IMG/VR virus record: IMGVR_UViG_3300017714_002439
Direction: 5' to 3' (one strand)
Length of the DNA stretch: 64,000 bases
From: a virus
The notes beneath the pieces are model-generated. The model was not told the origin of the DNA, made no database searches, and worked only from the letters and a program-made list of their open reading frames with translations. Positions 1-64,000 of the stretch are shown here, in pieces. Position 1 is the first letter of the stretch; each line of letters opens with the position of its first letter. A program made the position numbers and the translations under genes.

Positions 1-13
1 GTGGTAATGTAAC

Positions 14-2656
14 ATGGCAATTGTTATCGATGCGCCGAAGTTACTGCCCATAAGGATAACAACGTTAACGTCGAAAGATGTTAAAAATGGTTACGTTTAT
101 ACCTATAATGCAGAAATTGATGTAACAGCTCAGTTACACAGCGGAACCACAGGTTTCGTTACAAAGCAATATGACGGTAGAGATGTAAGAGTAGGCGATT
201 ATGTTGCTACTACTTCTTCAGGTAAAATATTAAAAATTATATCCATTACTAACACAGGACCAACACGTGTTGTATGTGTGTTAATGGACGAAGACCAAAT
301 GAATGCTGCTGTAGATCCTACACAGTTTGGTGAAAGCTCAATAGATAAAGATAATGGTATATTGTTTGCTGTCAAAGAAGGCAAACCATTTATATTTCCA
401 TTACCAGATGTATTGCCCGGCGGGTTAACAAACGAATTTGCAATACAAATATTCTCACGTTTTAACTACGTATCAAAAGAAAGAAACATTAATGTTGAAC
501 AACAACCACATACATTTGAGGTTGGTGAAACAGTATTACTAACAGACACAGGATGGATTCCAGCCACAACTAATCCAACTGGTGTTGTTGTAAAAACAGA
601 TGATGACAGTTTTGGTGTAAGACTATTTGGTGACAAAACAACAGTTCAACTTCCAGGTGACGTAGGTGACGTTTACTATTGGGATGAAGTTGACAGAATG
701 TTAACTAAGACACCAACTAGTCCAAACGCAGTAAAATTATTTCAAAAGATAGATTCAAACGAAGCATTACTATTAGGTGGTGTTGGTGGTGGAAGTGGCG
801 GCGGTGGTGCAGGCAACTTTAGTGGCGCCTTTAATGACCTTACAAATTTACCAAGCACACTTGCAGGTTATGGAATTACAGATGCAGTTATTAGTCCAGC
901 AGATTATGGACAATTAACAAATAAGCCTAACATACCAACTGATGTCAGTGACTTAGCAGATAGCACTAACTTGTTAGGTAGTGGAACACCTTTTAGCGGT
1001 GATTACAATGACCTAACAAACAAGCCAACAATATTCAGTGGAAACTGGAGTGATATTACAGGCACACCAGCTCTATTCAGCGGTAATTACAACGATCTTT
1101 ACAATAGGCCTACTATACCACAGGACCTTGGAGATCTCACAAATAACGCAGGATATTTAAAGACTATAACAAGTTCTGATGTTACTACAGCATTAGGCTA
1201 CACACCACAGAATGCCGCAACAGCATTTGGTGGAAGTTATACAGACTTAACAAACAAACCAACTATACCAGCAGACGTAAGTGACCTTACTGACAGCAAT
1301 GGATTATTAGGTGGCGGCGGCGGAGCAACTACTATTGATGCACTCACTGACGTAGATGTATCAGGTGCTAGTGCAGGACAAGTATTAAAGTATGATGGTA
1401 GTAAATGGGTTCCTGCAGCAGACGTAACAACAGGCGGTGGTGGAACAGATGCCGATACATTAGATGGACAAGATAGCACATATTTCTTAGATTGGAATAA
1501 CTTTACAAACAAGCCTACATTATTTGATGGACAATATTCAAGTCTAACAGGTTTACCAACATTGTATACAAATGCAGATGTTGATGCACATCTAAATCAA
1601 ACTAACCCAACAAGTGGATATGTTCTTTCTTGGAACGGTTCAGATTATGCTTGGGTGGCACAATCAGGCGGCGGCGGTGGAGGTGGTGCTACAGCATTAG
1701 GCGGACTAACTGACGTAGTAAACACAGCACCTACAAACGGCCAAGTTCTTAAATGGGATAGTGCAAACAGCACATGGGCACCAGCAGATGATGCCACAGC
1801 AGGTATTGGTGGTAGTAGCTATGCAACTGAAGCCTATGTAGATCAAAAATTAGTAGAACGTGGTCCACACTTTAGTGGTGATTATAATGACTTAACTAAT
1901 ACACCAACATTGTTTAGTGGAAACTTTGCAGACTTAAATGGCAAGCCAACTACAATTGCAGGTTATGGAATCACAGACGTTCCAGCAAGTTTAGTAGATC
2001 TTGCTATTGCAGATGGTAATGCAGGGCAAGTATTAACAACAGACGGTAATGGCAACTTTACATTTACAAGTGCAGGTGCCTTTAATGGCGACTATAATGC
2101 ATTAATTAATAAGCCTAATTTGTTTAGCGGTGATTATAACGACCTAGCAAATAGACCATATATTCCAAGTATTGCAGGTTTGGCTTCTACTAACTATGTA
2201 GACCAAAAAGCAGATTATGGTGGCAATAAAAACTTCTTAAACAACGTAGAGTTTAGAGATAAAATTAAACAAAAAGCCAGCACAGCAAATACTACAGGCG
2301 AACGTGAAAGCCTTGTAATGGCAATAGAAACAACAGACGATGTTGAAACAGAAGTGCTATTTTCAGACAATACTAAGATAGAAATAGCAGATGGAACTAC
2401 AGCAATGGTAGAAATGCACATTGTTGGTTCAAGTTCTATAGGACAATATGGTGTAAAACTACAAGCAATTGTGCATAGAGCAGGAACAAACGTGTTTATT
2501 ATTGGAAGTCCAGCCAGAGAAACATTAGCAGAATACAGCACATGGACAGCTGATTTAGACGTAAATACTACCAGTTTAAAGGTAACAGTAACAGGATCTG
2601 CGGCTACAACCGTGGATTGGACCGTGTTTACCAACATTTTTTCAGTAATTAGATAA
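14..2656 (+). CDS. Tail fibre-like structural protein with internal repeats
   Basis: 880 aa; about 12 FSGDYNDLTNKP-type repeats, LTDV..GQVLKW repeats, poly-Gly linkers. Confidence 0.7.
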   Translation: MAIVIDAPKLLPIRITTLTSKDVKNGYVYTYNAEIDVTAQLHSGTTGFVTKQYDGRDVRVGDYVATTSSGKILKIISITNTGPTRVVCVLMDEDQMNAAVDPTQFGESSIDKDNGILFAVKEGKPFIFPLPDVLPGGLTNEFAIQIFSRFNYVSKERNINVEQQPHTFEVGETVLLTDTGWIPATTNPTGVVVKTDDDSFGVRLFGDKTTVQLPGDVGDVYYWDEVDRMLTKTPTSPNAVKLFQKIDSNEALLLGGVGGGSGGGGAGNFSGAFNDLTNLPSTLAGYGITDAVISPADYGQLTNKPNIPTDVSDLADSTNLLGSGTPFSGDYNDLTNKPTIFSGNWSDITGTPALFSGNYNDLYNRPTIPQDLGDLTNNAGYLKTITSSDVTTALGYTPQNAATAFGGSYTDLTNKPTIPADVSDLTDSNGLLGGGGGATTIDALTDVDVSGASAGQVLKYDGSKWVPAADVTTGGGGTDADTLDGQDSTYFLDWNNFTNKPTLFDGQYSSLTGLPTLYTNADVDAHLNQTNPTSGYVLSWNGSDYAWVAQSGGGGGGGATALGGLTDVVNTAPTNGQVLKWDSANSTWAPADDATAGIGGSSYATEAYVDQKLVERGPHFSGDYNDLTNTPTLFSGNFADLNGKPTTIAGYGITDVPASLVDLAIADGNAGQVLTTDGNGNFTFTSAGAFNGDYNALINKPNLFSGDYNDLANRPYIPSIAGLASTNYVDQKADYGGNKNFLNNVEFRDKIKQKASTANTTGERESLVMAIETTDDVETEVLFSDNTKIEIADGTTAMVEMHIVGSSSIGQYGVKLQAIVHRAGTNVFIIGSPARETLAEYSTWTADLDVNTTSLKVTVTGSAATTVDWTVFTNIFSVIR

Positions 2657-2659
2657 ATA
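2654..2659 (+). promoter_or_regulatory. Late-promoter-like TAAATA motif
   Basis: GATAAATAC overlapping the stop codon, upstream of ORF 2710; motif recurs in intergenic positions. Confidence 0.5.
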
Positions 2660-2709
2660 CATTTAGCACATTAAAGTGCAGAAAATATACATTTTTAGGA
2701 GAAATTAAA

Positions 2710-3012
2710 ATGGCAACAAGAAACCCAGCAAACGTAATTGAATTCGGTAAATTCAACTATGGCGCAACAATGACATCATGGACTATCACAGCAGACGCTG
2801 ATATCTCAGGTGAAGTAAACCCAGGCGAAGAAATGGAAAAAGTAATGGAAACATTAACTCAACACGGAACTTTCGTTGGTTTATCTGATCACGCAACAGG
2901 CGGAACAGTATTCACAGTAGTATTAGAAAACAGCTCATGGGCAGACGCAGCGGCAGTTCAAGCAGCTCTTAGAGCACTTGGCGGTAACTTTTCTACTTCA
3001 ACAGTAGCGTAA
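2710..3012 (+). CDS. Small hypothetical protein, probably structural
   Basis: 100 aa, AGGAG SD, late motif upstream, followed by terminator. Confidence 0.6.
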   Translation: MATRNPANVIEFGKFNYGATMTSWTITADADISGEVNPGEEMEKVMETLTQHGTFVGLSDHATGGTVFTVVLENSSWADAAAVQAALRALGGNFSTSTVA

Positions 3013-3037
3013 GTAACACGAGTTTATTATTATAAAG

Positions 3038-3066
3038 AAAACCCAGTTCTCGGACTGGGTTTTTTT
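3038..3066 (+). terminator. Intrinsic terminator
   Basis: ACCCAGT-TCTCGG-ACTGGGT stem followed by T-run, A-run upstream. Confidence 0.85.
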
Positions 3067-3087
3067 ATGACTAATCTATTAGATAGA

Positions 3088-3093
3088 TAAATA
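3088..3093 (+). promoter_or_regulatory. Late-promoter-like TAAATA motif
   Basis: GATAAATAC between terminator and ORF 3119. Confidence 0.55.
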
Positions 3094-3118
3094 CATATAA
3101 TAGAAACAGGAGTTAAAG

Positions 3119-3442
3119 ATGGCAACAAAACGTAAATATAATAATCCATTACACGATATTAATAACGATGGTAAATTAAGCAAATGGGAAATATTTCCAT
3201 ATTGGTTCGATAAGTTGCGTGTATTCCCACGTGCATTTATCAGTATATACATTTATATGTTTTATAACGTTGTAGAATGGTTTATGGCATTACCAGAACC
3301 AAACAATGCACAAGCAGGTCTTGTAAGTATTGTTGTTGGTGCAGGTGCGGCATGGTTTGGACTTTATGTAAATAGTGGAAGTAAGACTGTGGTGAAGCCA
3401 TCAATGAGTTCAAAACATTATGAAGATGACGAGGATCTCTAA
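3119..3442 (+). CDS. Two-TM membrane protein
   Basis: Two hydrophobic segments (RAFISIYIYMFY; AGLVSIVVGAGAAWFGLYV); GGAG SD. Confidence 0.6.
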   Translation: MATKRKYNNPLHDINNDGKLSKWEIFPYWFDKLRVFPRAFISIYIYMFYNVVEWFMALPEPNNAQAGLVSIVVGAGAAWFGLYVNSGSKTVVKPSMSSKHYEDDEDL

Positions 3443-3443
3443 T

Positions 3444-3641
3444 ATGATTAAGAATTTAAAAGATTTAATAATTGTTGTATTAGTTGCAGGCGTGTTAGCA
3501 CTACTAGGATTAATAATTGTAGGTGACTACTATGTAGCATTACAAGAAAACAGACCAGTAGACGAAAGTGTTATTACATTAATGAAAATGGCACTTACAG
3601 GACTAATAGGTATTATTGCAGGATACATAGGAAGTAAATAA
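3444..3641 (+). CDS. Small two-TM protein (holin-like topology)
   Basis: Start moved to ATG 3444; two long hydrophobic helices. Confidence 0.5.
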   Translation: MIKNLKDLIIVVLVAGVLALLGLIIVGDYYVALQENRPVDESVITLMKMALTGLIGIIAGYIGSK

Positions 3642-4183
3642 TGTTTCAACATCACATCATATTAGCAACACCAGAAATGTTACAATCAGAACTTGTTCAC
3701 AAGTGGTATGAATTTGTAAAAGATTATGGACCAGAAGGAATTGTATCTCCGTATACAACTGTTGACGGTGATGTTGCAATAGAATATGGAATACGTGAAA
3801 GCGAAATGCCACATTGTTATATTATTCCATTATATCGAGATTTAACTACAGATGAAACACAATTTATTGTGGCAACATGGGAACATGTATACCCAGGAGA
3901 TTTTGATATTGAAATCTCAAATATGTATGATGTTAATAGAGATTACGAATATGATATTAACGAAGAATTTGAAGAACGTGCAAGACACGATATGAAAAAA
4001 TGGCATCACAACCGTTGGGTTGTAGAAATGTCAAACACTGGATGGAATTGGGGAACTTCATTTAGTGAATCAAAGAAAACACACCCAGCATTGCGTGATT
4101 GGGATAGCCTTCCAGAATCACATAGACGCAGTCCAAATTTCAATCAAAAAGAAATTACTGAATGGCTACGCAACCTAATTTAG
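3641..4183 (+). CDS. Protein with C-terminal RyR-like domain
   Basis: HNRW..GWNWG..KKTHPALRDWDSLPE matches the RyR repeat pattern HxRW..GW.yG....K.HP.L. Confidence 0.6.
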   Translation: MFQHHIILATPEMLQSELVHKWYEFVKDYGPEGIVSPYTTVDGDVAIEYGIRESEMPHCYIIPLYRDLTTDETQFIVATWEHVYPGDFDIEISNMYDVNRDYEYDINEEFEERARHDMKKWHHNRWVVEMSNTGWNWGTSFSESKKTHPALRDWDSLPESHRRSPNFNQKEITEWLRNLI

Positions 4184-4184
4184 G

Positions 4185-4213
4185 TTGACACCTTACCCAC
4201 ATTATTATATAAT
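4185..4213 (+). promoter_or_regulatory. Sigma70-type promoter
   Basis: TTGACA-17-TATAAT. Confidence 0.85.
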
Positions 4214-4241
4214 AAAGACTATTAACCTATAGGAGACTCTG

Positions 4242-5585
4242 ATGAGCAAAGCATTAATACTTCTTTCTAGCAATAAGAATGAAGTTAAAAAATTAGGCCT
4301 GGCAAAACATGTCGCACTAATTGACAAAGACGTAGATGTTGCATTTGCAAACAAAGACTACGATTACATTACACTAATTAATAAAGCACCAACAACACCA
4401 CAAGAAGCACGTGATATTGGTGGAAATATGTTTAAGAAGTATAAATCAAAAGCAACAGAAATTGTTTTTAATCTTCCTAGATTGAATGATGTTAAAGAAG
4501 GTGCAGCATTGGCATCATATGAGTTTACCAAATATAAAACAAAGCCTGAAGAAAACACACTACAAGTAGAAGATGCAGGCATTAGTGCAAGTGTTCATTT
4601 TGCACGTGATTTAGTTACAGAACCAGGTAATGCATTATATCCTGAAAAATATGCAGATCTTATTAATGAAACACTTACACCACATGGTGTCAAAGTTCGT
4701 GTAATTTATCAACGTGAATTAGAACGTATTGGTATGGATATGTTACTAAGTGTAGGACAAGGTAGTGAGAATAACAGTGCGGTTGTTGTAATGGAATGGA
4801 TGCATGGGTCAAAAGACGAACCACCAATTGCATTAGTAGGTAAAGGCGTTACATTTGACACAGGTGGTATTAGTTTAAAGCCAGGGCGTAACATGGGTGA
4901 TATGAAATACGACATGGGCGGTAGTGCCGCAGTTGTAGGAGCCATGCATGCTATTGCTGATAAGAAACTAAAGAAAAACGTAGTTGGTATTGTAGGTTTA
5001 GTAGAGAATATGCCAGACGGTAAAGCAATTAAACCAGGTGACGTTGTTAGATCACTAAGTGGACAATATGTTGAAAACCTAAACACAGATGCAGAAGGTA
5101 GACTTGTGCTAGGTGATATTCTAACATATGTGCAAAGTGAATACAAGCCGGGTGCTATTATTGATCTTGCTACACTAACAGGAGCCATTGTTGCAACACT
5201 AGGTAACGAAATGGCAGGACTGTTTACCAACAGTGGTGCTTTAGAACAAGCAATTATTACCAATGGCGAACTAGGTGGAGAAGGTTTTTATCGTATGCCA
5301 ATGGGCAAAAACTGGGCTAAGATGATTGACAGTGAAATTGCAGACTTTCAAAACATTGGTGGACCATATGGAGGTTCAACTACTGCCGCTGAATTCTTAT
5401 ACAAGTTTGTAGACAAGAAAACAGCATGGGCTCATTTAGACATTGCAGGTATGTGTTGGTCTAAAAGTGGAAATGCAACAACACCAAAAGGTGCAGTTGG
5501 GTTTGGCGTAAAAACATTATTCAACATTGTAGAAAACACAGATAGTTTTCAGTGGTTTGCAATAGAAGAAAAAATGTCATATTAA
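4242..5585 (+). CDS. pepA: Leucyl aminopeptidase (M17)
   Basis: GKGVTFDTGGISLKP, MKYDMGG and NTDAEGRL motifs. Confidence 0.95.
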   Translation: MSKALILLSSNKNEVKKLGLAKHVALIDKDVDVAFANKDYDYITLINKAPTTPQEARDIGGNMFKKYKSKATEIVFNLPRLNDVKEGAALASYEFTKYKTKPEENTLQVEDAGISASVHFARDLVTEPGNALYPEKYADLINETLTPHGVKVRVIYQRELERIGMDMLLSVGQGSENNSAVVVMEWMHGSKDEPPIALVGKGVTFDTGGISLKPGRNMGDMKYDMGGSAAVVGAMHAIADKKLKKNVVGIVGLVENMPDGKAIKPGDVVRSLSGQYVENLNTDAEGRLVLGDILTYVQSEYKPGAIIDLATLTGAIVATLGNEMAGLFTNSGALEQAIITNGELGGEGFYRMPMGKNWAKMIDSEIADFQNIGGPYGGSTTAAEFLYKFVDKKTAWAHLDIAGMCWSKSGNATTPKGAVGFGVKTLFNIVENTDSFQWFAIEEKMSY

Positions 5586-5587
5586 GG

Positions 5588-5616
5588 TTGACAACCAAGA
5601 TATCTTAGTGTATATT
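5588..5616 (+). promoter_or_regulatory. Sigma70-type promoter with AAGATATCTT palindrome
   Basis: TTGACA-17-TATATT; spacer ACCAAGATATCTTAGTG. Confidence 0.8.
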
Positions 5617-5622
5617 TAATTT

Positions 5623-5868
5623 ATGAAAATAAGATACTATCAAAAAATAGACGGCTGGCGTTGGATAGGATTTATACTAGCAATGGTAGGTGCGTTTATT
5701 CTTAGTAGCGGTGACCCAGATAGACAATGGATGGGTTGGGCAGTAGCTATATTTTCATGTAGTATTTGGATATACATGGGTATAAAAGATAAAGATATAC
5801 CACGAGCTTTAATGGAACTTATGTATATGTTATTGGCAATACGTGGTATTTGGAATTGGTTACAATGA
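5623..5868 (+). CDS. Small membrane protein (three hydrophobic segments)
   Basis: 81 aa, Trp-rich hydrophobic helices; no SD; ATG at the predicted TSS. Confidence 0.6.
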   Translation: MKIRYYQKIDGWRWIGFILAMVGAFILSSGDPDRQWMGWAVAIFSCSIWIYMGIKDKDIPRALMELMYMLLAIRGIWNWLQ

Positions 5869-6314
5869 AAATTGAATATGATAAAAACTATGAGTTCAAC
5901 ACTAAAGTAACATTTGGAAATCTTCCTGCTTCAGTATGTGAAGAAGTTCTCAAAGATGGGCGTTTAGCAAGTCACTTTTTAGAACGTCAATTAGAAGTAT
6001 GGTTTCCAGACCTTACATTTGTAAATGCAAGGGGATATGATCATATTCGTAAAGGTTCTGATATTTTGTATGATCAAAAGTGTTTCACAAAAACATCAGG
6101 GTTAAAATTTGCTCCTAGTAAAATGTTAGGTGGTGGACGCAAGATAGATATTAAAGAAGCACATGCACATGCAAATACTATTGATTATATTGCATGTGAT
6201 ATTGTTGATTTTCCTAAGGTAGTTGTTCGCTTTGTAAAAGGAAGTAATCTAGTTAAAAAATACCCAAGTTGTCTAGTTAAAGTTAAGCAGCGAGCAGAAT
6301 TCTTCGATTATTAA
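5865..6314 (+). CDS. Hypothetical protein, possibly PD-(D/E)xK nuclease fold
   Basis: GYDH..ILYDQKCF motif; start at ATGA overlap 5865. Confidence 0.4.
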   Translation: MKIEYDKNYEFNTKVTFGNLPASVCEEVLKDGRLASHFLERQLEVWFPDLTFVNARGYDHIRKGSDILYDQKCFTKTSGLKFAPSKMLGGGRKIDIKEAHAHANTIDYIACDIVDFPKVVVRFVKGSNLVKKYPSCLVKVKQRAEFFDY

Positions 6315-6338
6315 CCAAAAAAAAATTAAAAAAGATAC

Positions 6339-6366
6339 AAAACCCTTGTTTTACAAGGGTTTTTTT
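6339..6366 (+). terminator. Intrinsic terminator
   Basis: AAAACCCTTGT-TTT-ACAAGGGTTTT plus T-run. Confidence 0.85.
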
Positions 6367-6389
6367 ATGAACTTTTTTTGCACAAAAGG

Positions 6390-6418
6390 TTGACAACCAA
6401 GACATCTTACTGTATACT
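6390..6418 (+). promoter_or_regulatory. Early sigma70-type promoter (repeat family)
   Basis: TTGACA-ACCAAGACATCTTACTG-TATACT. Confidence 0.85.
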
Positions 6419-6453
6419 GTAAGTATAGTTAATAAAAAAAGGAGTTAACAAAG

Positions 6454-6873
6454 ATGGCATATATTAAAACAAACGAAGTAGCAGAAATTAGAAAAGCACT
6501 AAAAGAGAAGTTTGGTAAATCACTAAAATTTAGTGTAAGACGACAGCACTATTCAAGTGTTGATGTTTCAATTGTATCCGGTGATGTTGACTTTTATGAT
6601 GGAAGTATGGATAGCACAGACAAATATAATGGCAAGGTTTATAAGTTTGATGGGCATTCACAAATTAATGAATACCATACTCATTTTTATGGTAAACACG
6701 AACAGTTATTTACAGACATTGTTAAAATTATGAAGACTGCTCCTGCTTTAGCAGAAGGTGGTAGAGCTTGGTATGATAATTCAGATGCAATGACTGACTA
6801 TTTTGATACTGCTTATTACACTCATGTTAGTGTTGGTAAGTGGAATAAACCTTATAGTTACACAGGAGCGTAA
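6454..6873 (+). CDS. Early protein, LPD29-like domain
   Basis: KFSVR...SSVDV and SDAMTDYF motifs; AAGGAG SD. Confidence 0.5.
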   Translation: MAYIKTNEVAEIRKALKEKFGKSLKFSVRRQHYSSVDVSIVSGDVDFYDGSMDSTDKYNGKVYKFDGHSQINEYHTHFYGKHEQLFTDIVKIMKTAPALAEGGRAWYDNSDAMTDYFDTAYYTHVSVGKWNKPYSYTGA

Positions 6874-6881
6874 ATAAAAGG

Positions 6882-6910
6882 TTGACAACCAAGACATCTT
6901 ACTATATACT
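6882..6910 (+). promoter_or_regulatory. Early sigma70-type promoter (repeat family)
   Basis: TTGACA-ACCAAGACATCTTACTA-TATACT, near-identical to the promoter at 6390. Confidence 0.85.
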
Positions 6911-6941
6911 GTAAGTATAAGTTAACAAAAAGGAGCATAAA

Positions 6942-7331
6942 ATGACACAGTTTGATAAAACAAAATTTAGTTACCACGGTGGATATTTAATGTATAATGG
7001 CACATATGAAGGTCAACCTACATATGAAGAAGTATATGGTAAGGATAAAATTCATCCTTCACGTATTGGTATGCCAGTAGAACTTTTTATTGCTAGGTTT
7101 AAGTATGTGTTCTTTCAAGGTGCTTTTAAGAACTTTCTAGTTAAAAACTTTACAGTTGAAGAATTTGCTGAAGGTTACAAAGCTGGTAAGTCACCTTTAG
7201 GTATGTTAGAGGAAAAAGGTTTTATGACTCCTCAAGCAAAGAAATTGTGTAAACAAAACGGTATGAAGCCTACACAAGAAAATTATAAAATTTGTATTCA
7301 TGCCCTAGCAGAAGCAAGGATGGCAGCTTAA
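6942..7331 (+). CDS. Early hypothetical protein
   Basis: 129 aa with AAGGAG SD and its own promoter. Confidence 0.7.
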   Translation: MTQFDKTKFSYHGGYLMYNGTYEGQPTYEEVYGKDKIHPSRIGMPVELFIARFKYVFFQGAFKNFLVKNFTVEEFAEGYKAGKSPLGMLEEKGFMTPQAKKLCKQNGMKPTQENYKICIHALAEARMAA

Positions 7332-7828
7332 TGAAAGAACTACTCACAGAAATTAAATCACGTAACATTAAAGCCAAAGCCTGGATGGAAGAAAATCCAG
7401 GTAGCTGGTCAGGTATGTATCCTGAAGATGAGGCTTATTGGATTGAACGTGGTATTACTAATCTTGTAGAGCTTGAACGTGATGAGTTAGCAACTTATAT
7501 TTACGAAGGTCATAAAGATGCTTATGGCACTAAAGGTCGTCATTATAATTTTGAAGCAATGACTACACAAGATCTTAAAGATGAAGCTGATAGGATTTCT
7601 GTAGCAGTTAAAGAACAAATGGAATTAGAAGCCAAAATGGAAGCAGATGCAGTTTCTAAGTTTGAAGCTTCAGTTAAAGAATACATGAATATGGGTCAAA
7701 CTCGTAAAGATGCTATTCGTTGGATATTGCAAGCCGAAGAGCTTGACAATGAAAAAGATGCAGGCTATATTTGTTATAGTCTGGGATTACCATATAGTAT
7801 GGAAACTGAATTTAAGGAGATAGCATAA
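7331..7828 (+). CDS. Hypothetical protein
   Basis: Start moved to 7331 (TAATG coupling). Confidence 0.65.
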   Translation: MKELLTEIKSRNIKAKAWMEENPGSWSGMYPEDEAYWIERGITNLVELERDELATYIYEGHKDAYGTKGRHYNFEAMTTQDLKDEADRISVAVKEQMELEAKMEADAVSKFEASVKEYMNMGQTRKDAIRWILQAEELDNEKDAGYICYSLGLPYSMETEFKEIA

Positions 7829-8937
7829 TGGAAAACATAGTATCGTTACCAACACTTTATAAACGTGACACAAAAGGCAAAGTTCGTGAATGGACAGTGC
7901 AATACAGTTTAGATGAAACAGCTGGTGTTAGAGCTATCAGTGGATTAGTTGATGGACAAAAAGTAACCAGTGAATGGAATATTAGTGAGGCTAAAAATAT
8001 AGGTAGGGCAAATGCTACTACTTCTCAGTCACAAGCTAAGAGTGAAGCTGAGTCACTTTGGGCTATTAAGGCAGAAAAAGAATATTTTGAAGATGTTACT
8101 AAGATTGATAGTTATGAAAAGTTTAAGCCAATGCTTGCACATGATTACACTAAGCGTCCACAAGACTCAGGTTACAGTCAACCTAAACTAGATGGTATTC
8201 GTTGTGTTGCAGACGCTAACGGATTATGGACACGTAGTGGTAAAGCTATTACAAGTTGTCCACATATTTGGGATGCTATTGAACCATTTATTAAAGCACA
8301 CCCAGGTATCGTTGTTGACGGTGAACTTTACAATCATGAACTAAAAGCAGACTTTAATAAAATTACAAGTCTTGTTCGTAAAGTAAAAAGCACAGAAGAA
8401 GATATAAAAGAATCTGCAAGTCTTGTGCAATATCATGTTTACGATTGCTATATCAAAGACGCAGTATTTACAGAACGTAATGCACGATTAAAAGCATTAG
8501 GTGCCGTATCGTCAGGTTACTTGCAATATGTTGATACACAGTATTGCAAAGATCAAGATGCATTAGATAGGCTATACAGTGAATATATGGAAGCAGGCTA
8601 CGAAGGTCAAATGGTGCGTAACGATACACCATATGAATGTAAACGTAGTAAGAACTTGCTAAAACGTAAAGAGTTTATCACAGAGGAATTTACAGTAATT
8701 CAAATGCTTGAAGGACAAGGAAACTGGTCTGGACATGCAAAACGTTTTGTTTTACGTGATAAAGATGGTAAAGAGTTTGGTAGTGGAGTCAGAGGACAAC
8801 AAGCACAATTAAAAGAATTGTGGGAATCTAAAAACGCACCAAATTGGGCAACATGTAGATACTTTGAACTTACACCAGATGGTGTTCCACGTTTTCCAGT
8901 AATCATTGATTACGGACACGGATTAAGAGAAGATTAG
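7828..8937 (+). CDS. lig: ATP-dependent DNA ligase
   Basis: QPKLDGIRC (KxDG), DGELY, EGQMVR, LLKRKE motifs and OB-fold C-terminus. Confidence 0.92.
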   Translation: MENIVSLPTLYKRDTKGKVREWTVQYSLDETAGVRAISGLVDGQKVTSEWNISEAKNIGRANATTSQSQAKSEAESLWAIKAEKEYFEDVTKIDSYEKFKPMLAHDYTKRPQDSGYSQPKLDGIRCVADANGLWTRSGKAITSCPHIWDAIEPFIKAHPGIVVDGELYNHELKADFNKITSLVRKVKSTEEDIKESASLVQYHVYDCYIKDAVFTERNARLKALGAVSSGYLQYVDTQYCKDQDALDRLYSEYMEAGYEGQMVRNDTPYECKRSKNLLKRKEFITEEFTVIQMLEGQGNWSGHAKRFVLRDKDGKEFGSGVRGQQAQLKELWESKNAPNWATCRYFELTPDGVPRFPVIIDYGHGLRED

Positions 8938-8947
8938 TAAATTAGAC

Positions 8948-8976
8948 TTGACATCTTCACCTTTTTCTAGTAACAT
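8948..8976 (+). promoter_or_regulatory. Sigma70-type promoter
   Basis: TTGACA-17-TAACAT. Confidence 0.6.
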
Positions 8977-9008
8977 ATAACTATAATTAACAAAAGGCTT
9001 TTATATCT

Positions 9009-10031
9009 ATGACAATAGGCAAGGTAGGTTTTGCATGCAAGTATTTGCATCATGATCAGACACAAAAGAAAAAATTGCTAGAAGAAATACAACGTCCTCT
9101 TACAGAAAAAAGCACAACTATTCGTTGGCTTAACAATCAGGCACGTGATGTTGCAGAGCAACGTTTGTATGATATATTGGTGCATAATACACAAGCAGTT
9201 TACAATCTTGTAGAGTATGTAGGTGGCTTACCAGAACATCAACGTATGGTTCGACTAGGTAGCAATCAGCTTCCTGCCGCAACACATCCAGATTGGAAAT
9301 ACTTTTGGCAAATACCAGAAATACGCGACTATGCTGCTAAATATTATAGTCGTGCAGGTGAGCTTGCACGTGAACTAGGTGTGCGTCTTAGTATGCACCC
9401 AGGTCAGTTTGTTGTATTAGCAAGTGATACACCAGAAATAGTAGAACGTAGTATAGAGGAGTTCGAATATCATGCGGATATCATCAGGTGGATGGGCTAC
9501 GGTAAAGAGTGGCAAGACTTCAAGTGTAACGTCCACATCTCAGGCAGACAAGGTCCAGCCGGTATCAAAGCCGCACTTCAACGACTGTCTCCAGAAGCAC
9601 GAAACTGTATTACTATCGAAAACGACGAAAACTCGTGGGGCATTGATGCCTCGCTCGAACTTGAGAAGGAGGTAGCATTAGTTGTCGACATACACCATCA
9701 CTGGGTTCATAGCGCCGGAGAATATATTACTCCAGGCGACGACCGTATTAAACGTATCATTGATAGCTGGCGTGGCGTTAGGCCTGCTATGCATTACAGT
9801 GTATCTCGCGAAGACATACTTGTAGGTCATAGCACTACTGAAAAGCCAGATTACAAATCTTTGCTTGATCAGGGGCATAAGAAAGCCAAATTGCGGGCAC
9901 ACAGCGACTTTATGTGGAATACTGCCGTTAATGAGTGGGCAGGTAGTTTCCGTAAAGATTTTGACATTATGGTAGAGGCTAAGATGAAGAACTTGGCTAG
10001 TATACCTTTTGAGGAGATTACAAGTGGATAA
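9009..10031 (+). CDS. uvsE: UV damage endonuclease
   Basis: GFAC, RLSMHPGQF, IENDE, DIHHH, LRAHSD, MVEAKMK motifs. Confidence 0.93.
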   Translation: MTIGKVGFACKYLHHDQTQKKKLLEEIQRPLTEKSTTIRWLNNQARDVAEQRLYDILVHNTQAVYNLVEYVGGLPEHQRMVRLGSNQLPAATHPDWKYFWQIPEIRDYAAKYYSRAGELARELGVRLSMHPGQFVVLASDTPEIVERSIEEFEYHADIIRWMGYGKEWQDFKCNVHISGRQGPAGIKAALQRLSPEARNCITIENDENSWGIDASLELEKEVALVVDIHHHWVHSAGEYITPGDDRIKRIIDSWRGVRPAMHYSVSREDILVGHSTTEKPDYKSLLDQGHKKAKLRAHSDFMWNTAVNEWAGSFRKDFDIMVEAKMKNLASIPFEEITSG

Positions 10032-10035
10032 TTGG

Positions 10036-10119
10036 ATGATAATACTTGGCTTAGTTGTATTTTCACTAAGCTATCTATTTTTTGTATATAAATTTTTTGA
10101 AGATAAACATGACGAATAA
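10036..10119 (+). CDS. 27-aa hydrophobic peptide (not in ORF track)
   Basis: MIILGLVVFSLSYLFFVYKFFEDKHDE fills the intergenic gap. Confidence 0.4.
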   Translation: MIILGLVVFSLSYLFFVYKFFEDKHDE

Positions 10120-10681
10120 TATTTGGTTAATAAGTGATACACATTTCAATCAAGCAACTATGCTTGAATTTACTGACTGGTCAGGTAAACAAACAAGACC
10201 AGGTTTCCGTGATGTAGAACACATGGACGACTTAATGATAGACAACTGGAATAGTGTTGTCAAACCCGAAGATACAATATATCATTTAGGAGATTTAGTG
10301 GGTGGACCCAATCCAGAAAAGTGGATGGCACACAACTGGCATAGACTAAACGGAAACAAAGAGCTAGTAATTGGCAATCATGATGATATAGAATTTCTAA
10401 GTGTTGGTGGCTTTTTTAAAAAAATGCAATACTGGAAAGTGTTAATAGAGTTTGGCATTATAATATCACATGCACCGTTGCACAGAGATGCATTAATTCG
10501 CCCTAAAGCAGAACATGGCGAACGTGCAGTAGATAAAAAGAATATGGATCTTTGGACAGAAACAACAAACGTGCATGGACATGTTCACAGTAATCCTAGT
10601 CCAGACGGACCTTATAGATGTGTAAGTGTAGAACAATTAAACTATACACCTATTAATATTGACGAAGTGAGAACTACATGA
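10109..10681 (+). CDS. Calcineurin-like metallophosphoesterase
   Basis: SDTHF, HLGD, GNHD, SHAP, HGHVH motifs. Confidence 0.88.
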   Translation: MTNNIWLISDTHFNQATMLEFTDWSGKQTRPGFRDVEHMDDLMIDNWNSVVKPEDTIYHLGDLVGGPNPEKWMAHNWHRLNGNKELVIGNHDDIEFLSVGGFFKKMQYWKVLIEFGIIISHAPLHRDALIRPKAEHGERAVDKKNMDLWTETTNVHGHVHSNPSPDGPYRCVSVEQLNYTPINIDEVRTT

Positions 10682-10941
10682 GCGAACGACCTTTACCTAC
10701 AGTAAAACAACTGGCACAGATTTCAATGGCAGCTGAAGAAGGTGATCCATTTGATTGGGATTCGTTGAATATAAGTAAACAAGCGGCATACGAATTAATG
10801 GCCTCACATGCATTAGAATTATATGCAACCCAAGGACCATATAGAGATATTATACTATTATCATCTCTAACAAAATCAATAGTAGAAAATTTTATACTAA
10901 ACTTAAAACTGGAGCAAAATGAAAAACAATCCGAACAGTAA
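10678..10941 (+). CDS. Hypothetical protein
   Basis: 87 aa, ATGA-coupled. Confidence 0.6.
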   Translation: MSERPLPTVKQLAQISMAAEEGDPFDWDSLNISKQAAYELMASHALELYATQGPYRDIILLSSLTKSIVENFILNLKLEQNEKQSEQ

Positions 10942-11575
10942 ATTTTTTATTAATTGGGCCAGTGGAACAGGCGGTGACTTCCTAATTGGAATATTACACC
11001 TGTTATATCCATTCCCACATACAAGTAAAATAGAAGTAAATGAACGTAATATGTGGAGACATGAAAACCAAGCAGAAGATAGACTAAGAATGTTTGAATG
11101 TGATGATATTAATCTTATTCAGCAATCATTAAATGATATGCTTCCTGGTGAAATATTTCAATACCATCAATATTTGTCAGATCCATTAACTATTCCAAAA
11201 GATGTATTAGCTATTAATATTACTACAAATGATATATATGAAGAAAGTTTTATAGCACATTTATATAATATTAAAGCTAGAAAACCAGAAAGTGTTGCAG
11301 AAATAAGCATAGTTAGGCAAAGCACACAAATACCAAATATAGTTAATATAGATTATAAAACATTATATGACAATCCTTCAAATGAGATAGTATTTAATAT
11401 ACTTAATATGTTTGGTAGAGCAGATGCATTTTCACCAGCAGTTGTAGACTGTTTAAATGCATATCATTTGCATAACATAAAATGTATTGAAGATCAACAT
11501 CAAGATGAGAAGCCAAATCCCTTCCAAAAACAAATTAATACCTTCCAAGAACTATGTGATCATTTTAAAATATAA
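10919..11575 (+). CDS. Sulfotransferase/P-loop-like hypothetical protein
   Basis: N-terminal FINWASGTGGDFL strand-loop-helix. Confidence 0.35.
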   Translation: MKNNPNSKFFINWASGTGGDFLIGILHLLYPFPHTSKIEVNERNMWRHENQAEDRLRMFECDDINLIQQSLNDMLPGEIFQYHQYLSDPLTIPKDVLAINITTNDIYEESFIAHLYNIKARKPESVAEISIVRQSTQIPNIVNIDYKTLYDNPSNEIVFNILNMFGRADAFSPAVVDCLNAYHLHNIKCIEDQHQDEKPNPFQKQINTFQELCDHFKI

Positions 11576-11594
11576 CTCTTTTGTTCAGTAGTCA

Positions 11595-11600
11595 TAAATA
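11595..11600 (+). promoter_or_regulatory. Late-promoter-like TAAATA motif heading the modular protein cluster
   Basis: CATAAATACT, upstream of GGAG SD and ORF 11630. Confidence 0.55.
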
Positions 11601-11629
11601 CTACTAATAAGAAATATTGGAGTTATTAA

Positions 11630-12664
11630 ATGAGATTACACAATTTATTTGAAAATACAACACCTGAATCCTTAATTGAAGATATTATTGATATTGAGCT
11701 TACTGATGATTTTGCAATAGAAGGCAGAATAGTAGAATTCAACGAAGATGGTAGTATTACAGTAGAATTAGATGAACAAGCACAAGAATTAGTAGATCTT
11801 GATGAAGAAGTTCTTAACGAATTTATACCATTAGCAATTGGTGCCGCGGCACTAGGTTTGACAGCCTATGATGCCTATAGAAATTACAAAGCATACAAGC
11901 GAGGTGATATCACTAAACAACAATTAGCAAAACGTGTAGGCGTTGATGCTGCAATTGGTATTACAACTGGTGGTATTGGTAAACTTGCAAGTAAGGCATA
12001 CAAAGCCGGTAAAGCCGGTGTTCAAGCATACAAGGCCAAAAAAGCGGCTAACGTAACTCCAAATAATGTAGCAAAAGTTGAACCATCTGCACTACCGGCA
12101 ACAGGCGCAGCGACAGGAAATGCAGCTGGAAAAACAACTGCAAAGAAAGCCGATGATGTTAAAGCCAAAAAGAAAGCTGCACGTAAAAAAGCAGGCAAAA
12201 GACTTCGTAGAGCAGGAATGGGTGCATATGGCAGTGTAGATTATGATGATCCATTACAAAGAGCAGTAAGCAACTTTTCTTTTGAATCAGAAGATGAATT
12301 TGAACCACACATGATGTATGATCCTGAAACAGGTGAAGGCAAAATGGCACATACAGAAGCTGATCATTTAAAAATGAAAGACATGGGTTGGACACACGAT
12401 AATCCAAAAACTAAAGAAATCGAAGAAGCAGAATACCAAGGACGTAAAGTTAAACTTGGTAAGCCCATGGCAGGTGATGTTAAGAAGTTTAAAGTATACG
12501 TCAAGAATCCAAAAGGTAATGTAGTCAAAGTTAACTTTGGACAAAAGGGTGTTAAGATTAAAAAGAACAATCCTGCAAGACGCAAAAGTTTCCGAGCAAG
12601 ACACAACTGTGATAATCCAGGTCCTAGACATAAGGCACGTTATTGGTCATGTAGGAAATGGTAA
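11630..12664 (+). CDS. Modular putative internal head protein
   Basis: N-terminal MRLHNLFE; Glu-delimited modules; basic Cys/His C-terminal module EAEYQGRKV..RYWSCRKW. Confidence 0.55.
   Translation: MRLHNLFENTTPESLIEDIIDIELTDDFAIEGRIVEFNEDGSITVELDEQAQELVDLDEEVLNEFIPLAIGAAALGLTAYDAYRNYKAYKRGDITKQQLAKRVGVDAAIGITTGGIGKLASKAYKAGKAGVQAYKAKKAANVTPNNVAKVEPSALPATGAATGNAAGKTTAKKADDVKAKKKAARKKAGKRLRRAGMGAYGSVDYDDPLQRAVSNFSFESEDEFEPHMMYDPETGEGKMAHTEADHLKMKDMGWTHDNPKTKEIEEAEYQGRKVKLGKPMAGDVKKFKVYVKNPKGNVVKVNFGQKGVKIKKNNPARRKSFRARHNCDNPGPRHKARYWSCRKW
12236..12262 (+). repeat. VDYDDPLQR module copy 1 (copy 2 at 18505-18531)
   Basis: Identical 9-aa motif; DNA gattatgatgatccattaca shared. Confidence 0.85.
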
Positions 12665-12665
12665 A

Positions 12666-13412
12666 ATGCGTGTCAATGAAATTGTAAGCAAAACATCTAT
12701 AGAATCTATATTTGAAGATTTAGATCCAAAGTCAGAAGTATATGTTGACATGGATGGAGTTCTTGCTGATTTCTTTGGCGTATGGAACCAAATGATGGGT
12801 GTTAAGCATTGGAAAGAAATCAAAGACACTGACGCTGCACTACAAAAAATCAAAGATACAAAAGACTTTTGGATTAACTTACCAATGACACGTAATGGTA
12901 AAAGTTTGCTAAATGCAATTAAAAGATTCAAAGGAAAATATAATATACTAAGTGCTCCCCTTCCAGGTGATCCTAATTCAGAACCACAAAAGCGTGAATG
13001 GATCCAAAAGCATTTAAGTATGTTCCCGCCATCAAAAATTATTATAGACCACGATAAGGCCGCATATGCCAAGCAAGCAGATGGAACTCCAAATGCATTA
13101 ATTGATGATTTTGGACAAAATATAAGCAAGTGGGAGAATGCAGGTGGTGTAGGAATACAACACAAAGATATACAAATTGGTAATACTATTTCAAGACTAG
13201 CAAAAGCATTAGATACTAAGGAAGACCCAGTAGAAGAAAACTTTGCTGATGGTAAGAAAAAAGGTAAAAGCAGACCAGGGCGTGTAAAACGTTCAGGTGC
13301 AAGTTGTAATGGTAGTGTAACAGAACTAAGAGCCAAAGCAAAAAAAGCCAGTGGAGAAAAAGCAAAAATGTATCACTGGTGTGCTAACATGAAATCAGGA
13401 AAAAAGAAATAA
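12666..13412 (+). CDS. HAD-family 5'(3')-deoxyribonucleotidase-like protein with N-terminal tag and basic Cys tail
   Basis: YVDMDGVLADF, ILSAP, K, LIDD HAD motifs; true start ATG 12666 (MRVNEIV). Confidence 0.8.
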   Translation: MRVNEIVSKTSIESIFEDLDPKSEVYVDMDGVLADFFGVWNQMMGVKHWKEIKDTDAALQKIKDTKDFWINLPMTRNGKSLLNAIKRFKGKYNILSAPLPGDPNSEPQKREWIQKHLSMFPPSKIIIDHDKAAYAKQADGTPNALIDDFGQNISKWENAGGVGIQHKDIQIGNTISRLAKALDTKEDPVEENFADGKKKGKSRPGRVKRSGASCNGSVTELRAKAKKASGEKAKMYHWCANMKSGKKK

Positions 13413-14188
13413 TGGATAAAGAATTCATATTAAAAAATATGCACGAAAGTCGTAAGGCTCAACGTAATTATTCAGATAAAAAAGTAGACCAAGAAACTGT
13501 TGATTTTTTAACAGAGATTGCCGTTAATGCTCCTAGTAAACAAAACGAAGTAGATTTTACTCTTGCTATTATTACAAATGAAGATATGCTTAAAGAACAT
13601 GAAGAAAGATTTACTTGGGGATATCACTGGAATACAACTAACAGTGCAATGCATAATACACAAGTTCACGCACCATTGATATTTGTATATGGTCAGACTT
13701 TACCAGAAGATATATATAAAGATATATGGGCAGCTGATGAAGATGGACCTGGTGTTAATGAAATGTTTGAAGAACAGTTCAGAGATACACAAAATTTATC
13801 AATGGGTATTAGTTCAGGGCAACTTGTTTTAGCGGCACATATGATGGGATTAAAAACTGGTTTCAGTCAAAATACAATGCACAACGGAGTAGATAGTTTT
13901 AGTTGGAAAGAATTTTTAGGTTATGATAGAAACGAGTTTTATAGTCCAAAAATAGTAGTAGGCGTTGGATATCCAGATGAAACTTTAAAGTGGCATCAAA
14001 CTAGAAACTTAGAATATGTTGTTGCACACCCAGATGAGAAAAACTTAGATACTAAGCCCTATTTAGAAATTTGCAGTGATGATATAAGACAATATCCTAA
14101 CGGTGATGTATATAGCTTTGGCCATAAGAGTTCAAAAAAAGATGGCACACCAAAACCCAAAGATGTTAAAGTAAAGAGGTTCTTTTAG
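13412..14188 (+). CDS. Nitroreductase-family protein
   Basis: SRKAQRNY, NAPSKQN, GISSGQLVLAAHMMGLKTG, VGVGYP motifs. Confidence 0.8.
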   Translation: MDKEFILKNMHESRKAQRNYSDKKVDQETVDFLTEIAVNAPSKQNEVDFTLAIITNEDMLKEHEERFTWGYHWNTTNSAMHNTQVHAPLIFVYGQTLPEDIYKDIWAADEDGPGVNEMFEEQFRDTQNLSMGISSGQLVLAAHMMGLKTGFSQNTMHNGVDSFSWKEFLGYDRNEFYSPKIVVGVGYPDETLKWHQTRNLEYVVAHPDEKNLDTKPYLEICSDDIRQYPNGDVYSFGHKSSKKDGTPKPKDVKVKRFF

Positions 14189-14189
14189 T

Positions 14190-15353
14190 ATGTCACATCC
14201 AACAGCATGTTCAAAAAGTTGGACAGACGTAAATATAAATTTCAAAAGAGGCAAAATGGGGCATTGCTGTAAAGCTGAATTGCATCCTTTCCCTAATGAA
14301 TATACAAAAGACTTTTTTACCAATAGTGAACTCATTCAAAAACGTAGACAAGACACTCTTAATGGTATTCAACATTCAGATTGTCAAACTTGTTGGGCTG
14401 ATGTTAACAATGGAATTACTTCGTTTAAGGATTTGATGAATGAATGGAATAATTTTGATCAGCCAATAGACAAGCCACACATTGAATACATTGAAGTAGA
14501 ATTAGATAATACATGCGATCTAAGTTGTTTATATTGTAATGCTGATCAAAGCAGTAAAATTGCACAAGAAGAAGGCATAATAGTTCCTGACATGACACGA
14601 CAAAAAGATATTGATATTTACAAAGAGTGGCTAAAAGATATAGTTAATAATTCTCCAAGAAATATAACTTTAGCCTTTATGGGTGGAGAACCTACAGCAA
14701 GTAAATTATTTTACGAACTGATTGAGTATATTGTAACATTAGATGCCAGTAAACTTACACTACAGGTAACAACAAATTGTAATACCAAAGATTTTCTATT
14801 TAATAAATTTTTAGATGCAATAGATAAAGTGGGCGGTGTAGAAATTAATATCAGTAATGAAAGTTTTAAAGAAGACAGTAAGCTAATTAGATATGGGTTA
14901 GATTGGGATAGATTTGAAAAAAATGTAAAGGCTTATGCATTACACAAAAAAGTAACCTTCATTAGTTTTGATACTACTATGAATATTCTTGCACTTCCTA
15001 CATATAGTAAATACATTCAATGGATTTTTGATACAATGTCAAAATATAATAAACCTTTTAGTATATCAGGCGATATGGTGGTTATTCCAAATGAGTTAGA
15101 TATAGCAATACTTCCAGCATCTTTTAAAACTTATATAGACCAGGCAATACAAATAGTTAACGAAAATCAATTACCTAATTGTATATCAAAAGATAAGATT
15201 TTATCATTTATGGAATCAGGAATAGATCGTGTTAGTTCTAATTATAAAGAAGATTATAAGAATATAGTTAGACAGTTCTTAGAACCAAAACAAAAATATA
15301 AAAATACAGATAAACTTATGAGGTTAATAGACCCACTAGGAGCAATACAATGA
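14190..15353 (+). CDS. Radical SAM protein with N-terminal Cys (twitch-like) domain
   Basis: CDLSCLYC, MGGEP; N-terminal C..GHCC..CQTC. Confidence 0.88.
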   Translation: MSHPTACSKSWTDVNINFKRGKMGHCCKAELHPFPNEYTKDFFTNSELIQKRRQDTLNGIQHSDCQTCWADVNNGITSFKDLMNEWNNFDQPIDKPHIEYIEVELDNTCDLSCLYCNADQSSKIAQEEGIIVPDMTRQKDIDIYKEWLKDIVNNSPRNITLAFMGGEPTASKLFYELIEYIVTLDASKLTLQVTTNCNTKDFLFNKFLDAIDKVGGVEINISNESFKEDSKLIRYGLDWDRFEKNVKAYALHKKVTFISFDTTMNILALPTYSKYIQWIFDTMSKYNKPFSISGDMVVIPNELDIAILPASFKTYIDQAIQIVNENQLPNCISKDKILSFMESGIDRVSSNYKEDYKNIVRQFLEPKQKYKNTDKLMRLIDPLGAIQ

Positions 15354-15577
15354 CACAAGACGACATTTACAGATTACAATATCTTGCAGGTATTATAGAC
15401 AAACAAGGCACCCGTGTAAGTGGCACAGATGAATCTAACATAAGTATTGTTGGTAGTGCTAAAGGTGAATACATGCGTAAGCATAATGTTAAGCCAGGCA
15501 CAGACGAATGGTTTAAACTATGGTTTAGCAGACCAAAACTAACTGGTGAAGACCCAACACCAAAGCAAGGCGGATAA
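15350..15577 (+). CDS. Small conserved-type phage protein of the late cluster
   Basis: RLQYLAGI and YMRKHNVKPGTDEWFKLWF. Confidence 0.6.
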   Translation: MTQDDIYRLQYLAGIIDKQGTRVSGTDESNISIVGSAKGEYMRKHNVKPGTDEWFKLWFSRPKLTGEDPTPKQGG

Positions 15578-15578
15578 C

Positions 15579-16727
15579 ATGTTAATTAATGAAGTAATTA
15601 TCTTGCAGGAAGAAACACTAGATATTAACTCTATTGTAACACCTGCGATCAAATACTTGGATAAAGTATTTAAAGATAATAACTTCGAAATACGTATTGT
15701 CGGCGGCGCAGTGCGTGACATTGCACTAAACAAAGCACCCAAGGATATTGACTTTGCCTCAGATGCAACACCAGATGAAATGATTGCTATGTTTGATAAA
15801 GAAGCAATCAAATACATTCCTACAGGTTTACAACACGGAACAATCACCGCAGTAGTAAACGGAGAAGATTTTGAAATTACAACACTAAGAGCAGACAAAG
15901 AAACAGACGGCAGACATGCTGAAGTTGAGTTTGTTCGTAGTTGGGAAGAGGATGCTAAACGCAGAGACTTAACATACAATGCCATGAGCATGGATATTGA
16001 TGGCGAGCTATACGATTACCACAATGGCATGGACGACTTACAAAACAAAGTAAGTAAATTTGTAGGCGATCCAGAACAAAGAATTACAGAAGATTATTTA
16101 CGTATACTACGTTACTTCCGTTTCCAGGGCAGGTTAGCAGAACCTACTTGGGATAAAGATACATTACAAGCAATTAAAATGCATGCCAAAGGACTATCCG
16201 GTATTAGTGCCGAGAGAATATGGGCAGAAATGAGCAAAGCACTTTCAGGACAAAATGTTGCAAGTATATTATCAACTATGCATAAAACAGGTGTAGCACA
16301 AGTAATAGGATTAAACGTAAACAATTTAGGTGCAATAAAAGATGGTGGCAACCCAATTATAGCACTAGCACAACTAGGCAACGATGTAGACATTGCAAAG
16401 CGTTGGAAAATGAAAAATACAGAAGCAGAGTTATTGGGCTTTTTAGTCAAGCACAAAAACGATACACTTGATCAAAAGAAAGTGGAAGATATGATTGCCG
16501 ATGGTGTTAAGCGTGAGCTTATTACAGCACTGGCATCAATGCAAAACAAAAACGTAAACATAGATGCAAAAGTTCCAGACTTTCCTGTAACAGGAGCAGA
16601 CTTAATTGCTAAAGGCATGAAACCAGGCCCAGACTTAGGTAAAAAATTAGCACAACTAAAGCAACAATGGAAGGCTGGTAATTTTAAAGCTAGTAAGGAA
16701 GATTTGCTAAATACTAGTAAGGAGTAA
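15579..16727 (+). CDS. cca: CCA-adding enzyme / tRNA nucleotidyltransferase (class II) with N-terminal tag
   Basis: VGGAVRD, KDIDF, TTLR, EDAKRRDLTYNAM, EDYLRILRYFRF, ERIWAEM; start ATG 15579 (MLINEV). Confidence 0.9.
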   Translation: MLINEVIILQEETLDINSIVTPAIKYLDKVFKDNNFEIRIVGGAVRDIALNKAPKDIDFASDATPDEMIAMFDKEAIKYIPTGLQHGTITAVVNGEDFEITTLRADKETDGRHAEVEFVRSWEEDAKRRDLTYNAMSMDIDGELYDYHNGMDDLQNKVSKFVGDPEQRITEDYLRILRYFRFQGRLAEPTWDKDTLQAIKMHAKGLSGISAERIWAEMSKALSGQNVASILSTMHKTGVAQVIGLNVNNLGAIKDGGNPIIALAQLGNDVDIAKRWKMKNTEAELLGFLVKHKNDTLDQKKVEDMIADGVKRELITALASMQNKNVNIDAKVPDFPVTGADLIAKGMKPGPDLGKKLAQLKQQWKAGNFKASKEDLLNTSKE

Positions 16728-16731
16728 CACA

Positions 16732-18573
16732 ATGAGAATTACCGAAGTAGACAACCCAGTAACACAGGCTGATATTGATCAGTTAGAAGTGTTTGCTGAC
16801 CGTTTGTTTGCTAAAGTAGGCATTGATGTAGAATTTACTCGACACTTTTTAGACAGAGTCAATGACGAACGTAATGTAAAACAAATTACAATGTCAGAGC
16901 TTACCCGACTATTCAAACAAGAATACAAACGTTGGGGCAAGCCAATTGCACAATTAGGCCCAGATGCAGAAGCAGTAATGAAAGATATGGCAACAGATAT
17001 TAACTTGCCATTTGCACTACGTTGGGACCACCAAAACAAAGAATTAGATCTAGTTGCTAAAACAGTAATGCGTAAACCAGATTTTAAAACATCTAATCCA
17101 GAATTTGCAGTAGAAGATATTAAACAAAGTGGTGCATTAAAAGTTGTTAACAATTTAGCAGCTCGTAGTGGAAATGAAGCATTTCCTATTAAATTTGATA
17201 GTGGTAAACTAATTTATGTGAAGCCAATTACTGCTCGCAAAATTTTAAGACTATTTGATATTGCTCCAAAAGATATGATAGATAAGTTTATGACTTATAT
17301 TAACACAGCAAATGGATTTAGAGAATTGGCTCATTATGCAAATAAGAGTGTAAAAGGAACTGTAAAAGAAGATCCAAATGAAGGCTTAAAATCTTTATTT
17401 AAACCTAATGCTTATGCGGCCGCGGCAGCTAGACTGCACAGTGTATTACAACGTAAGAAAAAAGAAAATGACGCAGAAGGCAAGCCATTTAGACATGCAC
17501 TAGGTTGGTATGCATCTAGAATCGCAAGTGGATATCAAGCACATATTGACACAAGAGAATTAGTAGCATACTATCAAGATAATTATGATGCAGTATTAAG
17601 TGAAAGTGATTTACCTTATATCTCTGAAGAAGCCGCACCTAAACTTGATTACGATCAATTAAAAATAAAAATTCCAGCTAATGATAATGTTAAACCAAAA
17701 ATGGGACAAGTTATTAGTTTAGATGATGCACGTGCTAAAGCACAAGCACAATTAAATAGTTTATCGCCTGCAGAGAAAAAAGCTGCAAACCAATTTATTA
17801 AAAAAAATCCTAGTTTATTAAAAAGACTTGCTAACGTAGGAGCAAGGTCAACAGCAAGACATGGAGTTGTTACATTAGGTAGTGTTGCAACAGGACCCAT
17901 GGCACCAGCTACTATTGTAGTATTAAATGTTGCATTATTAGGTTGGGATATAGCAGATATGGGAGTAGAAATTTGGAAATGGTCAAGAGGTGATAAAACT
18001 GTTGATGTAGAAATGCCAAGAGGCAATGTTGATGCAGAATGGGATCCTAACTTACAACTTGAAATACCAGAATATCCTACAACTTGGCCAATGGATAGAA
18101 CAGGACAAGTATTAAAAAAGAAGCAGGCAGAATGGGAAAAAGAATTTGGCAAAACACACAAACATGATGGAAAGCCTATTGAAATTCCAGCATTTAAACC
18201 ATTAGAAATTCCAACCACTTCACCAGCTCAACCAAAGAATCCAGAAAATCCGGATAATCCAGAGGTGCCGGACAGCAAACCATCTGATCAGCCAGATATT
18301 AAAATTCCACAGCCGCTTAAAGCACCTCAACAGGACATTCCATTTGTTCCACCAGCAAATGCAACTGACCAAGAAATAGCATTTAAAAAAGATGCATCTC
18401 CAGTAGCAACAACTGTAGGCGGAACTACACCACCGGGTAATGGTAATAGAAATAATAAGAATAAAAAGCGTAAAAAGAAAAAAGATTGGGGATCCGGAGG
18501 CGATGTTGATTATGATGATCCATTACAGCGTTGGCAGAAGAAATATGGAACATGGGAACCGAGATCCCGATGA
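16732..18573 (+). CDS. Modular protein with N-terminal RegB/RelE-like RNase-type domain
   Basis: MRITEV tag; FTRHFLDRVNDER...KTVMRK; Pro-rich and basic regions; ends with DYDDPLQR module. Confidence 0.5.
   Translation: MRITEVDNPVTQADIDQLEVFADRLFAKVGIDVEFTRHFLDRVNDERNVKQITMSELTRLFKQEYKRWGKPIAQLGPDAEAVMKDMATDINLPFALRWDHQNKELDLVAKTVMRKPDFKTSNPEFAVEDIKQSGALKVVNNLAARSGNEAFPIKFDSGKLIYVKPITARKILRLFDIAPKDMIDKFMTYINTANGFRELAHYANKSVKGTVKEDPNEGLKSLFKPNAYAAAAARLHSVLQRKKKENDAEGKPFRHALGWYASRIASGYQAHIDTRELVAYYQDNYDAVLSESDLPYISEEAAPKLDYDQLKIKIPANDNVKPKMGQVISLDDARAKAQAQLNSLSPAEKKAANQFIKKNPSLLKRLANVGARSTARHGVVTLGSVATGPMAPATIVVLNVALLGWDIADMGVEIWKWSRGDKTVDVEMPRGNVDAEWDPNLQLEIPEYPTTWPMDRTGQVLKKKQAEWEKEFGKTHKHDGKPIEIPAFKPLEIPTTSPAQPKNPENPDNPEVPDSKPSDQPDIKIPQPLKAPQQDIPFVPPANATDQEIAFKKDASPVATTVGGTTPPGNGNRNNKNKKRKKKKDWGSGGDVDYDDPLQRWQKKYGTWEPRSR
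18505..18531 (+). repeat. VDYDDPLQR module copy 2
   Basis: See 12236. Confidence 0.85.
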
Positions 18574-18761
18574 AAATAAAAGACATACTAAAGTTACCCA
18601 GTATTGAAATTGGAGATGAGATATTAGTAGGCAAATTTAAAAACCGTAAAGCAGTAGTTACAGGGTTTGCAACAGATGAGAATAATCAGCCTGTGTTAAA
18701 GACAACCAAAGGCGATCAAAAACTATTCAAGCCAAGAATAGTTAAATTAATGGATAAATAG
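18570..18761 (+). CDS. Small protein with MKIKDI tag
   Basis: ATGA-coupled start at 18570; beta-rich SH3/KOW-like spacing (tentative). Confidence 0.6.
   Translation: MKIKDILKLPSIEIGDEILVGKFKNRKAVVTGFATDENNQPVLKTTKGDQKLFKPRIVKLMDK
18755..18760 (+). promoter_or_regulatory. Late motif TAAATA, 5 nt before the ATG
   Basis: TAAATA-GTTGT-ATG. Confidence 0.55.
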
Positions 18762-18765
18762 TTGT

Positions 18766-19755
18766 ATGAAGATATATGATATAACAAATGAAAGCAGTGG
18801 TATTAAGAGAGTCAATACAGGTATTGACATGAAAGCGGCCTTGGCAGCACGGCAGGCACAAATATCTTCACCAGGAACTAATTCAACTATAAGCAGTAGA
18901 ACAAATAAGACAAGACATAGTAATACAGGCACAGGTACCACACATAAAACATTTCGTAAGTATACATCTCAGATGGGAGACCTAGGTGGATCGTCAGTAA
19001 GTAAAGTAAACAATATAAAAAAATCAGCAACTGGAGCCACAGGCACTAGCACAAAACGATATGTTAGACCAGGTGGAAGTGGAACACAAACAGTAACCGA
19101 TGTTGGCACTGGTAAAACAACTAGAACTGATTTCCAACTAAAAGGTCCACAAAGTTGGGCATACGATAAACCAAAACTAAATGCTTCTAAGAAAATAAAA
19201 GAAGATGGTGTAATTGTTCCAGGTGTTAACACTACAGTAGATGTTAAGCCAGGCGAAACAGAACGTCAAGCTGCAAAATTTGGCAACGGCAAAATTAAAC
19301 CACTAATGCCTAAACGAGGCAAGTCACAAACAATCAATACATTGTATAACATGGGATTAGCTGAGTCTAAAAAAGAAGAAAAGCCAGAAGATGTTGAAGG
19401 AATTGATCCTGCTACACAAATGGCAGTAAAAAAATTACAAGCAAAATATCCACATGCAGATAATGTAATGTCAGCAATGTTGGCAGCAACACAAGAAATA
19501 GACAAAATACAAGACAACGCTGATAGAAAATTATCTGATGCTGACAATAGACATAACCGTAAGTTTCAAGAACTTGAAAGTCAAATAAAAACTTTACATA
19601 ACCAACTTAGTGATAAACGTAGAGACGATCAAGATAGAAAGCAAGACGAACAAGATAGGAAACAAGTCGAGATGGATCAACTGCATAATCGTAAGTTTCA
19701 AGAACTTGAAAAGAAATTACTAGACCTTATTAAAAATAATAATCTCAAGGCATAA
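18766..19755 (+). CDS. Modular putative internal head protein with coiled-coil C-terminus
   Basis: MKIYDITNE tag; Ser/Thr/Gly-rich module; HNRKFQELE duplicated. Confidence 0.55.
   Translation: MKIYDITNESSGIKRVNTGIDMKAALAARQAQISSPGTNSTISSRTNKTRHSNTGTGTTHKTFRKYTSQMGDLGGSSVSKVNNIKKSATGATGTSTKRYVRPGGSGTQTVTDVGTGKTTRTDFQLKGPQSWAYDKPKLNASKKIKEDGVIVPGVNTTVDVKPGETERQAAKFGNGKIKPLMPKRGKSQTINTLYNMGLAESKKEEKPEDVEGIDPATQMAVKKLQAKYPHADNVMSAMLAATQEIDKIQDNADRKLSDADNRHNRKFQELESQIKTLHNQLSDKRRDDQDRKQDEQDRKQVEMDQLHNRKFQELEKKLLDLIKNNNLKA
19141..19179 (+). repeat. KGPQSWAYDKPKL module copy 1 (copy 2 at 25896-25934)
   Basis: Identical 13-aa peptide in two different ORFs. Confidence 0.9.
19552..19711 (+). repeat. 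28-bp direct repeat (19552-19579 and 19684-19711)
   Basis: cataa(c/t)cgtaagtttcaagaacttgaaa, one mismatch. Confidence 0.85.
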
Positions 19756-19759
19756 CACA

Positions 19760-20989
19760 ATGTCTAATGTAAAATCATCGGTAAGTCTAACCCCCGGTGA
19801 ACTATTAACAAATCAATATAATAAATCATTCTGCATTAAACCATTTACTGAAATATCTAATTCAGCAACAGGTTCTAGAATGCTATGTTGTCGTAGTGAG
19901 CATGTAATCGACAGACACGAAGTTAACAGTAGTATCACAGAAGATTTTTTTAATCACCCAAACATGAATGAAATAAGAAGAAAAATGCTTGCTGGTGAAG
20001 AAGTGGAACAATGCTGGATATGTAGCGAGTCAGAAAAAGCAAGAGGAACATCACATAGAACATTTGTAATGAAGCAATTCGAAAGGTTAGTTCCTGGATT
20101 AGCTGATGATATATTTAAAAATGGAACTGTAGATCTAAAATCACTTGATATACGTTTTGGAACCAAATGTAACCTAGCATGTGTAATGTGTGGTCCTGGT
20201 AGCAGTAGTTTAATTGCAAAAGAAGAACAAGACAAAGATTTTGAAGTAGTAGACTTAAATGATTTTTCATTAGATGCTATTAAAAAACATTCAGAAGGTA
20301 TTGTGTTATTTAAAACAACTGGCGGCGAGCCTATGTTATTACCTGCATATAAGAAAACACTTGAGTTCTTTGTAGAAAAAGGATACGCAAAGAATATAGA
20401 GTTCACAACTATTACAAACGGCACAATTGATTACAGCGACATGATGCCACTAATGAACGAGTTCAAACATTTTAAAATTAGCCATAGTATAGATGCTGCT
20501 GATGAATCATATAATTATGTTAGATGGCCAGGAACAATAAAAAGATTACAACGTATACATAAAAGTATATCAAAAAATGCTAAACAATATAAAAATATAC
20601 AACTTCAATTTGGAGCAACTATACATGTATTAAATGTGCATCAAACAGTAAAGATTGCCAAGTATTTAGAAGAACTAGGAGAGTATGATAATTATAATGC
20701 AGACATGGTTTATAAACCTTATTATATGCAACCTGGACTGGTACCAAAAGAAGTAATTGACGAGTTAGAGATAGAAGCAATAGAGTGGGCAAGTAATGAT
20801 GATAGTCATAAAGAAATACTTGACTTTGTTAACACTTTACGGTATAATCATAATGCAATAAATAGTAGTATAGAGAAAAAGCAAGAACTACTCAATCAAT
20901 TAGAAGCCAAAACAATATTTTGGAAAGAAAAAAGAAAACTTGATGTTCGAGATTATGTTCCGTATTACGAGGTAATGCAATCAAAATGA
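19760..20989 (+). CDS. Radical SAM protein with N-terminal twitch-like domain
   Basis: CNLACVMC, TGGEP; N-terminal FCIKPF..LCC..CWIC. Confidence 0.88.
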   Translation: MSNVKSSVSLTPGELLTNQYNKSFCIKPFTEISNSATGSRMLCCRSEHVIDRHEVNSSITEDFFNHPNMNEIRRKMLAGEEVEQCWICSESEKARGTSHRTFVMKQFERLVPGLADDIFKNGTVDLKSLDIRFGTKCNLACVMCGPGSSSLIAKEEQDKDFEVVDLNDFSLDAIKKHSEGIVLFKTTGGEPMLLPAYKKTLEFFVEKGYAKNIEFTTITNGTIDYSDMMPLMNEFKHFKISHSIDAADESYNYVRWPGTIKRLQRIHKSISKNAKQYKNIQLQFGATIHVLNVHQTVKIAKYLEELGEYDNYNADMVYKPYYMQPGLVPKEVIDELEIEAIEWASNDDSHKEILDFVNTLRYNHNAINSSIEKKQELLNQLEAKTIFWKEKRKLDVRDYVPYYEVMQSK

Positions 20990-21402
20990 AAATACAATTA
21001 AAAAGATTAACCACTAAAGATTTATATAAATTAAGAAGTATAATTGATGAAGAAACTGCTAAATTGGCACAAATTGAATGGCCATTTGAAAGGCATATAG
21101 CAATGCAATTTATTAATGACTATAACACATGGGGAATATGGATTAATCACGATTCATTAGTAGGCGCAGTAGAAGTAAAAGAAGATTTAGAAACAGCATA
21201 CTTTATTAAAAAAGGCTGGCGTAATAATGGAATAGGCACAAAAGCAATTGAACTATGCATAGAAGAATTTGGTGATCAACAACTATGGTGTGTTATTGAT
21301 CCAGATAATAAAGCAAGTCTACGAGTAGCCCAAAAGGGTGGACTAAGAGTCAAGTTTATTGACACTGATAATAACAACGACATAATTACTGTAGTAAAAT
21401 AG
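20986..21402 (+). CDS. GNAT/RimJ-like acetyltransferase
   Basis: WRNNGIGTKA acetyl-CoA motif; DNKASLRVAQKGG. Confidence 0.8.
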   Translation: MKIQLKRLTTKDLYKLRSIIDEETAKLAQIEWPFERHIAMQFINDYNTWGIWINHDSLVGAVEVKEDLETAYFIKKGWRNNGIGTKAIELCIEEFGDQQLWCVIDPDNKASLRVAQKGGLRVKFIDTDNNNDIITVVK

Positions 21403-21410
21403 AGAATGAT

Positions 21411-21644
21411 ATGTCTAATAAAAAGATTACTCGCGAAGATTTAACAGCTACAGAAGGTCCTATGAACAATGTTGCTAATGAAGATGCATTGGTTTATGCT
21501 AAAGCAGACCCAAATAGGCCACTTGATATACACAAAGAACGTCAAGTTAGAGCTAAAAAACAAAAAATAAAGAAAAGTAGTAAGAAAGCAGACCGTAGAA
21601 TCAATAAAAGTTTAATTAAAAATATTAATGAACTTCAAAAATAA
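21411..21644 (+). CDS. Small basic hypothetical protein
   Basis: 77 aa, Lys/Arg-rich C-terminus. Confidence 0.55.
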   Translation: MSNKKITREDLTATEGPMNNVANEDALVYAKADPNRPLDIHKERQVRAKKQKIKKSSKKADRRINKSLIKNINELQK

Positions 21645-21665
21645 CAGCAAAACAAATCAAATAGA

Positions 21666-21671
21666 TAAATA
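21666..21671 (+). promoter_or_regulatory. Late motif TAAATA, 5 nt before the ATG
   Basis: TAAATA-CTAGT-ATG. Confidence 0.55.
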
Positions 21672-21676
21672 CTAGT

Positions 21677-21871
21677 ATGAAAATATATGATATCATAAAG
21701 GAAGAAGCAGACGCAGGTTCTACAATGGCAGGTAATGTTGCTAGTGTAAGTTTTCCATTATTTGGAAAAAAGAAGATGATCAGGCGTGCTGTTGATCCAA
21801 AAGGATATTTGGGTGACGGTAAGATTAAAAAGCAATCTACTGGATATAATACGGAGGTTAAGTTAAAATGA
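21677..21871 (+). CDS. Small tagged protein
   Basis: MKIYDIIKEE N-terminus. Confidence 0.6.
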   Translation: MKIYDIIKEEADAGSTMAGNVASVSFPLFGKKKMIRRAVDPKGYLGDGKIKKQSTGYNTEVKLK

Positions 21872-22167
21872 AGATTAACGAAATCCACGAATCAATATAC
21901 AGTATGAATCCTGAAGAACCTATGAATCCTGAAGTATTAATACAAGGTTATGGTAGATTAAATTTAAAACAGTTAGAAGATAAAGTAGGCAAAATGTTCG
22001 ATGAACTTGCCGAAAGAGCTAGACAGGGAGATTGGGAAGGTGTGCAATACAACCTAAACAAAGGACTTGTTCAAGAATTTATTAAAACCATCAATGTAGC
22101 ATATGATGAGTTAGAACAAAAACGAAGACGCGGCGGCAAGAGTAGTCGTGGCATTGAAAAGAGGTAA
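21868..22167 (+). CDS. Small tagged protein
   Basis: MKINEIHE N-terminus. Confidence 0.6.
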   Translation: MKINEIHESIYSMNPEEPMNPEVLIQGYGRLNLKQLEDKVGKMFDELAERARQGDWEGVQYNLNKGLVQEFIKTINVAYDELEQKRRRGGKSSRGIEKR

Positions 22168-22172
22168 CGACT

Positions 22173-23531
22173 ATGAGCAAAGAGCAAAAAATCGACAATA
22201 CTTTTAACAGAGTAATGGACGATATAAACAGACTACAAAAGGCATTTCAGCCAGGCAAGAATTTAGAAAAGGCTATCGCAGAGGTAGGCGGAGATATTTC
22301 TTGGTTAAAAGAGATTAACGAATCATTTGATAAACTATACGATATGCTTGAAGAAGGGCATATGGGTGCAGTAGCACATTTACAAATGGACGAAGAATTA
22401 AGTAAGAAGAAAAAAATTAAACCAAACACACCAGTTGGTATGGTAGCAGAAGGCGTATTAGACAGTGATGATGATGACGGGTTTATGGCTCGTAGTCAAC
22501 TATACTTCTTAGCCAGAGATGCAATTAAATTGCACAGCGTTATAGATGACAGAGATGACTTGGAACCGTGGGTTGGAAGTAAGATTGCTCAAGCTAGTAA
22601 GGATATGGATTCAGTTCGTCGTTACACTGAATACAATGCCATGAAAGCTGAAGTCGAGCCAGAAGGACAACCAGATGCAGAATTAATGGCTGGTGCATAT
22701 GAATCACTAGAAGAAGATCCAGAGCCACGTAAAATGCAAGTAACTAATGCAGATAAAAATGCAAACACAGAAGCATGGAAACGTTTTAAAGCAGGCGATC
22801 CTAGATATGAATACAAAGAACCAGTAAAAGAAGATCCAAGCAAGCCAAAATTTCCACAAGGCGTTCCATTAGCAGGTGATAGTATTTGGTTAAACAGAGA
22901 TGAAATGCAATATGATGACAATGTTGTAACAGTAACTGATCTCAAAACATCTGAAGAAGATGGTATGATTGAAGTATGGGTATACCATACTGCTCCTTGG
23001 GAAATTTATACAGACTCAGGTTTTGCTAAAGCAATTAGTGATATGCTGGGTATTGAAGTTGACTGGAGTGAACAAGGCATGCAAGCACAAGGTGTAGCAC
23101 ACTTAGAAGGTGAACTTGGGTTAGATGAAGCTATTCGTCCAGTAAGAAGTGCAGCTTCTAAACTAAACCAAATTGGACAAGGCGTTCGTAATAAAACAAA
23201 TGACGAAACACCAGCAAGTGTTGGCGAAGGCAAATACGGTAAGAAGAAAAAGAAATACGAAGCTGTAAAAGAAGAAGTAGTTAAGATAAGAGCAGTAAAA
23301 GATAAAGAACATTTAAAATTACCTACTACTGGCATCAATAGAAAATTTGATGGACCAGATGCAAAAGAGCATGCCGCTACAGCAAAGAAACAATTTGAAA
23401 AAGATGGTTATCATGTTGTTTACGAAGAGACAAAGTTTGATGATAAGCCGGAACACAGTGAATTAAAAACAGTTGCACAGGACATGTTTAAGCATGCACT
23501 AGCACAAGCTAAGAAAAAAGCAAGGAAGTAA
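22173..23531 (+). CDS. Modular acidic putative head protein
   Basis: Many [ILVM]xE junctions; GFMARSQLY..LEPWV module. Confidence 0.55.
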   Translation: MSKEQKIDNTFNRVMDDINRLQKAFQPGKNLEKAIAEVGGDISWLKEINESFDKLYDMLEEGHMGAVAHLQMDEELSKKKKIKPNTPVGMVAEGVLDSDDDDGFMARSQLYFLARDAIKLHSVIDDRDDLEPWVGSKIAQASKDMDSVRRYTEYNAMKAEVEPEGQPDAELMAGAYESLEEDPEPRKMQVTNADKNANTEAWKRFKAGDPRYEYKEPVKEDPSKPKFPQGVPLAGDSIWLNRDEMQYDDNVVTVTDLKTSEEDGMIEVWVYHTAPWEIYTDSGFAKAISDMLGIEVDWSEQGMQAQGVAHLEGELGLDEAIRPVRSAASKLNQIGQGVRNKTNDETPASVGEGKYGKKKKKYEAVKEEVVKIRAVKDKEHLKLPTTGINRKFDGPDAKEHAATAKKQFEKDGYHVVYEETKFDDKPEHSELKTVAQDMFKHALAQAKKKARK

Positions 23532-23533
23532 CT

Positions 23534-24235
23534 ATGGCAATAGACCAGTCTTTAGTAATGACTTTTCCAAATAGTCAAGGTGATGTAGAAATCTACATGC
23601 CTGAAAATACTAGAGTATTGGTAAAATGTAGTGGTGGAGCAGATTCGAGTATACTTTTGTATATGTTAGCAAAATACAGACATGAGTATAATCCTACTGT
23701 TAGTTTTATAATTGCTACTTCAGTTAATCAGCAATTGCCATATCAATATATACATGCTAAAAAAGTAGCTGACTATGTTAACGAAATATACCCAATGGGT
23801 GACTACGAACATCATCAAAATGAGAATAGAGGTGGAGAATTTTATCCAAGCGATCAAGATTTTCTTACAGAACCATTAATGAAAAAGTCAGATAAACTAT
23901 ATATGGGTTTAACACTTAATCCACCCATTGAAGAAATGAAAGCACATAACATGTATGATGATTTAAGAATGGAAGACCGAGACCCAGACAGTGAAAACAT
24001 TTGGGAAGTAGGTGAAAATGAATTATCAGAAAACAACTGGAGACATAACCGTCCTTTTGTAAGACATGACAAGCGTGGAATTGCAGAGTTTTATGATTTG
24101 CTAGGAGTAAGAGATACATTATATCCATTAACTAGAAGTTGCGAAGAAAAAACTACAGACTTTTCTAAACATTGCGGAACATGTTGGTTTTGTTTAGAAC
24201 GTGAATGGGGTTTTGGGGAATTAGAAGGAAAATAA
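23534..24235 (+). CDS. QueC-like PP-loop ATPase
   Basis: SGGADS and TRSC..HCGTCWFCLER Zn motif. Confidence 0.72.
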   Translation: MAIDQSLVMTFPNSQGDVEIYMPENTRVLVKCSGGADSSILLYMLAKYRHEYNPTVSFIIATSVNQQLPYQYIHAKKVADYVNEIYPMGDYEHHQNENRGGEFYPSDQDFLTEPLMKKSDKLYMGLTLNPPIEEMKAHNMYDDLRMEDRDPDSENIWEVGENELSENNWRHNRPFVRHDKRGIAEFYDLLGVRDTLYPLTRSCEEKTTDFSKHCGTCWFCLEREWGFGELEGK

Positions 24236-24236
24236 A

Positions 24237-26015
24237 ATGAAAGCTAAACAATTAAACGAATTTAACAAAGTAGATTGGGAAGAAAACGAATCAGTGAATC
24301 TTCACAGTGAAAATGCATTAGAGCTTGCTAAAGAATTTGGAACCCCAGAAGAAGTAGAAGCAATGCAAAGAATTATGGATCAGCACATGCGTAGAGGACA
24401 CATTCTACCACATGAAATTGAAGAGCGTAATGCATTAACATCAAAATATTACAGCATGTTAGAGCATTCAGTTAACCCAACGTTTAGATCAACATTAGAA
24501 GGCTACAAAGTTATGCCTACAATGGATCCTAAGTATATAGCACGTGATGGACTGGAAGGTCCATTTAGCACATTAAGTGGTAAGGTTGTTTATTATGATC
24601 CTAAAGAAGGTTCATACTACGATCCAGACACAGACATGTATATGTCATATGATGAATTTCAAAAGTATGATAACGATTACAGTGATATGAAAGAAGAATC
24701 AGACCAAGGCTTTAGTGGAAAAGAGAGAAACTTTATACATGACTTGTGCATGATGCACGATGGTGTTAAAAGAGATCCAGCAGGATTAAAATATCTTGGA
24801 ACATCTGAAACATGGGATGAAGGTAATTGTTTAAGTGACAAAGGTAAATTAACTACTCTAATGCTTTGGGCTAACAAAAACAAAGACGCTGTTGAAAAAC
24901 GTTTTTCACGTATGTTTAATAACTATAGCAACAAAGATGAAAATGGAAAAGTAACAGCATCAGATGGTAATCAACTGCTTAATGACATTACTAGTAAGAT
25001 TGGTAGCATTGGTGAACAAACTGTAAAAGGCCCAAGAGGACATTTACGTTCTATTGTTGCTGACGACCTTAACGAAATAGATTGTTGGGATGGTTACAAA
25101 AAAGACGGAACTAAGCCTGGCACAGGTAAAAACAAAGGCAAGCGTGTAAACAATTGCGTTAAAGAAGAAGATGTTACAGTAGATAATGCAGGTAACATCG
25201 CAGGCTACTTAGCTACAATAGATGAGTATGTAGAAATGTTAGCAGATGCCAATTCTCACTATGATAGAGATGAAGCAATGGATTCACATACAGTTAAAGA
25301 AATAGCATATAGAATTCAAAACGCTGTAGACGACATTAGAATGAGAGAACTTGGATTAAAGCCAAGCAATATTAGATCTAAATTTAATGAAGACGAAGTA
25401 AATGAAGAACACGATATAGGTTTACTTAAAGCAGTTGCAAGACAAATGGAAGCAGATGCACACAAAGGTGACTATACTGCTATAGAAGAATTATTACAAA
25501 ATATCTCAACAGAAGAATTAAAAGCATTCCTTTCTGATCACAGAGATATAGATTTTAGTGAAGAAGAATTGAATGAACTTGGATTTTCTGCACCAGTTGG
25601 AGCTGCTGGCAAGACCAGTGGATATGCTCCTCCATCTACACACACTATATCAAGTAGATCAAGTTTATCTGCTAAACAAAAAAGAGATGGTAGTCAATCA
25701 GAAATCTTTACACAGTATGCTGATGATTTTCAACACGATGGTGCCGACAGAGGAAGAAGCACTATGTCAGATGTATCAATACAAAAATATGATGCAGATG
25801 GAAAGATGACTAAAAATGATTCATACAACAGATTTGTAATGCCAGGCGGTGCGGGTATTGATACAACAAATGGTGTAACAAAAAATATACAAATGAAAGG
25901 TCCACAAAGCTGGGCATATGATAAACCAAAATTACCAAGAATAAAAAGAGAAGGCAAATACGTTAGCGATGCACAACGCAAAGCGGTTCATGCCTCAAAA
26001 GCGGAGAAAAAATAA
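24237..26015 (+). CDS. Modular putative internal head protein
   Basis: MKAKQLNE tag; modules such as CWDGYKK..NNCVKE, YYDPKEGSYYDP, KGPQSWAYDKPKL. Confidence 0.55.
   Translation: MKAKQLNEFNKVDWEENESVNLHSENALELAKEFGTPEEVEAMQRIMDQHMRRGHILPHEIEERNALTSKYYSMLEHSVNPTFRSTLEGYKVMPTMDPKYIARDGLEGPFSTLSGKVVYYDPKEGSYYDPDTDMYMSYDEFQKYDNDYSDMKEESDQGFSGKERNFIHDLCMMHDGVKRDPAGLKYLGTSETWDEGNCLSDKGKLTTLMLWANKNKDAVEKRFSRMFNNYSNKDENGKVTASDGNQLLNDITSKIGSIGEQTVKGPRGHLRSIVADDLNEIDCWDGYKKDGTKPGTGKNKGKRVNNCVKEEDVTVDNAGNIAGYLATIDEYVEMLADANSHYDRDEAMDSHTVKEIAYRIQNAVDDIRMRELGLKPSNIRSKFNEDEVNEEHDIGLLKAVARQMEADAHKGDYTAIEELLQNISTEELKAFLSDHRDIDFSEEELNELGFSAPVGAAGKTSGYAPPSTHTISSRSSLSAKQKRDGSQSEIFTQYADDFQHDGADRGRSTMSDVSIQKYDADGKMTKNDSYNRFVMPGGAGIDTTNGVTKNIQMKGPQSWAYDKPKLPRIKREGKYVSDAQRKAVHASKAEKK
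25896..25934 (+). repeat. KGPQSWAYDKPKL module copy 2
   Basis: See 19141. Confidence 0.9.
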
Positions 26016-26293
26016 TGGGTATATTAAGCGATACAGTAAACGAATCTAAGAAAAATTGTGGATGTGGCAAAGACCCATGTGAAACATACGGTAAGAAAAC
26101 AGACGAATCATATTCTCCAGGTGATGAAATGGAAGATGGCATGGTAAGTAATTGCTGTGGCGCTCCAATCATGGACGTTTATGACGGACACGGTAGATGT
26201 AGTGATTGTAAAGAAATGGCAAGTGCTGAAAAAGAAGAAGCATACTATGAAACTGCCGAAATACAAAGATTAAAAGATCTAATTAGGTATTAA
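26015..26293 (+). CDS. Small Cys-rich protein with two Zn-finger-like modules
   Basis: CGCGKDPC and CCG..CSDC; EIQRLKDL tail. Confidence 0.6.
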   Translation: MGILSDTVNESKKNCGCGKDPCETYGKKTDESYSPGDEMEDGMVSNCCGAPIMDVYDGHGRCSDCKEMASAEKEEAYYETAEIQRLKDLIRY

Positions 26294-26304
26294 GGAATAA
26301 CAAG

Positions 26305-27339
26305 ATGAGATTACACCATTTATTTGAAGACGAGAATGTCAAAAAAGAAATCATTGCAAAAGTAAGTGGACTAGTTGCTGACAATGAAGAAGATGCAAAA
26401 CTGTTAGATAAAATATACAGAACTTTGCACAATACAGACATTTCAGGTAAGGTTGCACAAGCATTTGCAGTTCCTACTTCAGATGATAATATTAATCTTG
26501 AACCATTACTTAAACAACTAACACAAATTATTTTCCACGCAGGTGTTGATTATAAAAGCCTTGACGCATTCCTTAACAGATTAGCAAAAGGTAACGTTGT
26601 AGACGTGCCTGTTCTTACTACTCCTGGAGTAGGAAGTGTAAGAGCGTTCTTTGGCGGTGATGAAACTACTACAAAAATATTTCAAGCAATGGCAACACTA
26701 GGCGCAGGTAAAAAGCAAAAAGGCCCAGGTGAATATGCACTTGCAATGTTATCAAATCAAATTAAATTAAAACATGATGGTGGCGATCTTGATGTTGCAG
26801 GCAAAGGTATAGAAGTAAAAGCAGAAACTACAACAGGTGGTGGACGTCTTGGAGAAGGTGGACCTACTAACGCAGTTGCAAAAGAATATTGGAGCCAAGT
26901 TCCAAGTATAGCAAATCACTTTAATCAAGGTTCAAAAGGACTTGGTATTAAAAACTTTGTTCAAGCATTAGCATTAGACTTACCGTTAAATGATCCAGAA
27001 AAGAAAAAACAAAGACAAGATTTACTTACAAAATGGTATAGTCAGTTGTTTCCAAATGCAGCACCATTTGTTCAAGCATTTATGCAAGACGATGGAGTAG
27101 TTGCAGAAAAAATGTATGGTAAAGCAAACTTTGAATCTTACAAAAACAACTATGGATGGGACGGATTATTAAGTATTAACTTCCCTTCACTAAAATACGT
27201 AATGGTCAACACAGGTGATGACTTTGTTAGAATGAAAGAAGCAGGACATTTTGGTAGCTTCTCAATTAGTGTTGTGCCAAGCAGTGCAAGACCATCAGAA
27301 GTATATTGTCAATTAAGTTTAACTAAAGCAAAAGCATAA
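26305..27339 (+). CDS. PD-(D/E)xK nuclease-like protein with N-terminal tag
   Basis: MRLHHLFE tag; GPGEYAL...GDLDVAGKGIEVKA motif. Confidence 0.55.
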   Translation: MRLHHLFEDENVKKEIIAKVSGLVADNEEDAKLLDKIYRTLHNTDISGKVAQAFAVPTSDDNINLEPLLKQLTQIIFHAGVDYKSLDAFLNRLAKGNVVDVPVLTTPGVGSVRAFFGGDETTTKIFQAMATLGAGKKQKGPGEYALAMLSNQIKLKHDGGDLDVAGKGIEVKAETTTGGGRLGEGGPTNAVAKEYWSQVPSIANHFNQGSKGLGIKNFVQALALDLPLNDPEKKKQRQDLLTKWYSQLFPNAAPFVQAFMQDDGVVAEKMYGKANFESYKNNYGWDGLLSINFPSLKYVMVNTGDDFVRMKEAGHFGSFSISVVPSSARPSEVYCQLSLTKAKA

Positions 27340-27623
27340 TGTGGGATATTATTACACAAATGGCAACTGAAAGGTTGTGGATTTACACAGCATTAGCAGG
27401 AAGTATATTTGGTGCATTATTCATTTACTGGATAAGAGACACATACATTGCCTTTTGGGCAATAAATAAATGGGAAGCAATACTAGACTTCCTAGTCAAC
27501 CGTTGGGGCTGGAGCTGGTTTAAACATAATCCAGATGCATGGAAGGCCGCTAACCCAAAACTTACAAAAAAGATAGAACAACTAGAAGCTCGTATTAAAA
27601 AATTAGAATCAAAGAAGAAGTAA
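27339..27623 (+). CDS. Membrane protein with C-terminal coiled coil
   Basis: One or two hydrophobic segments; KIEQLEARIKKLE. Confidence 0.6.
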   Translation: MWDIITQMATERLWIYTALAGSIFGALFIYWIRDTYIAFWAINKWEAILDFLVNRWGWSWFKHNPDAWKAANPKLTKKIEQLEARIKKLESKKK

Positions 27624-27629
27624 TCTTAT

Positions 27630-28505
27630 ATGAAAGAGATATATCTTGTATGCACTCGTAGTGCAATCACGGCCAGTGCATTAACATATGTAATCAACTC
27701 AAGCCCAGACTTTTATAACATGTCACACAATAATTTGTGGCTGGAAGAACACAGTGAGTGGTTCGGTAAAGCACATATTATAAATGATTGGTGGAATCTG
27801 CATGATTCCTTTAATGTATATAACTATGATATTAGAAATAATATTGTATTATCTGAACAAAATTTAATTGCATTAGCAGAAGCTTGGCGAACATTTCCAA
27901 CTACAAAAAATATATGTTTGTTTACACATGCCCGTAATACAGGAGATATCATGATGTATGCAAAAAGAAATAACTTACCAGTTAAAGTAATCACAACAAT
28001 AATGGGTAAGGATTCACATCATTTTGTTAATGCATTTTTACGTAGAGAATACAATGATGAAATGAATGATTTAGAGAGTAATCATAGAGTATGGGAATAC
28101 ATGTATAACCAATTAATAACACAAGACAGTATATGGCAACAACACTATGATTATTGTTTTCAAATGTCAGATTGGTTACATAAGCCACAAAGTGTGTATA
28201 CTAAACTGAACGTAGAAGCATGTCCAGATATTGGTCAATGGGTAGAACAGTATCTAAGATGGAATGATAGTAATGATTTTGTTACACCAGTTAATGCTAA
28301 ACGTAATGATCTCATAGCAAGACGCATGGAATTTTTATCATGGGCATACAACAACGGGTCTGTAAACCTACACAGAACTGAACAACAAGTGGCTTTTGCA
28401 GAACTCCTGTTTAAAATGTATGAAGAAAATCAAATATATTCACCTATTGAATTTATCAACACAGCTCAAAAAACGTTGGGTATTGACTTGACAAATAACG
28501 TTTAA
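27630..28505 (+). CDS. Sulfotransferase-like hypothetical protein
   Basis: N-terminal YLVCTRSAITASALTYVINSSP resembles RSGST..L..LNSHP. Confidence 0.35.
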   Translation: MKEIYLVCTRSAITASALTYVINSSPDFYNMSHNNLWLEEHSEWFGKAHIINDWWNLHDSFNVYNYDIRNNIVLSEQNLIALAEAWRTFPTTKNICLFTHARNTGDIMMYAKRNNLPVKVITTIMGKDSHHFVNAFLRREYNDEMNDLESNHRVWEYMYNQLITQDSIWQQHYDYCFQMSDWLHKPQSVYTKLNVEACPDIGQWVEQYLRWNDSNDFVTPVNAKRNDLIARRMEFLSWAYNNGSVNLHRTEQQVAFAELLFKMYEENQIYSPIEFINTAQKTLGIDLTNNV

Positions 28506-28516
28506 TACGTTATTAT
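28488..28516 (+). promoter_or_regulatory. Sigma70-type promoter with inverted repeat
   Basis: TTGACA-17-TATTAT; AATAACGT/ACGTTATT arms. Confidence 0.8.
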
Positions 28517-28549
28517 ATATACTAATTCAACGATTAACGGAGGTCTAGC

Positions 28550-28804
28550 ATGACAACATTTTCTGAAGCAGACGTAAATAAATTGAAGCATCTTATTAAA
28601 GAAGGTATTCAAGTAACACAAGAAGTAGAAACCTTGCGAGAAGGACTTCGCGATACTGTAAAAGCAATTGCAGAAGAAATGGATATTAAACCATCTATTC
28701 TTAATAAAGCAGTGCGTGTAGCATATAAGGCAGAATTTGCCAAAACACGTGATGAGTTCGATGAACTTGAAACAATTCTAACAACAGTAGGCCGCGATAG
28801 TTAA
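28550..28804 (+). CDS. Small dsDNA-binding protein (T4 DsbA/GapR-like)
   Basis: 84 aa helical; LRDTVKAIAEEMDIKPSILNKAV pattern; directly upstream of the polymerase. Confidence 0.55.
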   Translation: MTTFSEADVNKLKHLIKEGIQVTQEVETLREGLRDTVKAIAEEMDIKPSILNKAVRVAYKAEFAKTRDEFDELETILTTVGRDS

Positions 28805-31497
28805 TGAGTTATGTAGACGGTTATTTTAACAGAGAAAAAGATTGTCTACACGTAGTAGAACGTGTTAACGGCGAGCGAGTATACAAAGACTTTCCAGCAC
28901 GTTATCAGTTCTACTATAAAGACTCTAGAGGCAAATATACAAGTATATTTGGCGATAAACTTGAGCGTGTTGTATGTAACACAAGTAAAAAGTTTAATAC
29001 AGAAAAGAAGATTCACGGACATAAAAAGTTATTCGAAAGTGATATTAATCCACTTTTTAGATGCTTTTCTGAGAATTATGATCCTACAGAAACTCCAATA
29101 CTACAAACAGCATTTTTTGATATTGAGGTAGACTTTGATCCAGAGAAAGGATTTGCTCCACCTGAAGATCCATTCAATGAAGTAACAGCCATTAGTGTGC
29201 ATTTAAGTTGGCTTAAAAGAACTATTTGTTTAACTATCAAGCCTAACTCATTAGATAAAGAACAAGCACAAGCTGTATGTGATAAGTTTGAAGACACAAT
29301 GCTATTTGATACTGAAAAAGAGCTACTTGAAGCATTTCTCACATTAATTGATGATGCAGATATCTTAACTGGCTGGAACAGTGAAGGTTTTGATATTCCG
29401 TATATGGTTAATAGAGTTGCACGAGTTTTAAGCAAAAGTCATACAAGGCAGTTTTGTTTATGGGGACAATATCCTAAGCGTAGAACATTTGAACGTTTTG
29501 GTGCAGAAAACGAAACATTTGATTTACTAGGCAGAGTGCATTTAGATTATATGCAATTGTATCGTAAGTATACATATCATGAAATGCACAGTTATAGTTT
29601 AGATGCAATTGGCGAGTATGAACTTTCAGAACGTAAAGTTGACTATGAAGGAACACTAGATCAATTATACAACAATGACTACGAAACATTTATTGCATAT
29701 TCAAGGCAAGATGTTGACTTGCTAGTAAGACTAGATGAGAAGTTACAGTTTATTGACTTGGCAAATGTGCTTGCACATTCTAATACTGTTTTACTACAGA
29801 CAACAATGGGTGCGGTTGCACAAACAGACCAAGCTATTGTAAACGAAGCACATCAGCAAGGCTTTATTGTTCCTGATAAAAAGTTTGATAAAGATACAAC
29901 ACAAGCCGCTGGCGCCTACGTTGCAGATCCTAAACGTGGAATGCACAAATGGATTGGCAGTATGGACTTAAACAGTCTATATCCTAGTATTATTCGTGCT
30001 TGTAATATGAGCACCGAGACTATTGTTGGACAAGTTAGGCATACGTTTACACGTGACTTACTTGATAGAGCAAAAACAGTTCCAGAAGCATGGGAGGGTC
30101 GTTTTGCAACACCCGAGTATGAACTTGTTATGGACAAAGATACAACAGAATTAATGCATATTGACTTTGAAAGTGGTGAGAGTATAGAAGCCACTGGTGC
30201 AGAGATATATGAAATTGTGTTTAACAGTGGACAACCTTGGATTATTAGTGCTAATGGCACAGTATTTACATATGAGAAAAAAGGTATTATTCCTGGATTG
30301 CTAGAGCGTTGGTATGCAGAACGTAAAGAAATACAAGCAAAGGCAGTAGCGGCACGTGAAGAAGGTGGCGATAAGTTTGCGTTTTGGGATAAGCGACAAT
30401 TGGTTAAAAAGATTAACTTGAATAGTTTGTATGGTGCGTTACTTAATCCTGGCAGTAGATTCTTTGACAGTAGACTAGGTCAATCAACAACACTAACAGG
30501 ACGTAGTATTGCAAAGCACATGGCATCTAAATGCAACGAAATTATGGCAGGCAAATATGATCACGTAGGAGAAAGTATTGTATATGGTGATACTGACTCT
30601 ACATACTTTAGTGCATATCCTATTCTCAAACCTGAAATTGACAAAGGCGAAATACAATGGGATAAAGATACTATTACAAGTTACTATGAAGCAGTGTGCG
30701 ATGAAGTAAACAAAACGTTTCCTAACTTTATGAATAAAGCGTTCCACACAACTGTTGACCTAGGTGCAATTATTGCCGCAGGTAGAGAAATATCAGCACA
30801 GTCAGGTCTCTTTATTACTAAGAAACGTTATGCGGCATTAGTATATGATAATGAAGGCAAACGTGAAGATAAAGATGGCAAGCCAGGCAAGGTAAAAGCT
30901 ATGGGCTTAGACCTAAAACGTAGTGATACACCAGCATTTATGCAAGACTTTCTAAGTGAACTACTAATGATGACACTTACTGATGCAGGTGAAGAAGCAG
31001 TTATCAAACGTATTATTGAATTCCGTAAAGAGTTTCGTAGCATGGACAGTTGGAAGAAAGGCACGCCAAAACGTGTTAACAATCTAACAAAGTTTCGTGG
31101 TATAGTTGCAAATTATGACAAAGCAAAGAACAAAGCTATTAGAGATGGACGCAGTGCCAAAGACATTAAGAAGCCTGCATTACCAGGTCACGTAAGAGCG
31201 GCACTAAACTGGAATCAGTTATGCAAAATAAATGATGACAAATATAGTATTGAGATTACAGATGGAATGAAAACTGTTGTTTGTAAACTTAAAGATAATC
31301 CATTAGGCTTTACAAGTGTAGGCTATCCTACAGATGAAACACGTCTTCCACAGTGGTTTCAAGAACTTCCGTTTGATGACGATCTTATGGAACACACTAT
31401 TATTACTAAAAAACTAGATAACTTATTGGGTGTGTTAAATTGGGATTTAGATGCAGGGTCGGCACATAATACATTTGCAGATTTGTTTGACTTCTAA
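28804..31497 (+). CDS. polB: Family B DNA polymerase with 3'-5' exonuclease
   Basis: FFDIEV, GWNSEGFD, DLNSLYPS, KINLNSLYG, YGDTDS, KKRY motifs. Confidence 0.97.
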   Translation: MSYVDGYFNREKDCLHVVERVNGERVYKDFPARYQFYYKDSRGKYTSIFGDKLERVVCNTSKKFNTEKKIHGHKKLFESDINPLFRCFSENYDPTETPILQTAFFDIEVDFDPEKGFAPPEDPFNEVTAISVHLSWLKRTICLTIKPNSLDKEQAQAVCDKFEDTMLFDTEKELLEAFLTLIDDADILTGWNSEGFDIPYMVNRVARVLSKSHTRQFCLWGQYPKRRTFERFGAENETFDLLGRVHLDYMQLYRKYTYHEMHSYSLDAIGEYELSERKVDYEGTLDQLYNNDYETFIAYSRQDVDLLVRLDEKLQFIDLANVLAHSNTVLLQTTMGAVAQTDQAIVNEAHQQGFIVPDKKFDKDTTQAAGAYVADPKRGMHKWIGSMDLNSLYPSIIRACNMSTETIVGQVRHTFTRDLLDRAKTVPEAWEGRFATPEYELVMDKDTTELMHIDFESGESIEATGAEIYEIVFNSGQPWIISANGTVFTYEKKGIIPGLLERWYAERKEIQAKAVAAREEGGDKFAFWDKRQLVKKINLNSLYGALLNPGSRFFDSRLGQSTTLTGRSIAKHMASKCNEIMAGKYDHVGESIVYGDTDSTYFSAYPILKPEIDKGEIQWDKDTITSYYEAVCDEVNKTFPNFMNKAFHTTVDLGAIIAAGREISAQSGLFITKKRYAALVYDNEGKREDKDGKPGKVKAMGLDLKRSDTPAFMQDFLSELLMMTLTDAGEEAVIKRIIEFRKEFRSMDSWKKGTPKRVNNLTKFRGIVANYDKAKNKAIRDGRSAKDIKKPALPGHVRAALNWNQLCKINDDKYSIEITDGMKTVVCKLKDNPLGFTSVGYPTDETRLPQWFQELPFDDDLMEHTIITKKLDNLLGVLNWDLDAGSAHNTFADLFDF

Positions 31498-32312
31498 TGA
31501 ATATTTTAGTTATTGGAACTTCGCATAGTGTTTCTAGTTGTAAACGATACCCACATTTCCACCCCTTAGACCATGGCAATAAAGATATTATGCTAGAAGG
31601 TAGATGGCATGATTTGTTAGGTAAACATTATGGAGCAGATGTATTTAATCTTTCTCGCAGTGGGTGTTCAATTGAAGATCAAATAGACAAGGTATATGCA
31701 TACAATCAAGTAAATCCAAAAAAACAATACGATTTAGCTATAGTAGAAGGTAGAAGAATGCAAAGTAGTATAGGAATCAATGAAAAAGGCTTTTCGTCGC
31801 CAATTGACTTTCCATGCGAAGAAACATACTTAAATTGGACAGATGGATTTAGAAAACTTCATGGAGATACCGGAAATAAACTTGATCAGATATCTAGTGC
31901 TTATTCAACCCATATTCAGAATCATAAGCAACTGAAACAATATGGCCCATGGTTTGTTGATTATGTAGATAGTTACTTACAAGCGGTTCAAGTCTGGTCA
32001 ATGAATTTAGCATTATGTTCGTTATTAGAAACTTTTTGTGATAAAGTGCTATGGTATACGTTTAATGGAAATAACGTTTCTAAATTTGGAGAACATGCAC
32101 CATTAAACACCATGGGTTATCAAATGCTTAAAAAGTATGCATTGTTTACAGAGGATACATATTTTAATGGAGTAACCTTATTTGATGCATTTGCTAACGA
32201 TACAGATAATAAACTTCATTGTCATTGTCATCACTTAAATGAATTAGGGCATCATATGTTGTTTAATGATATACTAAAGCCTAGACTAGACGAATTAAAA
32301 ATATTCAAATAA
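31497..32312 (+). CDS. SGNH hydrolase-like protein
   Basis: VIGTSHS block I, NLSRSGCS block II, CHCHHLNELGH block V. Confidence 0.55.
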   Translation: MNILVIGTSHSVSSCKRYPHFHPLDHGNKDIMLEGRWHDLLGKHYGADVFNLSRSGCSIEDQIDKVYAYNQVNPKKQYDLAIVEGRRMQSSIGINEKGFSSPIDFPCEETYLNWTDGFRKLHGDTGNKLDQISSAYSTHIQNHKQLKQYGPWFVDYVDSYLQAVQVWSMNLALCSLLETFCDKVLWYTFNGNNVSKFGEHAPLNTMGYQMLKKYALFTEDTYFNGVTLFDAFANDTDNKLHCHCHHLNELGHHMLFNDILKPRLDELKIFK

Positions 32313-32323
32313 ATACTGTTATA

Positions 32324-33367
32324 ATGCAGTGTTCTTTATTCAATAATGGTTTATCTATACGCCCAGATGGCAGGGTCTCACCCTGTTGTCAGTGGATTCA
32401 TAATGAAAGAATGATTAAATTAGATGACGATTGGGAAACATACATAGATGACAAACGAGAACAATTTAAAAAAGGTTGGATTCCAGAATGTAATCAATGT
32501 AAAAATGACGAAGCGATTACCGGAACAAGTGAGAGAATTGAACAAAATAATTTTTTACGTGAATATGCACGGTTAGATAGTAAAAAATTTTATTGGGATT
32601 TAAAATTACATAACACTTGCAACTTAACTTGTAGAATGTGTGGTCCACATGATTCAAGTAGTTGGTTAAAACTAATCAACGAAAATAAAAAAGAAGAATG
32701 GGATGCAGAAAATATTTTAGGAATCGATGATGTCAAGTTTGGTTGGCGAGAAAATATTCCTTTACTTTTAAAAAATCATATTAACGAGTTAAAAGTCTTA
32801 AAATTTACCGGCGGCGAGCCTTTTATGATACCACAAGTAAAACAACTAATGAAAGCTGTTATTAAAAAAGGTAAAGCCGACGATGTTCATATTAAAATGA
32901 CTACAAATTCTACATTTGAATTAACCAACGAATGGATTGATATTCTCAAACAGTTTAAACGTGTTAGTTTTAGTCTTAGTATTAATGGAATAAAATCAAG
33001 ATATGAGTATATCAGGCAAAACGCTGATTGGGAAACAGTGTATACAAATGTTATGAAGGTGAAAGATCTTAAATTTATTGATTATAGAGTAAATGACTTA
33101 TATCAAATACTTGTTTATGATATAGTTGACGAGATTAATAACTTTTGGAAATCAAAAGATGTTGATGTAGCGTGGGCACACTTAACAGCACCAAAATATC
33201 ACTCACTACATGCGTTACCTACACATCTTTTAAAAAAATACAATCACTGGAACGGCTATAAATTTAATCAAGCATTATTTGATGAGTTTTTAAAACAAAC
33301 TTCCATACATGATCGTATATATGGAAAAGATATACATAAACAAATTCCAGAGTTATTTTCTAAATAA
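32324..33367 (+). CDS. Radical SAM protein with N-terminal twitch-like domain
   Basis: CNLTCRMC, FTGGEP; N-terminal C..PDGRVSPCC..CNQC. Confidence 0.88.
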   Translation: MQCSLFNNGLSIRPDGRVSPCCQWIHNERMIKLDDDWETYIDDKREQFKKGWIPECNQCKNDEAITGTSERIEQNNFLREYARLDSKKFYWDLKLHNTCNLTCRMCGPHDSSSWLKLINENKKEEWDAENILGIDDVKFGWRENIPLLLKNHINELKVLKFTGGEPFMIPQVKQLMKAVIKKGKADDVHIKMTTNSTFELTNEWIDILKQFKRVSFSLSINGIKSRYEYIRQNADWETVYTNVMKVKDLKFIDYRVNDLYQILVYDIVDEINNFWKSKDVDVAWAHLTAPKYHSLHALPTHLLKKYNHWNGYKFNQALFDEFLKQTSIHDRIYGKDIHKQIPELFSK

Positions 33368-33370
33368 ATA
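33365..33370 (+). promoter_or_regulatory. Late motif TAAATA, 5 nt before the ATG
   Basis: TAAATA-CTATT-ATG. Confidence 0.5.
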
Positions 33371-33375
33371 CTATT

Positions 33376-33585
33376 ATGGAAATAATTGGTATAACAACAA
33401 CTGTAGTATTTTTATCTATTGTATGGTTCTGCATAGTTTTATTAATAGCAAAGAAGCTTAAAATTAAGAAAGATGCACCGTTTCATAAGATAATAACATG
33501 CTTATTAGTAATGGGCCCTATTGGTTGGAGCATTATATTGGTTATTATTGCATACGATCTAGTAGATAAACTCACCAAAAAGTAA
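33376..33585 (+). CDS. Small two-TM membrane protein
   Basis: 69 aa, two hydrophobic helices. Confidence 0.6.
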   Translation: MEIIGITTTVVFLSIVWFCIVLLIAKKLKIKKDAPFHKIITCLLVMGPIGWSIILVIIAYDLVDKLTKK

Positions 33586-33606
33586 AAAAATAGTTAAAAA
33601 AGTTAT

Positions 33607-33633
33607 AAACCCTTGAAATACAAGGGTTTTTTT
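33607..33633 (+). terminator. Intrinsic terminator
   Basis: AAACCCTTG-AAATA-CAAGGGTTT plus T-run; same stem as 6339. Confidence 0.85.
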
Positions 33634-33646
33634 ATGGCCTTAAAGG

Positions 33647-33675
33647 TTGACAACCAAGAGCTCTTAGTGTATTAT
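33647..33675 (+). promoter_or_regulatory. Early sigma70-type promoter (repeat family)
   Basis: TTGACA-ACCAAGAGCTCTTAGTG-TATTAT. Confidence 0.85.
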
Positions 33676-33705
33676 AGTATATGTAAGTTAGAAAAAGGAG
33701 TATAA

Positions 33706-33852
33706 ATGAGTCATCCAATAAACGATATGATACTAGAAAATGCTTTTGATGAGGGTTTAGAACTAGCAGAAGCAAAAGGTTTAAAAGGCGAAGAAGCAGA
33801 AGTATTTGCTGAGAAATTTGCCCATGAAAAATTGGAAGAGTTAAGTATATGA
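33706..33852 (+). CDS. 48-aa acidic early protein (not in ORF track)
   Basis: AAGGAG SD; MSHPINDMILENAFDEGLELAEAKGLKGEEAEVFAEKFAHEKLEELSI; ATGA-coupled to the next gene. Confidence 0.75.
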   Translation: MSHPINDMILENAFDEGLELAEAKGLKGEEAEVFAEKFAHEKLEELSI

Positions 33853-34322
33853 CCGTTACTGTTAACTTAAAAGGTGGAACAAGAACACAGAAGAAATATG
33901 CCAAATCAATGGTAGAATTTTGTGCAAAAATGCTTATGCCTAGAGTATCAAATTTAGAAGTTAACTTACATCTTTACAAATTTAAGAAAGACGATTCATA
34001 TGGATATGCATTAGCAACAGATGATGCTGATGCTGATAGGCCTAGAGAGTTTAATGTGGAAATTAACACTGATACACGACTACGTAGAATACTTGAAACA
34101 ATAGCACACGAAATGGTGCATGTAAAACAGTTTGCACGTGGTGAATTATATCAGAGTTCAAAAACAGCAAAGCACCGCTGGCAAGGTATTTGGATGCGAA
34201 GCGAAAAAGAATATTGGGATTTGCCTTGGGAAATAGAAGCACATGGTAGAGAATGTGGTCTATTTGTAAGATGGGCAGAAGACATGGGTTTTGGTAACAA
34301 AGCCTGGACAAAAGACGACTAA
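33849..34322 (+). CDS. SprT-like zinc metallopeptidase domain protein
   Basis: IAHEMVHVKQF (HExxH) and PWEIEA. Confidence 0.75.
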   Translation: MTVTVNLKGGTRTQKKYAKSMVEFCAKMLMPRVSNLEVNLHLYKFKKDDSYGYALATDDADADRPREFNVEINTDTRLRRILETIAHEMVHVKQFARGELYQSSKTAKHRWQGIWMRSEKEYWDLPWEIEAHGRECGLFVRWAEDMGFGNKAWTKDD

Positions 34323-34350
34323 TAGAAACTTAACGAGAGCAGGTGATAAA

Positions 34351-34899
34351 ATGACTAAACTTAATTTCTTCGGTGGTATGTTCAATACTTTTACTATGAT
34401 GATACTAATAATTGGATTAGCATCAACAACTCAAGCAGATAGCAAAACATATCGTTTTGGTGCAGATGAATTTCCAGAAGTGCATTGTCTAGCACTAAAT
34501 ATTTACTACGAGTCACGTGGAAGTAATTTTGCAGATCAAGTAGCAGTAGCAGATGTTGTATTAAATCGTGTGCAAGACTCACGTTATCCTGATACAGTAT
34601 GTGATGTTGTTCACCAAGGTAAACAAAAACCAAGTTGGAAAGACAAAAGTGTTATGGTAATGGTTCGTAACAAGTGTCAGTTCAGTTGGTATTGTGATGG
34701 GAAAGCAGACGAACCTCATCAAGGAGATGCATGGGTTAATGCACAAACAGTTGCATGGAGAATTATGCAGTTTTCAGAATACAGAGGCATTACAGAAGGT
34801 GCAACACATTATCATGCAACCTACGTTGAACCAAATTGGGCAGGATCTTTACAACTAATAGGAACAATAGGTAAACATGTTTTCTACAGATGGAACTAA
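34351..34899 (+). CDS. SleB-like cell wall hydrolase
   Basis: CLALNIYYESRG, VVLNRV, CQFSWYCDG, ATHYHA, IGKHVFY. Confidence 0.9.
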   Translation: MTKLNFFGGMFNTFTMMILIIGLASTTQADSKTYRFGADEFPEVHCLALNIYYESRGSNFADQVAVADVVLNRVQDSRYPDTVCDVVHQGKQKPSWKDKSVMVMVRNKCQFSWYCDGKADEPHQGDAWVNAQTVAWRIMQFSEYRGITEGATHYHATYVEPNWAGSLQLIGTIGKHVFYRWN

Positions 34900-35164
34900 A
34901 AAAGTCTGGAACATAGTTATTGATAAAAAAATTGATTGCGTTATAATGACTGATGCAGAAGCTATGCAAGTCAAGATGAAATTCATGCCAGATATAGAAA
35001 TGACTGACATGACAACACTTCATAATATAAACCCTGAAATGTTTCATAAAGAAGAAAGAGAAAAAGAATTAGCCAAACAGGAACCCAGAGCTTATTTGTT
35101 GTTTGATGCGGTTCCAGTTCAATACAAAACAACATGGACATTTGAGTCCTTAATGGAGATGTAA
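34877..35164 (+). CDS. Hypothetical protein
   Basis: Fills the gap between genes; start uncertain. Confidence 0.5.
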   Translation: MFSTDGTKKVWNIVIDKKIDCVIMTDAEAMQVKMKFMPDIEMTDMTTLHNINPEMFHKEEREKELAKQEPRAYLLFDAVPVQYKTTWTFESLMEM

Positions 35165-35165
35165 T

Positions 35166-35843
35166 ATGAACCCACAAGACTTTAAAGAGGCACGATATTT
35201 AAAAGACAATTGGTTTAATGAGTTTACATTAGGAAATGATGATCCTGGATACTGTGATTGGATAGATAAACAAGAAGAAAAAATAGGATGTGCTCCAGGT
35301 TATACTAAACACAGTATTGAATACTTTATTAATGATTGGAGATATAGAGGACAACTAGTTCCAGAAATGGGAGCACCAGCGGCATTTGGTTGTAGTTATA
35401 CATTTGGTTATGGAAGTAACCTTCATTGGCCAGGAATGTTAGGTGTTGCTAATCTTGGACAAAATGGTGCAAGTAATGATCAAATAACAAGACTAGCTAT
35501 TACATATTGTAAAACATTTAAACCAAAAGAGATATATGTAATGTGGACATTTCCAAACAGGCGAGAATGGATAGACGATACTGGTAACGTATTACGTTTT
35601 AAAGCTGATGAAGTTAAAAATAAATGGGAACAGGCTCATATTGAATTATACAACGAGTATTGGGATAATTATAATTTTAATAAAAACAAGATATTATTAA
35701 ATAGCTGGTGCGAGAGTAACGATATTAAAATACACTACAAAGATCAAAATTATTTTAACAAAGATGATTATCCATTAGCTAGAGATAATATGCATCCAGG
35801 AGCAGATTGGCATTTAAATGTTAGTGCATCATTCGAAACTTAA
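35166..35843 (+). CDS. SGNH hydrolase-like protein
   Basis: FGCSYTFG, NLGQNGASN, DNMHPG (DxxH). Confidence 0.7.
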   Translation: MNPQDFKEARYLKDNWFNEFTLGNDDPGYCDWIDKQEEKIGCAPGYTKHSIEYFINDWRYRGQLVPEMGAPAAFGCSYTFGYGSNLHWPGMLGVANLGQNGASNDQITRLAITYCKTFKPKEIYVMWTFPNRREWIDDTGNVLRFKADEVKNKWEQAHIELYNEYWDNYNFNKNKILLNSWCESNDIKIHYKDQNYFNKDDYPLARDNMHPGADWHLNVSASFET

Positions 35844-36621
35844 AAATTGGTTTAATAACCACACAGAACTTGGTGGGTATGTTGCCAGTTGTTATGTTGA
35901 TTGGAACATAGTAGCCAGTCCTATGCATGAATTTGTAAAGCTATTAGAGGCCTACAAGAAGATTGAATATCTTGACATAGAAGCATTTGCACAATCTGAG
36001 GTAATGGATAATACTATGCCTGATAGATGGATTATGGAAGATATTAGTAAGATTAAATATCTTACAGAAGAAATACTAGCAGAGCAACTATTATTTCATC
36101 CACAAATTATACACGAACCTTGGTTTGATAGATATAGAGTTCATCCAGGCAGTGGCAGAGCAATAGCATTATGGTTATGTGGTTTTCAACAATTTAAAAC
36201 AATATACACACACTTCAATGAAACAACATTCAAAGCACCAGGACACACTATAAGGTTAGATAGTTGGAAACAATTAGCAAATGAAATTATAGTTCATGGA
36301 CCATCTAATACTTTTCGAAGTGCATATGATGTGGAAACATTTAGAGCATTTCCTACTTTACATAAAGATATAAAACACACAGAAGATAAAGATATTGAAT
36401 GGGCTCCGAATTTTACTAGCAGTAAACCTTGGGAGTTTTTAGTATATAGTGAAGGTAAGCAATTCTTAAACTTTAAAAAAGAATGGCGATCACACAGTTA
36501 TGATATGTATACGGATTTACAGCATAGCATTACACAAATTGGTAGAACTATTTTTGAATTTAAAAAGGATAAAGTAGTTAAGGTAGTTAGAGGCGATGAG
36601 GTATATAATATTGTTGACTAA
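35818..36621 (+). CDS. Hypothetical protein (possible ParB/Srx-like core)
   Basis: HPQII..VHPGSGR; weak. Confidence 0.4.
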   Translation: MLVHHSKLKNWFNNHTELGGYVASCYVDWNIVASPMHEFVKLLEAYKKIEYLDIEAFAQSEVMDNTMPDRWIMEDISKIKYLTEEILAEQLLFHPQIIHEPWFDRYRVHPGSGRAIALWLCGFQQFKTIYTHFNETTFKAPGHTIRLDSWKQLANEIIVHGPSNTFRSAYDVETFRAFPTLHKDIKHTEDKDIEWAPNFTSSKPWEFLVYSEGKQFLNFKKEWRSHSYDMYTDLQHSITQIGRTIFEFKKDKVVKVVRGDEVYNIVD

Positions 36622-36642
36622 TTTTACCTTTTCGTGTATAAT
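36614..36642 (+). promoter_or_regulatory. Sigma70-type promoter
   Basis: TTGACT-17-TATAAT with TG extension. Confidence 0.8.
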
Positions 36643-36732
36643 AATTTTAATTAATATAAATACTATGAGGACTTAAAATGGATCGACCCTCCCTAAATAC
36701 TCCGCTCCTAAGACATATAAAAGGAGAAGAAG

Positions 36733-37182
36733 ATGCCTAATTATTTTAGCACAAAAAGATATGGACATAACATTGGACTTAGTGCAGTGTTCCGTCAACC
36801 AAATGCAGATCATTCGCATTGCCATTTGTTGCATGGTTACAGTTTAGCATTTAAATTTACATTTGCTTGCGATGAACTTGATAACAAAAACTGGGCAGTA
36901 GACTTTGGTGGATTGAAGCCACTAAAGAAATGGTTAGAAGATAACTTTGATCATAAGACAGTTATTGACAGAGAAGATCCATACTTATATAAGTTTGCAG
37001 AACTTGAAAACATGGGATTGGCAGAAATCACAGTAATGGATGGAGTAGGCGCAGAAAAGTTTGCCGAGCATGCCTGGAAATTTGCTAATGATCTTGTTAA
37101 AGAAATGAGCGATGGACGTTGCTGGTGTGTGGAGGCTGAATGTGCAGAACATGGAGCCAATTCAGCAATATATAGAGGATAA
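36733..37182 (+). CDS. queD: 6-carboxytetrahydropterin synthase / PTPS family
   Basis: CHLLHGYS, DFGGLK, FDHK, GAEKFAE. Confidence 0.85.
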   Translation: MPNYFSTKRYGHNIGLSAVFRQPNADHSHCHLLHGYSLAFKFTFACDELDNKNWAVDFGGLKPLKKWLEDNFDHKTVIDREDPYLYKFAELENMGLAEITVMDGVGAEKFAEHAWKFANDLVKEMSDGRCWCVEAECAEHGANSAIYRG

Positions 37183-37191
37183 CAACCAAAC

Positions 37192-38964
37192 ATGAGAATA
37201 GCAATAATTGGCTGTGGCTTTGTTGGTAGCACAGTGGCTGACTTCTTAGACACACACGGTGCCAATGATGGTATTGAAGTTATTAGGATTGATCCTAAAA
37301 TAGAAGGCGCTCCAGAATTACACGAACTAACATATCTAGATGCTGCTATCTTATGTTTAAATGCACCCACATTAGAAGATAATACAGTTGATGATCTTCT
37401 TACTAGAAACTACATAACAAATCTAAACGCAAAGTTTGGGAACCAATTACCTATAATGGTGAAAAGCACTATTCCTATGTTTAGTGAATTAGATAAACCA
37501 AACATACCAAATAATGTAGTGTTCAATCCTGAATTTTTAAGAGCAGATCATGCCAAAAAAGATTTTGAGAATCAAGAAATTTTTATTATAGGAGTTACAG
37601 CAGATGAAATAACACATGATGTTACAGCAAAAGATAATCCACATGCAAAGTTTTGGACTAATATATTTGCACCTAGTTTACCAAATACAGAATTTATCTA
37701 TACAGATAGAGAAACAGCTATTATGGTCAAGTATACACATAATGCATGGTTGGCAACAAAAGTGACTTTCTTCCATTCGTTAAGTCAGTCAATGCCTGGA
37801 CATTCTAACTACAACGAAATGACTGATATACTTGCTAAATTTCCTAATATTGGTCCTAGTCATATGAAAGTTCCAAATGCAGAAGGTGGATTAGGATATA
37901 GTGGATTTTGTTTTCCAAAAGATATGAATGCATTTAGTGAATTTAGTAACATGGGACTAATAGGTAAAGTCATAGACGTAAATAGTGATCTAATCAAAAA
38001 AAAAGAATCGTTTAGTTGGACCGCACTCAAGTCTATAATTCCAGACGAAGATTATATAATATGTCTGGGGACTAGTCACACATTAGGTGAATGTGATAGA
38101 AAATTAACAAAATCATATGCTGAATTTGTTGAAGAAGAAATAGGAATAAAAGTAGTAAAACTTGGAATATCAGGTTGTTCTAATTTAGATCTATTACAAG
38201 CAACAGTTGAACTAAATGCACTAGGTTTTTTAAATGAACGTTGTAAACTATTTTTATTAGAACCTAGGATAACTGAAAATACAATAAGAGTATCACTTGA
38301 TACATTAGCAAATAAAAAACAACTTTTATCTTATATGAAAAAAGAATCAAACACTAACATTGAGCTTAACAAAGCACTTGTTACAACTGAAGATGATGGT
38401 AGAGTTTTATTCCCTATGTCTATAAAAGATTTAGTATCAGTAAAAATTGGACTAAGCTCATTACAAAGTGAAAAAGAGTTCACCAACAGATTTAGAAATA
38501 CAATGAATTTAGATAAACACCATGTATTTGACGATGCTAAAAGTGTATTTAATAAGGCTTTATATGATGTAACAATAAATACACAGTCAGTGTTGAAATG
38601 GCATGAAGACATTAACCAAATTGAAGCAATACAACAACTAGTAAAAAATACAGGAACGCCATTTAGATGGTTTATGGTAGATAACAGATATAAACAAGTC
38701 AATCATTTGAGATTGAATGAAGGTAAAGTAACCGATCTATTCAAAGATATGTTACTAACAAAATCAATTCAAGTGTTATTAGCTGGTAAAGATTTTGATG
38801 TAGAAACTGAAAAAGCTATGGATAAAATTTCTAAAGATATGCTATGTGGTTGCGGACATTTTTCAGAGAAAGCTAATAAAATAATTGCACAAGAGTTTGT
38901 GACTCCTGCAATAAAGAAGACGTTGAATAAATTTCCAAGGAGTAAAAATGACATATGTAGTTAA
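37192..38964 (+). CDS. UDP-glucose/GDP-mannose dehydrogenase-like N-terminus fused to an SGNH-like domain
   Basis: GCGFVG, VKST, NPEFL, GFCFPKD; then LGTSHT, GISGCSN, CGCGHF. Confidence 0.75.
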
Positions 38965-39316
38965 AGATGCATGTATTAAATGTAAATATACAGATTGTGT
39001 ATCAGTATGTCCTGTAGATTGTTTTTACGAAGGTGAAAACTTCTTAGCAATTAACCCAGATGAGTGTATCGATTGTGGTGTATGTGAACCGGAGTGTCCA
39101 GCAGGAGCAATTGTTCCTGATACGGAGTTGGATCCAAATGATCCTGTAGATTGGGTAGAAGTAAATCGCAAATGTTCTCAAGATTTAAATTGGCCAGTAA
39201 TAACTGATCAAATAGATCCTATGCCAGATGCAGATAAACTAAATCCAAAAGAAGGATATGATGGGCCAAGTAAATTTAGTGAATTAAGTGAAAAACCAGG
39301 AGCAGGTGATGAGTAA
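38948..39316 (+). CDS. fdxA: 7Fe/8Fe ferredoxin (FdxA type)
   Basis: [29 protein letters not shown]. Confidence 0.93.
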
Positions 39317-39443
39317 AAGAAACATACCGTTTATTGAAAGTAAACGTGGAGTAAAACAAATAAAGAAAAATATGAGTCATGGAACTTTTAGAGTTAAAAG
39401 ACATCCTAATAGTAAACGTGTTACTAATGGCTCAGAGAAATAA
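39309..39443 (+). CDS. 44-aa basic peptide (not in ORF track)
   Basis: [44 protein letters not shown] fills the gap. Confidence 0.55.
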
Positions 39444-39454
39444 AGGAGCGACAA

Positions 39455-39775
39455 ATGAGAACGACTGAAGAAATACTAACACATATTGACGAGGTAATGG
39501 AGAAATATGTTAATCCTAACGTAGCAATGCATGGAGGAAAAATAAACATATTAAAGTTTGATCCAGAAACAGGATTCCTTCATACACAAATGAGTGGAAG
39601 TTGCAGTGGATGTGCAAGTAGCACAGAAACACTTAAAATGGGTGTTGAGTCAACACTGATGCATTTTGTTGAAGAGATTAAAGGCGTTACAAGTGAGGAT
39701 GATCCAATGTATAACGATCCATATTATGTGGCAGATCATGGCATGATGGATTTTCCGCCTATGGACGATGAATAG
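39455..39775 (+). CDS. nfuA: NifU C-terminal/NfuA Fe-S carrier
   Basis: HGG and GSCSGCASSTETLK. Confidence 0.9.
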   Translation: MRTTEEILTHIDEVMEKYVNPNVAMHGGKINILKFDPETGFLHTQMSGSCSGCASSTETLKMGVESTLMHFVEEIKGVTSEDDPMYNDPYYVADHGMMDFPPMDDE

Positions 39776-40696
39776 ATGACACCTAAGCCTAAAATAGCAA
39801 TTTGTGTAAGTGGACAAACTAGGCATTTTAATACTGACCCACAATACATACAAGATTTTAATAATATTGTTAAGCTATTTGACGACTTTGATTATGACCT
39901 ATATGGTCATACTTGGGCAGATCAAGAAGATCCACATCAAGAAGTATTAGAAAGATTTACTGATTATAGAAGCGATGATCAAAAAGTAATCTGGGATACT
40001 ATTACTGATTCAACCTCTTATAAAGATCCAGGAAACTGTCCAGATTGGTCTCAGTTTTTTACACCAGAAAAAGATTGGATCAAACGAAAAGATTATCAAG
40101 ATATTTTAAATGGGGTATCTGATACAAGTTATATAGATTTTGCAAAAGAAAGAATAAACGGACATTGTGGACAAGTGTGGTCAGCAATGGAAAGTTTCTT
40201 ACTTACTAAACATAAACACTATGATTTTGTTGTAAGACTACGATGGGATTGTAAAATTTGTGACAATGCTGATAACCATATACTTACTATAGAAGAAGAA
40301 ATAAAACAATTTAAAAAGACGGTATGGGCATGGATTAATCAAACTGGAAAGTTTAGTCACTATCCATTTACTCAATCTAACTGTTTAATTGCAGACGATT
40401 GTGTTATTGATGGCGGTTCATTTTATGCCAATGATATGTTATATGTAATAAAGGGCAATGCACTACATAACATTATTAAAAACCACACAACTATTCATAC
40501 GTTTGAAAGAATGTTATCTGAAGGAAGCTGTTCACATAATATAGTTGATATGTCACATATGTTATGGTCAAATTGGTTACAGAGTCTTCAATTAAAATGT
40601 GCTCCAGTGTTAACTAATATAATTCGGGTAAATGGAGATATTAAATGGGTAAACGATCCAGTATTAAAGCCAAATAAAAAATGGAGAGCACAATGA
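39776..40696 (+). CDS. Hypothetical protein (DUF707/glycosyltransferase-associated type)
   Basis: IAICVSGQTR..HTW..YDFVVRLRWD pattern. Confidence 0.4.
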   Translation: MTPKPKIAICVSGQTRHFNTDPQYIQDFNNIVKLFDDFDYDLYGHTWADQEDPHQEVLERFTDYRSDDQKVIWDTITDSTSYKDPGNCPDWSQFFTPEKDWIKRKDYQDILNGVSDTSYIDFAKERINGHCGQVWSAMESFLLTKHKHYDFVVRLRWDCKICDNADNHILTIEEEIKQFKKTVWAWINQTGKFSHYPFTQSNCLIADDCVIDGGSFYANDMLYVIKGNALHNIIKNHTTIHTFERMLSEGSCSHNIVDMSHMLWSNWLQSLQLKCAPVLTNIIRVNGDIKWVNDPVLKPNKKWRAQ

Positions 40697-41217
40697 ATAT
40701 AAAAAATTATATTAGAACAGTTCCTGATTATCCAATTAAAGGAGTAAACTTTTATGATATGAATAGTTTATTTGCTAGTGATATATGGAGAGAAGTTGTG
40801 GTAGATATAGCAGATGCTGTTGAATATCAACTAGAACATAAACCTACACATATTATGGGTATTGAAAGCCGAGGCTTTGTAGTAGGTGCAGCAGTTTCAC
40901 AGGTTTTAGGTGTTCCTTTTGTAATGATTCGTAAAAAAGGTGCTAAATACCCAGGAAGCCTGTTAAAAGAAACGTATGATCTAGAGTATGGATCAGATAC
41001 ACTTGTATTACAAGAAGGTATATTGGGACATACTAGCAGAGTATTATTAGCAGATGATTTAATTGCTACTGGTGGTAGTGCTATTGCATCTAAGAAATTA
41101 TGTGAACAAACAGGCGCAAACGTATTGGGGATAATTTCTCTAATAAATCTCAAATATCTAAATACACCGGAATTTGAGAGTCTAGATGTTGTGTATGGAG
41201 AAGAGGTGACAGAATGA
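40693..41217 (+). CDS. apt: Adenine phosphoribosyltransferase
   Basis: IRTVPDYP, IESRGF, IRKKG, YDLEYG, LADDLIATGGS; GGAG SD before 40693. Confidence 0.92.
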   Translation: MNIKNYIRTVPDYPIKGVNFYDMNSLFASDIWREVVVDIADAVEYQLEHKPTHIMGIESRGFVVGAAVSQVLGVPFVMIRKKGAKYPGSLLKETYDLEYGSDTLVLQEGILGHTSRVLLADDLIATGGSAIASKKLCEQTGANVLGIISLINLKYLNTPEFESLDVVYGEEVTE

Positions 41218-41600
41218 TAGATATTAGCGAAAAAGCCAAAGAACATATGATAGGAATCTCAGATGCTAATAATGGCAAAATAGTATTCCTTGGTATTAAA
41301 GGTGGTGGTTGTGCTGGTTTCAGTTACGACTGGAAATTAAAAGAAGAATCAGAACTTGATGATTATTCAGATGAAATTATTGAGTTAGATGAAACACATA
41401 AACTTGCTATTGATGGAACAAGTTTAATGTATCTATATGGTAGTCAAATTAATTTAAAACAAGACTTATTTGGAACTGTATTAGAAATATCGGCACCATC
41501 AGCACAGAGCTCTTGTGGATGTGGCGAAAGCATTAACTTTGACATGGAAAAAGTTGAAGGTAACATGAGCAAGGTTCAAGAACTTAAAATACCAGAATAA
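41214..41600 (+). CDS. iscA: IscA/HesB A-type Fe-S carrier
   Basis: GGGCAGFSY and SCGCGES. Confidence 0.9.
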   Translation: MIDISEKAKEHMIGISDANNGKIVFLGIKGGGCAGFSYDWKLKEESELDDYSDEIIELDETHKLAIDGTSLMYLYGSQINLKQDLFGTVLEISAPSAQSSCGCGESINFDMEKVEGNMSKVQELKIPE

Positions 41601-41606
41601 GAGAGA

Positions 41607-42767
41607 ATGATGGCTCAGACAGCATGTTCAAGTAGTTGGACAGACGTAAATATAGATTTCAAACGAGGCGTAGTAGGACATTGTTGTAAGTCTGTATACT
41701 ATGACTTCCCTGATGAATATACAGCTGAATTTTATAACAGTGAGCATATCCAAAAACGCAGACAGGATACGCTTAACGGCATTCAACACCCAGACTGCCA
41801 AACTTGTTGGAAGGATATTAACAATGGAGTTACTCCATTCAAAGACTGGACCAACAAGTGGAGTAATTTTGATAATGCTAAAGCTAAAGAGCCACAAATT
41901 TCAATGATCGAAGTAGATTTAGATAACACTTGCGATTTAAGTTGTTTATATTGCAGTGCTGATGCAAGTAGTAAAATTGCACAAGAAGAGGGTATAAAAG
42001 GTATTGATAAAACACGACGAAAAGATATTGACATTTTTAAAGAATGGTTAACGGAAACAATCAATAATTCCACAAAACTTATAACTGTTCACTTTCTAGG
42101 TGGAGAACCCACAGCGAGTAAATTATTCTACGAACTAATTGATCATATTGTAACATTAGATACTAGTAATGTCGCAATACAAATGACAACAAATTGTAAC
42201 AGCAAGGATTACCTTTTTAAGAAATTATTAAATGCAATGGATAAATCCCAATGCAAATGGGAAATTTGTATTAGTAATGAAAGTTTTAAAGAAGATAGTA
42301 ATCTAATTAGATATGGATTAAATTGGGATAGATTTGAACAAAACTTACGAGCCTATGCTTCAAATGAAAAAGTAAAATTTATCAGTTTTCATGCTACTAT
42401 GTGTAGTATTGCACTTCCTACGTTTCCCAAATATGTTCAATGGATTTTTGATACAATGTCAGACTATACTAAAAAATTCGGTATAATGGGCGATGCAGTG
42501 CGTTGGCCAGGTGAGTTGGATATAGCAATACTTCCAGAGTCTTTTAAAACTTATATGGATCAAGCAATACAACTAGTAAAAGAAAAACACTTACCTAATT
42601 GGGCTGACAAAAAAGAGACTTTAGTATTTTTTGAAGGAATAAAGACTCGTATTGGTTCTAACTATCAAGAAGATTATAAAAACACAGTTGAACAATTTTT
42701 AGTACCGAAACAAAAATATAAAAAGACAGATAAACTTATGAGACTAGTAGATCCATTAGGAGAATAA
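41607..42767 (+). CDS. Radical SAM protein, close paralogue of 14190
   Basis: CDLSCLYC, LGGEP; colinear with 14190. Confidence 0.9.
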   Translation: MMAQTACSSSWTDVNIDFKRGVVGHCCKSVYYDFPDEYTAEFYNSEHIQKRRQDTLNGIQHPDCQTCWKDINNGVTPFKDWTNKWSNFDNAKAKEPQISMIEVDLDNTCDLSCLYCSADASSKIAQEEGIKGIDKTRRKDIDIFKEWLTETINNSTKLITVHFLGGEPTASKLFYELIDHIVTLDTSNVAIQMTTNCNSKDYLFKKLLNAMDKSQCKWEICISNESFKEDSNLIRYGLNWDRFEQNLRAYASNEKVKFISFHATMCSIALPTFPKYVQWIFDTMSDYTKKFGIMGDAVRWPGELDIAILPESFKTYMDQAIQLVKEKHLPNWADKKETLVFFEGIKTRIGSNYQEDYKNTVEQFLVPKQKYKKTDKLMRLVDPLGE

Positions 42768-42789
42768 ATTGATAGAAAAGGAAAATATC

Positions 42790-43203
42790 GTGAGTAAAAA
42801 AGTAAACCTAAATGCATACAATGACTTTGTAAAAGAAGTAACAAGTGATGCTTCAATGTCAAGTAAAGCAATGCACGAACGTATTGTGGAAATAGAAGAA
42901 ACAAGTGGAGTTAACATGGCTTCATTATTAACCGGCGGAATTGGACTAGCAAGTGAAGGAGGCGAGTTTGATGAGATTGTTAAGAAATGCGTATTTCAGG
43001 GTAAACCAATGGATAGTGAAACTATCTTTCATGCTAAACGAGAACTTGGCGATATTATGTGGTATTGGATTACTAGTTGTAGGGCACTTAATCTTGACCC
43101 TAATGACGTAATTGCTGAAAACGTTGAAAAACTAAAAGCAAGATATCCAGGTGGTGAATTCGATGTTCACTACAGTGAAAATAGAAAGGACGGGGATCTA
43201 TAG
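42790..43203 (+). CDS. mazG: MazG-like NTP pyrophosphohydrolase
   Basis: GLASEGGE, ELGDIMWY, NVEKLKARYP; GTG start at 42790 preferred. Confidence 0.88.
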   Translation: MSKKVNLNAYNDFVKEVTSDASMSSKAMHERIVEIEETSGVNMASLLTGGIGLASEGGEFDEIVKKCVFQGKPMDSETIFHAKRELGDIMWYWITSCRALNLDPNDVIAENVEKLKARYPGGEFDVHYSENRKDGDL

Positions 43204-43379
43204 TGAGTAAAGAATATTCTGCAACTGAATATGGTTATAGAGGACTGGAAGAATTAAAAGCAAAAGATAAAGAAATTGCTAAACTTAAAGAAAAAATTGG
43301 TAAGTTACAAACCCAACTTCAACAGATGGAAAATCATGCCAATAATTTACAAGCAAGAGCAAGTCTACCAAACTATTAA
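43203..43379 (+). CDS. 58-aa coiled-coil protein (not in ORF track)
   Basis: GTG start overlapping the stop; LKAKDKEIAKLKEKIGKLQTQLQQME. Confidence 0.6.
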   Translation: MSKEYSATEYGYRGLEELKAKDKEIAKLKEKIGKLQTQLQQMENHANNLQARASLPNY

Positions 43380-43382
43380 TAT

Positions 43383-43787
43383 ATGATTCAGTATAAAGGC
43401 AAAGATTACACAGAACTAAACTTCAATGAATGTGTGGAGTTTGAAAAAGAACTATTACAAAAGGTTCTTGCGGCAGGCCGTGCTGGCATGGGCGATGCTA
43501 TGATACATCAATTAAATGTCTTTATTAGTTTATTGCGTGATCAGAAAGCAGAAGCAATAAGAAAAGAAATGAAACAAAAAGGTGATGACAAAGAAGATGG
43601 TATTGTATTAGATACTGACCCAAGTCCAGAATTTGAAATGCTTGAAAAAACGGAGTCATATACACCAATGGCAAAACCACAGGTGTCTTTAACACGAGCA
43701 GATAAATTAAGAATAGCACAAACGTATAAGACTGCTAGAGATCCTGAAGCAGTTAAAATGGCAGAGATGTATAAGAATGGCAAATAA
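43383..43787 (+). CDS. Hypothetical protein
   Basis: 134 aa, coupled. Confidence 0.65.
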   Translation: MIQYKGKDYTELNFNECVEFEKELLQKVLAAGRAGMGDAMIHQLNVFISLLRDQKAEAIRKEMKQKGDDKEDGIVLDTDPSPEFEMLEKTESYTPMAKPQVSLTRADKLRIAQTYKTARDPEAVKMAEMYKNGK

Positions 43788-44568
43788 TGTATTTGGTTGT
43801 TGGTATGAGCCCGGAGACAGTGGAACATGGCTGGCATGGTTTATCAACCAACACGAAAACTATCCTAAATTTAAAAAAGATATACGTTACGAACAAGAAG
43901 GTAAAAAGTTTGGTGAAATTGCATCAGATTACAGTTGTCACGGAGCAGATTGGTTTATAACAGACTTTCATGATCATAACGCTTTTGAGTTTAAAAATTA
44001 CAGACAACGTTTATTAAACAAAAACATAGAACATGATTCAAGTTATAAACATATATGCTATAAATTAATTCCTTGGCATAATCCACTTGGATCTGATGAT
44101 GATGAAATAAAAGAATGGGGATTAACTGACAATACAGTAGAAGATCTTATAGCAAGAATTATAGAAGAAAGTAATACAAAGGCTTTAATTATTCCAGAAG
44201 CAAATGTCAGCTATCAGTTATTTGCAAAAAGACTAGCATTTATAAGACCTAGATTTACTGTTGAGTATGCACTTGACACTTATGAAAATAGAGTAAATCA
44301 AATGTATGCAAATACAGTTTCAAGTCTAAGAAAGTTTACAAAAGTTCATACAGTGGCTATAGATAAATTGCTTCTAAGAAATGATATAGATGAATATCTT
44401 AAACTATTAGACATATTAGAAGTTCCTGCCTTGGAAGGTTGGACTAGTCTTACAAATAACTATTATGCTAAGATTTTACAGCCTTGGGAAAATATACCCA
44501 ATAGCGAATTAAACAATAGACAACAAACATTAGCAAGTATAGATAGCAAGGAAAACCCATATAAATGA
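43777..44568 (+). CDS. Sulfotransferase-like hypothetical protein
   Basis: GDSGTWLAWFINQH. Confidence 0.4.
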   Translation: MANNVFGCWYEPGDSGTWLAWFINQHENYPKFKKDIRYEQEGKKFGEIASDYSCHGADWFITDFHDHNAFEFKNYRQRLLNKNIEHDSSYKHICYKLIPWHNPLGSDDDEIKEWGLTDNTVEDLIARIIEESNTKALIIPEANVSYQLFAKRLAFIRPRFTVEYALDTYENRVNQMYANTVSSLRKFTKVHTVAIDKLLLRNDIDEYLKLLDILEVPALEGWTSLTNNYYAKILQPWENIPNSELNNRQQTLASIDSKENPYK

Positions 44569-45242
44569 ATACAACATTTTGCGTAATGTTCAGTAATGGA
44601 CTAAGCGGCACATGGCTAACATGGTTTTGCAATCAACACAAAGACTTTCCAGATCGTTTAGAACTTGATCCTGCATACAGTGATCCTAAACATCCAGATC
44701 GTATAACTGATTACAGCACACAACCAAACTGGTGGTATGATAAGCAAACTTGGAGTGAGTTTATAACATACTGTGAACGTATGGATCATCCAAACGAGCG
44801 TGAAAACGAGCCAGGGATTAGATGGGGTTCTGAAAAACTAGCATTTAAAGTGCAACCATATCACGAATTCTTTGGTCCTGACATGGGACCCGAAGAGGCT
44901 AAAGAGGCATGTAAGTTTGTTTTAGAAAGAAGTAATTGTAAACAAGTAATAGTTCCTATATGCGATAAAGTGTTATATAAACCAATTTACAATAGATTAG
45001 TTGCAATTAGACACTATAATACAGTTGACAAAGACCCAAAAAAGTGGTATAATAGTGTATTGTATGAATATATTCAGCATGAACTAAAAGTGCCTTTATT
45101 GTATTTAGACATAGGAAAGATACTAAGTGGAATTGATTCAGAGTATCGTAAGTTAATAAAAGCACTTGATGTTCCTGTATTAAACAATTGGAAAGATCTT
45201 GTAAATGAATGCAGAGAACAAATATATGATAATTACACATGA
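44565..45242 (+). CDS. Sulfotransferase-like protein, tandem paralogue of 43777
   Basis: GLSGTWLTWFCNQH; similar C-terminal IDK/IGK..EY.KL..L.VP.L..W. Confidence 0.4.
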   Translation: MNTTFCVMFSNGLSGTWLTWFCNQHKDFPDRLELDPAYSDPKHPDRITDYSTQPNWWYDKQTWSEFITYCERMDHPNERENEPGIRWGSEKLAFKVQPYHEFFGPDMGPEEAKEACKFVLERSNCKQVIVPICDKVLYKPIYNRLVAIRHYNTVDKDPKKWYNSVLYEYIQHELKVPLLYLDIGKILSGIDSEYRKLIKALDVPVLNNWKDLVNECREQIYDNYT

Positions 45243-45760
45243 AGTATAACATTATGAAACAAAATAGACATGGGCAATCAGTAGTTAATGAATTAGATAT
45301 AGTAGATGGATGGTTAAGTGGTAATAATGCATCTAATGTTATTGTTGATGATATAGAACCCATAAATATATATAATGCTTGGTGTAATACATACGATAGC
45401 AAAGATAAGATAACGGCAGACTCAGAATACAAAAAAGATGATTACATAGAAAAATGTATGAGTAACTGGGCGATGCCGGAGGAATATAGAGAACTTGATA
45501 TTAGTAAGTTTATTGATGATAAAGAACTAACGTATCAAGAACGTAAACGAGTAGAGGAAGAAATGATATTATTTCGTGAACGTGGTATGATTCCAGTGCT
45601 TAGATTTCTAGTTTATCTAGTAGATTTATGCAAAGAAAATAACATTGTATTAGGTGTTGGACGTGGATCAAGTGTAGCAAGTTATGTTTTATACTTGCTA
45701 AAAGTTCACAGAGTAAACAGCATTAAATATAATTTAGACATAAAGGAGTTTTTAAAATGA
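45239..45760 (+). CDS. Stand-alone fragment of DNA polymerase III alpha
   Basis: RVEEEM..LVDLCKENNIVLGVGRGSSVASYVLYLL.VH..NSIKYNL. Confidence 0.8.
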   Translation: MKYNIMKQNRHGQSVVNELDIVDGWLSGNNASNVIVDDIEPINIYNAWCNTYDSKDKITADSEYKKDDYIEKCMSNWAMPEEYRELDISKFIDDKELTYQERKRVEEEMILFRERGMIPVLRFLVYLVDLCKENNIVLGVGRGSSVASYVLYLLKVHRVNSIKYNLDIKEFLK

Positions 45761-46224
45761 AAACAATTAAGACAGCAAGAGGCAGATCATTAGATATGGG
45801 CGGGCTGGCAGCACAAAATGAAGAAACTCGTGCTATTAGTAATATGCCTATTAATGCAAGAGGAGACATTATTGATAATCGTGGAAATGTAAAAGTTCAA
45901 CGTGAAAAAATCTCAAAAGAGTTTTACAAAGATAATGTTCCAGGTAGTGATGTTAAAAAAGAATCTATCAAAGAAGATGTCACACTAAAGACAGTTGTTA
46001 AAGAAACACCTGCACCTGAGCCAACTCCTGCACCTAAACCAACACCTGCACCTGCACCTAAACCAACACCTGAGCCTGTAGCAAAAAAAGAAGAAGATGA
46101 CAACATTGAAGTTTCTCGTTCAGAGCGTGAAAGACCAGATGGTAGTAAATACTTTGAAGTAGAATACATGGATGGTAGCATGGAGGAAATAGAAATTCCT
46201 CAAGATAATAAAAACAAAAAATAG
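45757..46224 (+). CDS. Hypothetical protein with Pro/Ala/Thr repeat
   Basis: PAPEPTPAPKPTPAPAPKPTPEP; INARGD motif. Confidence 0.7.
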   Translation: MKTIKTARGRSLDMGGLAAQNEETRAISNMPINARGDIIDNRGNVKVQREKISKEFYKDNVPGSDVKKESIKEDVTLKTVVKETPAPEPTPAPKPTPAPAPKPTPEPVAKKEEDDNIEVSRSERERPDGSKYFEVEYMDGSMEEIEIPQDNKNKK

Positions 46225-46232
46225 GAAACAAA

Positions 46233-46610
46233 ATGACTAAAATAAAAGCAATGCGTGATAAGATTTTAGCAGAGATGATTGATAATCCTGGTGAAGAAAT
46301 TACAACAGCAGGAGGTATTATTTTAATCTCTAAAGATGGAACTGAATCTGCAGTTAGACCACGTTGGTTTAAAGTATACAGTATTGGATCAGATATTGAT
46401 TGGTTACATGAAGGACAATATGTTTTAGTTAATCATGGACGATGGAGTAACGGAATAAAAGTTACAGAAGACCTAAAAATTTATCTATTAGATAACAAAG
46501 ACTGTTTAATGACGTCAGAAGAGAATCCAATGGAAAATAATAATATTCGCATTGGCAGTAAAGCAATTCCTCAACGACCATCAGATGATATGAGTCGTCA
46601 TACTCTTTAA
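46233..46610 (+). CDS. groES: GroES/Cpn10-like co-chaperonin
   Basis: MRDKIL..TTAGGIIL..VYSIG..GQYVL. Confidence 0.75.
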   Translation: MTKIKAMRDKILAEMIDNPGEEITTAGGIILISKDGTESAVRPRWFKVYSIGSDIDWLHEGQYVLVNHGRWSNGIKVTEDLKIYLLDNKDCLMTSEENPMENNNIRIGSKAIPQRPSDDMSRHTL

Positions 46611-46624
46611 TTAAAAGGAACGAA

Positions 46625-47263
46625 ATGAAAAAGATAATAGGCGTAATCCCAGAACCTAAGATAGCACCGCCACCTCCACCTCCACCACCTATGCCAGCTC
46701 CACCAACTCCACCTAAACAACCTGGTGAGTTTTTGCGTGAAAATGGTATAATCTTTATGGAAGATGAATTTAATCAAAAGAACTGTATGCCACTGGTTAA
46801 GATGATAATGGAATTTAATCTTATGCCTGCAGAAAAGGCACCAGAAATTATTCACTTATACATTAACAGTCCAGGCGGACTTGTTGATAGTTGTATGCAT
46901 CTTATTGATGTTGTAAAACAGTCACGCATTCCAGTTTATACATACGGAATGGGCTCAATTGCTTCGTGTGGCGTTATGCTTATGATGGCAGGCGCAAAAG
47001 GACATAGATATCTCACACAAAATACCGCAGTTATGAGTCATGAATTTAGTGGTGGAACAAGAGGACAGTATCATGACATGGTTGATCAACAACCACACAT
47101 GGAATGGACTAATTTAAAATTAATGGAACACTACGTTAAATGCACAGGTAAAAAAGAACCATACATTCGTAAACATTTACTTGCACCTAAAACAGACCAT
47201 TGGCTTACACCCGAAGAAGCAGTTAAGCACGGAATAGCAGATCAGATTATAGAGAGCTACTAA
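46625..47263 (+). CDS. clpP: ClpP protease with polyproline N-terminus
   Basis: YINSPGG, IASCG (Ser), MSHE (His), WLTPEEAVKHGIAD. Confidence 0.9.
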   Translation: MKKIIGVIPEPKIAPPPPPPPPMPAPPTPPKQPGEFLRENGIIFMEDEFNQKNCMPLVKMIMEFNLMPAEKAPEIIHLYINSPGGLVDSCMHLIDVVKQSRIPVYTYGMGSIASCGVMLMMAGAKGHRYLTQNTAVMSHEFSGGTRGQYHDMVDQQPHMEWTNLKLMEHYVKCTGKKEPYIRKHLLAPKTDHWLTPEEAVKHGIADQIIESY

Positions 47264-48654
47264 TGGGTATCCTGAGAGATCCGAATCTTGAAGAAATGAA
47301 GCGAGAGCTTGACGAGATGGGATTAAACTCAGAAACCTTTTGTATGGCTCCATATATTGCAATTGACTTAGATCAAGATGGTGCAGTATATACTTGCTAT
47401 AGAGGTAAACAGAACTTAGGTGGTTGGAAAAAAGTAAGCCTCAAAGATAGTTTCAATAGCCCACACATGCAGAAGATTCGCAGAGATCTTTATGATGGCA
47501 GAAGAAACAAAAACTGTCGTAGTTGTTATGCAGCCGAAGATAGGAATAGTAACAGTCCAAGAGTGCATTTTTATTATGACTTTCTTGACAGATACTATTG
47601 GCAAGATCCTGAAGGTGCTAGAGCATTTATAGACAAAATTAAAAAAAATCACATAGACGCAGATATAAAAGATTTAAAACGTGGTGAACTACGCCCAAGT
47701 AGTTTATGTAATTTACGTTGTATGCATTGTGGTCCACATAGTAGCACTAAGTGGGTAGAAACACTAAACAAAGGTGACAATGCAAAAGTTTATATGGACA
47801 ATGAAGGCTTAATGGAAAACGGCAATGGTGTTATTAATCATGGTATTATAGATGCCGGCTTAACAACATACTACAAAAACACACTAACTAGTGATACAGA
47901 TTACGAAGAAGATTTACTTGAAGTTTTAGATTCACTTGAGCATTTAAGTTTTACAGGTGGAGAACCTTTACTTACGCCAGAACATCCACGTTATTTACAG
48001 CATTTTATTGATAGCGGAAGTGCTAAAGAAATGTTTTTAGAATACAATACAAACCTTAATATTAAAAATATTGAAAAGTTCTTTCCATTATGGGAGCAGT
48101 TCAGACATATACATATTAGGGCAAGTATAGATGCAAGTTTTGACACATATGAATATTTTAGAACATACGGTAAAATTGATTTACTTAAAGAATGTTTAGG
48201 AAAAATACAAAAATTCCGTATGGAAAAAATGGGCGGTAATAATGGAAAATGGTACCGAGGCATGAAAATCAATGGCACAGTAACTTATAATATTTTTAGT
48301 GCATTGCGTTGGAAAGAACTAACAAAAGATTGGACATCACATGATTTAGAATTTCATGTAAGTTTAATTATTGATCACCCTACTAGTGTTAAATATCTAC
48401 CAAATGCGTTACGTGATAAAGCATTAGAAGATATGCAATGGTGCTACGATAATATATTCGAGTTTACAGATAATGAAAAATATGCAAACATCTACAAGCA
48501 CCATACTAAGCAATGTATTAATTACACAGAAGGTTTTGATAACCCAGACGACAAGTTTCCAAAACACGTAGGAAGGTATATAGATTTTTGTGATAAGGCA
48601 AGTGGCAATAGTTACAAAGACTATTTTCCAGAATTAGTAAAGTATATAGAATGA
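47263..48654 (+). CDS. Radical SAM protein with N-terminal twitch-like domain
   Basis: CNLRCMHC, FTGGEP; N-terminal FCMAPY..DGAVYTC..CRSC. Confidence 0.88.
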   Translation: MGILRDPNLEEMKRELDEMGLNSETFCMAPYIAIDLDQDGAVYTCYRGKQNLGGWKKVSLKDSFNSPHMQKIRRDLYDGRRNKNCRSCYAAEDRNSNSPRVHFYYDFLDRYYWQDPEGARAFIDKIKKNHIDADIKDLKRGELRPSSLCNLRCMHCGPHSSTKWVETLNKGDNAKVYMDNEGLMENGNGVINHGIIDAGLTTYYKNTLTSDTDYEEDLLEVLDSLEHLSFTGGEPLLTPEHPRYLQHFIDSGSAKEMFLEYNTNLNIKNIEKFFPLWEQFRHIHIRASIDASFDTYEYFRTYGKIDLLKECLGKIQKFRMEKMGGNNGKWYRGMKINGTVTYNIFSALRWKELTKDWTSHDLEFHVSLIIDHPTSVKYLPNALRDKALEDMQWCYDNIFEFTDNEKYANIYKHHTKQCINYTEGFDNPDDKFPKHVGRYIDFCDKASGNSYKDYFPELVKYIE

Positions 48655-49193
48655 CACAGTTGGTAGATTACTTAGTTTCAAAAGTAGAAAATTCAATAGT
48701 AAACAGTAGTCCATGGTCGCACATTACAATCCCAGACTTTTTACCTAATGATGAATATCATTATTTGCTTGACGAACATAATGCAGTAGAATGGAATAAA
48801 TTTTGGGATACAGAAAGCAGTTGGATAAGTTGTAAATTAAAAGATGCATATTCAAGTAAAGAATTATTTAATGCTATATGTAATAAATTTAACGTAAGCG
48901 TAGTGAACTGTAAAACTACTCAAAAGTTTAAGTATGATACAGAAGATCACACATTGCAAATCCCACACCGAGATAAGGATCTTTGTTATATGACAATGCA
49001 AGTATTCTTGCAACCAAGGTGCTATCCAGATGGTGGAACAGTGCTTATGGCTGATGCAGATTCAATTATAAAAGAACTGCCTTTAGAAGCTAATTATTGT
49101 AGTATATTTTTAAATACACATAACAGTTGGCACACAGTGAAGCAACGTGGATACACTCGTAAGAGTATGGTGCAAAGATGGATAAAAATTTAA
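48651..49193 (+). CDS. 2OG-Fe(II) oxygenase
   Basis: PHRD (HxD), GGT, SWHTV, R-x-S. Confidence 0.75.
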   Translation: MTQLVDYLVSKVENSIVNSSPWSHITIPDFLPNDEYHYLLDEHNAVEWNKFWDTESSWISCKLKDAYSSKELFNAICNKFNVSVVNCKTTQKFKYDTEDHTLQIPHRDKDLCYMTMQVFLQPRCYPDGGTVLMADADSIIKELPLEANYCSIFLNTHNSWHTVKQRGYTRKSMVQRWIKI

Positions 49194-49567
49194 TACAAGA
49201 AATGCCTATTGTAATGTTAAAGCAATGGGCTAATCCACATTATAGTCCAAACGACGATTTAGCTCTTATGCAAGATATAATGGAAAATGGGATACAAGAT
49301 CCTATTATATTAAGTATAGGTGTGTGGAGTAGGAAAGTTAGACTAGATACTGGCAATCATAGAATATACTTAGCACCACGTCTAGGAATGACACACTTAC
49401 CAGTAATGTGTAAAGTATGGAACTATTGTGCTTTTAGTAACGGCAATGGTGACCATAGTTTTGACTGCCAACATATAACAGCTAAAAAAGAATGGCTAGA
49501 AGAAGGATACTATGCCAAGCCAAGCGAAGTATTAGATATAATGACACTACTAACAAACACACTATAA
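49178..49567 (+). CDS. ParB/Srx-like domain protein
   Basis: DIMENGIQDPI..DTGNHRI. Confidence 0.6.
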   Translation: MDKNLIQEMPIVMLKQWANPHYSPNDDLALMQDIMENGIQDPIILSIGVWSRKVRLDTGNHRIYLAPRLGMTHLPVMCKVWNYCAFSNGNGDHSFDCQHITAKKEWLEEGYYAKPSEVLDIMTLLTNTL

Positions 49568-49578
49568 CGGAGATATAA

Positions 49579-50067
49579 TTGATAACGTTCAAAGACACAT
49601 ATGATAATTTTTTTAAATGGGTTAAGGGCACCGAGCTCGTAGAACTTGAGGATATAAATGTAGAAGAAGATCCTGTAAGACCTGAACTAAGTTTAGAGTG
49701 GCGTAAGTCTTTTGGCCGTAAAATTTATGGGCTAAAATATCAAGATACAATTGAAGGCATTGTTTGTGTAGCATTTACAAATGACATACCTACAACTGTA
49801 AAAGAACTAGATCTTATGAGCGAAAATTCTAATTTAAAGGACGAGTTTAATACAGCGGTAGCATATACAGTTTGGTCACGTAAACGAGGTGCAGGTAAAG
49901 AAATAATCCATAAACTAAAAGAACACTTAAAGAAGAACGACAATATCAAAACTATAGTAACACTTTCGCCATTAACACCAATGGCAACACACTTTCATAT
50001 CAAGAATGGTGCTAAATTAAAACAAATCAGTGCGGATACACAAAACTTTGAGTATAAAGTAGATTGA
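49579..50067 (+). CDS. GNAT-fold-like phage protein
   Basis: YTVWSRKRGAGKEII..FHIKNGA. Confidence 0.55.
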   Translation: MITFKDTYDNFFKWVKGTELVELEDINVEEDPVRPELSLEWRKSFGRKIYGLKYQDTIEGIVCVAFTNDIPTTVKELDLMSENSNLKDEFNTAVAYTVWSRKRGAGKEIIHKLKEHLKKNDNIKTIVTLSPLTPMATHFHIKNGAKLKQISADTQNFEYKVD

Positions 50068-50092
50068 CAAATCTACAGAAAATGTATATAAT
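50064..50092 (+). promoter_or_regulatory. Sigma70-type promoter
   Basis: TTGACA-17-TATAAT. Confidence 0.85.
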
Positions 50093-50097
50093 ATAAC

Positions 50098-50172
50098 ATG
50101 ATTAAGAAATTTATATTCCTCATAATATTATGGTTAATATTATGGTGGATATTTACATCGACACATTATTAA
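50098..50172 (+). CDS. 24-aa hydrophobic peptide, probably leaderless (not in ORF track)
   Basis: MIKKFIFLIILWLILWWIFTSTHY; ATG 6 nt after the -10 box. Confidence 0.45.
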   Translation: MIKKFIFLIILWLILWWIFTSTHY

Positions 50173-50197
50173 GAAGTGCAAGCAGAGGAGCAAACTC

Positions 50198-50407
50198 TTG
50201 ACAAAATTCGAAAAAGGTGTTAAAATAAAAGATAAACTAGCAGGCGATCATCCTATGGTAGAAGCAGTATGGGAGCCAGCAACAACAGATAGTGATAAAC
50301 TGAATAAACATAGTTTAGCAGAACTAGATGCAGTGCTTGATAAGATGATAGATATGAATCCTGAATGGAAAGCACGACTTGAACAGATTATAGAGGATAG
50401 TAAATGA
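50198..50407 (+). CDS. Small hypothetical protein
   Basis: GAGGAG SD, TTG start. Confidence 0.6.
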   Translation: MTKFEKGVKIKDKLAGDHPMVEAVWEPATTDSDKLNKHSLAELDAVLDKMIDMNPEWKARLEQIIEDSK

Positions 50408-51327
50408 AAGACTTATGGGTAGAAAAGTATAGACCAACTAATGTTGGCGAGTATGTTTTTAAAGATGATTCACAACGTAAACAAGTGCAGAACTGGATTG
50501 ACGACAAAGGCATTCCACACTTACTATTCAGTGGTAGTCCAGGCACAGGTAAAACTACACTTGCAAAAGTTCTTATTGCAGAATTAAATGTAGAGAAAGC
50601 TGATGTGTTATACATTAACGCTAGTAGAGATAATGGCGTTGAAATGATTCGTAAACGTATTAGTGCGTTTAGTGAAACTATGCCTTGGGGTGAATTTAAA
50701 GTAATTTTACTAGATGAGGCAGACCATATTAGTCCGGAGGGACAAGCGGCCTTGCGTGGAGTAATGGAACAATATCACGCAAGTGTTCGCTTTATTTTAA
50801 CATGTAACTATCCTAACATGATTATTCCTGCTTTACACAGCAGATGTCAAGGCTTTCATATTGAGGAACTTGACCACACAGATTTCACAGTGCGTGTAGG
50901 AGAGATCCTGGCACAAAATGCAGTTCAATTTGATATTGAGACCTTAGACGCAATGGTCCGTGCAAATTATCCTGACTTACGTAAAACTATTAACACAGTG
51001 CAAATGAGTATTGTGGATAATAAACTCGTGATGCCCGATGATGGTGGTAGCACAAGCGAGTGGCGATTAGCTATGGTTGAGCTATTTCGCAGTGGTAAGA
51101 TACAGGATGCACGTAAACTCATAATCAAATCTGCACGTGCTGATGAGTATAACGATATATTTACTTGGCTTTACAAAAACTTAGATCTTTATACAAAGAA
51201 TGACTTTCAATATGATAGTTGCGTATTAGCAATTAGAGAAGGCATGATCAAGCATACTCAAGTAGCAGACCCAGAGATCAATCTAAGTGCTACAATGATT
51301 GAGTTGGCTAGAACACTAAATGAGTGA
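50404..51327 (+). CDS. Sliding clamp loader small subunit (RFC/gp44-like)
   Basis: WVEKYRP, GSPGTGKT, NAS, LLDEAD, LHSRC. Confidence 0.95.
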   Translation: MKDLWVEKYRPTNVGEYVFKDDSQRKQVQNWIDDKGIPHLLFSGSPGTGKTTLAKVLIAELNVEKADVLYINASRDNGVEMIRKRISAFSETMPWGEFKVILLDEADHISPEGQAALRGVMEQYHASVRFILTCNYPNMIIPALHSRCQGFHIEELDHTDFTVRVGEILAQNAVQFDIETLDAMVRANYPDLRKTINTVQMSIVDNKLVMPDDGGSTSEWRLAMVELFRSGKIQDARKLIIKSARADEYNDIFTWLYKNLDLYTKNDFQYDSCVLAIREGMIKHTQVADPEINLSATMIELARTLNE

Positions 51328-52381
51328 TCTTAGTAATCTAATACTACAAGTTACATTTAACAATTGGAATACATATTCTTATAGTCCAAGGGTCAATACA
51401 ATAATGAGTTTCAGTGCCGACGTAGGTGCAGGTGTTGAGCCACTCTCATATATTTCACCATTCCCAAAATACTTCTATGATAAAAAAGGCAATGCTATTG
51501 ATTTAGTAGAGCAATGCAAAGAAATAGATGGTAGTAGTAATTTAGAAGCAGAACTAGTTAAAATGCTAGAAGATGTAAAAGACATAGAAGGACAGCCAAT
51601 ACTAAACAGCGATTATAATTTTACATTGCCACATTCGTTTCAATATGCACAAGCAAAAGATATTAAAGTAAGGAAAATCCACACACATTATGCAGATAGT
51701 TTATGGATGGGATTATTAGAACACAAAGCAAGAAGGTATGTATGGGATCCTGATATTGTAAATTTTACTTATAAAACTAATCTTTCAAACATTGATTTAA
51801 TGCTGAATGGATATATTGACAAACACATAGACCTAACAAACTCTGATAATTATTTAAAAACTATACTAGTTGAGATTGCTAATAGACATGGCGAATCTTT
51901 ACGTATAGAAGATGCATGCGATTACTTTTTAGACAAGCCTATTAGAATGTTAATACTAGCTGAACAAAAAGGTATAGCACATATAATAGAAAATGGATAC
52001 GAAGAATACAAAGAACATCTACAGTCTGGTTATGTAATTTCAAGGCCAACTAGACAAGAAGTTCCTAGTGTTTACTCAACAAGATTGTTTGATAACAGAT
52101 ATGTCGACAAGGCATCAGTTAGTTACGAAATGATGTGTAAACGAGCAGGCATTCGTCCTAACTTTACTTTGTTTGAACGTTGGCATGAATACAATTTTAA
52201 AGACTGTAGAACCCATGAAGATAATCTAGTAAATACTATTGTTAGACTGTCTACAGGATATGATTTCACACTAGCAAACTGGAATTATTTTCAACGGGCA
52301 GTTTTTGATTTAGGATGTAAGCAACATACAGATGAAACCAGCAATAGCATTTTTAAAAAATGGATCGATAGTCGAAGGTAG
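51320..52381 (+). CDS. Hypothetical protein
   Basis: 353 aa, no recognised motif. Confidence 0.7.
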   Translation: MSDLSNLILQVTFNNWNTYSYSPRVNTIMSFSADVGAGVEPLSYISPFPKYFYDKKGNAIDLVEQCKEIDGSSNLEAELVKMLEDVKDIEGQPILNSDYNFTLPHSFQYAQAKDIKVRKIHTHYADSLWMGLLEHKARRYVWDPDIVNFTYKTNLSNIDLMLNGYIDKHIDLTNSDNYLKTILVEIANRHGESLRIEDACDYFLDKPIRMLILAEQKGIAHIIENGYEEYKEHLQSGYVISRPTRQEVPSVYSTRLFDNRYVDKASVSYEMMCKRAGIRPNFTLFERWHEYNFKDCRTHEDNLVNTIVRLSTGYDFTLANWNYFQRAVFDLGCKQHTDETSNSIFKKWIDSRR

Positions 52382-52574
52382 AGAAGTATTTCTAGTGACT
52401 ATGCTAGGAAAAAACTTTATAGACTTAGATCTAGATACAGCAATTATCATTCCACGTGGTAATATAACCACAACAACAGCTAAATATCTAGCAGATAAAA
52501 TAGATCAAATGGTGTCTGCATACATTTTTTTAGATTCAGAAGAGGCTATGCTATTTCGTATCAAGTATACATAA
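52332..52574 (+). CDS. Small hypothetical protein
   Basis: 80 aa, ends EAMLFRIKY. Confidence 0.55.
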   Translation: MKPAIAFLKNGSIVEGREVFLVTMLGKNFIDLDLDTAIIIPRGNITTTTAKYLADKIDQMVSAYIFLDSEEAMLFRIKYT

Positions 52575-52592
52575 TCAGCCGGTAATCCTTGA

Positions 52593-52598
52593 TAAATA
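52593..52598 (+). promoter_or_regulatory. Late-promoter-like TAAATA motif
   Basis: GATAAATACT in intergenic region. Confidence 0.55.
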
Positions 52599-52652
52599 CT
52601 ACTGTAAGAAGATCATGTCTTCTTTCACTTATATTTTATCGGAAAGAGGAAG

Positions 52653-53099
52653 ATGATGAATACAAGATTTATGATATGGTGGCTTGCTGCCGTGATACAA
52701 ATTATTGGTGTAGGAATTGCAATACACTTTGGAGCAATTAAGTTTTTACTAGCCTCAGATCAAACTTATCTAAGCTTCGTTACTACTTCAATATGGGGCA
52801 TTGGAACCATTGCTATCGGATACCTTTCTTGGAAAAAAGAAACCGATTTTGATACTCCTTGGTTTATGGCCGAAAGTTGTATTAGTGTCGGAATGATAGG
52901 AACACTAATTGGATTTATGTTAATGTTAAGCAGTAGTCTTGGCAATGTAGATCCAAGTGATATTGAATCAATGAAACAAGTAATTGGTGATATGGCAACT
53001 GGCATGAGCACCGCACTTGTTACAACACTTTCAGGATTAGTATTCAGCTTATTTCTTAAGATTCAAATTACAATTCAAGAACATAAATTGGTGGATTAA
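52653..53099 (+). CDS. MotA/TolQ/ExbB proton-channel-like membrane protein
   Basis: GMIGTLIG and GMSTALVTTLSGL helices. Confidence 0.8.
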   Translation: MMNTRFMIWWLAAVIQIIGVGIAIHFGAIKFLLASDQTYLSFVTTSIWGIGTIAIGYLSWKKETDFDTPWFMAESCISVGMIGTLIGFMLMLSSSLGNVDPSDIESMKQVIGDMATGMSTALVTTLSGLVFSLFLKIQITIQEHKLVD

Positions 53100-53101
53100 A
53101 C

Positions 53102-53722
53102 ATGGCACGTAGAAGAAGTGGCAATCAGCTTGCATTTAATGACATGCTGTTTAATGTATTACTAGGCTTTGTTGTTCTGTTTGTTATTGCATTTTTGCTA
53201 ATTAATCCTATTACTAAAAAACAAGATGTGCCTTCAAAAGCAGAAGCTATGATTGTGATAGAATGGAAAGACGAAAGTTATTCTGATATTGACTTATGGC
53301 TACAGCGTGATGACAATCCTCCTGTAGGATTTAATAATAAGTCAGGACAAGGTATGAACTTAGAGCGTGATGATTTGGGTTCATCAAACGATAGAGTTTT
53401 TATAGATGGCATTGTTACAATTATTAAAAAGAATAGAGAAGTTATAAACGTTAGAGGTGTTGTTCCGGGCAATTATTATCCAAATGTTCATGCATATAAT
53501 TTCAGCGAAGCAGAACCACTTACAGTTAAATTAACAGTAATAGATGTTAATCCAGTTTATAAAGAAATATATACAATAGAAGTAGTATTAACTCAACGTG
53601 GAGATGTAGCAAGATTACCAGGATTTACTATTGACAAAGAAGGTAACATAGGAGGTGTGTTTAATCACACAAGAATTATTGTTCCTAGTAGAAAATCAGG
53701 AACAACTCCAGGAGCAAATTAA
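53102..53722 (+). CDS. ExbD/MotB-like single-TM partner with soluble domain
   Basis: LAFNDMLFNVLLGFVVLF (Asp in TM) directly after the MotA-like gene. Confidence 0.6.
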   Translation: MARRRSGNQLAFNDMLFNVLLGFVVLFVIAFLLINPITKKQDVPSKAEAMIVIEWKDESYSDIDLWLQRDDNPPVGFNNKSGQGMNLERDDLGSSNDRVFIDGIVTIIKKNREVINVRGVVPGNYYPNVHAYNFSEAEPLTVKLTVIDVNPVYKEIYTIEVVLTQRGDVARLPGFTIDKEGNIGGVFNHTRIIVPSRKSGTTPGAN

Positions 53723-53723
53723 T

Positions 53724-54323
53724 ATGCAACCCATTGAAATAATAAATCATAATCCTGCAATAGATACATGTTATCTTATATGGGACAAATATATGGAAGT
53801 TCCTAGAACCTACACTGATGTATTATTAAAAGTATCATTACTTAACGTAGAGGAACAAGGAATAGAAAATGCTTTAGTTCACCAAGACCCATGGATGCAT
53901 AAAGGTTCACTTTTTCAAAAATTAAAAGAACTTGGCTTTAAAAAAGCATTTATAGTGTTAGGTGGTGTTCATTGGAAGTTTACTGATACAATAACATATG
54001 CACAAGAATTAGACTTAGATGTTACTGTAGCTGGTTATTTTTATAACTCAGGATTTTTGAGACAACTTACTATAGTTAACATAGATAAACTTATAGAAGC
54101 TTTATCTACACACGGCAACCAAAATAGAGGCATTTACTTTAGCGACTGTATCAATAACAATGATTATAAAATACTAGATAAAAGTTTGAATGTGTTTAAA
54201 AGCTATTATCATCCAGAAGAAGATATTAACGAATGTGAAAAATTTCTAAAATGGATTAATGGCGAAGGGGAATACGAACATGAAGATATTGACTATCTTC
54301 GCAAATATGTAGGGAAAATTTAA
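53724..54323 (+). CDS. Hypothetical protein inserted in the membrane operon
   Basis: Start moved to ATG 53724. Confidence 0.6.
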   Translation: MQPIEIINHNPAIDTCYLIWDKYMEVPRTYTDVLLKVSLLNVEEQGIENALVHQDPWMHKGSLFQKLKELGFKKAFIVLGGVHWKFTDTITYAQELDLDVTVAGYFYNSGFLRQLTIVNIDKLIEALSTHGNQNRGIYFSDCINNNDYKILDKSLNVFKSYYHPEEDINECEKFLKWINGEGEYEHEDIDYLRKYVGKI

Positions 54324-55025
54324 ATGGTTTATATTGCAGCAACATTAATTTTTATAACAAGTGTAATTACACTGTATGCTCTTATTTTAAATAAGAAGAA
54401 TCCGTTGATATTATTATTTTTAATACCAGCATTATTAACATCAAGTGTATATACTGGCTACTCAATTTATGCATTACAAGGAACACCAATTCAAACAGGA
54501 TTACCAACTGATACAAAAGTTGAAATTGTATGGATGGAAGCTGCCAAACCTGATATCCGTCTATTACTACGTGTAGAAGATAATCCAGAACCTACGTATT
54601 ATGTTATAGATTATACAGATGAAAATATGAAAGAACTAAACAAAGCAATAGCTCAGGCAGCCGCATTAGGTAAAAAAGCTGTTGATGGTGAATTTAAGCA
54701 GAATGTAGGTGGAGAAGAAAAAGGTGGTGAATTCTTTTTTATGCAAACTCCAAAATCTTTTGGTCCTGTAAAAAATACTGAGTCAAAAGACCTTTCAGTT
54801 CCAAGAAGACCAAATGGTCCTATTGAAAACATGGGCGACCAAGACAATGATGATGCAATTATGTTTCCAGATGACCCATATGATGAAGAAGAAAACGAAG
54901 CATTAGAACGTAATGGAATGGGCAATGGACTTGCTAACCCTATATTTGATAATATAAGAGGATTAACTCCACATCCTGATAATACCAGTCCTTGGTGTGA
55001 TCATGACTTTGGTTGTGCTCCATAA
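54324..55025 (+). CDS. Membrane protein (two N-terminal TMs), probable third component
   Basis: Two hydrophobic helices, then a soluble domain. Confidence 0.6.
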   Translation: MVYIAATLIFITSVITLYALILNKKNPLILLFLIPALLTSSVYTGYSIYALQGTPIQTGLPTDTKVEIVWMEAAKPDIRLLLRVEDNPEPTYYVIDYTDENMKELNKAIAQAAALGKKAVDGEFKQNVGGEEKGGEFFFMQTPKSFGPVKNTESKDLSVPRRPNGPIENMGDQDNDDAIMFPDDPYDEEENEALERNGMGNGLANPIFDNIRGLTPHPDNTSPWCDHDFGCAP

Positions 55026-55030
55026 AATCA

Positions 55031-55058
55031 TTGACAAATCTAGCATATATGCTACAAT
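55031..55058 (+). promoter_or_regulatory. Sigma70-type promoter with 14-bp palindrome
   Basis: TTGACA-16-TACAAT; TAGCATATATGCTA. Confidence 0.7.
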
Positions 55059-55076
55059 AAAAGAGTTAGGATAATA

Positions 55077-55358
55077 ATGAATTTTTTAGTGAAACATCTT
55101 AAAGATGCAAAAAAAGCCAGCGGTAGTAATGAATCAATAACTATCCGTGATTACTTTAAACATGCAATTATAAGTTGCAAAGAAGGATGCCTATTAGTTT
55201 ATGCAGCCTTTGCCAGCTTTGTGCATGGTATATTTCCATGGTGGTATGGGTTTGAACTTATACAGTGGCAAATAGATATGCTTAAAAGACTAAAAAAAGG
55301 ATTACCACATTTAAAAGTTTGGGAGCAGATAGAATTTAAAGATGAAGAAGATAAGTGA
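55077..55358 (+). CDS. Hypothetical protein
   Basis: HL..YFKH..FVHGIFPW pattern. Confidence 0.6.
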   Translation: MNFLVKHLKDAKKASGSNESITIRDYFKHAIISCKEGCLLVYAAFASFVHGIFPWWYGFELIQWQIDMLKRLKKGLPHLKVWEQIEFKDEEDK

Positions 55359-55617
55359 CTTTTTTAAGAGAAGCTATGCAACAGATAGACTTGCATTTTA
55401 CGCCGAAATAGTAGAAACAACACTACTTATTATAGCAAGTGCAGTATTGAGTTTTACAATACTTGATCCTGCAACAGAAATTTTTATTCCACTATATCTA
55501 ATAGGTAGTATGCTTGCTGTATTCAGCACATATAGACGTGGAAGTAGTGCAATTGTGTTATGCAGTTGGTTTACAATTATGAACAGTTGGGCATTTATAC
55601 AGTTGTTTGTGTTATGA
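55342..55617 (+). CDS. Small membrane protein
   Basis: Three hydrophobic segments. Confidence 0.6.
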   Translation: MKKISDFFKRSYATDRLAFYAEIVETTLLIIASAVLSFTILDPATEIFIPLYLIGSMLAVFSTYRRGSSAIVLCSWFTIMNSWAFIQLFVL

Positions 55618-56039
55618 TTATAGCATTAGGAAGTGACCACGGAGGCTTTCACACAAAACAAGAAATTATCAAGTGGATCAAACAAGAAAAAATTGCAAGC
55701 CATATGGACTTTGGCACACACAGTAATGAAAGTTGTGACTATCCAGACTTTGCTAAAAGTGTATGCAACGATGTAGCTTCTGGTAAATCACACATGGGTA
55801 TTTTAATTTGTGGAACAGGCATTGGTATGAGTATGGTTGCTAATCGTAATCCACTTATACGTGCAGGCTTGTGTAAAGATGTAGAAACTGCAAAACTAAC
55901 AAGACAACATAACAATGCAAACGTATTGTGTTTAGGTGCTAGAGTAACTGATCCTTTTTGGATTATTAATATAGTTGATGCTTTTCTTAATACAGAATTT
56001 GAAGGTGGGAGACATCAAGGAAGGATAGAAAAGATATGA
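55614..56039 (+). CDS. rpiB: Ribose-5-phosphate isomerase B
   Basis: GSDHGG, DYPD, CGTGIG, HNNANVLCLG, FEGGRH. Confidence 0.95.
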   Translation: MIIALGSDHGGFHTKQEIIKWIKQEKIASHMDFGTHSNESCDYPDFAKSVCNDVASGKSHMGILICGTGIGMSMVANRNPLIRAGLCKDVETAKLTRQHNNANVLCLGARVTDPFWIINIVDAFLNTEFEGGRHQGRIEKI

Positions 56040-56452
56040 CCAAATTATTTCAACACGGAGACTTTATAAGTCATGCAGGCTTACCACTAAAGTGGAAACT
56101 AGAGTGTGATGCAATTACAGACGACGAGTGGAAGTGTCTGGCTAAAATGATTATGGACTATCAAAAAGAACCTTTTTACGAAGCAGTAGGAATACCTAGA
56201 GGTGGATTAAAACTAGCAGAAGCACTTAATGAATATGCGTCCGGTGACTCTAGAGATTTTACTTTAGTATGTGATGATGTGTTTACCACAGGAACTAGCA
56301 TGCAAGAATTTATAAAAGAAAAATATCCAAACTGGTTAATGGGTATGGGATATAGATGGGTAGTGTTTGCACGTCGACCTGCTAATGGATATCCTCATTT
56401 TACCAGAGCATTATTTACAATGCCAGAACCACCTAAGGTAAGTAATGATTAG
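56036..56452 (+). CDS. Short phosphoribosyltransferase-like protein
   Basis: FISHAG, GIPRGG, VCDDVFTTGTS. Confidence 0.7.
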   Translation: MTKLFQHGDFISHAGLPLKWKLECDAITDDEWKCLAKMIMDYQKEPFYEAVGIPRGGLKLAEALNEYASGDSRDFTLVCDDVFTTGTSMQEFIKEKYPNWLMGMGYRWVVFARRPANGYPHFTRALFTMPEPPKVSND

Positions 56453-56912
56453 AGCAATACTGGCATGTGATGAGAATTGGGGCATAGGCAAAAATGGATC
56501 ATTGCCATGGCCAGATAATAAAGCAGACATGAAATGGTTTGTTCAAACTACAAAAGGTGGTGTTGTTGTAATGGGTAGAACAACATTTGATGATCCACAT
56601 ATGCCAAAGCCGTTACCTAATAGAACAAACGTTGTTGTTACTAGTAAAGAAGCGCCTAAGGCAGATATTGTTGTTGATGTTAAAAGTGTAAAAGACTTGT
56701 TACCAACAATGGAAAATGTTTGGGTAATTGGTGGTGCAAAACTTGTAAAAGCATTAATACCAGTTATCGATGAATTTTGGTTAAGTAGAATTACAGGAAG
56801 TTATGATTGTGATACACATTTACCAAAAGATGATATAATGGAAAACTATGAACTAGTTAATACAGATACTAGTATCGATACGTTAAGTATTGAAAAATGG
56901 AGTAAACTATGA
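56445..56912 (+). CDS. folA: Dihydrofolate reductase
   Basis: GIGKNGSLPW, DMKWF, MGRTTF, LPNRTN, IGGA. Confidence 0.95.
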   Translation: MIRAILACDENWGIGKNGSLPWPDNKADMKWFVQTTKGGVVVMGRTTFDDPHMPKPLPNRTNVVVTSKEAPKADIVVDVKSVKDLLPTMENVWVIGGAKLVKALIPVIDEFWLSRITGSYDCDTHLPKDDIMENYELVNTDTSIDTLSIEKWSKL

Positions 56913-57763
56913 AAACATATTTAAATGCCCTAGGACATATCCTAGCAAATGGTAAAGTCAAAGAAGACAGAACCGGAACAGGCACAAAAGGTGTGTTTGG
57001 ATACCAAATGCACTTTGATTTAGAAAAAGGATTTCCTGCCGTAACAACTAAGACACTTGCATGGAAAAGTGTTGTAAGTGAACTATTATGGTTGTTAGAA
57101 GGTAGCACAGACGAACGTAGGCTTGCTGAAATACGCTACGGTGAACCACGTGAAGAACTAATAGGTAAGACTACTATTTGGACTGCTAATGCTGACAATC
57201 AAGGTAAAGCAATGGGATATGAGAATACAGACACTGTTAAAGAACTAGGACCAGTATACGGCAAGCAATGGCGTGACTGTGATGGCATAGATCAAATAGC
57301 AGAAATTATTGCACAAATTAAAGCTGACCCAGACAGCAGACGCATTATATTAGATTCATGGAATGTAAGTGAAATTTGTCAAATGGCACTTCCACCATGT
57401 CACACACTTGCACAATTTTATGTAGCAGAAGGCAAACTAAGTTGTCAACTGTATCAGCGTAGTGCAGATATGTTCTTAGGCGTTCCATTTAATATTGCAA
57501 GTTATAGTTTGCTTACACACATACTTGCAAGTATCACAGGACTAAAAGTAGGCGAGTTTGTATGGACAGGCGGCGACTGTCATATTTACAATAACCATAT
57601 GCCACAGGTATTACAACAAATGTCACGTAAACCTGCTAAAGCACCTATACTAACTATGCCCGAGTTTAGTTCGTTACAAGATGTGTTAAATAGTAGTATA
57701 GAGGAGTATGCACTAGTAAACTATGCACCTTTACCAACAATTAAAGCAGAGATGGCAGTATAA
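56909..57763 (+). CDS. thyA: Thymidylate synthase
   Basis: DRTGTGT, GPVYGKQWR, ALPPCH, YQRSADMFLGVPFN. Confidence 0.97.
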   Translation: MKTYLNALGHILANGKVKEDRTGTGTKGVFGYQMHFDLEKGFPAVTTKTLAWKSVVSELLWLLEGSTDERRLAEIRYGEPREELIGKTTIWTANADNQGKAMGYENTDTVKELGPVYGKQWRDCDGIDQIAEIIAQIKADPDSRRIILDSWNVSEICQMALPPCHTLAQFYVAEGKLSCQLYQRSADMFLGVPFNIASYSLLTHILASITGLKVGEFVWTGGDCHIYNNHMPQVLQQMSRKPAKAPILTMPEFSSLQDVLNSSIEEYALVNYAPLPTIKAEMAV

Positions 57764-58293
57764 TGGATAAAGAGATTAGAGACAAATACTTTGGTAATAA
57801 TTGGCACCCTAATTGGGACCATTATGACTATAGTGGCTGGGCTCTAGTTGATAAAATAGACCCAGATGAAACAATACTAGATGTTGGTTGTGGTTTTAAT
57901 TTATTCAAAGACGTATTTGGTGATAGAGTATACGGCATTGATCCTGCAAACAAAAAAGCAGATGAACTTGTAGGTATTATGGAGTTTGAAACTGACAAGC
58001 AATGGGACGTAGCATTTGCTTTAGGTAGTTTAAACTTTGGCACAGCAGAAGATGTTGAACCTCAAGTAGAAAAAACAATAAGTTTAGTTAAACCAGGCGG
58101 TCGTATTTACTGGAGGCAAAATCCAGGATTAGGTGATCACCCATGGAAAGGTGTAGAAGAAATACAGTTTTTTCCTTGGAGTATGCAACTTAATTATGAT
58201 TGGGCAGACAAATATAAATGTGTTGTAGTTGAATGCAAATGGGATGCCAACAGTGATAGAATCTATGCAGAATGGAAGAAATCAAGTGTATGA
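57763..58293 (+). CDS. Class I SAM-dependent methyltransferase
   Basis: ILDVGCG, GID, VKPGG. Confidence 0.8.
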   Translation: MDKEIRDKYFGNNWHPNWDHYDYSGWALVDKIDPDETILDVGCGFNLFKDVFGDRVYGIDPANKKADELVGIMEFETDKQWDVAFALGSLNFGTAEDVEPQVEKTISLVKPGGRIYWRQNPGLGDHPWKGVEEIQFFPWSMQLNYDWADKYKCVVVECKWDANSDRIYAEWKKSSV

Positions 58294-59309
58294 ACTGGTT
58301 AACAAATTTTAGATGTATTAAGGTTGAAATAACTTCTCATTGTAATGCAAAATGTCCAGGTTGCACTCGCAACATAACTGGCGGTAAAAATATAAGCAAT
58401 TTAGATTTAAGTCATATGCCATTTGAATTGTGGCAACGCATTATGCACGAAGATACAAAAGACTTAAATCTACAGGAAGTGTTATTTGATGGTAACGTAG
58501 GTGATTTGCTAATGCATCCACGTGCATTAGACTTTATTAAAACTACAGTAGAAGCACATCCTAAAATACACATACAAGTCAACACAAATGGCGGTGCAAG
58601 AACAGAACAATTTTGGACTGAACTTGGCAATTATTTAAAAGATATACCACATAAATTCAATTTTGCTATTGATGGGCTAGAAGATACACATCATATACAT
58701 AGACGATCAACAACATATGATGTAGTTGTGCGTAATATGAAAGCATTTATAGACGCAGGTGGGCAGGCGAGTTGGGTTTACACATTATTTGATCATAACA
58801 TTCATCAACAAGAAGAAGCAGAAGCACGTGCAGGCGAGTTGGGCTGTCATTGGTTTCAAGTAAGGCACAGTTGTATTCCTGGCGAAGACTTATATACAAA
58901 AACTGATACAGAAGAATATGCTATTAGCACAGATAATATATATGATTATGATGAAAAACTAGAACTGAAAAAAGGCATAATTAAAGTAGACCCTATTGAA
59001 TTTAATAATCATAGTTGCAGTGCATTTAACGAAAGACAAATTCAAATAGACTTTAGGGGTATGTTATGGCCATGTAGTTATATCTATGCTACAGAAGTCT
59101 ATAACGACAAACCATTGTCTGTAAGTCCATTTTACAGAAAAACTGATAAAATTGAAGATCAACCAGAAATGGAACACCCTAGAAATAAGTTAAATTTACA
59201 CAAACATACCCTTCCTGAAATACTCACAAATGATTTCTTTGCAAATCAACTTCCTTCTGCTATAGAAAACAAAAGACTTAACGTTTGCAATAAGTGGTGT
59301 TTTAACTAG
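58290..59309 (+). CDS. Radical SAM protein with C-terminal SPASM/twitch domain
   Basis: CNAKCPGC; GNVGD in place of GGEP; C-terminal C..RGMLWPC..C. Confidence 0.85.
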   Translation: MNWLTNFRCIKVEITSHCNAKCPGCTRNITGGKNISNLDLSHMPFELWQRIMHEDTKDLNLQEVLFDGNVGDLLMHPRALDFIKTTVEAHPKIHIQVNTNGGARTEQFWTELGNYLKDIPHKFNFAIDGLEDTHHIHRRSTTYDVVVRNMKAFIDAGGQASWVYTLFDHNIHQQEEAEARAGELGCHWFQVRHSCIPGEDLYTKTDTEEYAISTDNIYDYDEKLELKKGIIKVDPIEFNNHSCSAFNERQIQIDFRGMLWPCSYIYATEVYNDKPLSVSPFYRKTDKIEDQPEMEHPRNKLNLHKHTLPEILTNDFFANQLPSAIENKRLNVCNKWCFN

Positions 59310-59333
59310 CAGTTTACCTGGTCAAATTATAGG

Positions 59334-59339
59334 TAAATA
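59334..59339 (+). promoter_or_regulatory. Late-promoter-like TAAATA motif
   Basis: GGTAAATACT in intergenic region. Confidence 0.45.
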
Positions 59340-59368
59340 CTTATAACAAATAGACAGGAATACTAAAA

Positions 59369-60646
59369 GTGAAAAATATAAAACAAGCAATGTTGCCCAT
59401 GCTAATGGCAGTAATCGTTAGTGTTATGGTTAATGCACATTACAGAAGTATACAAGAATCATTACATGAAGGTATTAGTTGGGTTTGGAAGAAAAACAAA
59501 ACCATAGGTGAAGCAATTTACCAAACAAATGCTTTTTTATTCAATGGTGACGGCTTTGATCACGAACGCAAAATCAAAGACTACATATACAGTTCTTACC
59601 CTAGTGTAGTAATGATAAATGTATTCCCTACCGAAGAAGCATCAGCTAATCCATTGGTTCAGCGAAAGTCTGGTCGAGGAACTGGTTTTTTCGTGTCTGT
59701 AGATGATGAATCTGCAATTGTAATGACTAACTATCATGTTATAGAAAGTTACTTAGGTTCTGAAGATCTCCTAGAATTAAAAATTAATACAGCAACAGAT
59801 ATGTGGATGTATGATGTAGAGATTGTAGGCTATGATATAGTGGCAGATATTGCCCTTGTTAAGATACTTAAACAAGACAACGAACAATGGGAAGCATTAG
59901 AATTTGCAGATCATGAAGATATAAGTGAAGGTGATCCTATTGTAATTGTTGGTCACGGTATGAGTATGCCATGGAACAGCACACAAGGTATTGTTACATA
60001 TGATGGAAGATTTGGACAGCGTCCTTGGTCACTAATGATGCAAGTTGATGCAGTTATTAACCAAGGTAATAGTGGTGGTCCTGTTATAGGTGAAGATGCT
60101 AAAGTTTATGGTGTTGCACAAGCAATACTAAGTCCGGGTAGAAGTATACCAGCATGGGATGGCGTAGGACTAGCAATTGGAGCCAGACAAGCAGTTCGTA
60201 GTATGGAATATATTTTATCTGATGAATACGCAGAAAAAGGATATGTTCCTTATGTAGATTTATTGTTTACAACTAAAAACTTTGAACTAGAAGATGTTGT
60301 AGATACTGAACGCAAAGATAGGCACATGTCATATTTTAATATACCAGAACCTGAATCAAATGCAAAAGCACCAACTATGGAAGTTGAACCAGTAAAACTA
60401 AATGCTGGGCAAATTGCTGGATTACAGCAAGGTGACGTTATATTAGAACTAGATGGTAAAAGCATTTATTCAGCATTTACTATGTTTATTGAAGCCATGT
60501 ATGCATTTCCAGGACAGGTAGCAGTTGTAAAAGTATTAAGAGGTGACGAAGAACTAGAATTTGAGCTAATTTATCAAGAAACTGATTTTGAAAAACTATC
60601 AAAAATGATAGAAGATCGTAATAACCTACGTAGAAGCGGAAAATGA
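59369..60646 (+). CDS. HtrA/DegP-like serine protease with PDZ domain
   Basis: GTGFF, TNYHV, DIAL, DAVINQGNSGGP, GLQQGDVI. Confidence 0.9.
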   Translation: MKNIKQAMLPMLMAVIVSVMVNAHYRSIQESLHEGISWVWKKNKTIGEAIYQTNAFLFNGDGFDHERKIKDYIYSSYPSVVMINVFPTEEASANPLVQRKSGRGTGFFVSVDDESAIVMTNYHVIESYLGSEDLLELKINTATDMWMYDVEIVGYDIVADIALVKILKQDNEQWEALEFADHEDISEGDPIVIVGHGMSMPWNSTQGIVTYDGRFGQRPWSLMMQVDAVINQGNSGGPVIGEDAKVYGVAQAILSPGRSIPAWDGVGLAIGARQAVRSMEYILSDEYAEKGYVPYVDLLFTTKNFELEDVVDTERKDRHMSYFNIPEPESNAKAPTMEVEPVKLNAGQIAGLQQGDVILELDGKSIYSAFTMFIEAMYAFPGQVAVVKVLRGDEELEFELIYQETDFEKLSKMIEDRNNLRRSGK

Positions 60647-60649
60647 TAT

Positions 60650-61363
60650 ATGAAAGATTTTCAGGAAACTCTAGACGCAGTAGCAAGATCAAAAGTATGT
60701 GCTAGAAATTATAAAGAAGATGCAGTTCCTGAAGAACTTATTGAACATCTTTTAAAAGTAGCAACTGGAGGTCCATTTAAACAGGGTAGACGCTACTTTG
60801 ATTTATATGCAATCACAAACGCAGAAAAGTGTAATGCTATATGGAAACATACAGCACGACCAGAAGAATATAATGCACTAGAGCATACACCAAGAACAAA
60901 CAAAGATGGAACACCAACAACATTTGTAGGTAATGCACAAGTATTAGCACCAGTATTGTTTGTATTTGCAGCATGCGATCCAACTCCAGATTGGCCGGAA
61001 GAAGAATTATGGGATCCAACTCAAATTGATATTGACGAAGAAGAAGAACAAAACAGCAGATTTGCAATGGGTACCGGAATGGGAATGTTAGTATTAGAAG
61101 CTAACAAACAAGGACTACACACAGGTAATTGTGTATGCTTTAAATCTAAGCCAATTACAGCACTAATTAAAGAATGGTCAGGTAGAGATGATTTTACCAA
61201 TGTAGGACTAATGGTTGGTGCAGGATATCCAGTAGAAGAATGGACAGGACCAAATGGGAAGTTACAAATGCGTGAGCACCCTTTAGTAGCAGATTTTGAA
61301 TATATACCACCATATTGGCATGATGGCGATAGAGACGACCCAAAATACTACAGAATTACTTAA
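60650..61363 (+). CDS. Nitroreductase-family protein
   Basis: CARNY, GGPFKQG, GMLVLEANKQGLHTG, VGAGYP. Confidence 0.75.
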   Translation: MKDFQETLDAVARSKVCARNYKEDAVPEELIEHLLKVATGGPFKQGRRYFDLYAITNAEKCNAIWKHTARPEEYNALEHTPRTNKDGTPTTFVGNAQVLAPVLFVFAACDPTPDWPEEELWDPTQIDIDEEEEQNSRFAMGTGMGMLVLEANKQGLHTGNCVCFKSKPITALIKEWSGRDDFTNVGLMVGAGYPVEEWTGPNGKLQMREHPLVADFEYIPPYWHDGDRDDPKYYRIT

Positions 61364-61373
61364 ATAATACTGG

Positions 61374-61402
61374 TTGACAGACCCACCAAGATATCTTATA
61401 AT
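61374..61402 (+). promoter_or_regulatory. Sigma70-type promoter with shifted ACCAAGATATCTTA element
   Basis: TTGACA-17-TATAAT. Confidence 0.85.
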
Positions 61403-61439
61403 ATAGCTATATTATTAAAATATAACTATGGAGAGTATT

Positions 61440-62819
61440 ATGAGATATCTATTAATTGCTGTCGCATTGCTGACATCAGCATGTGTTAATGCAACAAGCG
61501 GAGTAACTGAAACAAAATTCCAACCAGTTACTAAATCACAAGTTCCACTAATGGAACCAGTTCATAAAATTGACTATTCTTATTATCCAGATTCAGACTT
61601 TGTGAATTTAAAAATTCCAGAGAATTTTGAATACATAAAACCTACTACACTTAGATATCACATGGAAACAGGTGAATACCGTCATTACAGTAAACAATGG
61701 TTTGGAGTTGAAAAAAGATATAGAGGATGGGATTGTCATAATATTCTAAAAAACTTCAAAGTTAATATAGCAAAAACATTTAAGATGGGTGACGATGACT
61801 CATTCTTTAAAATTACTGTATGTCAAAATCATATAGCACCTATGACTCATTTAGATTACAAGTATATGGTGGAGAAAATGGCAGACATTATATTACATCA
61901 TGCAACAAATAGAAATGTAAAAGAGCCTTATTATATCAAAGACATTAACAATCCACAATATGCCAAGTATATGCTAATGGCAAACACTGCCGAGTTCTAC
62001 GCTGTATTCAAGGATTTGATGCCTTTAACACCGGAAGAACACGAGATAATTGTGGCATATTTTGACGAGATATTTATGGGTAATCCGTTTCATACTCAGC
62101 AACGTAGACAACAATGTGATGTTAATAATCCAAAAAGAATAGCTACTACTGTTAATAAACCTAATGGAAACAATGGCCAAACTGGTATAGGTCTGAATGG
62201 ATGTGGTTCTTATGCTTATACTATGGTAAATGCCTCATTGGCATATGCAATATCTACAAATAACAATAAACTATTTAAACGAGCAAAGATGAATTTAACA
62301 CACTTGCTTGGTTCGTTTGATGACAATGGTATTCAAGTAGCTCAAGCATCGCGTGGTGGAGTATCTTGGGGTTATCATACAGACATGACTCAGTATCTAG
62401 GATATACCACTGAAATACTAGCATCAATAGGATATGATTTCTTACAACACAAAATGCCACGTAGTGGAATTACAGTAAAAGAAGTTATGGATATGCATTG
62501 GGCTATTGTAGATGACCATACATTACTTGGAGTATATGCAAAGTATAACCAAGGTGTAATGAAACGAGATCAATGGAATGATGTTAAGAATCTACCAACC
62601 TTAAAAGTAACACAGATCATGCAAGAGCAAAAGCCTTGGAGACATATTGCATTAAGTAACCCACGTTACTTAAACGAGTATAGAGACGAAGTTACAACAA
62701 TATGGGGTAAAGAAGTGAACCTAAAGGAAGTAGCTAATAGTAAAAGTGGTGGAGCAAATAACTGGTATAATCAAGGATTTCCATCAGAATACTTATATAG
62801 AATTAACCAATCTAGGTAG
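61440..62819 (+). CDS. Lipoprotein, possible alginate-lyase-like alpha/alpha barrel
   Basis: LLTSAC lipobox; AYAISTNN.KLF..FDDNG..ASRG..WGYH resembles a polysaccharide lyase pattern; GGAG SD before 61440. Confidence 0.4.
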   Translation: MRYLLIAVALLTSACVNATSGVTETKFQPVTKSQVPLMEPVHKIDYSYYPDSDFVNLKIPENFEYIKPTTLRYHMETGEYRHYSKQWFGVEKRYRGWDCHNILKNFKVNIAKTFKMGDDDSFFKITVCQNHIAPMTHLDYKYMVEKMADIILHHATNRNVKEPYYIKDINNPQYAKYMLMANTAEFYAVFKDLMPLTPEEHEIIVAYFDEIFMGNPFHTQQRRQQCDVNNPKRIATTVNKPNGNNGQTGIGLNGCGSYAYTMVNASLAYAISTNNNKLFKRAKMNLTHLLGSFDDNGIQVAQASRGGVSWGYHTDMTQYLGYTTEILASIGYDFLQHKMPRSGITVKEVMDMHWAIVDDHTLLGVYAKYNQGVMKRDQWNDVKNLPTLKVTQIMQEQKPWRHIALSNPRYLNEYRDEVTTIWGKEVNLKEVANSKSGGANNWYNQGFPSEYLYRINQSR

Positions 62820-62888
62820 TTAACATACAATATATAGTGTCGTTAACCACTGTTATATCGGTTGATGGCACTATATTTTGTGAAAAGG

Positions 62889-62917
62889 TTGACAAGATCA
62901 GGTAAATATCATATAAT
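62889..62917 (+). promoter_or_regulatory. Sigma70-type promoter
   Basis: TTGACA-17-TATAAT. Confidence 0.88.
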
Positions 62918-62944
62918 AGTGTATATTTAATAAAGATTTAGTAG

Positions 62945-63014
62945 AGTTGATTTAAAGGAGTGGGCTCAGATGTGACCGCTGAAGCTCGAATCAACCATCA
63001 AAAATCGGTCACGT
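62945..63014 (+). ncRNA. Candidate pseudoknotted cis-regulatory RNA in a 5' leader
   Basis: Nested stems 62946-53/62988-95, 62958-61/62984-87, 62966-69/62979-82; loop 62970-78 complementary to 63006-14. Confidence 0.5.
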
Positions 63015-63031
63015 TAATATAGGAGAAATCT

Positions 63032-63253
63032 ATGTTAGACAAAATCTTAAGCGGCGTTCGTGGCGCTACAGAGGCTGGTGTATCGTTGATTGGTCTTGCT
63101 ATCGTTTTACAAGTTGTATTTGGTGGCTCAGTTCCTTTCTTAGGCGGTGATGTAATCGGCACTATCATCGGCATCGTGTCACAACTAGGCGCTGCTGGTT
63201 TAGTAGGTCTTATTTCTGCAGTTATTTTGTGGAAACTATTTACACGTGACTAA
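63032..63253 (+). CDS. Small Gly-rich membrane protein
   Basis: 73 aa, almost entirely hydrophobic with GxxxG patterns; AGGAG SD; own terminator. Confidence 0.8.
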   Translation: MLDKILSGVRGATEAGVSLIGLAIVLQVVFGGSVPFLGGDVIGTIIGIVSQLGAAGLVGLISAVILWKLFTRD

Positions 63254-63275
63254 TATTAATATATATTAATGTTTG

Positions 63276-63302
63276 AAAAACCCAGCAAATGCTGGGTTTT
63301 TT
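63276..63302 (+). terminator. Intrinsic terminator
   Basis: CCCAGC-AAAT-GCTGGG plus T-run. Confidence 0.85.
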
Positions 63303-63307
63303 AATGG

Positions 63308-63336
63308 TTGACAGATTGTATACAATAGTATATATT
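63308..63336 (+). promoter_or_regulatory. Sigma70-type promoter with 12-bp palindrome
   Basis: TTGACA-17-TATATT; ATTGTATACAAT. Confidence 0.8.
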
Positions 63337-63369
63337 ATATATAAACAACAATAAAAGAAAGGGCATATT

Positions 63370-63639
63370 ATGTCAAAATCTAAAAAAGCAGTAGGAACTA
63401 AGTTCTTTAAAGAAGGAACTCAAAACCAAAAAATCTTAGCTAAATTCTGGGGAACTGGTAAAACGTTTACTATGGATACTCTAAGAGAAAAAATGGATAT
63501 TGCTAGTCCAGGTGCTAGACTTTCAGAGCTGAAAGATCAAGGCTTTAATGTAAAAGCTACAGCGTCTGCAAATACTTCAGGTTTACAAGGTAGACCAACT
63601 ATGGAATATTCAATTCCTAGAAGAAGAACTTTTGCTTAA
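63370..63639 (+). CDS. Winged helix-turn-helix protein
   Basis: TQNQKIL..FTMDTL..IASPGARLSELKDQGFNV. Confidence 0.7.
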   Translation: MSKSKKAVGTKFFKEGTQNQKILAKFWGTGKTFTMDTLREKMDIASPGARLSELKDQGFNVKATASANTSGLQGRPTMEYSIPRRRTFA

Positions 63640-64000
63640 TCCAATTAAGCACATTATAACTTTAAATAAGCAGGGCCTAGCCCTGCTTATTTTTACTCTA
63701 TTATTCTTCTCACTTCCGTCAAAAGCAGATATATCAAAAGAACAGTTTGCATATGAAGTAAAAGGTTGTGTAGATGAGTTATATTACGATACAAACAAAT
63801 ATCCAATTTCTAAACAAATTCCAATAGAACTTATTATTGCTCAATCGGCACATGAAAGTGCATGGGGTAGCAGTAGATTTGCAGTAGAAGGAAATAATCT
63901 ATTTGGTGTTAGAACTTGGAATGAAAACGATTTACAAATAAAAGCAAAAGGGGCTCCTGATGCTCCTTGGGGTTTAAAGGTATATAATAATTGGTGTGAA
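63632..64000 (+). CDS. Glucosaminidase/Bax-like peptidoglycan hydrolase (3' truncated by window end, start uncertain)
   Basis: LIIAQSAHESAWGSSRFAVEGNNLFGV; signal-like N-terminus; open frame from TTG 63632. Confidence 0.8.
   Translation, partial: MLNPIKHIITLNKQGLALLIFTLLFFSLPSKADISKEQFAYEVKGCVDELYYDTNKYPISKQIPIELIIAQSAHESAWGSSRFAVEGNNLFGVRTWNENDLQIKAKGAPDAPWGLKVYNNWCE
63665..63694 (+). terminator. Terminator-like hairpin overlapping the start region of the hydrolase frame
   Basis: AATAAGCAGGGC-CTA-GCCCTGCTTATT plus TTT. Confidence 0.7.

Follow-up and report, generated by a model that had tools for sequence, protein, structure and literature searches.

A T4-like N-terminal leader on ten clustered genes of an uncultured marine jumbo phage suggests a locus for head-loaded, protease-processed cargo

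We analyzed a stretch of 64,000 nucleotides (the window) of the virus record IMGVR_UViG_3300017714_002439. Within positions 11630-27339, half of the genes encode proteins that begin with a similar short leader and are called tagged here. Untagged metabolic genes (radical SAM, nitroreductase, GNAT, QueC-like) are interspersed with them. The tagged genes, the promoter-like motifs ahead of some of them and the internal junctions are as follows.

11594..11600, plus strand: ATAAATA, T4-type late-promoter-like motif, 29 nt upstream of 11630
11630..12664, plus strand: tagged gene, 344 aa; 8-aa leader ending L-F-E; next come an acidic segment and, after VLNE64, a hydrophobic hairpin, then a basic stretch and, at the C-terminus, a basic module
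12428: start of the C-terminal basic module of 11630, after EIEE266
12666..13412, plus strand: tagged 5'(3')-deoxyribonucleotidase (NT5C/HAD), 248 aa; leader of about 17 aa ending I-F-E ahead of the catalytic DMDGV motif, Pfam NT5C from aa 25
13239-13409, plus strand: basic 57-aa tail of 12666, after PVEE191
15579..16727, plus strand: tagged CCA-adding enzyme (tRNA nucleotidyltransferase), 382 aa; Pfam PolyA_pol 1.7e-34, phrog_2244; leader MLINE..LQE, catalytic head domain from aa 38
16732..18573, plus strand: tagged protein of 613 aa; leader MRITE followed by domain X, which spans aa 10-128 and closes with FAVE128; the C-terminal part is variable, contains a hydrophobic segment and ends VDYDDPLQR
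18570..18761, plus strand: tagged 63-aa basic protein, pI 9.9, leader present
18754-18760, plus strand: ATAAATA, T4-type late-promoter-like motif, 5 nt upstream of 18766
18766..19755, plus strand: tagged 329-aa basic protein, leader ending at E9
19201-19203, plus strand: internal junction KIKE146 of 18766, directly ahead of the GVNTT module
21665-21671, plus strand: ATAAATA, T4-type late-promoter-like motif, 5 nt upstream of 21677
21677..21871, plus strand: tagged 64-aa basic protein, pI 9.7, leader ending I-K-E-E
21868..22167, plus strand: tagged 99-aa protein with two leader sites, I-N-E5 and I-H-E8
24237..26015, plus strand: tagged 592-aa multi-module protein, leader ending L-N-E8
25074-25076, plus strand: internal junction DLNE280 of 24237, ahead of the CWDGY module
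25575-25577, plus strand: putative internal junction ELNE447 of 24237
26305..27339, plus strand: tagged 344-aa protein, leader ending L-F-E8, nearly identical to that of 11630

All the open reading frames and N-termini quoted in an earlier sequence-only reading of this DNA were found where it had placed them. That reading proposed a tag on at least 11 proteins and wrote it as M-[KR]-[ILV]-x-[DEH]-[ILV]-x(0-6)-E. Six genes fit this consensus strictly and seven (12666, 16732, 18570, 18766, 21677, 21868 and 26305) fit it without the trailing Glu, while 11630, 15579 and 24237 need a looser form, M-[KR/L]-[ILVA]-x-[DENQH]-[ILVF], which brings the tagged genes to ten. The eleventh candidate, 26015 (MGILSD...), lies outside the leader motif and was dropped. 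The enrichment check suggested at the time, run as the block against the rest of the window, gave 10/20 genes with the looser leader in the block and 0/70 elsewhere (Fisher p = 3e-8), and the strict core without the trailing Glu gave 7/20 and 0/70 (p = 1e-5); both p values are optimistic, as the block was drawn post hoc. Among internal Met residues, taken as a control, the core occurs at 1 of 529.

Behind the leader the tagged proteins are mutually unrelated, and they include the 5'-nucleotidase, the CCA-adding enzyme and a possible RelE/RegB-like domain. Since the proteins of 11630 and 26305 have only their first nine residues in common (7/9 identical), the leader, as read from these sequences, is portable between proteins. 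Its Glu is usually at residue 5, 8 or 9, and a hydrophobic-x-Glu end was counted for nine of the ten leaders. The protein of 18570 has no [ILVMF]-x-E site anywhere in its 63 residues; its orthologs keep the leader in six relatives. The leader of 18766 ends T-N-E, with no site ahead of residue 146, and the leaders of its orthologs end I-x-E.

TAAATA motifs had been reported ahead of 11630, 18766 and 21677, and ATAAATA is indeed present there at 29, 5 and 5 nt. The window holds 14 copies of ATAAATA against 43 +/- 6.6 expected (a threefold depletion), 13 of them on the coding strand, and the motif also precedes the portal gene of the relative G003. These late-promoter-like motifs, ahead of three operon starts, hint at late expression. 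Another suggestion is that the leader acts in starting translation or in stabilising the mRNA of late transcripts that are partly leaderless (A/T-rich start, Lys/Arg second codon), its resemblance to the T4 capsid targeting sequence (CTS) being coincidental. Indeed, 18766 and 21677 start 5 nt after the motif and lack a Shine-Dalgarno sequence, and AAA and AGA are frequent second codons of tagged genes. However, most tagged genes are preceded by an ordinary Shine-Dalgarno sequence, and the gene at 33376 has the same promoter spacing without a leader. Moreover, the pattern is one of amino acids, reaching to the Glu at residue 8-9, and the boundary motif described below recurs far from start codons. 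We consider a role in translation highly improbable.

The relatives of the window phage are uncultured marine phages, all metagenomic, with contigs of up to 316 kb. The DNA polymerase groups the window phage with the T4-like jumbo phages Atu_ph07 and RaK2. Both the leader and its clustering are conserved: 11 tagged genes lie within 17 kb in G003 (266 genes) and ten within 15 kb in G001. In total, 40 loci yield 125 different tagged N-termini, and the proteins that bear them range from 50 to 2509 aa. An [ILVMF]-x-E ending at residues 7-14 is present in 69 of these 125 leaders compared with 18% of other N-termini, and 75 of 84 leaders in an independent library set have an [ILVMF]-x-E end. Neither head genes nor a prohead protease gene were found in the 64-kb window. 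The relatives G003, G004 and G005 encode a Peptidase_S77 protein (gp21 family; PF03420, 88-97 bits), and G003 additionally encodes the gp20 portal (PF07230) and gp23 capsid (PF07068) proteins. In G003 and G004 the leader is also found on the small protein whose gene lies between those for the portal and the protease, where T4 has gene 67. Capsid maturation in the relatives is predicted at L-S-E and L-A-E, and what follows the predicted site in their gp23-type capsid protein is matched by the residues behind the leader of 21677.

A capsid targeting sequence on the internal proteins of T4 was reportedly described by Mullaney and Black in 1996. Leaders taken from the T4 genome (NC_000866) are MKTYQEFIAE in IPII and IPIII, MAKINELLRE in gp24 and MELITELFDE in Alt; the CTS is present on IPI, IPII and IPIII, and Alt and gp24 also have leaders (reviewed in PMC9026906 and PMC3012670). 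The likeness to T4 that had been pointed out earlier is borne out by a common variant, MRAQEFITE, that nearly matches MKTYQEFIAE. The elements Q-E-F-I-x-E and K-I-N-E-[IL] are common to the T4 leaders and those of the relatives by eye rather than by scored alignment. As in T4, the leader occurs on unrelated proteins, has 10-20 residues and ends in [IL]-x-E, although here it is known from sequence.

The same hydrophobic-x-Glu motif recurs inside the larger tagged proteins. Modules that stand behind the leader in one phage are found inside larger tagged proteins in another, and [VLIMF]-x-E precedes both. The basic tail module has the boundary motif in all eight local contexts. A search of 1.84 billion proteins gave 128 independent upstream contexts for it: P1 is Glu in every one, and P3 is V, L, I, M or F in 102 (80%). 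P3 is V in 55, L in 19, I in 18 and M in 9, against A in 8; some junctions have T, A or Y there. This tail is also found directly behind a leader, which makes the leader end and the junction the same boundary. Other modules follow the motif in 4/5 (CWDGY), 3/3 (GPCD), 4/4 (ERPYIC) and 7/8 (AEYQG) contexts. For the C-terminal module of 11630, whose residues 262-344 match phrog_7595, [ILVMF]-x-E stands in front in 7 of 8 independent contexts, and [ILV]-x-E does so in 9 of 11 for GVNTT and, by eye, in about 16 of 18 for the module of 21868. In other phages GVNTT follows an N-terminal leader. Relatives have CWDGY in standalone genes, directly after the leader MKINE, and carry the module of 21868 fused inside larger tagged proteins. 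Overall, 88 of 111 junction windows contain the motif against a background of 26%.

The sequence-only reading regarded the larger proteins as strings of modules joined at [ILVM]-x-E. The proteins of 24237, 18766, 12666 and 11630 are composed of shuffled modules, and EIEE/A, PVEE/N, KIKE/D and DLNE/I (the slash marks the junction) are module starts at which other phages, in independent contexts, show the same motif just ahead of the module. The VLNE/F junction was seen in an ortholog only, and ELNE/L and MVAE/G are candidate junctions. One further proposed site, IKRE/G, does not fit the motif and was rejected. The related claim of cutting into many peptides calls for refinement: the motifs are concentrated at module boundaries and depleted within tagged proteins. 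There, [IL]-x-E occurs at 0.87 of the shuffle expectation, compared with 1.24 in untagged proteins, and the reverse motif shows no such depletion (1.26 versus 1.20); in the window alone the values are 1.00 and 1.21 with the reverse motif equally low, so that depletion is not detectable. T4 core proteins are shredded, whereas here the cut-site motifs are depleted inside tagged proteins. By contrast, proteins at the scaffold position are enriched in [IL]-x-E (2.1-fold in G003, 3.1-fold in G004), as are T4 core proteins (2.4-fold). The polyprotein idea has comparative support from sequence. Common descent of the fused genes may account for part of the motif's retention at junctions. Every sequence-level prediction of the earlier interpretation that could be tested held, and the interpretation appears partly supported.

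It might be argued that cassette shuffling (recombination at conserved 5' gene ends, gene fusion and fission) left behind the shared N-termini and junction residues, which would then have no role in targeting or cleavage. Plastic regions of T4-type genomes are known to hold mobile regulatory cassettes, modules are extensively exchanged between genes and phages here, and the first eight codons are 47% identical in nucleotides among tagged genes versus 32% among others. However, the same classes of leader residues are encoded by different codons. Unrelated upstream contexts converge on hydrophobic-x-Glu, as the invariant Glu and the mostly hydrophobic P3 of the tail junctions illustrate, and it is specifically [IL]-x-E that is depleted elsewhere, the reverse motif being unaffected. 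Shuffling without function therefore seems decidedly unlikely.

The NT5C enzyme of 12666 is also fused behind other tagged proteins, with L-F-E retained at the junction, and the CCA-adding enzyme is part of tagged multi-enzyme proteins in the relatives L030, L025, L021 and L006. In L030 the fusion comprises HD_4, domain X and PolyA_pol, in L006 the CCA-adding enzyme and NT5C, and in L029 domain X and an AAA_33/Zeta-toxin-like kinase. Domain X is common to 42 related loci at 70-86% identity, whereas the C-termini vary, and its H38, R42, E34 and R47 are invariant in the alignment. With a structural model of pLDDT 64, the top VIA-align matches are RelE (Z 5.8 over 77 aa, rmsd 3.1) and T4 RegB (Z 5.5 over 119 aa, rmsd 4.9), both below the level that the tool regards as reliable, and Foldseek gave no match to this model at E <= 0.001. 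RelE and RegB are endoribonucleases of the BECR fold, for which a catalytic His/Arg/Glu set is expected. A homolog of domain X in phiM12 is without a leader and has no virion-protein annotation. Beyond its leader, the protein of 26305, with orthologs in G003 and L001, gives only weak leads to restriction-endonuclease-like families.

Taken together, these observations suggest that the block is probably a cargo locus, encoding leader-targeted, prohead-processed and injected proteins, and that the phage is an uncultured marine jumbo member of the T4 superfamily. In the leader, a basic residue is followed by hydrophobic residues spaced i, i+3, i+4, much as in a helix, together with an acidic residue and a Glu at the close. 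On the model of the T4 CTS, the leader would attach the protein to the prohead's scaffolding core, where a prohead protease of the gp21 family would cut it off after [VLIM]-x-E. Within the head the same protease may free modules at the boundary motifs, yielding small basic peptides and enzymes that would leave with the DNA at infection. The cargo could plausibly repair tRNA 3' ends, dephosphorylate nucleotides, cleave RNA and neutralise the charge of DNA. Core binding, cleavage, packaging, ejection and cargo function are what we infer here.

Alternatively, the leader and the boundary motif might be signals for a cytoplasmic protease of phage or host, with products that act in the cell late in infection and are neither packaged nor injected. 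Presence in virions is deduced from sequence, several tagged proteins are ordinary enzymes able to act in the cell, and untagged metabolic genes lie in the same block, which given their presence is not purely cargo. Nevertheless, the prohead protease is the only Glu-specific protease found in the relatives, and the leader is similar to the CTS that experiments have defined in T4. In addition, the leader is carried by a protein at the T4 gene 67 position, one tagged protein (21677) copies the context of the capsid maturation site, and many of the predicted released modules are small and basic, as are T4 internal proteins. We therefore regard cytoplasmic processing as unlikely, if less so than the two explanations discussed above.

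A broader version of the cargo reading, which we offer tentatively as possible rather than probable, is that a widespread lineage of these marine jumbo phages turned the T4 pair of leader and prohead protease into a general plug-and-play loading system. Motif-bounded cassettes would be freely split among separate tagged genes or joined in polyproteins as long as 2500 aa, released in the head and injected as a kit for tRNA 3'-end repair with nucleotide phosphatase/kinase, RNase and many small basic DNA-associated peptides.

The block looks, from its sequence, like a large, modular version of the injected-protein system of T4. Both belong to phage groups with a gp21-type prohead protease (here in relatives), and the late promoters of T4 have their likeness here in late-promoter-like motifs. 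Small size and basic charge mark several of the putative cargo proteins (the protein of 21677 may be likened to T4 internal proteins), and the cargo set varies among related phages. The injected cargo of T4 consists of four proteins. Its four tagged genes are scattered, whereas at least ten lie in one block here. In further contrast to T4, the putative cargo in the window includes a CCA-adding enzyme and a nucleotidase, with kinase and HD modules occurring only in tagged proteins of related contigs, and tagged proteins reach 2509 aa in relatives. Cut-site motifs at internal module boundaries imply polyprotein processing, which is not described for T4 cargo.

Other systems are less similar. Ejection or inner-body proteins of phiKZ, 201phi2-1 and SPN3US are processed by a gp21-related protease (PMC5694885, PMC10052503). 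These are also jumbo phages with many head-loaded proteins cut after Glu at a short motif, several times per protein, as is predicted here. However, their motif is S/A/G-x-E and their propeptides are long (often >100 aa), whereas P3 is V/L/I/M and the leaders have 5-17 aa here; P3 at the tail junction is far more often V (55) than A (8), and [AGS]-x-E is not enriched in the scaffold-position proteins of relatives. Polyvalent proteins of phages and conjugative elements, as cited in PMC7824862 from Iyer et al. 2017, are long, combine unrelated effector domains and are thought to enter the host with DNA. Tagged proteins of the relatives similarly join HD, domain X, CCA-adding, nucleotidase and P-loop kinase modules. 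They differ in that a Pfam scan of tagged proteins revealed no embedded processing peptidase or other peptidase family, the boundaries carry a prohead-protease motif, and the same modules also occur as separate tagged genes. The Dar system of phage P1 (DarA, Hdf, DarB) is anti-defence cargo loaded into the head in order, with N-terminal processing of some components (PMC9024508, PMC12810830). Head loading with N-terminal processing would be the shared feature, but the lineage and the proteins are unrelated and no short leader is common to all Dar cargo.

If the cargo reading is correct, the leader and boundary motif rule predicts at least ten cargo genes per genome together with exact mature N-termini. 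It would allow the proteins that an uncultured phage injects to be read off its sequence and to be tested for by metaproteomics; on this rule, RNA repair enzymes may arrive ready-made. Proteins injected with phage DNA act before any phage gene expression, which would make them prime candidates for first-strike anti-defence. The leaders could also extend T4 protein-packaging technology to other hosts. The lineage is known from ocean metagenomes only, and there one cargo module alone is represented by at least 1252 distinct protein clusters.

The sequence-only reading had attributed a short N-terminal tag, resembling the T4 capsid targeting sequence (CTS), to proteins encoded at 11630-27339. The N-termini it quoted were found in the sequence; 26015 (genes are named by start coordinate), which had been included more loosely, is not counted here as leader-bearing. 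The strict core, M-[KR]-[ILV]-x-[DEH]-[ILV], starts 7 of the 20 genes in this block and none of the 70 elsewhere in the window (10/20 versus 0/70 for a looser form), and follows an internal Met in just 1 of 529 cases. Proteins behind the leaders are unrelated and include an NT5C nucleotidase, a CCA-adding enzyme and several family-less proteins. The 11630 and 26305 proteins are alike at the N-terminus alone, with 7 of the first 9 residues identical. Between tagged genes the leader residue classes are the same and the codons differ. The pI exceeds 9 in 7 of 10 tagged proteins.

The T4 CTSs are propeptides of 10-20 residues cut off by gp21 after Glu, and the T4 internal proteins (IPs) are a variable set with the CTS as the sole common part (PMC9026906, PMC3012670, PMC5694885). 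Leaders in the T4 record, MKTYQEFIAE (IPII and IPIII), MKTFKEF...ITE (IPI), MAKINELLRE (gp24) and MELITELFDE (Alt), have the same build as those described here. MRAQEFITE, a variant often met across the wider library of proteins, is almost the T4 sequence MKTYQEFIAE less one residue.

An IMG/VR search with the 16732 protein yielded 42 loci. Nearly all of the homologs start with the same type of leader, including far longer proteins that carry the conserved domain internally. Three related contigs were retrieved, G003 (221 kb), G001 (127 kb) and G004 (316 kb, 91% complete). G003 has 11 tagged genes inside 17 kb, out of 266 genes, and G001, in which the query protein is 92% identical, has 10 inside its first 15 kb; G004 has fewer. 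Pooling all loci gave 125 different tagged N-termini, and the proteins that bear them are between 50 and 2509 aa long; for two giant tagged proteins of the relatives a Pfam search returned nothing useful. The leader is a real feature: portable, conserved and CTS-like. A Peptidase_S77 (T4 gp21) protease is encoded in G003 (L064:12867-13505), G004 and a further related contig, G005, and G003 also encodes the gp20 portal and gp23 capsid proteins. The small gene flanked by portal and protease (T4 gene 67 position) is leader-bearing in both G003 and G004. Leader-like N-termini also occur on three proteins of Methylophilales phage Melnitz, a cultured marine T4-like phage and a possible experimental model.

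Leader-like N-termini in Melnitz (L083)
1984-2496, MKSIVEV..., nucleotidase-like protein
4013-4408, MKNFKNHIAEE, unknown protein
5914-6363, TTG-started KTFLQFE, domain X homolog

All 90 called genes of the window are on the + strand, and its GC content is about 35%. The DNA polymerase (28804-31497) is nearest, at 42-50% identity, to those of T4-like jumbo phages (Phosso, Atu_ph07, Vibrio 2.275.O, XbC2, GAP32 and RaK2). Clamp loader, thymidylate synthase and DHFR-like genes are also present; no head genes occur within the 64 kb. Against cultured phages, megablast found no nucleotide match to the block, and tblastn found none to the GVNTT-module protein or the 26305 protein, and for the 24237 protein only a 40-aa module match in KVP40-like phages. 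The window also encodes two radical SAM paralogs of 387 aa (14190-15353) and 386 aa (41607-42767), 27 kb apart and nearly identical in their N-terminal regions, and a third radical SAM gene at 19760-20989.

In 69 of the 125 leaders there is a potential cut site, [ILVMF]-x-E, whose Glu falls at residues 7-14 and mostly at 8 or 9, compared with 18% of other N-termini. For calibration, [IL]-x-E occurs at 2.4 times the shuffle expectation in gp21-degraded T4 proteins (gp22, gp67, gp68, gp21), at 1.03 of expectation in T4 mature head residents and not at all in the three T4 IPs. Scaffold-position proteins of G003 and G004 contain 2.1 and 3.1 times the expected number. Since [IL]-x-E is enriched in these proteins and [AGS]-x-E is not, the relatives' protease has probably kept a T4-like specificity.

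We then asked how often the site occurs inside tagged proteins, using a set with redundancy reduced by greedy clustering (50 tagged proteins, 24.7 kaa); single-linkage clustering was dropped, as it merged the multi-module proteins, leaving too little sequence for the test. Relative to expectation, [IL]-x-E is at 0.87 in tagged and 1.24 in untagged proteins (z = -4.4 for the deficit), whereas the controls show no difference (reverse motif, 1.26 versus 1.20; [IL]-x-D, 1.12 versus 1.17). In the window alone the depletion is not detectable; the test there has too little power and is unspecific.

The depletion had at first been taken to refute the polyprotein idea, an interpretation overturned by the analysis of junctions, the boundaries between modules. 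BLAST among all called proteins revealed heavy module shuffling between genes. The nucleotidase is standalone in the window and in relatives is joined to the end of the CCA enzyme or of other tagged proteins; in G003, the 21868 module is joined to the 21677 homolog. The CWDGY and GVNTT modules immediately follow the leader in some phages and are internal in 24237 and 18766, respectively. In both settings hydrophobic-x-Glu precedes the module.

Unique contexts with hydrophobic-x-Glu before the module
Basic tail of the 12666 nucleotidase, 8/8
GVNTT, 9/11
CWDGY, 4/5
GPCD, 3/3
ERPYIC, 4/4
AEYQG, 7/8

Overall, the motif is found in 88 of 111 junction windows (background, 26%) and, in a stricter test with the leader outside the alignment, in 15 of 36 (background, 10%). 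The boundary motif supports, on comparative grounds, that multi-module cargo is processed. The earlier picture of polyprotein cutting is refined in that sites cluster at module boundaries and are avoided in module interiors. Predicted cleavage points are after residues 17 and 191 of the 12666 protein, 9 and 146 of the 18766 protein, and 8, 280 and 447 of the 24237 protein; in T4, changing Glu to Asp blocks cutting. Packaging, cleavage and injection of the cargo are proposed steps.

The 57-aa basic tail (13239-13409) provided an independent replicate. A search of 1.84 billion representatives matched 1252 proteins at E <= 0.001, with the tail almost always C-terminal in proteins of very different length. 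All of the sources are metagenomic. The best 150 of these matches comprise 128 distinct upstream contexts, with Glu at P1 (the residue before the cut) in 128/128. P3, two residues earlier, is V in 55, L in 19, I in 18, M in 9 and F in 1, while P2 and P4 are variable. In several proteins the tail sits straight after the leader, so that one boundary serves both as the end of the leader and as the internal junction. Among Met-started matches, 84 of 138 have a leader, 75 of these 84 with the site at residues 8-11. The tail contains Cys and is 84-98% identical over at least 150 protein clusters that differ in their remaining parts; its conservation is unusually strong for a small appended module.

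Tagged proteins of the relatives combine HD, domain X, CCA-adding, nucleotidase and P-loop kinase modules, which may fit RNA-end repair or host takeover. The model of domain X (from 16732) is modest (pLDDT 64), and its best structural neighbours, RelE and T4 RegB, score below the reliable range (Z 5.5-5.8); any structural similarity to these endoribonucleases is weak. Foldseek found nothing in the PDB at E <= 0.001. H38, R42, E34, R47 and other residues of the domain (16759-17115) are invariant in 20 homologs, and it is also found in cultured phages (Melnitz, phiM12 and relatives, and Flavobacterium phage immuto). For 26305, the protein atlas gave weak restriction-enzyme leads (score 0.80). 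The 11630 and 16732 proteins have in common a hydrophobic hairpin, a basic stretch and VDYDDPLQR (11819-11880, 12236-12262; 18505-18531), the last confined to these two among all loci examined.

Behind its leader, the 64-aa 21677 protein matches a segment of the gp23-type capsid protein in G003 and G004 that directly follows L-S-E / L-A-E, likely the capsid maturation site. Homologs of 50-68 aa are present in most related loci, and the protein may mimic the N-terminal arm of the capsid protein.

Regions with the segment common to the 21677 protein and capsid, G-S/T-T-M-A-G-N-V-A-S ... I-R-R
Window, 21677-21871 (+ strand)
Related locus L064, 14624-14893
Related locus L053, 3487-3756

The T4 late-promoter core, ATAAATA, lies upstream of 11630, 18766 and 21677 as well as of the G003 portal gene; its copies in the window are threefold fewer than expected, and 13 of the 14 are on the coding strand. 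This is suggestive of late timing of the block. At 18754-18768, 21665-21679 and 33364-33378 the ATG comes 5 nt after the end of the late-promoter-like motif and lacks a Shine-Dalgarno sequence, which suggests that late mRNAs at these starts might be leaderless or nearly so. A sigma-70 promoter scan of the block revealed no excess (87 versus 75 +/- 8 in shuffles). Near-consensus sigma-70-type promoters (11/12 matches) precede the untagged GNAT gene and 21411 (20820-20848 and 21359-21386), hinting at a possibly different expression schedule for untagged genes of the block.

Follow-up and report, generated by a model that had tools for sequence, protein, structure and literature searches.

Comparative analysis of related phage contigs identifies the leader ahead of a 73-aa membrane-protein ORF as a real, evolutionarily conserved RNA pseudoknot. 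The ORF lies in a 64,000-nt stretch of viral DNA (IMG/VR record IMGVR_UViG_3300017714_002439), which is called the window below. The long ORFs of the window are all located on the + strand. They include a T4-type family B DNA polymerase and a DNA ligase, and the source phage is assigned to the T4-like polymerase group. The closest cultured polymerases are those of the giant phages Phosso and Atu_ph07 (48-50% identity). Related IMG/VR contigs of 109-184 kb are estimated by CheckV to be only 30-51% complete, which implies genomes of ~350 kb. From these polymerase relatives and the low completeness of the contigs we infer that the window is a fragment of an uncultured marine giant myophage. Searches of the locus and the ORF with blastn and tblastn against 50,697 phage records gave no match; none of the cultured relatives thus has it.

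Elsewhere in the window, a promoter-bearing 56-nt repeat with a TTGACA box and a conserved spacer occurs four times (5582-5637, 6384-6439, 6876-6931 and 33641-33696), and two of the four copies come after near-identical terminator hairpins (6317-6374 and 33584-33641). The window also holds a pair of paralogous genes, 14202-15342 and 41619-42762, which lie 27.4 kb apart and share 77-79% DNA identity over ~1.1 kb.

The earlier note on this DNA described a transcription unit made up of a promoter, a leader of about 108 nt, a Shine-Dalgarno (SD) sequence, the 73-aa ORF and a terminator, and each of these parts is found in the sequence. The leader is also richer in G+C than its surroundings, as had been observed (46% in the core at 62946-63014, 35% in the window and 30% in the upstream flank). 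The unit and the predicted RNA elements within it are composed of the following features.

62889-62917, + strand: sigma-70-type promoter with a -35 box TTGACA (62889-62894), a 17-nt spacer and a -10 box TATAAT (62912-62917); score 12/12
near 62924, + strand: inferred transcription start, which gives the leader of ~108 nt
62946-62953, + strand: 5' strand of P1, pairing with 62988-62995
62954-62961, + strand: J1/2, an 8-nt purine-rich bulge with an SD-like AGGAG, unpaired in the RNAalifold consensus
62962-62969, + strand: 5' strand of P2, pairing with 62979-62987
62970-62971, + strand: L1, two variable loop bases (AU, UU, AA or UA; 4 nt in L108), often unpaired with 63013-63014
62972-62978, + strand: 5' strand of the pseudoknot core in the P2 loop, pairing with 63006-63012
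62979-62987, + strand: 3' strand of P2, in which the A at 62983 is bulged; every lineage retains this bulge as A or AA
62988-62995, + strand: 3' strand of P1, directly abutting P2
62996-63005, + strand: A-rich linker, part of L3, whose sequence and length (17-25 nt) vary among lineages
63006-63012, + strand: 3' strand of the pseudoknot core, 24-31 nt beyond the P2 loop
63015-63037, + strand: predicted hairpin at the ribosome-binding site (RBS), directly after the pseudoknot, pairing half of the SD and the AUG
63021-63025, + strand: SD sequence AGGAG, invariant in all relatives except the vent-type leaders L242-L251
63032-63253, + strand: Gly-rich 73-aa membrane ORF with its ATG at 63032, the putatively regulated gene
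63281-63302, + strand: intrinsic terminator with a 6-bp G+C-rich stem (63281-63296), a 4-nt loop and a T6 run (63297-63302)

The cassette is followed by a winged-helix HTH_39 gene (63370-63639) with a near-consensus promoter of its own (63308-63336). This gene overlaps by 8 nt with one for an endolysin-type glucosaminidase (63632-64000).

The 9-nt loop at 62970-62978 is complementary to 63006-63014 with one G-U pair, as claimed in the earlier note, and the claimed helices are present within one base of where they had been placed, P1 (62946-62953/62988-62995) running one base to the right of its proposed start. Complements of 9 bp with at most one G-U pair and 12-60 nt apart occur 119 times on this strand of the window. 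In an A+T-rich window, this frequency means that the pairing seen in a single sequence is not beyond chance, and relatives had to decide. The single-sequence fold is moderately better than those of shuffled sequences (z = -2.4). A leader-closing helix in the minimum free energy fold, formed by the 5' end and the AUG region, is invariant in the window clade, matches imperfectly in L149 and is unsupported.

Upstream DNA of ORF homologues was gathered from IMG/VR, from JGI and ENA metagenomes and from contigs encoding particular homologues; these three routes choose leaders by protein and not by RNA. One motif pattern scan of IMG/VR added the L149 lineage and further members of the L103 clade. 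The sample holds 30 distinct window-type leaders from about seven lineages of uncultured marine phage contigs: the window clade, L149, the L103 clade, L108, L241, L121 with L262, and L006 with L098, L264, L266 and L268. Covariation, for which the earlier note had proposed to compare the leaders of homologous ORFs, is present in P1, P2 and the pseudoknot.

The core of the pseudoknot is a helix of 7 bp. Six of its seven positions are paired in all 30 distinct leaders, 10 of which (L149 and the L103-clade loci L144-L186) came from a pattern that demanded the pseudoknot partner, and the terminal pair is G-A in three. A downstream partner is located within 50 nt in 32/32 distinct sequence contexts that bear the hairpin. 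Apart from the terminal pair in the three leaders, the 14 bases of the pseudoknot show pair-preserving transitions only, in lineages whose ORFs are ~74% identical in DNA and whose flanks and linkers are unalignable. At 62974:63010, 21 leaders have G-C, 5 have G-U and 4 have A-U. The four with A-U are L241, which is closest to L108, and the L006-like L264, L266 and L268; the A-U pair thus reads as having arisen twice independently. 62974:63010 is the only pseudoknot pair with a full two-sided change; three more positions vary on one side, each time to a wobble pair. The pairing of loop and downstream segment thus stands for the conserved 7-bp core, but not for the full 9 bp claimed earlier, as the L1 bases extend the helix to this length in the window only and the two outer pairs are not conserved.

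The loop lengths (2-4 nt for L1, 0 for L2 and 17-25 nt for the mostly A-rich L3) fit a classical H-type pseudoknot, in which P2 and the pseudoknot helix could stack coaxially. Frequent G-U pairs mean that the fold can form only in + strand RNA, and the varying spacing between the pseudoknot strands argues against a DNA operator.

RNAalifold on its own predicts P1 and a continuous P2. Three pairs of P2 change on both sides across lineages, and 98.9% of cells are paired. A separate P2 made of GAGT/GCTC is disfavoured: L231 and L149 disrupt it, and a continuous hairpin is the better fit; in L231 a G-U pair of the continuous hairpin becomes G-C while GAGT/GCTC breaks. Only the window clade and L149 have P1. 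An unfitted MAFFT alignment shows covariation at four P1 positions (GC/AU, AU/GU/GC, UA/UG/CG and UG/UA), and P1 of L149 contributes another variant (GC), a fifth. The helices proposed in the earlier note are therefore borne out for P1 with its four covarying positions, but its separate P2 and P3 are replaced by one continuous, bulged 8-bp hairpin. J1/2 is nearly invariant in the window clade, and a similar segment is found in L149 and in the vent-type leaders L242-L251.

Several further candidates within the leader were rejected. A leader peptide encoded by a GTG frame through the loop to a TAG at the SD is broken by a 1-nt linker indel in L001 relative to the window. An AUG-UGA start-stop in the loop is changed to AAG, GAG or UAG in several lineages. 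Neither complementarity of the loop to the 3' tail of 16S rRNA nor a T-loop-like string at the P2/P1 junction is conserved.

The sigma-70 promoter is kept in the window clade and L149. It is replaced by a late-type TAAATA motif in the L108, L241, L121 and L006 lineages, in which the leaders are ~125-245 nt long and retain P2 and the pseudoknot without P1. Across these lineages the pseudoknot module is promoter-independent, being kept under early-type as well as late-type promoters. TAAATA is also present in the L103 clade, where the gene seems to be late, in contrast to the early-type (sigma-70) expression suggested for the window clade. In this clade (L103:560-600 and equivalents in L144, L156, L172, L174 and L186) the motif is located in the loop of a 7-bp inverted repeat, which sits just 5' of the pseudoknot hairpin.

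The SD begins 8-17 nt past the pseudoknot, and in every lineage the sequence between the pseudoknot and the AUG is rich in A and U. In the window, the RBS hairpin has a predicted energy of -5.0 kcal/mol, with the AUG paired at a probability of ~0.99. The L103 clade retains this hairpin, as does L149, where two one-sided changes leave the pairing intact; the L108, L121 and L006 lineages lack it. Given the variable distance between pseudoknot and SD and the lack of the RBS hairpin in three lineages, a single uniform mechanism at the RBS is not evident. Neither a conserved terminator nor a conserved SD-sequestering alternative pairing was seen in the leaders of the compared lineages.

The Rfam 15 covariance models give no match at gathering score anywhere in the window. 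At E values up to 10, the region 62800-63400 yields only noise, with weak matches on the terminator hairpin, and the PrfA thermoregulator scores 18.6 bits there against a threshold of 88. Scans of the leaders of 15 related loci return nothing on the element. The earlier note had recognized no riboswitch or ribozyme, and the Rfam models agree, including those of SAM-II, SAM-V, preQ1-I/II/III, fluoride, guanidine-III, pistol, hatchet and twister. Judged against Rfam, and not against the 10,006 candidate viral structured RNAs reported in PMC10690425, the leader is of a known class of element but represents a new RNA family.

A covariance model of the leader finds one good match in the window and one per related phage contig (109-184 kb), and 9/9 genuine matches of the IMG/VR pattern scan precede the 73-aa ORF family. 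By these searches the motif is gene-specific: it precedes no gene other than the 73-aa ORF, and not all members of the ORF family have it. In L206-L215, an ORF up to 96% identical in protein (P0006) is preceded by a wholly different leader in an intergenic gap of ~430 nt. This P0006-type leader consists of a 4-bp hairpin with a 6-nt loop starting with CG, followed by an A-rich and then U-rich tail before the SD. Such hairpin-plus-tail leaders are the majority type, with 38 distinct variants and five covarying versions of the stem (for example L007:1730-1816; most of L007-L077, L083-L095, L206-L215 and L252-L261). A search for a pseudoknot partner of the 6-nt loop in these type B/C leaders came up empty, and the examples scanned have no Rfam match.

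In a third leader module, the hairpin has a 13-14-nt loop on a 4-bp stem that covaries, and a conserved A5-GCGU-purine-GGA string comes next. This module is the sole element ahead of the SD in L002 (2471-2561) and lies in tandem 5' of the pseudoknot in the L121 (L121:1330-1385) and L006 (L006:2830-2885) lineages. The fourth leader, found in L242-L251 from hydrothermal-vent metagenomes, is composite. A covarying enclosing stem with GGTCACC is followed by the hairpin-plus-tail module and by an SD that reads AGAGG; the stem also encloses a purine-rich 10-mer identical to one in the J1/2-P2 region of L149. The leader modules have evidently been exchanged by recombination around a constant SD and ORF, as far as their distribution over these loci indicates. 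In the long-leader version, a closing stem AACGTAA/TTACGTT was rejected in favour of a local covarying 5-bp hairpin, which explains the data better, and a CGGT/ACCG hairpin is limited to one lineage.

Some loci with hairpin-plus-tail leaders carry RNA genes next to the ORF. A permuted (two-piece) tmRNA gene is located directly 3' of the ORF in six loci scanned, all of which have this leader type (L007:2070-2271, L065:1134-1354, L034:3287-3489, L029:1750-1988, L013:3260-3458 and L010:3254-3561). For one of these genes there is a match to the alphaproteobacterial tmRNA model as well, a hint at the host group. No tmRNA match occurs in the window. A tRNA gene (L085:1005-1076) lies ~425 nt 5' of the ORF at a further hairpin-plus-tail locus.

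The ORF itself is strongly conserved and, as its codons indicate, under purifying selection. It has 347 homologues at E <= 0.001, and synonymous codon differences exceed non-synonymous ones in every comparison (33 vs 3, for example). Pfam, PHROG and NCBIfam contain no family that matches the hydrophobic 73-aa product. A scan of cellular genomes found the ORF in one MAG contig only; it is otherwise viral. The neighbouring genes differ between lineages. In the window lineage, a single gene separates the ORF from that of a glucosaminidase-type hydrolase, and in the L006 lineage the ORF is directly followed by a SleB-type hydrolase. The presence of cell-wall hydrolase genes nearby in two lineages provides a lead, not a finding, towards a lysis-related role.

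On balance, we think that the leader acts in cis on the mRNA of the 73-aa ORF, through a gene-specific pseudoknot of the H type by which translation or the stability of the transcript is controlled. P2, extended by P1 in the window clade, would offer a loop of which seven bases pair downstream. The resulting knot would occupy the ribosome standby region and, in the window clade, could stack on the RBS hairpin. The fold may determine how fast 30S subunits load, and it probably shields the 5' portion of the transcript. In this way it could fix how much of the membrane protein is made from a very strong consensus promoter, or when. Sequence constraint is far tighter on the pseudoknot helix than on P1, and constraint beyond structural need suggests that a protein or a ligand specifically reads the helix. 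This reader may be an RNA-binding protein of the phage or of its host.

If a protein is the reader, the leader might be an operator in the manner of T4 gene 32, where the protein binds the knot and spreads over or blocks the A/U-rich RBS, giving timed repression. The layout, in which a pseudoknot gives way to unstructured A/U-rich sequence as far as the SD, would suit this, as would the constrained helix, the T4-like polymerase group of the phage and the retention of the module under promoters of both types. However, no candidate binding protein was found, the neighbouring genes vary by lineage, and the regulated product is a membrane protein and hence not an autoregulator, which leaves such an operator a possible but rather doubtful reading. 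With a ligand as the reader, the pseudoknot, bulged A and junction would form the aptamer of a metabolite or ion riboswitch. The ligand would stabilize the knot and, through stacking on the RBS hairpin or occupation of the standby region, alter translation of a ligand-handling membrane protein. A near-invariant helix and conserved bulge together with freely covarying peripheral helices is the typical pattern of an aptamer core, and the structured candidate aptamer, supported by covariation, lies within the 5' UTR of a gene for a membrane protein. Three lineages have another conserved hairpin module in tandem upstream, and riboswitch use has been reported in marine myophages (PMC9004378). On the other hand, the motif precedes one gene family, and only part of it, rather than several genes of a pathway. 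The leaders share no terminator or SD-sequestering alternative, Rfam offers no match, and the ORF has neither a family nor a predicted transport function that would point to a ligand. The restriction to one gene, the lack of a conserved platform and the interchange with unrelated leaders make a ligand less likely than a protein, and we regard a riboswitch as unlikely. The earlier note's description of a riboswitch-like RNA thus holds as far as a structured, covarying and pseudoknotted RNA is concerned, but the riboswitch reading itself is not supported for a motif that is tied to one gene family, is replaced by other leaders on near-identical copies of the gene and has no conserved platform. 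An undescribed riboswitch class of uncultured marine giant phages, which would time a possibly lysis-related membrane protein via a host metabolite or ion, is similarly improbable.

Two further explanations carry much less weight. The pairing might have no function of its own and be a chance complement, a hitch-hiking sequence or an inverted repeat acting at the DNA level. Complements of nine bases are frequent on this strand, and because the lineages are related, conservation is in part inherited. Yet the pseudoknot changes in a pair-preserving manner despite its unalignable flanks, compensatory changes occur in P1 and P2 as well as in the pseudoknot, and G-U intermediates and variable spacing speak against a DNA site, so that we consider an absence of function highly improbable. 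Even less credible is a small self-cleaving ribozyme. In the core of the pistol ribozyme a hairpin loop pairs with a 3' segment, and the fold described here may be said to resemble it in this respect, but no ribozyme model matches even at E values up to 10, and beyond the pseudoknot there is no second or third helix, just an A-rich spacer and the SD.

A cis-regulatory pseudoknot on this mRNA, which remains our preferred reading, would add a compact element of ~70 nt with covariation support to the poorly catalogued cis-regulatory RNAs of phages. Few small genes in this group of uncultured marine giant phages are as conserved as its putative target. With at least four interchangeable structured leader modules on one gene, the family represents a natural experiment in the swapping of post-transcriptional control. 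If a protein or ligand partner were found, the leader would be a new RNA sensor tied to an unknown membrane function, possibly the timing of lysis.

The compact H-type fold in the 5' UTR is shared with the SAM-II (RF00521), SAM-V (RF01826), preQ1-II, fluoride (RF01734) and guanidine-III (RF01763) riboswitches, and a conserved pseudoknot helix and an A-rich third loop are further features in common with pseudoknot-type riboswitches. Several of these riboswitches are found upstream of genes for membrane proteins, and streamlined marine bacteria make use of some. In contrast to these classes, the leader described here matches no covariance model, has its SD outside the pseudoknot and is tied to one phage gene family instead of a pathway. 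The gene 32 leader of T4, T2 and RB69 differs in other ways. There is no sequence relationship, and in our leader the pseudoknot is not at the extreme 5' end and is enclosed in the window clade by the extra helix P1; the product is a 73-aa membrane protein and not a single-strand-binding protein, which makes autogenous control implausible. In its architecture, however, the gene 32 leader is alike: both 5' leaders, on mRNAs of T4-type phages, carry a gene-specific, single-copy H-type pseudoknot, and the A/U-rich sequence from there to the RBS is unstructured.
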